NCBI GenBank assembly: GCA_046293555.1
Contig: JBKBOT010000025.1
Location: 1 to 21,637, forward strand
Direction: 5' to 3'
Source of the DNA: Pyrobaculum sp.
GTDB taxonomy: Archaea; Thermoproteota; Thermoprotei; Thermoproteales; Thermoproteaceae
DNA length: 21,637 nucleotides
The notes below the pieces were generated by a model. The model had not been told where the DNA came from. It did not search any database and worked only from the letters and a program-made list of their open reading frames with translations. The position numbers were made by a program, and so were the translations under genes. Below, one piece after another: positions 1 to 21,637 of the stretch; positions within the stretch are counted from its first letter, which is position 1, and each line of letters starts with the position of its first letter.

Positions 1-865
1 CCCTCATGTCGTCTATGTTGACCTCGTCGCAGTTGTAACATGTGAAGCTTAGGCCATAGAGCCCATACCACGCGTGTTCTCTCACCAGCTTGGCCAGGTT
101 GTGTCTGTCGACCACCTCCGCGATATATGGCTTGATCGCCTGCCAGACGGCAGCCCTCACTTGCCTCAACCATCTTTGGTATTTCTCACGCGCCTCCTCC
201 TCCATTATGTACGCCTCTACGTCGTGTACGCGCCTCAACTCTGTGGACAACTCCTCTAGCTGTTTGTATATGTAGTATATGTAGTCTAGCGCTGTGGCGG
301 CCGCGCGCGCCTCTTTGTACAGCCTGCATAGCGGCGAGTCATCGCACCCATCCCCAACCACGTCCCCCAACAGCGACGCTATGAAAACAACTGAGTTCTT
401 CGCATCGTTTGTGTAACGTCCCTTTATTGCCATTTCGAGTAGGTCAAATTCCCTCTTGATTTCTGCCAACTTTCTCCGTAGGTATTTTTCCGCCCTGTCC
501 TTTTTTGCCTCCCGTATGATCTCATCCAGGATTGGCCGCGTCTTTGAGAACTTAACCGCTATGTCGTATATTGTCTCCTTGAGCTCTGACATCACCCCAT
601 CGATTTTGGTCAACGCCCAGCCGATAAGCTCGCTGACTTGATGTGAGTCTATGTGGTTGCTTAGATACATGACTTCAAACTTGTCTGAGATGTTGTACAA
701 CACGGCCTCCGCCAACTCAACGTCTTTGATATACGTGCCATACCCCCCGCGGAGCTTTCGTTTTAATTCGACCCACCTCGATGCCTTTTTTGCGATGTTC
801 CTCGCACGTGTGGAGATATCCTCTACCAGCTTGCGAATCCTTCCGCTACGCCTCTTGACGGCCAT
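1..865 (-). CDS. Distant, C-terminally extended member of the basic-tag helical protein family (3'-partial, runs off window)
   Basis: Not in the ORF track. Hand translation from ATG 865 is open to the window edge: MAVKRRSGRIRKLVEDIS...DDSPLCRLYKEARAAATALDYIYYIY...CYNCDEVNIDDMR. The basic N-terminus and the PL..LY...LDYIY segment resemble the family C-terminal block. Overlaps the upstream gene end by 20 nt. Confidence 0.8.
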   Translation of the reverse strand, partial: MAVKRRSGRIRKLVEDISTRARNIAKKASRWVELKRKLRGGYGTYIKDVELAEAVLYNISDKFEVMYLSNHIDSHQVSELIGWALTKIDGVMSELKETIYDIAVKFSKTRPILDEIIREAKKDRAEKYLRRKLAEIKREFDLLEMAIKGRYTNDAKNSVVFIASLLGDVVGDGCDDSPLCRLYKEARAAATALDYIYYIYKQLEELSTELRRVHDVEAYIMEEEAREKYQRWLRQVRAAVWQAIKPYIAEVVDRHNLAKLVREHAWYGLYGLSFTCYNCDEVNIDDMR

Positions 866-1619
866 TGTGTTTATACGCCCGTAGTTTTGCCGCAGCTTCA
901 GACAAACGCTCCATGTGGGTATATATCTGCCTCATGGCGGCGAGCATTTTCGACGTCACGTCGGCCTTGTGGTAAAGCACGGCGAATTTTTTCGACAGGC
1001 GCCACCTAGCCCGCTGCCCGTCATCGCCGCGTTCAAGCGATTTGATTATATCGCCTATCGCCCTCTTTATCTGCGGCAGGGTTGCGCCAAGGATCTCGTC
1101 CGCCGCGGCCATATCCCTATCGAGCATCTCCATCTGGCGGGCCAACACGTCGAAGTGTTTTTCCAGCTTCCGCATCGCCTTGGCCGTGTTTTCGGCATGG
1201 TACCTCTTAACCCCCTCCCAAATGGCCTTTGAGATGCCGCGCCACATCCTCAAAAGTCTATACACAGGCACCTGCGTAATGCCTTGTATGTTCCGCCTGA
1301 TGATGTCGATGCCGCTCATGACATCCCCCACCAGTCTGTCTACATACTCCACGTTTGTGTATAGAGTCGGGTCTTTATAAGCCTCCTCCAACCTCTTGAC
1401 GAGGTTGCCCAACACAACCCTCCACCACCCTGTGTACTTGTCCACAAGCCTGGCCGTTGCGTTCAAGACGGCAGGCGGGACGGACTCCTTCCACCCGCCA
1501 GTCAGTGCGCTATGTGCGACACGTGCCGCGGCGGCAAGCTCCCCAAGCCTCCGGCGGACCTCCTCAGACCTGTCGACATTCTCCCTCTTGCCCTTCCCCC
1601 TACGCCTCCTTACAGACAC
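846..1619 (-). CDS. Basic-tag helical protein family member (257 aa)
   Basis: GTG at 1619 is 32 nt from the promoter motif and gives MSVRRRRGKGKR. Family motif LEEAYKDPTLYTNVEYV. Confidence 0.85.
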   Translation of the reverse strand: MSVRRRRGKGKRENVDRSEEVRRRLGELAAAARVAHSALTGGWKESVPPAVLNATARLVDKYTGWWRVVLGNLVKRLEEAYKDPTLYTNVEYVDRLVGDVMSGIDIIRRNIQGITQVPVYRLLRMWRGISKAIWEGVKRYHAENTAKAMRKLEKHFDVLARQMEMLDRDMAAADEILGATLPQIKRAIGDIIKSLERGDDGQRARWRLSKKFAVLYHKADVTSKMLAAMRQIYTHMERLSEAAAKLRAYKHNGRQEA

Positions 1620-1638
1620 GTCTGCCAGCACACATGGC

Positions 1639-1651
1639 TTTATATACGTCA
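1639..1651 (-). promoter_or_regulatory. TGAYG-TATA promoter copy (TGACGTATATAAA)
   Basis: Matches consensus TGAYGTATWTAWA; GTG start at +32. Confidence 0.85.
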
Positions 1652-1696
1652 TCTTTTAACGATGGTTTTAATAACGCTGGTGTGTGTACATCTATA

Positions 1697-2179
1697 GTGA
1701 AGACCATAAGCAAGGCCGAGGACCGCTGCAATAAATTCGCCGTGGTTCAAGCTGGTGAAAAGTATTACTACGTGAGGAGTCCTAAATACGACATCTGTTG
1801 GGATATCGACGAGCCGCGTGTGTTCTCCAGGCTTGTGATCCCCATGCATACGCCATATGACGTCGCAGCGCTTGTGGAGGGCAACAACGAGGCCGTGAGG
1901 CGTGACCTACATGAGGTGGCGTCTAAGGTGGCAGAGGTCTTGGACATGGACGCAGCGGCAGTTACGACGTTTGTAGAGGAGGTGTTTAAAAACCCGCTTG
2001 GGGCCATCGGCGATTTCTCAGACATATGGCTCAAGGCAGTGTTAGCCGCCACAGACGAGGCGCGTTACCTCCACGAGCTCGAGCTGTTGAAGCTGGCGTT
2101 TCTACGCAGAGCGTTAAAATTAGTAAAAAGACGCGACGTTATGACTATAGATATGGTGAAAGCGTACTCTAGGGGTTAA
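1697..2179 (+). CDS. Hypothetical protein (~160 aa)
   Basis: 3' part of track ORF 1457..2179. GTG 1697 follows TTTTAATA (1666-1673); the upstream extension overlaps the opposite-strand gene. Start uncertain. Confidence 0.7.
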   Translation: MKTISKAEDRCNKFAVVQAGEKYYYVRSPKYDICWDIDEPRVFSRLVIPMHTPYDVAALVEGNNEAVRRDLHEVASKVAEVLDMDAAAVTTFVEEVFKNPLGAIGDFSDIWLKAVLAATDEARYLHELELLKLAFLRRALKLVKRRDVMTIDMVKAYSRG

Positions 2180-3107
2180 CGATTCTTTTCCTCCAAGTCT
2201 TTGTGTCAGGGTTGAACCGAAAGCCCATTTTTTTCAACGTCTCCACAGTCTCTCTGAACTTATCCTCCGGAAGCCCCCTGTTTATCCTCACCACAACCTC
2301 ATCATCTGCATATACGTAATCCACCGGGAGTTTTCTGAGCTCATCCTCCAAGTCTTTTCTCTCCCCTGTCTTGTCCACATTGAAGATATAGTAGTCTACA
2401 ACGTATGGCTCCCGCCTGCATAAAATACGCATGAAGTTGTCATAGTACAAAAAGCCACAACGTTTGAACATAACGCCAATTGCGTCTAATAGCCGCAACA
2501 ACGCCTTTGCATCGTATTTGTACTCAATTTCCATCTGTCGATTGCGGTCAAAAAACTTCGCGATGGTGTACTTCTCCACGCCTTTCTCCACCTGCTCTTT
2601 TACGAGGCTGCGGAGGGGTTCAATCTCTTTCACAACCTCGAATTTTACGGCTAGTTTTTCATGGTCGCTCGGCTCCTTTGTCTTCTCTGTGGGGTGAGAT
2701 GCGATTTTTTTCACCACGGCCTGTCTCCCGCCAGACGTGATCACGGCGTGGTCTTCATATGTAGCAACCTCGACCGGCCCCTCCCCCACGGCAGCCCTCA
2801 CCTTGTCCAAATCTATGTAGAACACATCGCCGTATATGTACTCCTCAAACGCCTTTATGTCAGAAAACGGAGATTCTGTAAATGCGACGATGGCGTATAT
2901 GTTGTCTCCAGACGTCTTGATCTGGAGTCCGTTTGCTGTAAACAACATCTTCGCCATGTTGTTCACCACAGCGGCCGCGTTGAGCATATCTAAAAACACC
3001 CCGCCGTCTCTATGCTTGGCGTAGCCAAGCACCTGTTGCCTTTGAATGGCGTCTTCCACACGTCTTGCGCTTCCTGCCTTCTTCCTACGTTTCTTCCTTA
3101 CAGACAC
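2169..3107 (-). CDS. Diverged PCNA (sliding clamp)-like protein with basic N-terminal tag and extra C-terminal domain (312 aa)
   Basis: DGGVFLDMLNAAAVVNNMAKMLFTANGLQIK...AFEEY...FYIDLDKV and YKYDAKALLRLLDAIG...VDYYIF follow the PCNA N- and C-terminal patterns by eye. C-terminal LKKMGFRFNPDTKTW module. GTG 3107 at +32 from the motif gives MSVRKKRRKK. Confidence 0.6.
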   Translation of the reverse strand: MSVRKKRRKKAGSARRVEDAIQRQQVLGYAKHRDGGVFLDMLNAAAVVNNMAKMLFTANGLQIKTSGDNIYAIVAFTESPFSDIKAFEEYIYGDVFYIDLDKVRAAVGEGPVEVATYEDHAVITSGGRQAVVKKIASHPTEKTKEPSDHEKLAVKFEVVKEIEPLRSLVKEQVEKGVEKYTIAKFFDRNRQMEIEYKYDAKALLRLLDAIGVMFKRCGFLYYDNFMRILCRREPYVVDYYIFNVDKTGERKDLEDELRKLPVDYVYADDEVVVRINRGLPEDKFRETVETLKKMGFRFNPDTKTWRKRIVNP

Positions 3108-3126
3108 ATCTTCCCACACCTAGATA

Positions 3127-3139
3127 TATATATACGTCA
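3127..3139 (-). promoter_or_regulatory. TGAYG-TATA promoter copy; its TGA is the stop of 3137..3907
   Basis: TGACGTATATATA; GTG at +32 (3107). Confidence 0.85.
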
Positions 3140-3907
3140 CGAAGCTTGCGAGGCGTCAACTTGGCGCAATAGCTCCTCCGCATATTTCTTCATATATCTA
3201 ACCTCTCCGTATATAAGCTGTAGGATGTCTAACACGGAGACGTGTGTATATGCCGACTTACATATATCATACAGCTTGACGTAGAGAGGTCCCTCTACCG
3301 TCTCCCCCCAGTGGTCTGGACTACAGATCGAGACATCCTTTGCGCCCATCGCCTCTACTAACCCCCACTCTATATTGTTTACGACCTTGTGCTTTATTTC
3401 CGCCACGATGCGTATGCCCTCCATCGCGTCCACGGAGCGCACCTTGGCCAACAGTTTTTCCACCTCGTCGAGGGCCTTCTCCATTTCCGCCAGCCGTATG
3501 CGCAAATGGTCTGGCTCCGCCACCTCCCGGGCCTCCCTCAAGGCTTGACGCACCCCCGCCAGCCATCTGTTTGTAGATGTGTACATCGCCCTCACCATTT
3601 CCCGCATTATGCGATCCGCAACATCGATTGTCTCCACAGCCAGCTGTCGTATGTAATCAACATCTCTATACAACTCTGGCGTGTAATACGCCCTCTCGAC
3701 CTTGTCTCGAAGCTGATATATCATGAAGTCCCACATGTCCATCTTACTGCCAAACCGCCTGCGCAACTCCCTGTATATTTCTGGAGACATCCGCTTGACG
3801 CCATCTTTGAAGAATTTCATCGACTCGATGGACTTATTTACCTCGTGAACCATCTTGTTAAACGCCTCGCGGACCTTCCCATAACGACGCCTCCTCTTTA
3901 CTGACAT
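3137..3907 (-). CDS. Basic-tag helical protein family member (256 aa)
   Basis: MSVKRRRRYGK; VERAYYTPELYRDVDYI; EGPLYVKLYDI; ATG at +32 from the motif. Confidence 0.9.
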   Translation of the reverse strand: MSVKRRRRYGKVREAFNKMVHEVNKSIESMKFFKDGVKRMSPEIYRELRRRFGSKMDMWDFMIYQLRDKVERAYYTPELYRDVDYIRQLAVETIDVADRIMREMVRAMYTSTNRWLAGVRQALREAREVAEPDHLRIRLAEMEKALDEVEKLLAKVRSVDAMEGIRIVAEIKHKVVNNIEWGLVEAMGAKDVSICSPDHWGETVEGPLYVKLYDICKSAYTHVSVLDILQLIYGEVRYMKKYAEELLRQVDASQAS

Positions 3908-3926
3908 ATGTGTCTACAACCACGGC

Positions 3927-3939
3927 TTTAAATACGTCA
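3927..3939 (-). promoter_or_regulatory. TGAYG-TATA promoter copy (TGACGTATTTAAA)
   Basis: ATG at +32 (3907). Confidence 0.85.
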
Positions 3940-3980
3940 TTTTTTTCGATGGCTTTATCTATGCGGATTTCTGTGGATAT

Positions 3981-4538
3981 ATGTCAAACCAAACCCCCCA
4001 GACCCAGTCTCAAGAGGACTATGTGGACATGGTGATACGTGTCTACAACGTAAGTTACGCTATCGATAGAATTGCAGAGGCGATTGGCAGATATACAAAC
4101 ATCTGGCACGTCACCTCTTTGCCCGAGGCGTGTGGCAAAGACAAAGAGCTGTGTGATAAGCTGGGCATCTACATTGGCCAGCCACCACGGGAGGGGGTTG
4201 TAACTCTCGATAAAACGAGAGGTATCTACTGGGATCCCAGAGCCATGGTTAAAAATGCTGCGATCTTAATGGCTGAAAAGCTCAGGTTTAACTTTGGCGA
4301 TGTCGTGCGTGGCATTGCATACCTGGCGTTTTTAAATGCGTTTAGAACCGCCCACCTCCTTACCCACGTCATACGCTTCTACCACTATCGCAGCAAAAGA
4401 AAAAAAGACTTTCACGCAGGCATCGCATTACAAATAATACGCCACCAGCTGAGACGTATGGACCCCGGGTTCAAACTGTTAGTAGCTCTAGACAGACGTT
4501 TCGCCACCTGGCTGGTCCGACGGGGGAAACTCCAATAA
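3981..4538 (+). CDS. Hypothetical protein (185 aa)
   Basis: Clean ORF; TTTATCTA begins 27 nt upstream of the ATG; a T-run follows the stop. Confidence 0.75.
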   Translation: MSNQTPQTQSQEDYVDMVIRVYNVSYAIDRIAEAIGRYTNIWHVTSLPEACGKDKELCDKLGIYIGQPPREGVVTLDKTRGIYWDPRAMVKNAAILMAEKLRFNFGDVVRGIAYLAFLNAFRTAHLLTHVIRFYHYRSKRKKDFHAGIALQIIRHQLRRMDPGFKLLVALDRRFATWLVRRGKLQ

Positions 4539-4564
4539 CCCTCTTTTTCCCCTCCCCCATCCCC

Positions 4565-4738
4565 TTGTGGGTCTTGGAATATATGGCATGACGCAACCCG
4601 GAGGCGCTGGCTGACGTCGTCGTGCCGCTGGCAGTTGACTTCGGCCCCCGCAGAAAGGCGGAGCCGGACGACGCGTATAGACGTGCCGTCGAGGCTGTGA
4701 GACGTACAGCGAAGGAGGTCGGCGTTGTGAGGGAGTAG
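4565..4738 (+). pseudogene. Possible gene remnant with an internal stop
   Basis: Frame reads LWVLEYMA*RNPEALADVVVPLAVDFGPRRKAEPDDAYRRAVEAVRRTAKEVGVVRE*. Protein-like, with TGA at 4589 and a T-run terminator after it. Confidence 0.35.
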
Positions 4739-4777
4739 CGACAGGCTTTGTGTCCCCCTTTTTTTGCTTCCGAAAAG

Positions 4778-4790
4778 TGACGTATATATA
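4778..4790 (+). promoter_or_regulatory. TGAYG-TATA promoter copy
   Basis: TGACGTATATATA; GTG at +32 (4810). Confidence 0.85.
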
Positions 4791-4809
4791 CCTCCATGTC
4801 TTACACCAC

Positions 4810-5100
4810 GTGCCACGTAAGGTTAGAAGGGCGAGGAGGAGGTACACGAAGGAGGTTTATAGAAACTGGGTGGTTATCGAAGAGCTAGACCCAGACGAGG
4901 GCCGTATGAGCTACGTAATCCACAGAGATGGCACTGTGGAAGTCCAAATCTCGCTGGAACGTACGACATATGTATATCGCGTGCCAAAAGAGTTGTTCGA
5001 AAAGGCCAAGACAATGAAGCCGAGGGAGTGGATCAAGCTGTTTTACAACTCGCCGCGTGAGTTTCAATACGGGAAATTCAACGGGGAGGTATTCTATTAA
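4810..5100 (+). CDS. Small basic-tag protein, tandem paralogue A (96 aa)
   Basis: MPRKVRRARRRY; shares YRVP.EL.EKAKTMKPREWI.LFY.SPR.F with 5188..5481. Confidence 0.85.
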   Translation: MPRKVRRARRRYTKEVYRNWVVIEELDPDEGRMSYVIHRDGTVEVQISLERTTYVYRVPKELFEKAKTMKPREWIKLFYNSPREFQYGKFNGEVFY

Positions 5101-5136
5101 GGAGTAGTGAGGGAAGTGGCTTAGCCTCGTCCCACC

Positions 5137-5144
5137 TTTTTTTT
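5137..5144 (+). terminator. Oligo-T archaeal terminator candidate
   Basis: T8 run between the stop at 5100 and the next promoter; similar runs at 4759-4765 and 10366-10372. Confidence 0.45.
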
Positions 5145-5155
5145 CTTCTGATTAG

Positions 5156-5168
5156 TGATGTATATAAA
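5156..5168 (+). promoter_or_regulatory. TGAYG-TATA promoter copy (TGATGTATATAAA)
   Basis: ATG at +32 (5188). Confidence 0.8.
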
Positions 5169-5187
5169 CTATTGTGTCTCCCTCCAC

Positions 5188-5481
5188 ATGTCACGTAGGG
5201 TTAGAAGGGTGAGGAGAAGATTTAGGAAATCAGAATATGAAAACGTAGTGCGCATCGAGGAGATAAACCCCTCTGGGTCTACTACGATATATAGAGTTTA
5301 CAACGGCGGTATTGTGAAAGTCTACACAACGGGAGGCGGACTGTATGAAATATATCGTGTACCAAGGGAGCTATATGAGAAGGCAAAGACAATGAAGCCA
5401 AGGGAGTGGATCGAACTGTTTTACAGATCACCACGGAAGTTCCTGGGTCATATAGGAACTGATGTATTTATTGATGAATGA
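5188..5481 (+). CDS. Small basic-tag protein, tandem paralogue B (97 aa)
   Basis: MSRRVRRVRRRFRK; paralogue of 4810..5100. Confidence 0.85.
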   Translation: MSRRVRRVRRRFRKSEYENVVRIEEINPSGSTTIYRVYNGGIVKVYTTGGGLYEIYRVPRELYEKAKTMKPREWIELFYRSPRKFLGHIGTDVFIDE

Positions 5482-5530
5482 CGTTTAAGTTACTACGTTA
5501 AAAATAATTTAAATACACACATCTTTTTAC

Positions 5531-5911
5531 ATGACCACGGTAGAGGGGGCTAAAACTGCCCCAGCACTGTGGCTTCCAGACATCTACGTACGACTGGCTG
5601 AGTTGAAACGACAGCTTCTGCCGTTTGTAGAGCTTGAAAGTTTGTTACGCGACGAAAGGCAAGTATCCGCATACCGCCACGCCATGGCGCACCACCCAGC
5701 CATCGCCGAGATGTATAACCTCCTCAAGGATTTGTATGTAAAGCTAGTCTATGCCGGCCTACATGATGCTGCAAATGAGATATACAAGCTCTACGACAGC
5801 TACGTGGTTAAGACCACATACCGCCTCGACGAAAGAGACCTCCCAGCAGGACTTACATTCGACACAATTAACGCGGTATACAATACGCTAAACAAATACG
5901 TAAAGTTGTAG
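5531..5911 (+). CDS. Hypothetical helical protein (126 aa)
   Basis: Clean ORF with AAAAATAATTTAAATA (ordinary BRE/TATA-like) just upstream. Confidence 0.75.
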   Translation: MTTVEGAKTAPALWLPDIYVRLAELKRQLLPFVELESLLRDERQVSAYRHAMAHHPAIAEMYNLLKDLYVKLVYAGLHDAANEIYKLYDSYVVKTTYRLDERDLPAGLTFDTINAVYNTLNKYVKL

Positions 5912-6115
5912 CTTCTCGCAGTTCCAATCCCTTCTTTTTCTTCTCTTCTCGAAATGCCGCCTTAGGTGACCATGAGTTCTACAGATCGGCATGCATGTAG
6001 TAACCACAAGGCACTGAACCCCTTTTTGCTTGATTGGAGAAAAAGGGGGTTTTTCGTTAACAGCCGCCCCAAACGGATGGCTGAAAATATTTATTTCTAA
6101 GTGTGTTTCCACAAC

Positions 6116-6400
6116 ATGAGCGATAAGGTCACCATTACGGTGAGGATACGTCGGGATCTCTACGAGAGGGTGGTGGAGCGGCTTTCCGAAGAGGGCAAGA
6201 CCATCGACGCCGTCGTCGAGGAGGCCCTTGCGCAATACGATGGGGAGGAGATTTTAGACAGGTTCTACAAGGCCCTCGGCCTAGAGAAGCGGGAATACAC
6301 AGACGCAGAAATTATTGCAGAAAGGCCCACCGGGCTAAAAGCCGAAGACGTCGTGAGAGAAATAAGAGAGGAGAGAGAAAGAAGAATCGTGAGGCGTTAG
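6116..6400 (+). CDS. Ribbon-helix-helix (CopG/VapB-like) antitoxin or regulator, orphan (94 aa)
   Basis: N-terminal VTITVRIRRDLYERV...GKTIDAVVEEAL RHH pattern; C-terminal AEDVVREIREER typical of archaeal VapB-type proteins; TATTTATT upstream. Confidence 0.7.
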   Translation: MSDKVTITVRIRRDLYERVVERLSEEGKTIDAVVEEALAQYDGEEILDRFYKALGLEKREYTDAEIIAERPTGLKAEDVVREIREERERRIVRR

Positions 6401-6410
6401 GGGCCGAGTT

Positions 6411-6516
6411 ATGGAGTTTGACACTGCTAAGACGTTATTCGCCGTGGGGCTTCATAGTGATACTTGTAGGCCACATATTTGCCATTATAGGCGCCTTTCA
6501 GCTCAAGGTTGTTTAA
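6411..6516 (+). pseudogene. Remnant of a small membrane protein gene (DUF996-like by recall)
   Basis: MEFDTAKTLFAVG followed, in a shifted frame, by FIVILVGHIFAIIGAFQLKVV*. Looks like the N- and C-termini of a hydrophobic protein joined by a deletion. Confidence 0.3.
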
Positions 6517-6533
6517 CCGCATCGCGAAAAAAA

Positions 6534-6563
6534 ACTGTAACCTTACGGCCATAAGGTGACAGT
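6534..6563. repeat. dif/lox-like inverted repeat (12-bp arms, 6-bp spacer); candidate recombinase core site
   Basis: ACTGTAACCTTA-CGGCCA-TAAGGTGACAGT, arms 11/12 complementary, ending about 65 nt upstream of the tyrosine recombinase start. Confidence 0.65.
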
Positions 6564-6627
6564 AGTACGACGGCTATTGCGACGTAGGGGGAGAGTTACG
6601 TTTATTTACATAAGGTAACTTGTTTAC

Positions 6628-7128
6628 ATGGGCAGGTGGGACAGAGGGGTGGACTTCGAGACCATGTACGTCCTCATTACGAGGAAAATGAAGCTGGACA
6701 AACGCAGCCGTTGTTACTTCGCAATATTGCTCACACAGCTGAGAAACGGAGCGCGTGTTAGCGAGGCGGTTAGGGCGTTTCAAACGTGGCTCCGCAGCGG
6801 CAGGGCTGAAGTGGAGGTGAAAGTAAGCAAGCGGAAGGATGTAGTCCGCCTCATAGTGATACCCACGGAGGTACTCGACATGAAGGCCGAATGTGTAGAG
6901 CTGGCAGTTGTAAACGAAAAAAAGCTTGTGGAAAGGCTAAAGGTGTTCGCAAAGCGGCGCCTCGGCGTAAATACCCACAGCCTGCGGTATGCCTTCATCA
7001 CGTATTTGTTGCGGCAGGGCGTGAGCCCCGCCATAGTGGCCAAGATCACACAACACGCCAAGCTGGACCACATCCTCACTTACACACAACAGAAGGCCGC
7101 AGAGGATTTATTAAGGCGGCTTGTGTGA
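6628..7128 (+). CDS. Tyrosine recombinase, catalytic domain only (166 aa)
   Basis: Catalytic residues R (NGARVSEA), K (SKRK), HxxR (THSLRYAF), H (TQHAK) and Y (ILTYT); no N-terminal core-binding domain. Confidence 0.9.
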   Translation: MGRWDRGVDFETMYVLITRKMKLDKRSRCYFAILLTQLRNGARVSEAVRAFQTWLRSGRAEVEVKVSKRKDVVRLIVIPTEVLDMKAECVELAVVNEKKLVERLKVFAKRRLGVNTHSLRYAFITYLLRQGVSPAIVAKITQHAKLDHILTYTQQKAAEDLLRRLV

Positions 7129-7138
7129 CGTATATATA
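7126..7138 (+). promoter_or_regulatory. TGAYG-TATA promoter copy; its TGA is the recombinase stop
   Basis: TGACGTATATATA; GTG at +32 (7158). Confidence 0.85.
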
Positions 7139-7157
7139 TCGGCACCATGGATTCGAC

Positions 7158-9212
7158 GTGGCTATACGCAGACGCCGTAGGAGGGGGGTTTACGTTGGGA
7201 CAGGTCTGCTCAACATAGATTATGAAGACCCGTATGTCATCACGCAGGCGTACAACTTGGCGAGGCGGCTGTATAAAAGCGGCATACCGCCATACGAAGT
7301 GACTATTTCCGGCATTGTGGACGCTATTTACATACACTTGAGAGGGCTCAAGCCTGTTACCTTACAGCTTGATCGGTACTTCCAGCGGCAGTTCCTCTTG
7401 AGATATATCCAATCTCCGGAGTACAGGGAGGCGTTGAGAAGGGCATTGGGGAACCCAAAGCTTGCTAGAGAATATGCGGCCAAGCTGTTGGCGATGTTTT
7501 ACGGCAGTGAGATACTTCAACGTGTCAAAAAGTGGGCTAGGGGGTTGACGTTAGAGGAATATATAGACAAGGCGGCTAAGCTCGAAAGAGAGCTTAGGGA
7601 GAGGTATTTAGACAGCGATGTAAGTAGCTATCTGGACCTCGCTGTGGAGGCAAAAAGGCTGTATGATAAGCTAGTTGACGTCTGGAGACGTGAGGAGGGT
7701 AGACTAAAATCGTCGCTAGTCAAGCGGTTGGAGGAAGTCGAATTTGACATCGAGAAGACGGGTAGACAAATGGATCGCGAGACTGCTGTGGTATTTCGTT
7801 CTCTCAGTGATGAATTGGGGAAGGCCTTAAGAAAAGTTGAAGCCAATATGTTGAAAATACTTAATGACTTTGATAGAGTTGAGTTTCACATACAACACAG
7901 GGGCCAAAAGTTGATGGATGTGGCTAGGCAGTTGGAGTTTGTATACGAGGTGTTTCCACATGTGAACATTGAGGACATCGTCAATGCGGTCAGCAATGCG
8001 CGTTTTGAAATAGAATATGTTGTCAACGAGCTTGGCGATTACTACAAGAGTTTCGATGAGTACCTAGACATGGTTAATGAGGCGCGTAACCAGTTGGCCA
8101 GACTGAGTGGCGAAAATAGAGAGAGGGTGAGACATCTGGAGGTGGGTCTAGACAAGGTGGAGGAGGCCGTAAGGGGTTTGTCTGAAGAGTTCAAGAAGTT
8201 TGTAGACAAGTACTCAGCCACAGTCAAACACCTCACCTCTGTCGAAGGCAGCATAAGGAGCTCGGCCAAAAGTGGCATAAAGAACATGTCCACGCTTGCC
8301 GCCGGAATTCCGGCAGGCGTCGTAGAGCTTAGGGAGGCGGCTAATGAGGTTGAGAGATTGTACAACATGTTGAAAGACGTACAGAAGGTGGTGGATACAT
8401 ATATAGATGACATATTGGTTGAGTATGGTTACACCAAGGGGTTGTTTACAAAATACTACGAGTTGTTGAAAATGAAGAAGGAATTAGAACGGCAGTTGGA
8501 GTGGTTCAGGGTCACGTCTAACGAAATGTCGAAAGGATCTTTCGAGAAGTCTATCAAGTTGAACGAAGACGTCATGAAGTACGTGGAGAGGATTAGGGAG
8601 GAGTTTGGACCGCGTGCGGCCATGTACGCCGCCACATTTCTGTTGGCAAATACCGTACACCGGCGTGAGCACCATCTAGATAGGTTCAAGGATTTTTTCA
8701 ACTTCGTGGACAACGTCAGTGCGGCAGGCAAGGCCGGCAAGTATTACGTCCTCGTCGACCGCTCTGGATCTGTCATGTATAACACCTACGATGGCGTGAT
8801 ACCTATATCTTGGACAACCGCACTTGCCTACATCTTGTGGAGAGACGTCGGCGATGTGGTAGTCAGATTTTTCGACGAGGTGGTCCACCCGCCTGTGGGG
8901 GACAAACAAGAATTCATAAAGTACATGTTACCGCCGACGTCCAGCAACATCGATATCATCAAGGCGCTGAGGGTGGCGTTAAACGAGGCATCGAGGGATC
9001 GAACGCTTGTGGTAGTTATGGACAGTTACGGCATGGAGCAACTGAGGAAAAACATGAAAACGGCAAAACCCCTCCTAAAGTTAGTGAGGAAGTACTTCAA
9101 AGACGTGAAGTTCGTAGTAATGTCGGAAACCTACAAGAGGGGCAAACGGGTCTTCATGATAGACAAACTGTCTGACGTCAACAAGCTGAGGGGGGTGGTG
9201 GAGTGGCTCTAG
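7158..9212 (+). CDS. Coiled-coil protein with partly degenerate C-terminal vWA domain (684 aa)
   Basis: Corrected start GTG gives MAIRRRRRRGV. LLNIDYEDPY block and YYVLVDRSGS...ISW.TAL.Y...VRFFD..VH.P are shared with 14509..17226. The GGT loop is replaced by TSSNI. Confidence 0.85.
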   Translation: MAIRRRRRRGVYVGTGLLNIDYEDPYVITQAYNLARRLYKSGIPPYEVTISGIVDAIYIHLRGLKPVTLQLDRYFQRQFLLRYIQSPEYREALRRALGNPKLAREYAAKLLAMFYGSEILQRVKKWARGLTLEEYIDKAAKLERELRERYLDSDVSSYLDLAVEAKRLYDKLVDVWRREEGRLKSSLVKRLEEVEFDIEKTGRQMDRETAVVFRSLSDELGKALRKVEANMLKILNDFDRVEFHIQHRGQKLMDVARQLEFVYEVFPHVNIEDIVNAVSNARFEIEYVVNELGDYYKSFDEYLDMVNEARNQLARLSGENRERVRHLEVGLDKVEEAVRGLSEEFKKFVDKYSATVKHLTSVEGSIRSSAKSGIKNMSTLAAGIPAGVVELREAANEVERLYNMLKDVQKVVDTYIDDILVEYGYTKGLFTKYYELLKMKKELERQLEWFRVTSNEMSKGSFEKSIKLNEDVMKYVERIREEFGPRAAMYAATFLLANTVHRREHHLDRFKDFFNFVDNVSAAGKAGKYYVLVDRSGSVMYNTYDGVIPISWTTALAYILWRDVGDVVVRFFDEVVHPPVGDKQEFIKYMLPPTSSNIDIIKALRVALNEASRDRTLVVVMDSYGMEQLRKNMKTAKPLLKLVRKYFKDVKFVVMSETYKRGKRVFMIDKLSDVNKLRGVVEWL

Positions 9213-9257
9213 CGTCGATGCCAAACGGCCGACATGCGGCGGCGTTGTTACAACCAT

Positions 9258-9282
9258 TTTCTTGAAAATTTTCAATAAATTT
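9258..9282. repeat. 25-bp palindromic direct repeat, copy 1
   Basis: TTTCTTGAAAATTTTCAATAAATTT, with the perfect palindrome TTGAAAATTTTCAA (9262-9275); 24/25 identical to 11969-11993. Confidence 0.75.
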
Positions 9283-9333
9283 TCTGGCGTTTTGTGCCTC
9301 GATTGGCCGCGCCATGTAACATCCGCCCCGCAG

Positions 9334-9346
9334 TGACGTATATATA
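9334..9346 (+). promoter_or_regulatory. TGAYG-TATA promoter copy (no start at +32)
   Basis: TGACGTATATATA; the nearest in-frame start beyond +32 is TTG at +36 (9370), or ATG 9406. Confidence 0.7.
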
Positions 9347-9369
9347 CTGATGTGCTGGTGGGGGCAATT

Positions 9370-9789
9370 TTGAAGTCCATTAGGGAGGAGCCCAGCCTCA
9401 AGACCATGAGGGAGGAGGTTGACGACTGGTGGAGGGAGATTGTGGAGATGCTAGCCGCTTTTATGAAACTTGACTCAAATAGGTATTGTGTAGACTATAT
9501 GAGTTTTAACGAGGAACGGCTGAAGCTCGGCGGGAGGTTTGTGGCGTATGATGAACGGAGTGGACGTCCGTGGTTTGAGCTACGTCTCGACCTGTACGCA
9601 CATCGGCCGGAGATGTCGTATATGACCATCACCATAACGGACGTCGACGGGGGGCGTTATACATACAAGCTAAACTTGGCCACGGGCGAGGGGGCTGAGA
9701 AGGTCGAGGGGGGAGCGCCTATGGTCGCAGATCGGGTCAGGGGGGCAGGTCGAGGGAGGTCAGTCAAGAGAAGGGCGCTGGGGGGCTGA
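9370..9789 (+). CDS. Hypothetical protein (~139 aa; start uncertain)
   Basis: ORF downstream of the motif; G-rich, low-complexity C-terminal tail. Confidence 0.65.
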   Translation: MKSIREEPSLKTMREEVDDWWREIVEMLAAFMKLDSNRYCVDYMSFNEERLKLGGRFVAYDERSGRPWFELRLDLYAHRPEMSYMTITITDVDGGRYTYKLNLATGEGAEKVEGGAPMVADRVRGAGRGRSVKRRALGG

Positions 9790-9915
9790 GAGGTTATATG
9801 TCGTTGGCTGGGCGGATGCGTAGCGGGGGACTGGCGAGGGGGAAGCCCCTAGCCTAGGGACGGACGGAATTATTTATATTCGTTGCCTTTTTTAGGATCC
9901 TCCATACCACATCCT

Positions 9916-10365
9916 ATGGAATGGAAGACGATCTGGAAGGACGGCAGGTTCGAGCTGTATGCTGCAGCCAGTGAGAAAGAAGTTCACATATGTTATAAGG
10001 AGACGTTTGGCATCGTTTTTGCCGAAAGATGTATTGCCGCCGGGCATGAATATATCGAGTACTATGCGGCACAAGGCCGTCCATCTGACCAAAATCTCAC
10101 ATCGCTTATATCTGTCAAACTGCCGCAAGACATGTTTGAACATATATTTAAGTGGCTAAAAAGTGTAGACACGCCGGAGAAGTTCAACGAATTTGTACAA
10201 GTATTAAAGAAAGTGAGCGACAGCTATCGGGCAATGATAGAGGAGGCGATCAGGGGTATTGTAAACGAGCTTGTGGAGGTGGACAAGCGGCAACGTCTGT
10301 TGAAGAGGTTGACAGACGGCGAGGTGAGGAGGCGCGTGGCTGAGGTTCTCCCGCAGCTGGTCTAA
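9916..10365 (+). CDS. Hypothetical protein (149 aa)
   Basis: ATG 9916 in track ORF 9883..10365; TTATTTATA upstream; T-run after the stop. Confidence 0.75.
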   Translation: MEWKTIWKDGRFELYAAASEKEVHICYKETFGIVFAERCIAAGHEYIEYYAAQGRPSDQNLTSLISVKLPQDMFEHIFKWLKSVDTPEKFNEFVQVLKKVSDSYRAMIEEAIRGIVNELVEVDKRQRLLKRLTDGEVRRRVAEVLPQLV

Positions 10366-10409
10366 CTTTTTTCTCTCTAGGTTTTTTATACACACACAGT
10401 CTTTTGGAC

Positions 10410-11519
10410 ATGGGCTGGCTTGAAGATGTAATAAAGGCCAGGGAGATGATCGAGCGCGGCCGCTTTAGCGTAGTCACCCACGGCGGCATTGCCCACATGG
10501 ACGACCTGCTCGCCTCTGCGCTTCTGTACGGCCGTGCGTCTGTATACAGGCTGAACACGTACGAGCAGGTTGTAAATATTGCCGGCGATGTGTTGCTTGT
10601 CGATTTTGGCGACGGCTTTAGGGACAAGCTGCCCGCCGAACGCTTTGTCGTGCTTGACCACCACGGCTCTTCGGACGAGCCGTCGTCCATAGTGCAGGTG
10701 GCTACAGCGCTTGGCGTCACCCCATCGCCGGCGGTGGCCACCTTGACGCATTTCGTAGATCTGTTCGACCGGTTTGGCCCCTCTGTGAAGAAGGTGGCTG
10801 GACACTACGGCAACTCTCTCAACCACGGCTTGACGCGGATTTTCAGCAGCTTCGCCGGCGCGGTGAGAGATCGCTTCATGGAGCTTGTGACTGAGGCATA
10901 TCTCTCCAAGACGGACGTGAGTTTAGACGCCCTTTTTAACGCCTTAAAGATCGCCGAGAGGCTGCAGTTTACCAAACTTGCCGAGCACTTCCCGAGGACT
11001 TTCGCCCAGCTTAGACTCATGCTGCAAGCGGCGGGGAACCCCTCTGTGGCTCTGTCAAAAGAGGCCGTCGATACGGGCTTTGGCGTGGACTTCGGCTGTT
11101 ATGCCGTCTTGGCGGTGCCGGAGCTGGAGCGCTACGTCCTCCAAGGCCTTGAGCAATATTTCGAAGAGGCGAAAAGGGCGGCCGAGACTGTGTTGTACAT
11201 GCGGTACTCCATGGTGAAGAAGGCGGGCAGAGACGTCGTCGCGATTGTTGTCGATGAGCCGATGTCGCCAACGATGCTGTGGAACGCACTGAAAGATCTG
11301 GGCATGGCGGAGGGCCCCACATTCATCGTGATGAAAGACGTCAGGACGCCCGGCGGCTACACCGTCTGGAGGCCGCAGGAATACGCAGAGGTGATAGACT
11401 TCCGCAAGCTGTCCGGTGAAAACGTCGTCTTTAAACACGCCGGCGGCTTCCTCGCCGTGGTTAAAGCCAAAGACGGCCAAGACGCCGCAATATCTGTCTT
11501 AAAACAGTTGTTGGAATAA
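10410..11519 (+). CDS. MYG1/UPF0160-like DHH-superfamily nuclease or phosphoesterase (369 aa)
   Basis: VVTHGGIAHMDDLLA, LVDFG, VLDHH and C-terminal VVFKHAGGFLAVV match MYG1-family motifs; TTTTTATA begins 27 nt before ATG 10410. Confidence 0.75.
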   Translation: MGWLEDVIKAREMIERGRFSVVTHGGIAHMDDLLASALLYGRASVYRLNTYEQVVNIAGDVLLVDFGDGFRDKLPAERFVVLDHHGSSDEPSSIVQVATALGVTPSPAVATLTHFVDLFDRFGPSVKKVAGHYGNSLNHGLTRIFSSFAGAVRDRFMELVTEAYLSKTDVSLDALFNALKIAERLQFTKLAEHFPRTFAQLRLMLQAAGNPSVALSKEAVDTGFGVDFGCYAVLAVPELERYVLQGLEQYFEEAKRAAETVLYMRYSMVKKAGRDVVAIVVDEPMSPTMLWNALKDLGMAEGPTFIVMKDVRTPGGYTVWRPQEYAEVIDFRKLSGENVVFKHAGGFLAVVKAKDGQDAAISVLKQLLE

Positions 11520-11529
11520 ATTCGGTTTT

Positions 11530-11967
11530 TTATATAAAATCACGTTTTATCAGTTTGCATTCCGCTATGTCTATATCACACTGTCCCCCTTCTGATAGCT
11601 TTATGAGCGTTTCTCCAACGTCTCTTAACTTCTGTCGTACGTCTGGGTCTAAGTCTCGGTATGCATGTTCACAACAGAACAACATCGCCAACGCTTTCGT
11701 GTAGTATAGAAGCCTTTCGAGGGGGCTGTCTAAAAACAACGGATAGCCCACTAGAGTGAAGTCGTGGATCCTAGTGACGTAATCATACCATTGTGGTCCC
11801 AAATAGCATATGTAGCTTTTCTTAACTGCCCTATCGTAATGCACTATGTAATAATACGTTTTTCCGCCTATATCACGTGAGTGTAAATAACCGTCTTTAC
11901 CACATCGTGGACATCTCACAGATGGGGCTGATGGCGGACGCCCCCTTTTGTTCTTCCCTTCCTCCAT
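11530..11967 (-). CDS. Zn-ribbon putative DNA-binding protein of crenarchaeal mobile elements (145 aa)
   Basis: KRGRPP (AT-hook-like), CPRC, GKTYYYIVH...CYLGP; the YY...YxGP pattern resembles the SSV1 D-335 integrase N-terminal module. Confidence 0.65.
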   Translation of the reverse strand: MEEGKNKRGRPPSAPSVRCPRCGKDGYLHSRDIGGKTYYYIVHYDRAVKKSYICYLGPQWYDYVTRIHDFTLVGYPLFLDSPLERLLYYTKALAMLFCCEHAYRDLDPDVRQKLRDVGETLIKLSEGGQCDIDIAECKLIKRDFI

Positions 11968-11968
11968 A

Positions 11969-11993
11969 TTTCTTGAAAAATTTCAATAAATTT
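11969..11993. repeat. 25-bp palindromic direct repeat, copy 2; operator position
   Basis: TTTCTTGAAAAATTTCAATAAATTT runs from the TATA-like TTTAAATT (partly overlapped) to the ATG (11967) of the Zn-ribbon gene. Confidence 0.75.
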
Positions 11994-12047
11994 AAAGCCA
12001 GCGAATAAAAACAACGAACGTTTATATCCTCGTGTCATTTACTTTTC

Positions 12048-12512
12048 ATGTTGTCACGCGGGTTTGCATATGGCGCTTTATCTGGCGTTATTGTCGGATC
12101 GCTTTTAGCCTTGCTTACGTACATGTATATGGTCACGTATGAGGAACAGTTCAAGGCTGAGTTATACCGAAAGTACGTAGGCGTCGAGGTTATAGATGTC
12201 ATAGATCTAATTGGAGTTTTGACAAAAGTTATGACAGTTGTAACCCCCATACTTTCGTTCCTAGTGGCATTAGCGTTCAACATGACTTTAAGCATGCTTA
12301 TAGTATACTTCTGGAAATTTGTCAAACCTTGGCATCGTCTTGGCCTTCTGGTTGGCGTGTTGTTTTCTATTGTGTTTATTATCGGTATATGGATAGAGCT
12401 ACCAATGACAAAAATTACCGTACTTGAATACATATGGGTTTTGTTGTTAACTTTCGCCAGCCCCCTTCTAATCGCTTGGTTTTTAAACAGAGAGGCCACA
12501 CGGAGTTGTTAA
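12048..12512 (+). CDS. Integral membrane protein, about 4 TM helices (154 aa)
   Basis: Four long hydrophobic segments; TTTATAT about 27 nt upstream. Confidence 0.8.
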   Translation: MLSRGFAYGALSGVIVGSLLALLTYMYMVTYEEQFKAELYRKYVGVEVIDVIDLIGVLTKVMTVVTPILSFLVALAFNMTLSMLIVYFWKFVKPWHRLGLLVGVLFSIVFIIGIWIELPMTKITVLEYIWVLLLTFASPLLIAWFLNREATRSC

Positions 12513-12558
12513 TTAGTTTCCCCTCGTTTGTTATTTATAACTACACTTTTTGTAACAC

Positions 12559-13614
12559 ATGAGGCTTGTGGTTAAGAACTTCGGCCCTATCGTAGAGGCC
12601 GACATAGAGGTTTCGCCGTTTGCCCTCTTTGTCGGCGAGAGCGGCTCTGGTAAATCCATAACGGCTAGGCTTCTATATGCAATACGCAACATTTTTGGCG
12701 ATGCGGTACGTGACCTATATGTCAGAGGCGCTGAAAAGTCTGTCGATGAGGTGGTAAACAAGCTCAACTTCGCTGAAGCGTTTAAGATGTATCTCGGCAT
12801 GGTGCCAAGAGGCGGCTATATGGAGTATCAAGATAACGATGTGAGTTTAACAATACGTATCGATGGTAACGTTAAGGTGGAGAGGCTCGAGCTGTCCGAC
12901 AGCTACAGACAGCGTATAGAGGCCGCGAGGGATGTAGAAAAAGGCTTACACCTCTTTACTGCATTCTGTATGCCTGCAGGCAGGAGCGGCCTTGTGGACA
13001 GCTTCCCGCTTTGGAACTTCACAAATAAACGCTTGTTGGAAATAGACGTAAAGCTAACCACGATAATTCCAGTATCTATGTGCGTCAAGATGTTTTATCA
13101 CGCCTTAGAGCTATTAAGAAACGAGCAAGGGCCTCTGGCCAGCGTTGTAGAGCCGTTTGAGGAAATCCTAGGCGGCAGAGTCGTTATGACGAAAAATGGA
13201 ATTGTGTATAACGGCATTGAGATCAGATATGCGCCCACGTATGTGAAAGAGTTCGCGCCTATCTATATGATCACAAGAGAGCTTTTGAAGCCAGGCGACT
13301 TTGTGGCAATAGAGGGGCCAAGCGCGAACATGCACCCAGAGGTGCAAGCGGTGATGGCAGACTTCCTCACAAAGCTTGCGGAGGCAGGCGTGTATCTCGT
13401 AGTAGAGGCACAAGATGAGGCCTTCCTCTGGAGGATTTCCAATTTGGCAAAACTGGGCAGGTTGAAACTAAACGCGTATTTATTCAAGCGCGGAAGGCCT
13501 GTAGAGAGGCTTAAGGAGTTAAACGGCATACCGACGTACAACGAGGTGTTTAACAAGCTTTACGACGAATATGTGAAGGCGTCGTATTCATCGCGACGAC
13601 GTGGGGGACAGTAG
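12559..13614 (+). CDS. ABC-superfamily (AAA_15/AAA_21-type) ATPase with degenerate motifs (351 aa)
   Basis: MRLVVKNFGPI start; Walker A GESGSGKS; MPAGRSGL; Walker B region FVAIEGPSANMHPEVQ; H-loop position VVEAQDE. Confidence 0.8.
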   Translation: MRLVVKNFGPIVEADIEVSPFALFVGESGSGKSITARLLYAIRNIFGDAVRDLYVRGAEKSVDEVVNKLNFAEAFKMYLGMVPRGGYMEYQDNDVSLTIRIDGNVKVERLELSDSYRQRIEAARDVEKGLHLFTAFCMPAGRSGLVDSFPLWNFTNKRLLEIDVKLTTIIPVSMCVKMFYHALELLRNEQGPLASVVEPFEEILGGRVVMTKNGIVYNGIEIRYAPTYVKEFAPIYMITRELLKPGDFVAIEGPSANMHPEVQAVMADFLTKLAEAGVYLVVEAQDEAFLWRISNLAKLGRLKLNAYLFKRGRPVERLKELNGIPTYNEVFNKLYDEYVKASYSSRRRGGQ

Positions 13615-13935
13615 CCTTTCCGCAAACCTCACTAAGTTTTCTACGTGTTGTGCTAATTTTTTCACGCGTCTTGATTCCAACTTGCCCTCCATATAGCCTA
13701 AGTCGTATAGCGTTGTAGCTGCGTTCCAACAAACGGCGATAAACTCGCCGTATCTTTTCGTCAACATGGTTACAGCCATACCGAAGTCCATATTGCCATC
13801 TCTCAGTTGTGTTGTGGCGATCGCCCTCACGGCCTCTTCTGCCGCCTTGTATAGTTTTAACGACGCGATAACTGGACTCTTATCAATAAGCGTAATGCCC
13901 TCCTCTAGGGTCGCCCTTGCTTTTTGTAATGACAT
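13588..13935 (-). CDS. PaREP1-family (HEPN-fold) protein (115 aa)
   Basis: ASLKLYKAAEEAVRAIA and WNAATTLYDLGYMEGKL follow the PaREP1 pattern ASEK.YKAAEE.VKALA / W..A..LH..GF.E. Confidence 0.75.
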   Translation of the reverse strand: MSLQKARATLEEGITLIDKSPVIASLKLYKAAEEAVRAIATTQLRDGNMDFGMAVTMLTKRYGEFIAVCWNAATTLYDLGYMEGKLESRRVKKLAQHVENLVRFAERLLSPTSSR

Positions 13936-13979
13936 TTGTTTTCGTCGTTGATGTTATATATTTATACGTTATTTGCTCT

Positions 13980-14261
13980 ATGCGGGAAGTATTAGAGGAG
14001 ATAAGGGAAAACATAGTCTCTGTCCTATCCACACTACGTAAGTCAGATGGCATTTATGCAGACGTTGTGGCAACCGTAATAAATAAACTGTTCGAAACGG
14101 CGTATATCTCTGGCGAACGTATGTACCTTAAAGTAGCTGCAGACCTCTTAAAGGCTTATGACGCTTTGCCTGTAGCGTATGTACATAAGTCTAAATTGTG
14201 TAAAGTGGAGGAGTTATGTAAACACGCGGCAAGACTTGAGGTAACCATATGGGCGACGTAA
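13980..14261 (+). CDS. Hypothetical protein (93 aa)
   Basis: ATG 13980 downstream of TTATATATTTATA (13954-13966), which is shared with the divergent PaREP1 gene. Confidence 0.7.
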   Translation: MREVLEEIRENIVSVLSTLRKSDGIYADVVATVINKLFETAYISGERMYLKVAADLLKAYDALPVAYVHKSKLCKVEELCKHAARLEVTIWAT

Positions 14262-14512
14262 AGAGGCGAGCGAGGTCGAAACAGATTAATATTACTGAAA
14301 TACATTTCGATACTGAGTACATATGTCCTACATGCGGCGAGCCGTTAGTATTCTTCGAGGATCAAGGCGTGTTTTTCGGCTGTAAGAATTGCGAAAAGTT
14401 CATAAGAATAAAATATAGTGAAATATGGCGGAATTTCGTCAGAGGGAAAAAGCTCAAATGGGACAAGCTGATGAGAGAGTTATACTTACGTTATATCGAC
14501 GACGAGGGCTAG
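14249..14512 (+). CDS. Small C4 Zn-ribbon protein (87 aa)
   Basis: CPTCGEPL...FGCKNC; overlaps the upstream stop; basic N-terminus MGDVKRRARSK. Confidence 0.75.
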   Translation: MGDVKRRARSKQINITEIHFDTEYICPTCGEPLVFFEDQGVFFGCKNCEKFIRIKYSEIWRNFVRGKKLKWDKLMRELYLRYIDDEG

Positions 14513-17226
14513 AGGTTTTTCAACGCCTCCCTGAGGTTTTCCTCAGTCGGCTCCTTTATCTTAACTGTCGGCACGTTTTTCTCAATTGTCTTATTGTCGC
14601 CGCCGATTATTATCGCCTTCACCTCCCTAAAGGCCTTCTTGGCCTCCTCAAGCAGCTCTGGGTCTACGATATCATAACCGTCTGTGACCAATATGAGCTT
14701 ATAGTCCTTTTTCGCCTCCTTGATCGCGACCTTCAACGCGTCGTTTATTGACGTGCCGCCTTCCGGCATTGCGGTCAGTAGGTATCTCACGATCTCCCTC
14801 TTGTCTTTTATGGGGTCATGCACCTGGGCGTCGAAAAACCTGACTGTCATCTTCTCCGGCTTGCCGTGCGCCATAATTGCGTACACCAGTGCGGTGGCCC
14901 AAGATATCGCAGGCACACCTGCGTACTCCTCGGCCATGGAGCCCGACCGGTCAATTAAGACGTAATATCTATCCCTTTCCTCTATATGCAGCTCTTTTAC
15001 GGTAAGCGATTTGGTGGCCAGCTTGTATTTAAACAGCTCCGGCGATGCTTGTGCTATGGCGCGGCTTGTGGGCGTCATATATAGCAACTGGCTCAGAGAG
15101 GTCATTTTCGTCACGCCCCCCGGCACGCCGAGTCTATCTGCTTTTTTTATCTCCTCATAGATGGATGCCCCTTTGGACGCAAGCTTGATAAACTTCTTAA
15201 GCCGTTCTACAAGCCTCTTGCGCTCAGCTGCGTCGCGTTCGCTTAATATTAACGCGGCAGCTTGAATGCCTGCCGATAAGCCGCCAAACAGTTGCCTCAA
15301 ATCCTCTGCAAGCTGTTGGACGTCCACCTCGCCCATACGCATCCGCTCCACCTCCTCGGAGAGACGTCTGGCGCCTCTAGTTGCTCGTTCTAAGCCATGT
15401 CTCAATGAACTAATCTGATCTGCGAGCTGCCTAAGGCTCTCGCCCGCCTGCCGCTCCATCTGCCTTTGGATCTGTTCCGCCAGCTCTCTGACCTGCCGCC
15501 GTAGGTCCTCCGGCAGCGACCCCTCCAGCTGCCTCAGCCGTTGGAGCAAATCTTGAAGCCCCTGTCCCCCTCTACGCAATGCGTTTTCAATGTCTTGAAG
15601 CAACTGGCTAAGCGCTTGCACGGCGTCAGCCTGTTGGCCGCCGTGTTGACCTACGCGTGGGCTTTGTTGCTGATCCTCACCAGCCCGGCCCTGGCCGCCC
15701 CCAGCCCGGCCGTCTGCCTCACGCCCGCCGGCCTGCCCAAGTGGACACACACCGCCGGGACACGTGTCCTCCATTTGCACTCCCCCCCGCCTGCGGCGTC
15801 TTGTTGTCGACTCGCCGACCCTCTGTGCATGCTGCGGCTGGCCTGCGGCTTGTTGCATCCCTTGTTGCATCTGTTGTAGCCGCCGCCGCAGTTCTTCTAT
15901 CTGGCGTTGTATGTCCTGCATTTGCTGTCCCCCGCCTTGTTGCATATGCCGCTGTGCACGTAGGCGTCTCCGCGCTTGTTTTTTGTATTGGTTCTCCATA
16001 TCTAACAGTCTATTCCAGACGGTAGCGATTTGGTCGCGTATGTCGGCGAGGTCTTTTTTGGTTCTGTCGACGGCCTTCTCCAACTGGCGGCTTGCCCTCC
16101 TACCCACGCCCCTCAGCTGACTGACTGTATCGCTCGGTGCCTGGTTTTGCTGTAACGTTTGCTTGATCCCCTCAAGCTCGTTGGAGAATTGCGATGCGCG
16201 ATTTCCAATTGCCAACATTTCATTTCTCAGCTCCTGTAGCCTCTTCCTAATTGCTTCAAGGCTTTCACGGATCTCGCCCGTCGCCTCTGGAAGCAACCGC
16301 TCAGCCTCCCTGCGTAGCCTCTCTACCATTGTCTCCAAGTCCTCCATCTGCTTCGCGATGTCGGATGATGCTGAGGTGATGCTTTGGGTGTTTTTCAACG
16401 CCCTGTCTATAGACTGACTCACATTGTCAACGTCGCCGGCCCTAGCCAGATTCGTCGCCTCAGTTAAGTTATATCGTAGGCCGTCCATTGCGCCCACTAT
16501 CGTACTTCTATAGTCACTTGATATATTACCCGCATAATCGTAGGCCCTCTTTGTGAGGTGTGCCAAGTATCTCGCCTTGATGTGCTCCGGCGCGCCCTCC
16601 AACATCCTCATCCCCTCTCTGCGGAGCTCCTCCAGCCTCTGGCTCGCCTCTTGTTGGTATCTGTTGAGCTCGTTCAGCATCATGTCGTACATCTGCCTGA
16701 TTGGTCTATACAACGCGGCGTGTTCCTCCAACGGTGCATCCAGCGGCTTCTCCCTAATTGCCTTCAAAAGCTTGGAGAGATCCTCCATGTATCCCTTAAA
16801 CCGCTCGTCTACTTTCGAAAGCCAGTTGAGCATTTTGGACAGATCTCTGGCCAGCTCCTCGGCCATGTGTCTAATTATGAACTTAGCCGCTATGTCTCTG
16901 GCCTTTGGGTAGTCGTATTTGGTCTCCTCAAGCAGCTTTTCGAACTCCTTCGACTTTATATGTTCAATAAGCCGCTCATAGAACTTCGTATAGTCGCGTT
17001 CCTCCCCCAGCTCCGGGCCGCGGTAGTGCGAAAAAAGCACATCTGCGAGCTCCGGCGTGGTCAACCTGCCCAGCGAAACGCCATGTCTCTGTAGATGTCT
17101 GGCGAGGTGAAACGTATGCGAAAGAGTGTACGGATCCTCGTAGTCGACGTTTAGGAGGATCCCAGGCGGGATATCTGGCTCCCTATCCTCCTTCTTTTCT
17201 TTCCGCCTCTTTGTGGCTCTGGTCAT
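14509..17226 (-). CDS. Large coiled-coil protein with intact C-terminal vWA (MIDAS) domain, ViaA/CoxE-like (905 aa)
   Basis: YYVLIDRSGSM (DxSxS), PEGGTSI (T) and LILVTDG (D); long heptad-rich middle with a Gln/Gly linker; N-terminal ILLNVDYEDPY; start MTRATKRRKEKK at +32 from the motif. Confidence 0.9.
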   Translation of the reverse strand: MTRATKRRKEKKEDREPDIPPGILLNVDYEDPYTLSHTFHLARHLQRHGVSLGRLTTPELADVLFSHYRGPELGEERDYTKFYERLIEHIKSKEFEKLLEETKYDYPKARDIAAKFIIRHMAEELARDLSKMLNWLSKVDERFKGYMEDLSKLLKAIREKPLDAPLEEHAALYRPIRQMYDMMLNELNRYQQEASQRLEELRREGMRMLEGAPEHIKARYLAHLTKRAYDYAGNISSDYRSTIVGAMDGLRYNLTEATNLARAGDVDNVSQSIDRALKNTQSITSASSDIAKQMEDLETMVERLRREAERLLPEATGEIRESLEAIRKRLQELRNEMLAIGNRASQFSNELEGIKQTLQQNQAPSDTVSQLRGVGRRASRQLEKAVDRTKKDLADIRDQIATVWNRLLDMENQYKKQARRRLRAQRHMQQGGGQQMQDIQRQIEELRRRLQQMQQGMQQAAGQPQHAQRVGESTTRRRRRGGVQMEDTCPGGVCPLGQAGGREADGRAGGGQGRAGEDQQQSPRVGQHGGQQADAVQALSQLLQDIENALRRGGQGLQDLLQRLRQLEGSLPEDLRRQVRELAEQIQRQMERQAGESLRQLADQISSLRHGLERATRGARRLSEEVERMRMGEVDVQQLAEDLRQLFGGLSAGIQAAALILSERDAAERKRLVERLKKFIKLASKGASIYEEIKKADRLGVPGGVTKMTSLSQLLYMTPTSRAIAQASPELFKYKLATKSLTVKELHIEERDRYYVLIDRSGSMAEEYAGVPAISWATALVYAIMAHGKPEKMTVRFFDAQVHDPIKDKREIVRYLLTAMPEGGTSINDALKVAIKEAKKDYKLILVTDGYDIVDPELLEEAKKAFREVKAIIIGGDNKTIEKNVPTVKIKEPTEENLREALKNL

Positions 17227-17245
17227 ATCACAATACGTCTACGGT

Positions 17246-17258
17246 TATATATACGTCA
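17246..17258 (-). promoter_or_regulatory. TGAYG-TATA promoter copy
   Basis: TGACGTATATATA; ATG at +32 (17226). Confidence 0.85.
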
Positions 17259-17292
17259 CTGTTTGACGCCATACAGCGGCCAGCTGTATACA

Positions 17293-18051
17293 TCACTCCT
17301 CTTCGGCTATATCATGTATATGGTAAAGATAGCCATCCACATCCATAACGACCTTGCGGACTTTATACATCAGATATAACACCTCGACGATCGCGTACAG
17401 TTTTTCATATAGCTTCAACATCTTGGCGTAGAGAGGTCCCTTAGACATAACGTGTTTCTTGTGTTTAAGCGGCTCGTCCACACCAATCATGTTTTGCAGT
17501 TGTATCAACACGCCGGCGAGTTTTCCATCCAGCTCTTCCAAAGCCTCTGTGATCTCAAAACTATTGATATCCCCTCTGACTTTTTCCATCCATTTTTTTA
17601 TCTCCCCTACCAGCCGCTCCACCTCTCTCCACCGCTCTAATAGCCTTTCCCTGTCCGGACTGTTGTCCACCTCCTTTTTGATCTCATGTATCACATCTAG
17701 CGTCTTCTCAAGTCTTTTCAACTCGGCCCTCATCACGTCGTCTGCCCTCATATCTATTTCAAACAGTGGGTCTTTGAGGTCTTCGGCAAAGCCGGTCACG
17801 TAGTTTCTATCTCCATACAGCCTCGGCCTTAGGTACACGTAATTCAACTCGTCCACCAAATCATACAGCCTGTCTTCAAACCAGTGGAGGACGCCAAGTC
17901 TGACCAACTCCTCCACGGCCTTTTTGCTCATATCCTTCTTCACCCTCTCCAAAAATTTGACCTCATTGCGTATGTACCTTATGGCATCGCCCAGGAGCTC
18001 GCGGACCTCCTCAGCCGTGGCTTTGTCGAGCTTGCGCCTCCTTGTGGACAT
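17293..18051 (-). CDS. Basic-tag helical protein family member (252 aa)
   Basis: MSTRRRKLDK; LNYVYLRPRLYGDRNYV; KGPLYAKMLKLYEKLYA. Upstream TATATATATA (18068-18077) lacks the TGACG element. Confidence 0.9.
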   Translation of the reverse strand: MSTRRRKLDKATAEEVRELLGDAIRYIRNEVKFLERVKKDMSKKAVEELVRLGVLHWFEDRLYDLVDELNYVYLRPRLYGDRNYVTGFAEDLKDPLFEIDMRADDVMRAELKRLEKTLDVIHEIKKEVDNSPDRERLLERWREVERLVGEIKKWMEKVRGDINSFEITEALEELDGKLAGVLIQLQNMIGVDEPLKHKKHVMSKGPLYAKMLKLYEKLYAIVEVLYLMYKVRKVVMDVDGYLYHIHDIAEEE

Positions 18052-18077
18052 CTCCCTATACGTCTGATATATATATA

Positions 18078-18833
18078 CTATTCATCGAAAGCCTTCTCTA
18101 TCTCGTATACATGTGATACTATCATCGCAACGCTGGCGTAGATATAGTCTAAAAATTTGAGTGCCTCATACAGCGGGGCGACCTCATCGTAGAGCTCCAA
18201 CAGTTTGTCATACGGAGGCCCCATTTCCTCTATCTCCTCTCTTGGTCGGAGCCTCAAGCCAATCATAAGCTCCAAATTGTATACCACACCACCTAACATC
18301 TCAATTATTCCATATACCGTTGCATCATAGAACTCGGTGTGTTTGGACTCTTCTATCTTTTCTTTAATCCCTTTTATCAACCCCCTTATCGACGCCGCCC
18401 TTTCGACCAACCTCCGTTCTGTCGATGACTCGCGGCCTTGGCTCGATTCCAACTCCCTCATGACGTCATCCACAACATCCATGGCTTTGTCTATCTTGGC
18501 AAGCATGGCGTCTATCATGCTCTTAACTTTCGACTCTACGTAGGAGTTTACAGCTTTCGCCATCTCTACGAGTTTGGCCACATGTTCTCTATCTCTATAC
18601 AGCGCTGGGTCTAGATAAGTCCTCTCGAGTGTGTCCCTGATTTTGTATATATTTACCTCGATTTTCTCGAGAATGGTGCGGCCCAACCTCGCCAACTCCT
18701 TGACGGCTCTTGGACTCATCTCACGTTTGATCGAATTCCATGCATCAAGCTCCTCATCCACATAGTCAATGGCCTTCTTTAGCTGTCTGCGGACCTCTTT
18801 GGTGCTATCAGGCCTACGCCTCCTCACGGCCAT
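18078..18833 (-). CDS. Basic-tag helical protein family member (251 aa)
   Basis: MAVRRRRPDS at +32; LERTYLDPALYRDREHV; GPPYDKLLELY. Confidence 0.9.
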   Translation of the reverse strand: MAVRRRRPDSTKEVRRQLKKAIDYVDEELDAWNSIKREMSPRAVKELARLGRTILEKIEVNIYKIRDTLERTYLDPALYRDREHVAKLVEMAKAVNSYVESKVKSMIDAMLAKIDKAMDVVDDVMRELESSQGRESSTERRLVERAASIRGLIKGIKEKIEESKHTEFYDATVYGIIEMLGGVVYNLELMIGLRLRPREEIEEMGPPYDKLLELYDEVAPLYEALKFLDYIYASVAMIVSHVYEIEKAFDE

Positions 18834-18852
18834 ATCCACATGTGCCTATGGT

Positions 18853-18865
18853 TATATATACGTCA
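18853..18865 (-). promoter_or_regulatory. TGAYG-TATA promoter copy; its TGA is the stop of 18863..19108
   Basis: TGACGTATATATA; ATG at +32 (18833). Confidence 0.85.
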
Positions 18866-19108
18866 CTTTTTTGGCCTCGGCGTGGTTAGTGGGAGGGGGA
18901 CTATGTCGTCCGCCAGCTTGTACGCCATGGTTTCAAACATCTCGAACCGTAACTTGTCGCGTTTATGTATTCCGGCCTCGCGCCTCACCCCCCTCAGTTG
19001 TTTGAGGATGGTCCTTATGTTATGTGCCGCCTTAAGTAGGTTATTCCGAATTGTCGCAACCTTCCCCTCACCTCTTTCTCTGTTTGGCTTACGCCTCCTT
19101 ACTGCCAC
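18863..19108 (-). pseudogene. Truncated family member (81 aa, N-terminal third only)
   Basis: MAVRRRKPNRER...LRFEMFETMAYKLADDI aligns with LKFDLWEMSLYELLDKI of the neighbour, then breaks just before the AY.DP.LY motif. Confidence 0.7.
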
Positions 19109-19127
19109 ATTCCCACGCGTTTGTGTG

Positions 19128-19140
19128 TATATATACGTCA
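19128..19140 (-). promoter_or_regulatory. TGAYG-TATA promoter copy directly abutting the TAG of 19141..19869
   Basis: TGACGTATATATA; GTG at +32 (19108). Confidence 0.85.
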
Positions 19141-19869
19141 CTATTTGACGTATTGCAACAACCCGGCCAGCCGTGCCTTGAGGTCATCTATCGCCTCATA
19201 GTACATATAGTCGATGTAGAAAATCACGTCTTCAGTCACGACTGCCACCTCATAGAGTTTTGTCAACTTGTCACGTAGCGGAGTGTCTTCATGCGTAAGG
19301 TATTCAAGCATGACCCCCAAACTGCTTGTCACTGTACGAACTGGGGAACGTAGTTTTTCCAACGTAGAAATATCCCTAGTGACCTCTTCAGCTAGTTTCT
19401 TCAAGTCAACAAACGATGTATCGACGTCTGACATATATCCTGCTAGCTTCCATCGGTCCGGTCTTTTGGATATCTCAAGCCATATCTCACCCACCAGATC
19501 GGACATCCTCAAGAGTTTGTTCAACGCATTGCGTACCGCCTTCTGCATGTCTTGAGATATTTTGTTTACAACGTCTATCGCCTCCTCTGCCAACGTGTGG
19601 ATGTAGTCAACGTCTGTATACAGCTTTGGGTCGTAATACGCACTATCGATCTTATCCAACAGCTCGTACAAACTCATTTCCCACAAGTCGAACTTAAGCC
19701 CAGTGATGCCAACCTTGGCCAGCCCCCTGCGGACTTCCGACGGCATCTTACGCTTCGCTTTACGCAACACGCGAAATGTGTTGTATATAGAGTTTGTTAT
19801 CGAATACAACAGATATCGAATCTCATCAACCTTTTCCCTATCTACTCTCTTCTTCCTCCTTACTGTCAT
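19141..19869 (-). CDS. Basic-tag helical protein family member (242 aa)
   Basis: MTVRRKKRVDREK at +32; IDSAYYDPKLYTDVDYI; TPLRDKLTKLYE. Confidence 0.9.
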   Translation of the reverse strand: MTVRRKKRVDREKVDEIRYLLYSITNSIYNTFRVLRKAKRKMPSEVRRGLAKVGITGLKFDLWEMSLYELLDKIDSAYYDPKLYTDVDYIHTLAEEAIDVVNKISQDMQKAVRNALNKLLRMSDLVGEIWLEISKRPDRWKLAGYMSDVDTSFVDLKKLAEEVTRDISTLEKLRSPVRTVTSSLGVMLEYLTHEDTPLRDKLTKLYEVAVVTEDVIFYIDYMYYEAIDDLKARLAGLLQYVK

Positions 19870-19888
19870 ATACACATACGTCTACAGT

Positions 19889-19901
19889 TATAAATACATC
19901 A
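19889..19901 (-). promoter_or_regulatory. TGAYG-TATA promoter copy (TGATGTATTTATA); its TGA is the stop of 19899..20630
   Basis: ATG at +32 (19869). Confidence 0.8.
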
Positions 19902-20630
19902 TTTAATGGCGTCTTCTATCTCGGCCACAAGGGCCGAGATTTCTCCAAGTTGACTGAATATGGAATACAAGACGTAGATCACGCCGACGGATGCGTACAG
20001 CCTCTCGTATAGTTTCAACATCTTGGCGTATAGAGGCCCCTTGGCCACCACGCGTTCTCTGTCTTTTCCAAGCGGGTCGTCTACATTCATTATACGTCTC
20101 AATGCCACCATCATGCTCGCGATGGGGTATGTGGATTGGTATATATGCCACATGTCGATGGGGTAGATCTTCTTTATCTCCTCCGCCGCCTCCACAGCCT
20201 CTCTCCACAGCCCCAGTAGCCTCTCTCCGTCCGGACTGTTGTCTATCTCTCCCCCGATTTCGCCCATCGCCTTGTCCACAGCCCTCTTGAGCCTCTCCAG
20301 CTCTGCGTCTGCCGCCCTCCCCACCTTTATCGATGTGTTGAAAACATAGTCTCTAGCCATCTCTACGAGTTTGGCCACATGTTCTCTATCTCTATACAGC
20401 GCCGGGTCTAGATATGCCCTCTCCATGGCGTCCGCCAGCCTGTGTAGCCTTACCTCAAACAGCTCGAGGTCTATATCCCCAACCCTGGCCAACTCCTTGC
20501 GTACCTCCGGCCTCACGCCGCGCCTCCATGCATAGAGCTCACGCGCCAACTCCCTTAAGTCCCCCGCAGCCTTTTCCAACAGCCTACGGACCCTTCTCGT
20601 CCTCCAATCTTTACGCCTCCTTACGGCCAC
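19899..20630 (-). CDS. Basic-tag helical protein family member (243 aa), mosaic
   Basis: GTG at +32 gives MAVRRRKDWRTRR; MERAYLDPALYRDREHV; KGPLYAKMLKLYERLYA. Confidence 0.9.
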   Translation of the reverse strand: MAVRRRKDWRTRRVRRLLEKAAGDLRELARELYAWRRGVRPEVRKELARVGDIDLELFEVRLHRLADAMERAYLDPALYRDREHVAKLVEMARDYVFNTSIKVGRAADAELERLKRAVDKAMGEIGGEIDNSPDGERLLGLWREAVEAAEEIKKIYPIDMWHIYQSTYPIASMMVALRRIMNVDDPLGKDRERVVAKGPLYAKMLKLYERLYASVGVIYVLYSIFSQLGEISALVAEIEDAIK

Positions 20631-20649
20631 GGGCTTGCGAGGCTGTATG

Positions 20650-20662
20650 TATATATACGTCA
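20650..20662 (-). promoter_or_regulatory. TGAYG-TATA promoter copy
   Basis: TGACGTATATATA; GTG at +32 (20630). Confidence 0.85.
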
Positions 20663-20671
20663 TTTTTTCAC

Positions 20672-20872
20672 ATGTGGTGGCTGGCTGTGATCATAACGGC
20701 GTTTGTGTTCTCGGCGCCTTGGTCTTGGCCACACTGCCCCATAGCGCCGTTGTTTTTCGCCGCCAGCGTGCTCTACGGCGTGTATATCTACCTTAGGCCG
20801 GGGAGGGGGGATTTGATGTTTCTGACGTATTGCATGGCGGCGTGGACGTTGTCTCTTGCAGCGCCGTGTTAA
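20672..20872 (+). CDS. Small hydrophobic membrane protein (66 aa)
   Basis: MWWLAVIITAFVFSAPW...; fills the gap between two promoters and could use the palindromic TATATATA at 20650-20657 in the opposite direction. Confidence 0.55.
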   Translation: MWWLAVIITAFVFSAPWSWPHCPIAPLFFAASVLYGVYIYLRPGRGDLMFLTYCMAAWTLSLAAPC

Positions 20873-20916
20873 ACCGCTGCGGCTCGCGATGTGGTCGTTG
20901 GCCAACGTTTGAGTCG

Positions 20917-20929
20917 TGACGTATTTATA
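20917..20929 (+). promoter_or_regulatory. TGAYG-TATA promoter copy (TGACGTATTTATA)
   Basis: ATG at +32 (20949). Confidence 0.85.
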
Positions 20930-20948
20930 GCCAAACGGCTGTATGCAC

Positions 20949-21637
20949 ATGTCTGAGTTTAAGTGTAAGGCCGTCTTTGAGAAGTATGGGCCGCACAAGT
21001 CGGAACACGCCAGGCTGTATGGCGACAACTACGAGCTGTTGGAACAGCTGTTGAGACTTGTTGAGATCAAGGACAAGCTATATGGCACAGACTCATGTGA
21101 TTGGCTTGACAAAAGGCTACAAGAGGCAACCTATCGTTTCCACGACGTAGACGGAACCCCAATATACAACTTCTACAGCGGTGCCAGGACGGCGGCGCTT
21201 GTGGTTGAGCTGCTGAGGGACATAAGGGCCAAGCTGAAGGATCCCTCTGTGGTGAACGACTACTTCAGGAGTTTTATAAACACATCGCTTATGAGAACCA
21301 TAAATCCGTTAAATCAAGAGTATATCGATGAGTTACTGGGCGAGGCCGTTGGAAGAAATCAATTCATACCAAAGGTTTGGGCAGACAGCTTGAAAAAATT
21401 AATTCCGAATCTCGAGGCGGCGTTGAACCAACAGGTCGATGATGGAGAGGGAAAGAGGGACACGTGGTCCAAGGGGGTTGTTGGCTTCAACGTAGGGCTC
21501 GGGGTGGCAACTCTTGAAGATGGCACAAGGATTCCGGTGAGGGCGTGTGGAGGATACACAGTTACAGTCTACTCTAGTAGATATTCGCTTTATGGCTGTG
21601 AGCTCTCCGATGGAAGATACGTCTTTTCGACGCACTA
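20949..21637 (+). CDS. Hypothetical protein (at least 229 aa; reaches the window edge)
   Basis: Not in the ORF track. Hand translation MSEFKCKAVFEKYGPHK...ELSDGRYVFSTH is open to the edge (last bases TA, possibly a stop). Confidence 0.8.
   Translation, partial: MSEFKCKAVFEKYGPHKSEHARLYGDNYELLEQLLRLVEIKDKLYGTDSCDWLDKRLQEATYRFHDVDGTPIYNFYSGARTAALVVELLRDIRAKLKDPSVVNDYFRSFINTSLMRTINPLNQEYIDELLGEAVGRNQFIPKVWADSLKKLIPNLEAALNQQVDDGEGKRDTWSKGVVGFNVGLGVATLEDGTRIPVRACGGYTVTVYSSRYSLYGCELSDGRYVFSTH

Follow-up and report, generated by a model that had tools for sequence, protein, structure and literature searches.

Genes that share one extended promoter on contigs C25 and C21 of the assembly of a hot-spring archaeon encode proteins of unknown function with a run of four to eight Arg or Lys residues at one terminus, N-terminal on C25 and C-terminal on C21, and the tailed proteins of this promoter class comprise at least nine unrelated families and about 25 genes. 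The window analyzed, 21,637 nucleotides, is all of C25 (Table 1). Our leading reading, given slightly less than an even chance, is that these genes form a single regulon across the element, probably virus-like in nature, and that disordered polybasic ends anchor its proteins to a polyanion, DNA being the likeliest. A preliminary description of the window had proposed a private promoter coupled to a basic N-terminal address tag on unrelated proteins; its observation was confirmed, and its interpretation is partly supported.

Table 1 Genes of contig C25 that carry the promoter motif or the basic N-terminal tag
Feature	Coordinates	Strand	Promoter, start and remarks
Family A paralogue, MAVKRRSGRIRK...	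2..865	-	Start 865; cut by contig end; own promoter motif absent
Family A helical paralogue, 257 aa, MSVRRRRGKGKR...	846..1651	-	13-mer 1639-1651, GTG 1619
Sliding-clamp-like predicted fold, 312 aa, MSVRKKRRKKAGSARR...	2169..3139	-	Promoter 3127-3139, GTG 3107
Family A paralogue, 256 aa, MSVKRRRRYGK...	3137..3939	-	Promoter 3927-3939, ATG 3907
Small paralogue 1, 96 aa, MPRKVRRARRRY...	4778..5100	+	Promoter 4778-4790, GTG 4810
Small paralogue 2, 97 aa, MSRRVRRVRRRF...	5156..5481	+	Promoter 5156-5168, ATG 5188
CoxE-type vWA with coiled-coil insert, 684 aa, MAIRRRRRRGVYVGTGLLNIDY...	7126..9212	+	Promoter 7126-7138, GTG 7158
Motif-positive gene without N-tag	9334..9789	+	C-terminus moderately basic (…GRGRSVKRRALGG)
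Second vWA/coiled-coil protein, 905 aa, MTRATKRRKEKKEDR...	14509..17258	-	Promoter 17246-17258, ATG 17226; Q-rich low-complexity stretch; Pfam VWA_2 at E 3e-4, below cut-off
Family A paralogue, 252 aa, MSTRRRKLDK...	17293..18084	-	Degenerate motif TGAATAGTATATATA at about -33, ATG 18051
Family A paralogue, 251 aa, MAVRRRRPDS...	18078..18865	-	Promoter 18853-18865, ATG 18833
Truncated family A member, 81 aa, MAVRRRKPNR...	18863..19140	-	Promoter 19128-19140, GTG 19108; 34% identity to 19899-20630 over 73 columns, E 0.01
Family A paralogue, 242 aa, MTVRRKKRVD...	19141..19901	-	Promoter 19889-19901, ATG 19869
Family A paralogue, 243 aa, MAVRRRKDWR...	19899..20662	-	Promoter 20650-20662, GTG 20630
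Motif-positive gene without N-tag, MSEFKCKAVF...	20917..21635	+	Promoter 20917-20929, ATG 20949; runs off contig

The promoter is recognized by a 13-mer, TGAYGTATWTAWA, with 13 copies in the window, whereas 100 shuffles gave a mean of 0.01 and none reached 13; TGAYG by itself is not enriched (90 matches versus 84.7 expected). At 11 of the 13 sites the motif's initial T lies exactly 32 nt 5′ of the ATG or GTG of a tagged gene, and the proteins opened there begin M-[SATP]-x-(R/K)4–7; the other two, at 9334 and 20917, stand upstream of genes without an N-terminal tag. The extended promoter consists of TGAYG at the BRE position (−32 to −28), a TATA box directly after it, a weaker TAGRYGT and A-Y just 5′ of the start codon. 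The host consensus is A(−30), TTATAAA (−26 to −20) and C(−1) before the start, and the TGAYG element falls outside it. Because the motif shares its geometry with leaderless host genes, transcripts are expected to start at or beside the start codon. A promoter matrix trained on host genes only (contigs C19, C21 and C25 left out) chose the start codon of the preliminary description in 12 of the 13 tagged genes. TGAYG is probably the mark of genes regulated together, through a factor of the element's own or a particular TFB, and we infer that the motif-driven genes are co-expressed. The class is indeed private: 23 of the 31 motif sites across the genome lie on C25, C21 and C19, and, at the level of the order, 15 occurrences of motif plus start pattern in this genome compare with one in 61 other genomes.

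All 13 tagged N-termini that had been reported are found at the starts in Table 1, and genes 865 and 18051 are, as described, tagged but lack the full motif. Gene 865 is probably operon-internal, since it has no motif and the end of the upstream gene (846) runs past its start. Residues 2–12 of the 13 proteins contain 59 Arg and 22 Lys among 143 positions (57%, versus 16.5% Arg plus Lys in the remainder of these proteins), and the second residue is small (Ser, Ala, Thr or Pro) in every case, versus 31% in the host. The claimed association of promoter and tag holds genome-wide, with N-terminal tags on 11 of 20 motif-positive and 24 of 1,875 motif-negative genes (Fisher p = 2e-15, a figure inflated by paralogy); counted by contig, they occur on 12 of 25 genes on C25 versus 21 of 1,798 in the host. 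Paralogy inflates every count, the tag thresholds were set after the data had been seen and the gene calls, which are our own, are crude. The tagged proteins do belong to four unrelated families, namely eight helical paralogues (family A), two CoxE-type vWA proteins, two small paralogues (49% identity) and one clamp-fold protein, but the 13 tags cannot be counted as independent.

With 8 of the 13 tags in one paralogous family, a cassette of promoter and first codons could have been copied before several genes by recombination, the basic run having little function itself. The 312-aa gene and family A gene 1619 share their first 13 nt (GTGTCTGTAAGGA), and in the C25 copy of the 9352 gene the promoter has been fused by a deletion; this copy is 60% identical to C21:14903-15388 and is missing about 66 nt, including the ATG of the C21 copy. 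We nevertheless regard this explanation as quite improbable: the tag survives, with R5 among six invariant columns, although family A bodies have diverged to 19–36% identity; the vWA and small-paralogue tags differ in nucleotides; and a promoter cassette cannot explain tails at the C-terminus.

In an AlphaFold model, the 251-aa family A paralogue (18833) is a helical bundle with residues 1–8 unstructured, and pLDDT is below 50 over family A residues 1–5. In the 312-aa protein the match to the clamp fold begins at about residue 22, placing the tag outside the fold; the label ‘PCNA-like’ here denotes predicted fold likeness only, as PCNA identity found no Pfam or BLAST support. The labels ‘MYG1’ and ‘RHH’ in the same description had no Pfam match at E ≤ 0.01. 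Both vWA proteins of the element match CoxE-type proteins of Thermoproteales (E 1.9e-12 to 7.6e-4; 2.9e-25 against a host-type query), which are named ‘VWA containing CoxE family protein’ in their sources, and share with them an N-terminal LLNVDY block and a C-terminal vWA domain. The cellular homologues, including two host copies, start M-G-x-LLNVDY, whereas the element copies have a coiled-coil insert of roughly 250–450 residues and basic extensions of 12 and 20 residues ahead of the LLNVDY block. Cellular homologues had been expected to be tag-free, and mostly they are (the extension is absent in five of seven inspected). Because these homologues start at the LLNVDY block and the clamp match starts near residue 22, the tails appear to be additions to the element's versions of cellular families.

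The proposed coupling to one N-terminal tag proved too narrow. The promoter class is tied to polybasic termini, but on C21 it drives at least four families with a C-terminal poly-Arg tail, and C-terminal tags occur on 11 of 37 called genes there versus 19 of 1,798 in the host. Family B, with seven paralogues at 21–30% identity, has poly-Arg at the C-terminus after a variable linker in all members, and pLDDT is below 50 at residues 160–178 and 180–182. C21:16001 (…RRRRRRTGI) and C21:17188 (MALRRR…) are paralogues (E 5e-15) with the basic run at opposite ends. Two further motif-positive genes, C21:5625 (a membrane protein) and C19:26584, have no basic tail. The tails are position-independent and defined by composition, and for this reason general electrostatic binding to a polyanion fits better than a sequence-specific targeting peptide.

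A signal at the nucleotide level, in which a purine-rich AGGAGG-type sequence after the leaderless start would aid initiation of transcription or translation, with the basic residues as a by-product, is very unlikely. GGAGG matches the usual anti-Shine–Dalgarno complement, GTAAGGAGGCGTA recurs in seven of the starts and AGR codons are somewhat over-used for Arg in the N-terminal tags (43 of 59, with CGN making up the other 16, versus 201 of 345 in gene bodies; p = 0.04). However, genes on C21 under the same promoter class have no such stretch, the C-terminal tails there use mostly CGN (35 of 60 Arg codons), and an equal charge is encoded by different nucleotides in the small paralogues and the 7158 vWA gene. 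GAR and GGR are as purine-rich as the AGR-type tag codons, yet Glu and Gly are rare (3 and 6 of the 143 residues). Both the codon choice and the scarcity of Glu indicate that selection acts on the protein rather than on the mRNA.

C25, C21 and C19 probably belong to one or more ORFan-rich mobile elements of a Thermoproteaceae archaeon, virus- or plasmid-like and probably a virus. The three contigs are linked by the motif they share, by one gene pair at 60% identity and by 25-mers in common, not by assembly. The only sequencing run with this sequence is a DNA metagenome, and searches found no relatives of the element, so that the rule has a single instance, from one assembly. The element encodes many coiled-coil paralogues, a small integrase and CopG-like genes, and neither a major capsid protein nor a MoxR partner was identified in it. 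C21 encodes an AAA ATPase with matches to the ‘conserved archaeal viral AAA ATPase’ of ATSV and SMV (E 9e-11 to 5e-7), and the element's vWA proteins weakly match those of SMV1–3 (E 3e-4). A review places the ATPase in the ATV p529 family and reports a vWA-domain protein homologous to ATV p892 from SMV1 virions (PMC4124505). The large tailed spindle viruses (Bicaudaviridae: ATV, SMV1–4, ATSV and STSV) share with the element p529-type AAA ATPases and coiled-coil vWA proteins, as well as the coiled-coil paralogues, small integrase and CopG-like genes named above, but the matches are weak and cover 22–56% of the query, known members infect Sulfolobales and SMV1 lacks the polybasic habit; membership of the element in this family is not established.

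These virus-like genes bear on the address tag of the preliminary description, a sorting signal that a dedicated receptor or scaffold would read to load the set into a particle such as a virion or vesicle. One regulon with one kind of terminal tag on unrelated folds, the gain of that tag by the element's versions of cellular families, the virion vWA protein and the invariably small second residue would all suit such a signal. We consider it unlikely, as the run differs in length, sequence and terminus, variation that suits binding by charge better than a peptide read by a receptor, and no candidate receptor, capsid protein, particle, protease or cleavage motif was found. Moreover, the MIDAS sites of vWA domains usually bind acidic, not basic, side chains. 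Known terminal targeting peptides, such as the phage T4 capsid-targeting sequence, bacterial microcompartment encapsulation peptides and encapsulin cargo-loading peptides, likewise put one short tag on unrelated proteins of one gene set, at either the N- or the C-terminus in microcompartments; these peptides, as amphipathic helices or defined motifs, dock onto a shell or scaffold that is known, whereas the tails here are pure charge, with no shell, scaffold or cleavage site found.

Polybasic ends might instead attach to the anionic lipids of archaea and so collect the set at the cell membrane or a viral envelope, a prospect we rate as distinctly improbable. Many small membrane proteins are encoded on C21 and C19, and the known viruses of Thermoproteales are enveloped according to one source (PMC7189273). 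Of 20 scanned host proteins with such termini, 14 have a Pfam family; eight of these are nucleic-acid proteins by family name (S26e, S24e, L24, RadA, XPB, RFC, TRAM and AbrB/MazE), an analogy in favor of the nucleic-acid reading, and two are membrane proteins (Sec61beta and PsiE), so that tails of this kind are found beside membranes too. Against membrane anchoring, no hydrophobic or amphipathic lipid-binding segment adjoins the tags: a Kyte–Doolittle scan of the first 60 residues of the 13 proteins found no hydrophobic stretch after them (15-residue mean ≤1.27), which also agrees with the earlier statement that they are not Sec/Tat signals, and family A helix 1 packs into the bundle in the model. 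The clamp-like protein and an HTH protein among the tagged folds point to DNA.

Extended promoters have a precedent in Pyrobaculum spherical virus (PSV), where, on our reading, roughly eight genes have in common a ~45-nt upstream block that runs up to a leaderless start. As in the element, conservation reaches far beyond BRE/TATA, is repeated before many genes and places TATA ~27 nt before the start. The element's promoter differs in having TGAYG plus TATATATA, and the PSV class has no link to polybasic termini (N-terminal tags on 2 of 48 proteins and C-terminal tags on 1 of 48). Since SMV1 (N-terminal tags on 2 of 49, C-terminal on none) and PSV both lack the polybasic habit, viral DNA-binding arms are not a general expectation for such crenarchaeal viruses.

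Arg-rich terminal arms are known from the C-terminal domain of hepatitis B core and the N-terminal arms of noda-, bromo- and circovirus capsid proteins. These too are short disordered Arg/Lys runs at either end of folded mobile-element proteins, with presumed charge-based binding of nucleic acid; they are confined to one or two capsid or core proteins, whereas here the runs, whose binding is putative, extend over many unrelated families tied to one promoter class. Under the electrostatic-anchor reading, the subset of the element's genes that shares the extended archaeal promoter would be read as a co-regulated class, and the tails would work through the protein itself, tethering it by charge to a polyanion, with the element's own DNA as the likeliest target and RNA as an alternative. 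The anchors may then concentrate the protein set on the genome, in a nucleoprotein core or in a replication or assembly zone; we infer nucleic-acid binding, and any link to a particle, from these features. Polybasic tails on many unrelated proteins behind one private promoter would be an unusual use of a known trick.

The pentamer TGAYG alone is unenriched in the window (90 occurrences seen against 84.7 expected). The full 13-mer, TGAYGTATWTAWA, in which TGAYG is joined to a TATA box, occurs 13 times against 0.01 expected, a count reached in none of 100 shuffles. At 11 of these 13 sites the motif T lies exactly 32 nucleotides (nt) upstream of an ATG or GTG opening a long frame, whose product reads M-(S/A/T/P)-x and then four to seven Arg/Lys residues. 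Alignment of the 13 starts that carry such a basic tag also revealed an invariant C in the second codon, an A at position -2 and, in the stretch from TATA box to start, a weaker element, TAGRYGT. Archaeal leaderless promoters have a TATA box rich in A/T, its centre about 24-27 nt upstream of where transcription begins, and the mRNA opens with the start codon. Genes were called across the genome (1.75 Mb in 145 contigs) with a simple codon-usage score, giving 1898 ORFs over 92% of the genome, all of them our own calls. A promoter matrix was then learned from host genes only, excluding the window's contig (C25) and two other contigs of the same genome, C21 and C19, which probably belong with it to one or more mobile elements. 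In the resulting host consensus, A(-30) and TTATAAA(-26 to -20) are followed by C(-1) immediately ahead of the start codon, the hallmark of leaderless transcripts. The element's TATA box falls at -27 to -20 in 11 of 11 cases, as in archaeal BRE/TATA leaderless promoters, and transcription of the motif genes is predicted to begin at the start codon. Twelve of the 13 tagged-gene starts given in the preliminary description were picked by the host-trained matrix. The exception, the gene at 865 (carrying MAVKRRSGRIRK), lacks its own promoter and begins inside the end of the preceding gene, and is therefore probably the second gene of an operon. Downstream starts behind a Shine-Dalgarno-like GGAGG were rejected: inspection found no start codon at a suitable distance after it, and the onset of both in-frame conservation and the first modelled helix at residue 9, together with the matrix's choice of upstream starts, also opposes them.

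Basic ends were counted under definitions set after the data had been seen: an N-tag has at least four K/R in residues 2-11, including a run of three, and a C-tag at least five among the final 12 residues, with a run of four. N-tags were found in 12/25 genes on C25, 0/37 on C21, 2/35 on C19 and 21/1798 on all other contigs; the corresponding counts for C-tags were 0/25, 11/37, 1/35 and 19/1798. Genes with the strict motif at -32 are N-tagged in 11 of 20 cases, against 24 of 1875 without it (Fisher p = 2e-15, inflated by paralogy), so that the link between motif and tag first described for the window holds when genes of the whole genome are counted. Of the 31 genomic copies of the 13-mer, 13 lie on C25, 7 on C21, 3 on C19 and 8 elsewhere. 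Because the motif-plus-start pattern was found 15 times here and once among 61 other genomes of the order, with its reversed control at zero in every genome scanned, the term private promoter is justified. No viral contig contained the promoter-plus-tag DNA pattern; a metagenome-contig match proved to be a chance ORF of nine codons, and two genome-contig matches were discarded as unrelated by inspection and, for one of them, BLAST against this genome. The rule linking motif and tail is seen in a single metagenome-derived assembly. Among the sequencing runs looked through, one DNA run from a hot-spring metagenome carries the sequence, and there is no RNA run among the carriers.

The coupling to an N-terminal tag holds on C25 but not on C21, where the tails are C-terminal, and the rule therefore extends beyond the window in a broader form. 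Seven C21 proteins of about 180 residues (family B, 21-30% identity to the first member) all end in a variable linker and a poly-Arg/Lys tail (…NNRRRRRRRR, …PRRRRRRWTV). Four of their genes have the strict motif at -32 and the other three lie directly behind a motif gene in the same orientation, operon-like. Further C-tailed genes are C21:1259 and C21:4551, both with a relaxed motif (TAACGTAT…), and C21:16001; on C19, an HTH protein (25805) and the gene at 27848 are N-tagged, with the motif shifted or relaxed. The proteins of C21:16001 and C21:17188 are paralogous (E 5e-15), the former ending …AAAARRRRRRTGI and the latter opening MALRRRAAN, so that members of a single family can carry the basic run at opposite ends. 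In the window, the motif sites 9334 and 20917 stand before genes that lack an N-tag. The gene at the first is 60% identical to a C21 gene, itself matchless in 119 other genomes of the class, and both end moderately basic; the C25 copy lacks about 66 nt just past the shared promoter, including the ATG and first ~22 codons of the C21 copy, and its start is possibly a TTG at 9370. The gene at 20917 runs off the contig, its C-terminal end lying beyond the sequence. C21:5625, which encodes a small membrane protein, and C19:26584 are clear exceptions, having the motif but no basic end. C21 also encodes a 136-aa protein with a polyacidic C-terminal tail, a possible counter-ion or chaperone for the polybasic set.

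Comparison with known viruses separates the two halves of the rule. Pyrobaculum spherical virus (PSV, NC_005872) has its own near-identical block of ~45 nt (TTACG..GGCGTAAA.TTTAAAAATCC…GGATAC) directly before about eight leaderless ATG starts, upstream of genes at 6420, 21144, 23326, 23977, 24596, 26068 and 26950. This is a second private promoter in a virus of the same host group, but without polybasic tails: under the same tag definitions, PSV has 2/48 N-tags and 1/48 C-tags, and SMV1 has 2/49 and none. In viruses infecting this host group, having a private promoter is therefore not unusual, whereas systematic polybasic ends are.

The tags are defined by composition. Residue 2 is S, A, T or P in all 13 tagged genes against 31% of host genes, and residues 2-12 contain 59 R and 22 K among 143 residues (57%) with only 3 E, compared with 16.5% R+K and 9.6% E in the remainder of the proteins. 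All 13 tagged N-termini of the preliminary description were recovered, but they represent only four families. Family A comprises seven helical proteins of ~250 residues (19-36% identity to the first member; six invariant alignment columns, M1 and R5 among them) and an 81-aa protein that, from its sequence, looks like a truncated eighth member; two small paralogues are 49% identical, and the 684-aa and 905-aa von Willebrand A (vWA)/coiled-coil proteins are likewise paralogues. Sec/Tat signals place a hydrophobic h-region of ~10-20 residues after a basic n-region. No h-region was found within the first 60 residues, where the highest 15-residue Kyte-Doolittle mean was 1.27 and most were below 1, and residues 9-38 of family A are modelled as a bundle helix; the earlier view that the tags are not Sec/Tat signals is upheld.

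In nucleotide sequence, seven of the starts have GTAAGGAGGCGTA-like words in common, and the gene for a 312-aa clamp-fold candidate opens with the same 13 nt as the family A gene at 1619, so that some copying of a module of promoter plus first codons appears likely. Such copying would suit a promoter cassette with little function of its own, an explanation we consider improbable; equal charge is encoded by different codons in the small paralogues and in the vWA gene at 7158. An effect at the mRNA level could draw on the modest over-use of AGR codons in N-tags (p = 0.04), an excess that fits shared descent within family A. Selection at the protein level is indicated by C-terminal tails lying far from promoters, by CGN codons (16/59 Arg codons in N-tags and 35/60 in C21 tails), by the near absence of Glu and Gly from the tags although both are also encoded by all-purine codons, and by the ordinary openings of C21 genes under the same promoter. 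We rate an mRNA-level effect as very improbable; a minor one may contribute.

AlphaFold models built from paralogue alignments have high confidence in the protein bodies and show the tails as unstructured. Family A is predicted as an all-helical bundle (pLDDT 90), with no secondary structure in residues 1-8 and pLDDT <50 in residues 1-5; family B as two long helices, a six-stranded sheet and helices (pLDDT 82), with pLDDT <50 in tail residues 160-178 and 180-182. The ends are thus terminal, predicted-disordered and Arg/Lys-dominated, as are the arginine-rich nucleic-acid-binding arms of viruses. Among 40 host proteins with such termini, the 20 with the strongest tags were taken, and the 14 with a Pfam family were sorted by reading the family names: eight are nucleic-acid related (ribosomal S26e, S24e and L24, RadA, XPB, an RFC subunit, a TRAM-domain protein and an AbrB/MazE-like protein), a further two, Sec61beta and PsiE, are membrane proteins, and four are of other kinds. 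By analogy with these host proteins, genome binding or a virion or nucleoprotein role is a candidate function of the tailed proteins. Membrane binding, to which Sec61beta and PsiE would lend some colour, has a low probability in our estimate.

Homologues of the vWA proteins indicate that tails were joined to a cellular fold. An exhaustive HMMER search with the 684-aa protein (E <= 0.001) returned seven proteins: itself, the 905-aa paralogue and five of 411-453 aa, three of whose clusters are source-named "VWA containing CoxE family protein" (Pyrobaculum islandicum, Thermoproteus tenax and Thermocladium) and two unnamed. The host has two CoxE-type paralogues, on contigs C58 and C4. Both element copies have the C-terminal vWA domain and N-terminal LLNVDY block of this type; the Pfam VWA_2 score is 21.7 bits, under the cut-off of 27. 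Five of the seven cellular proteins inspected open directly with M-(G/SG)-x-L(L/I)NVDY, and the element copies of 684 and 905 aa have 12 and 20 extra residues with a basic run before this block, together with a long coiled-coil insert. The expected absence of the tag from cellular homologues was hence borne out in these five but not in the Thermocladium protein (MSSEKRRRG…) or one unnamed protein (MTRHHREEG…). The label PCNA-like for the 312-aa protein fails by sequence: no Pfam family, including PCNA_N and PCNA_C, was found at E <= 0.01, BLASTP against the C21 PCNA gave E 1.7, and no clamp appeared among PDB sequence matches. What survives is a fold resemblance to two-domain clamps: with pTM 0.63, its ESM Atlas model resembles clamp clusters (TM 0.55-0.59) along approximately residues 22-246; as both compared structures are predictions, this is only a lead, under which the tag would precede a clamp-like fold.

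The tagged families have few relatives. Family A was unmatched in 39 of 40 related genomes, with one chance-level match (E 6.5e-4) in the other, and among 5.8 billion proteins it matched its own contig only; family B and the 312-aa protein gave only self-matches in the protein collections searched, and the 684-aa vWA protein had no match in phage records or viral contigs. The family A model retrieved nothing at E <= 0.001 from PDB or BFVD and no usable match in the ESM Atlas; its best viral fold matches, among them two accessions that we take to be STSV1 proteins, were too weak (E 0.04-0.07, TM 0.3). Nothing at E <= 0.001 was found in PDB for family B. Pfam and PHROGs searches of the tagged proteins yielded coiled-coil noise only, no Pfam family at E <= 0.01 supported the earlier labels MYG1 and RHH, and the window contains no tRNA genes or Rfam families. 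Searches of the open-access literature turned up no paper on a coupling of promoter and tail or on a Pyrobaculum element of this kind.

Gene content hints at a virus. C21 encodes a true PCNA, a STAND NTPase, an AAA ATPase, TGT-like and prepilin-peptidase-like proteins and many small membrane proteins; C19 encodes a primase-helicase-like protein of 799 aa, a large ORF resembling surface proteins, Csa1 and HTH proteins, the last of these being candidate element regulators. ATSV and SMV1-4 have a "conserved archaeal viral AAA ATPase" to which the p529-type AAA ATPase of C21 is similar (E 9e-11 to 5e-7); similarity between the 905-aa vWA protein and those of SMV1-3 is weak (E 3e-4 to 4e-3). Bicaudaviridae are marked by a major capsid protein of their own and by a MoxR ATPase adjoining the vWA gene; the features seen here are the p529-type ATPase and the weak vWA similarity. 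A review (PMC4124505) states that ATV p529-type ATPases are found in STSV1/2 and SMV1, that the MoxR ATPase p618, which it links to tail development, is an interaction partner of the vWA protein p892, and that a p892 homologue was detected in SMV1 virions. On these sequence matches and statements, a virus akin in gene content to the large spindle viruses is plausible. The matches are weak, and no capsid gene was recognised on the element contigs. C25, C21 and C19 have only three links, namely shared 25-mers, the motif and a single pair of genes with 60% identity, and contig-end overlaps do not join C25 to either of the others. Csa1 lies beside the primase/helicase-like gene, so that C19 is possibly a chromosomal island or else an element with a captured cas gene. 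The middle of the window (~9.8-14.5 kb) has genes with host-type promoters, including a PaREP1-family gene and an AAA_15 ATPase gene; C25 shares 106 25-mers with contig C42, which holds a host paralogue of the latter, and this part resembles a repeated cassette of host type. Carried by a mobile element, a TGT homologue could imply DNA modification with a 7-deazaguanine base. Coordinates of these and other features are collected below.

Coordinates of individual features on the window contig (C25) and other contigs of the genome
Contig	Coordinates	Feature	Remarks
C25	6101-6400	Gene earlier labelled RHH; candidate element regulator	
C25	6628-7128	Very small tyrosine recombinase, 166 aa	Pfam Phage_integrase E 3.8e-7, catalytic C-terminal part only; ends directly before vWA gene promoter
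C25	9352-9789	Gene at motif site 9334	Pair of C21 14903-15388
C25	10404-11519	Gene earlier labelled MYG1	
C25	12559-13614	AAA_15-type ATPase	Adjoins PaREP1 gene
C25	15500-16100	Gln-rich low-complexity region in 905-aa vWA protein	QQGGGQQMQ…QQMQQGMQQ
C21	438-1196	True PCNA	
C21	3605-4207	Protein with run of 12 Q	Run follows MMRGPRRR
C21	9902-10312	Polyacidic-tailed protein	Ends …GDMEEEGEEEGEEGGGKEEG
C21	14903-15388	Pair of C25 9352-9789	
C21	16669-17184	Type IV prepilin-peptidase-like membrane protein	E 5.5e-4, below cut-off
C21	18551-19483	TGT-like protein	Pfam TGT E 9e-6, just under cut-off
C19	5107-5958	Csa1 (CRISPR-associated exonuclease), full length	E 2e-89
C19	6599-8998	Primase/helicase-like protein	
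C42	6633-7787	Host paralogue of AAA_15 ATPase	Almost identical start (MRLVVENFGP…); basic end …YRRKRRKNSDK

The tails are short, unstructured, charge-defined and found at either end, they are added to cellular folds, and they occur on clamp-like and HTH proteins; for these reasons the simplest reading is an electrostatic anchor. The tails would bind a polyanion, most likely DNA, and would gather one co-regulated protein set on the element genome or in a nucleoprotein core, a proposal to which we give a little less than an even chance. The preliminary description had proposed a common targeting peptide; the corresponding rival is a specific address tag read by a receptor. Particle-loading peptides such as the T4 CTS and encapsulation peptides work with a cognate shell or scaffold, often with a cleavage site after the tag. 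Neither Pfam nor PHROGs recognised a shell or protease gene here, and we regard a receptor-read address as quite unlikely. It is also unlikely, if somewhat less so, that the tails form a composition-coded terminal signal, in which four to eight Arg/Lys residues at either end of at least nine unrelated families, under one private promoter, sort a whole regulon into one place, for example inside the virion, in a nucleoprotein core or in a condensate on the element DNA.

To our knowledge, the proteins of crenarchaeal viruses and plasmids are almost all ORFans, so that any rule grouping them is useful. Here a 13-nt promoter element and a terminal basic run mark about 25 genes of at least nine families as one functional set, from sequence alone. 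If the tails are only DNA-binding arms, a mobile element recruits cellular proteins (CoxE-type vWA and clamp-like) by adding a charged tail. If they sort proteins to the genome or to particles, they would be a very economical means of targeting proteins at 90-100 °C and also a ready-made thermostable tag; and a composition-coded signal, if real, would amount to a simple, position-independent code for sorting proteins in an organism that has no compartments.

Follow-up and report, generated by a model that had tools for sequence, protein, structure and literature searches.

A family of orphan helical proteins sharing a leaderless promoter and an arginine-rich tip in a putative spindle-virus-like element of a Pyrobaculum-type host

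Clusters of related genes that resemble nothing in the databases raise two questions: what the proteins do, and what kind of element carries them. The window analysed here, the whole of a 21,637-nucleotide stretch from a Pyrobaculum sp. assembly (GCA_046293555.1, contig JBKBOT010000025.1), poses both. An initial annotation, made from the sequence letters alone, had grouped eight of its open reading frames into one expanded family of helical proteins. All eight are present and lie on the minus strand, as listed below with the E-value at which each was recovered by a hidden Markov model (HMM) built with that member left out.

2..865, minus: distant member with a C-terminal extension, second of a gene pair with 846..1619 and without a promoter of its own; E 3.9e-9
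846..1619, minus: member, 257 aa, tip VSVRRRRGK; E 1.4e-20
3137..3907, minus: member, 256 aa; E 4.7e-26
17293..18051, minus: member, 252 aa, second of a gene pair with 18078..18833, its model an elongated bundle of helices; E 5.7e-43
18078..18833, minus: member, 251 aa; E 2.3e-39
18863..19108, minus: truncated member, 81 aa, consisting of the tip and first helices and stopping before the conserved motif; E 8e-6 (0.005 without the basic tip)
19141..19869, minus: member, 242 aa; E 5.3e-37
19899..20630, minus: member, 243 aa, mosaic; E 1.2e-43

Every member was thus recovered, the six full-length ones at E 1e-20 to 1e-43, and the family is real: eight diverged minus-strand copies of one helical protein, with BLASTP identities of 22-36% between members in the longer alignments. 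Five members stand in tandem, as had been noted, and the array ends 66 nt upstream of a 905-aa gene with a von Willebrand factor A (vWA) domain. Once loosened to YxxPxLYx[DN]xx[YH][VI], the first motif proposed for the family is present in all six full-length members. Not one of the remaining 21,453 ORFs in a six-frame translation of the assembly has it, and within the family it is missing from 2..865 and 18863..19108. A C-terminal GPLYxK, which most members were said to share, is exact in three of the six, altered in two and missing from 846..1619, so that "most" is true only loosely. The gene at 2..865 extends past the contig end, and a ninth copy of the family, partial and broken, lies on contig C83 (75% nucleotide identity to 2..865 over 197 nt).

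The initial annotation did not recognise the family, and our HMM, database and fold searches likewise found no known relative. There was none in 28 other related family genomes, among 1.84 billion protein representatives, in fold libraries or in phage records. Word-indexed homologue searches returned window proteins only, and an exhaustive profile search added to the eight members just two marginal matches at E 7e-4, one of them to a protein named as a Zn-ribbon protein; both were treated as coiled-coil noise. Pfam, PHROGs and PADLOC gave scattered weak matches and NCBIfam none; a PDB sequence search with the family gave coiled-coil matches only, and the ESM Atlas gave no feature match, with query TM below 0.5 for two members. 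The annotation had named different predicted folds among members, or a match to a characterised family, as grounds for abandoning it. No such match was found, and the two members that were modelled share one helix order: 17293..18051 is predicted to form an elongated helical bundle (pLDDT 90, pTM 0.85), and an AF2 model of 2..865 (pLDDT 81) has its helices in that order too. Fold searches returned generic bundles only, with best Z scores of 11.7, 12.5 and 14.7 tied among unrelated proteins. The top Foldseek row was AhlB (E 0.03, TM 0.35) and ClyA-family chains appeared at Z 8-10, which would suit membrane-active helical proteins of ClyA/AhlB type serving entry or exit. These matches fall short of significance, unrelated bundles score equally well, and the best 19-residue hydropathy in members is just 0.6-1.56; we regard such a role as very improbable.

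Within the array, copies recombine. In sliding windows the N-terminal half of 19899..20630 resembles 18078..18833 and its C-terminal half 17293..18051, with a breakpoint near residue 109 (MaxChi p 0.0008). On its sequence this gene is a recombinant of two other members, reported here for the first time, and copy-to-copy recombination reshuffles the array. A dN/dS check of the variable middle region, proposed with the annotation, gave no sign of positive selection, which was rejected there: values were 0.3-0.7 in four of five pairs, near saturation, and the remaining pair was saturated. One DNA run contains the stretch, and no RNA run is listed as containing it; among the differences listed, the contigs of the DNA run gave no usable variation. 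Net charge of members ranges from -6 to +20, a spread that hardly points to a uniform protein for condensing DNA.

What ties most copies together lies at their starts. Six of the eight members carry an element-specific leaderless promoter, TGAYG-TATA, which is new here. It occurs at 23 of 60 leaderless-type starts of the element and at 0 of 394 host starts, the latter being motif-predicted. Its occurrences in the window, together with a gene that lies within the first cluster and is not a member, are the following.

1639..1651, minus: TGACG-TATA promoter of 846..1619, 32 nt upstream of the start codon
2169..3107, minus: non-member with class promoter and basic tip; a small host protein has been captured as its residues 244-310
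3127..3139, minus: promoter of 2169..3107, whose TGA doubles as the stop codon of 3137..3907
3927..3939, minus: promoter of 3137..3907
7126..7138, plus: promoter of a 684-aa vWA gene; the promoter's TGA doubles as the integrase stop codon
17246..17258, minus: the 905-aa vWA gene's own promoter
18853..18865, minus: promoter of 18078..18833; the truncated member 18863..19108 uses the TGA of this promoter as its stop codon
19128..19140, minus: promoter of the truncated member 18863..19108
19889..19901, minus: TGATG-variant promoter of 19141..19869; 19899..20630 uses the TGA of this promoter as its stop codon
20650..20662, minus: promoter of 19899..20630

The class also contains genes for 651- and 3775-aa proteins and for a membrane protein of 97 aa with two helices. 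Outside it fall those TFB, PCNA and Cas8a2-like genes whose start was scored. Its proteins, although unrelated, are associated with basic arginine-rich termini, again an observation new here: 18 of the 23 genes in the class have a basic N- or C-terminus, compared with 44 of 394 host genes and 5 of 37 other element genes, by a rule set after inspection of the data and with motif-predicted host starts. By our own count, 8 of the 12 lineages in the class have such a terminus. All eight copies of the family have an arginine-rich tip, and in family members conservation is highest there, at 58%, with 16-31% in the helices. The tips share the nucleotides GAGGCG, so copying of the cassette alone could account for part of the N-terminal conservation. 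Most copies stand behind a portable cassette of stereotyped leaderless promoter, start codon and arginine-rich tip. Scans for promoter plus tag returned no viral contig, no genome contig and one chance match in metagenomes. Single promoter matches in G008 and G044 were dismissed because no real gene lies downstream, and locus L051 is unrelated. Nothing was found in a literature search on arginine-rich tips in spindle-virus nucleoproteins.

The same cassette has been placed on two genes of host origin.

7158..9212, plus: vWA protein, 684 aa, host-derived, with the added tip AIRRRRRR
14509..17226, minus: vWA protein, 905 aa, host-derived, with a helical insert of about 480 aa, an added basic tip and an intact DxSxS

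The 905-aa protein is 41% identical to the host protein in its C-terminal part. A GALLNVDY-like motif is the direct start of this genome's host vWA protein and of most fetched orthologues; in both element copies a basic tip stands ahead of it. The tag is thus evidently an addition to captured vWA genes, which is also new here. In a tree the element vWA proteins group with host copies (92/92, not starred, on long branches), and the idea that they are orthologues of ATV p892 was rejected in favour of lengthened captures of a host-type Thermoproteales vWA gene. This neighbourhood invites a reading in which the family works with a vWA-MoxR chaperone, as its clients or co-factors, much as p387/p653/p800 of ATV do with p618/p892, and would build or remodel a helical scaffold using a MoxR borrowed from the host. 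Five copies adjoin the 905-aa gene, the promoter and tip are common to both vWA genes, DxSxS is intact, host MoxR adjoins host vWA, and ATV p387 and p653 are paralogous to each other and bind p618 (PMC4124505 for the binding). Against it, tblastn found no MoxR outside the host locus in this 145-contig assembly, the vWA gene has its own promoter, and the family has no similarity to p387/p362/p653 or to the vWA inserts; that it is a piece of the insert was rejected (hhalign 0.7%). A predicted complex of member 17293 with residues 18-400/600-905 of the 905-aa protein and Mg scored 0.00, uninformative both ways. We consider the chaperone reading quite unlikely.

As to the element itself, the window is part of a CRISPR-targeted one: five host spacers match it, four with a TGG or TGA flank, and two of the protospacers lie inside family members.

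6628..7128, plus: tyrosine integrase, 166 aa, bicaudavirus type (phrog_9208, E 4e-46)
17939..17981, unstranded: CRISPR protospacer inside 17293..18051, 41/43 nt, TGG flank
1..42, unstranded: CRISPR protospacer inside the distant member 2..865, 41/42 nt

The integrase is 43-45% identical to ATV ORF241 (43%), SMV1 and STSV1 ORF56 (E 1e-35 to 1e-42), and genes for a TGT-like protein and a dCTP deaminase are 40-49% identical to STSV1. Sister contigs C19 and C21, tied to the window by promoter class, shared genes and spacers and by no physical join, carry two DnaA-like phrog_5484 (E 3e-9 on C21, 6e-6 on C19) and two p529-like phrog_9172 ATPases; DnaA-like AAA+ ATPases are a trait that bicaudaviruses have in common with fuselloviruses. 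The element contigs may represent several elements binned with the host. No capsid protein was identified and none matched ATV p131/p145; two-helix hairpin candidates reach E 0.027 at best with a bicaudavirus small-membrane-protein profile, and their architecture fits. A literature search over sources available in part returned no spindle-shaped or bicaudavirus-like virus of Pyrobaculum or Thermoproteales. In the explanation that we tentatively prefer, these genes are a multigene family specific to a virus, carried by a large element of spindle-virus-like type in a Pyrobaculum-type host, a hot-spring archaeon.

Basic C-terminal signals are known on type IV substrates. The element could be pictured as a large plasmid or transfer element in which the basic tips mark proteins for secretion or transfer from one cell to another, and the 97-aa class hairpin weakly matches CagC (VirB2-like; E 2.6e-4, under the cut-off). 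This is improbable: no VirB4/VirD4 family match was seen among 50 element proteins scanned, and the integrase and ATPases are of spindle-virus type.

The annotation had also offered structural, effector or anti-defence functions for a diversified set of proteins. A diversified family without known relative it is; as for function, the promoter class and the tags shift the balance somewhat to cargo of the virion. We tentatively favour reading the family as late-expressed, tag-addressed internal virion proteins packed with the DNA. The TGAYG-TATA promoter would then mark a late or structural class, and the tip, by binding DNA or a packaging partner, would address the soluble helical bundle and the tagged vWA proteins to the nucleoprotein lumen of the virion. 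Within this lumen the copies may form part of the core or act as a scaffold. Like T4 internal proteins, they might also pass into the next host and, having diverged in their surfaces, bind different targets there. The available parts of the sources describe accessory protein amounting to about 3.7 times the DNA volume in the SMV1 lumen (PMC10589707), a vWA homologue in SMV1 virions (PMC4124505) and the T4 precedent of CTS and IPI (PMC9958956). Observations against the cargo reading are the lack of an identified capsid protein, the varied net charge, the unjoined contigs, the nucleotides shared by the tips and the post hoc tag rule with its motif-predicted host starts, and also that common strong promoters are, in the accessible part of PMC11065993, a published signature of early anti-defence genes.

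That signature leads to the main rival, which we think unlikely: proteins expressed early for anti-defence or host takeover, with every paralog fitted to a host target of its own and a tip that might aid competition for nucleic acid or an acidic surface of the host. The available text of PMC11065993 picks out candidates by two features, namely that the TATA/BRE promoter is strong and that genes of one genome have a regulatory sequence in common. Both are seen here, and its pattern of mostly single genes without homologues also fits. So do the CRISPR targeting, with two spacers inside members, and the mosaic recombination. Against it, the same promoter drives the 651- and 3775-aa proteins, the membrane hairpin and the vWA genes, Cas8a2-like candidate decoys stand under other promoters, positive selection was not seen, and every PADLOC family is matched by at most one of the eight members. 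Were it true, the family would be a set of new anti-defence candidates. Under the cargo reading, a short tag that comes with a private promoter, and that captured host genes have visibly acquired, would amount to a simple sorting rule and a possible tool for cargo loading. A broader proposal, likewise unlikely in our estimate, is that a large Thermoproteales spindle-type virus uses one cassette (private promoter, leaderless start, poly-arginine tip) to time and address unrelated lumen proteins, including this family and captured vWA adaptors without a MoxR of their own; it would be an archaeal counterpart of T4 CTS, with recombining paralogs as the delivered cargo. At present the family is an orphan known from a single sample, and STSV1 and ATV already offer examples of its kind.

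The annotation had drawn a parallel to ATV. Given the integrase identities and the sister-contig ATPases, that association fits the element and not the family. A paralog family near a long vWA gene in a spindle-virus genome (p387/p362/p653 with p892) is the likeness; the differences are that here there is no sequence similarity (hhalign 0.3%, and no match with the A1 HMM), the vWA proteins group with the host, and no element counterpart of MoxR p618 was found. The four-helix-bundle core protein p131/p145 also gives hhalign 0.3% and is unlisted in whole-model fold searches. STSV1, a large spindle-shaped virus with a short integrase, a TGT-like gene and dCTP deaminase, has tandem helical paralogs of about 150-320 aa, most with their own annotated TATA box. 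It differs in host order, and in profile comparison with the family its paralog groups (ORFs 1/5/7, 10/11/15 and 4/6/9) stay below 1% with hhalign. HMM scores to two STSV1 proteins exceed those of shuffles yet are weak and lie away from the conserved motif: 19.9 bits for ORF37, spread over three pieces, and 16.5 bits for ORF3. The anti-defence genes in the available part of PMC11065993 are likewise mostly single, homologue-free genes behind a common strong promoter; the class here differs in including very large proteins, vWA genes and basic tags and in omitting the Cas8a2-like genes. With T4 internal proteins, as far as the accessible text of PMC9958956 describes them, there is no homology, and the putative tag here is poly-arginine and stands at either end; the likeness is one of working principle, a short terminal tag on dissimilar proteins that possibly addresses them to the interior of the virion.

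Eight open reading frames on the minus strand, all confirmed where the initial annotation had placed them, form one family of helical proteins in two clusters:

2..865, minus strand, distant member running off the contig end
846..1619, minus strand, full-length member
3137..3907, minus strand, full-length member
17293..18051, minus strand, full-length member
18078..18833, minus strand, full-length member
18863..19108, minus strand, truncated member (81-aa gene)
19141..19869, minus strand, full-length member
19899..20630, minus strand, full-length member

The paralogy proposed there is borne out by leave-one-out profiles, which retrieve every member, with E values of 1e-20 to 1e-43 for six members; 2..865 is recovered at 3.9e-9 and the 81-aa gene at 8e-6 (only 0.005 without its tip, a short basic terminus). 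The motif YxxPxLYx[DN]xx[YH][VI] is present in 6/6 full-length members and in no other ORF among 21,453 six-frame ORFs. The C-terminal GPLYxK, previously ascribed to most members, has exact copies in three of the six full-length ones. Contig C83 carries a ninth copy, partial and broken. The family is an orphan: no relative turned up in 28 other genomes of the host family, an exhaustive search of 1.84 billion representatives yielded nothing but the members themselves, all eight, and two marginal hits, every member is a singleton cluster, and family libraries gave no consistent match. DNA of the stretch was found in one sequencing run. A broken copy of the 2..865 gene (locus L036, 1070-1776, minus strand) runs on into a CxxC-bearing domain, likewise present on contig C96, which suggests that the full gene extends about 100 aa beyond the contig end.

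The model of member 17293..18051 is all-helical (pLDDT 90, pTM 0.85), and fold matches assign a four-helix bundle to residues ~100-232; in some of them the N-terminal helices are also paired with the long last helix. These matches are generic and tied. The most distant member (pLDDT 81) has identical helix order, as judged by order and not by coordinates. None of the members shows a clear membrane segment; their net charges range from -6 to +20. The best-conserved parts of the six full-length members are residues 1-9 (58%) and the motif loop (50%), against 16-31% elsewhere.

Six of the eight members share a promoter, TGACGTATWTAWA, located 32 nt upstream of the start codon; the exceptions, 17293..18051 and 2..865, each come second in a gene pair. 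This offset is found at 25 scored starts, any other at 5 or fewer. Leaderless-type starts carry the promoter in 23/60 cases in the putative virus-like element and in 0/394 in the host; as element sequences supplied the motif, the host zero is the informative figure. Exact matches number 19 in this genome and at most one in each of 61 others. Those TFB, PCNA and Cas8a2-like genes whose start was scored lie behind other promoters.

Genes of this promoter class often encode a basic tag, N-terminal in 13/23 and C-terminal in 5 further, compared with a basic terminus in 44/394 host genes and 5/37 other element genes, under a rule defined post hoc, after data inspection. By our own count, 8/12 lineages of the class are tagged after collapsing paralogs. 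Untagged are proteins of 651 aa, 3775 aa, 246 aa and 229 aa (cut by a contig end) and a 97-aa hairpin. Other genes of the window with basic termini include:

2169..3107, minus strand, tagged 312-aa protein; its N-terminal part is PCNA-like by eye, with no Pfam match, and its last 65 residues correspond to a small host protein that 25 of the 28 other genomes of the family also have, mostly with 53-67% identity
4810..5100 and 5188..5481, plus strand, tandem paralogs of 96-97 aa with class promoter and RRVRR-type tips, without family match
12559..13935, between the two clusters, AAA_15-type ATPase with C-terminal RRR tail; a PaREP1 gene also lies between

We tentatively propose, at somewhat less than even chances, that the TGACG-TATA promoter would define a late class, that the tag would mediate packaging of tagged proteins and that family members would act as virion lumen cargo. 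The abundance of accessory protein in the SMV1 lumen (PMC10589707) and T4 internal proteins addressed by a short tag (PMC9958956) offer precedents. An anti-defence role, drawn from PMC11065993 and compatible with packaging, is rather unlikely.

The two vWA genes bear on a further alternative:

7158..9212, plus strand, 684-aa vWA protein
14509..17226, minus strand, 905-aa vWA protein

The family might be chaperone clients, given adjacency and a comparison with ATV p387 (PMC4124505); we consider this improbable. Relatives of the 905-aa protein occur in 58/62 genomes of the order, including this one. Its C-terminal part is 41% identical to the host copy, compared with 26% to SMV1 ORF759; for ATV p892 the figure is 30%, confined to a short stretch. 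Both element copies group with host copies in a tree (92/92; long branches), and no second MoxR, besides the one adjoining the host vWA, was found in the 145-contig assembly. For these reasons the ATV likeness suggested for the vWA genes is better read as probable independent capture. Host vWA and most fetched orthologues start with a GALLNVDY-like motif, which a basic tip precedes in both element copies. At residues ~440-545, the 905-aa protein has a Gln/Gly-rich linker that contains a stretch of RRRRR and the motif CPGGVC and that host orthologues lack. In the 684-aa protein, about 50 residues are missing ahead of the DxSxS strand and the GGT loop is altered; this protein is possibly an inactive adaptor.

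Gene 19899..20630 is a mosaic, sharing 63-70% identity with 18078..18833 over residues 61-105; much of its C-half is nearer 17293..18051, and the breakpoint at about residue 109 (p 0.0008) is near the C-terminal bundle start. A 61-nt repeat (promoter plus first codons) occurs seven times, twice at 761-nt spacing, and in four genes the TGA of the promoter doubles as stop codon of the upstream gene. From the mosaic, repeat and shared TGA we infer that the family probably expanded via recombination between promoter/first-codon cassettes. Positive selection was not seen among members by dN/dS (0.37-0.93 over 21 pairs; middle region 0.3-0.7 in 4/5 pairs tested, the fifth saturated), a weak test with synonymous sites close to saturation.

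The window is one entire 21.6-kb contig, whose attribution to Pyrobaculum draws on a PaREP1 match. Its links to other contigs of the element are promoter class, genes in common and spacers, with no overlap. It is CRISPR-targeted: 30 of 281 spacers match non-array contigs at ≥30 nt, five in the window (two within members; TGG or TGA flank in four). Contigs C19 and C21 encode two phrog_5484 and two phrog_9172 ATPases, with primase-helicase, PCNA, TFB, Csa1, Cas8a2-like, TGT-like and dCTP deaminase genes. Primases occur in duplicate, which hints at more than one element. DnaA-like (phrog_5484) and ATV p529-like (phrog_9172) ATPases form two distinct sets (L030:7351-9868, L032:12921-16205), each adjoining small two-helix membrane proteins; these are candidate morphogenesis modules of spindle-virus kind, perhaps from two elements. 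Candidates for a capsid gene were examined among element proteins, none proven. The assembly also holds seven Cas8a2-related paralogs (C21, C35, C50, C52, C79) that group by BLASTP, those with a scored start lying outside the TGACG class; another family of eight paralogs, 150-400 aa long, with no family matches (L034:1571-4837, C52, C66, C73, C21, C26); and a second TFB-like gene on the element (C35:5744-6562) besides the C21 copy.

The window integrase is of spindle-virus type, 43-45% identical to ATV ORF241, SMV1 integrase and STSV1 ORF56, and the DnaA-like ATPase links bicaudaviruses and fuselloviruses according to the ICTV profile (PMC12662068). As homology of the family, the suggested resemblance to ATV does not hold: its members are distinct from p387, p362 and p653. 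Nor did profile alignment match the family to any of three STSV1 paralog groups; ORF37 and ORF3 give weak scores, each above 300 shuffles, without significant match at the motif. In its working it would resemble the paralog arrays that large spindle viruses carry.
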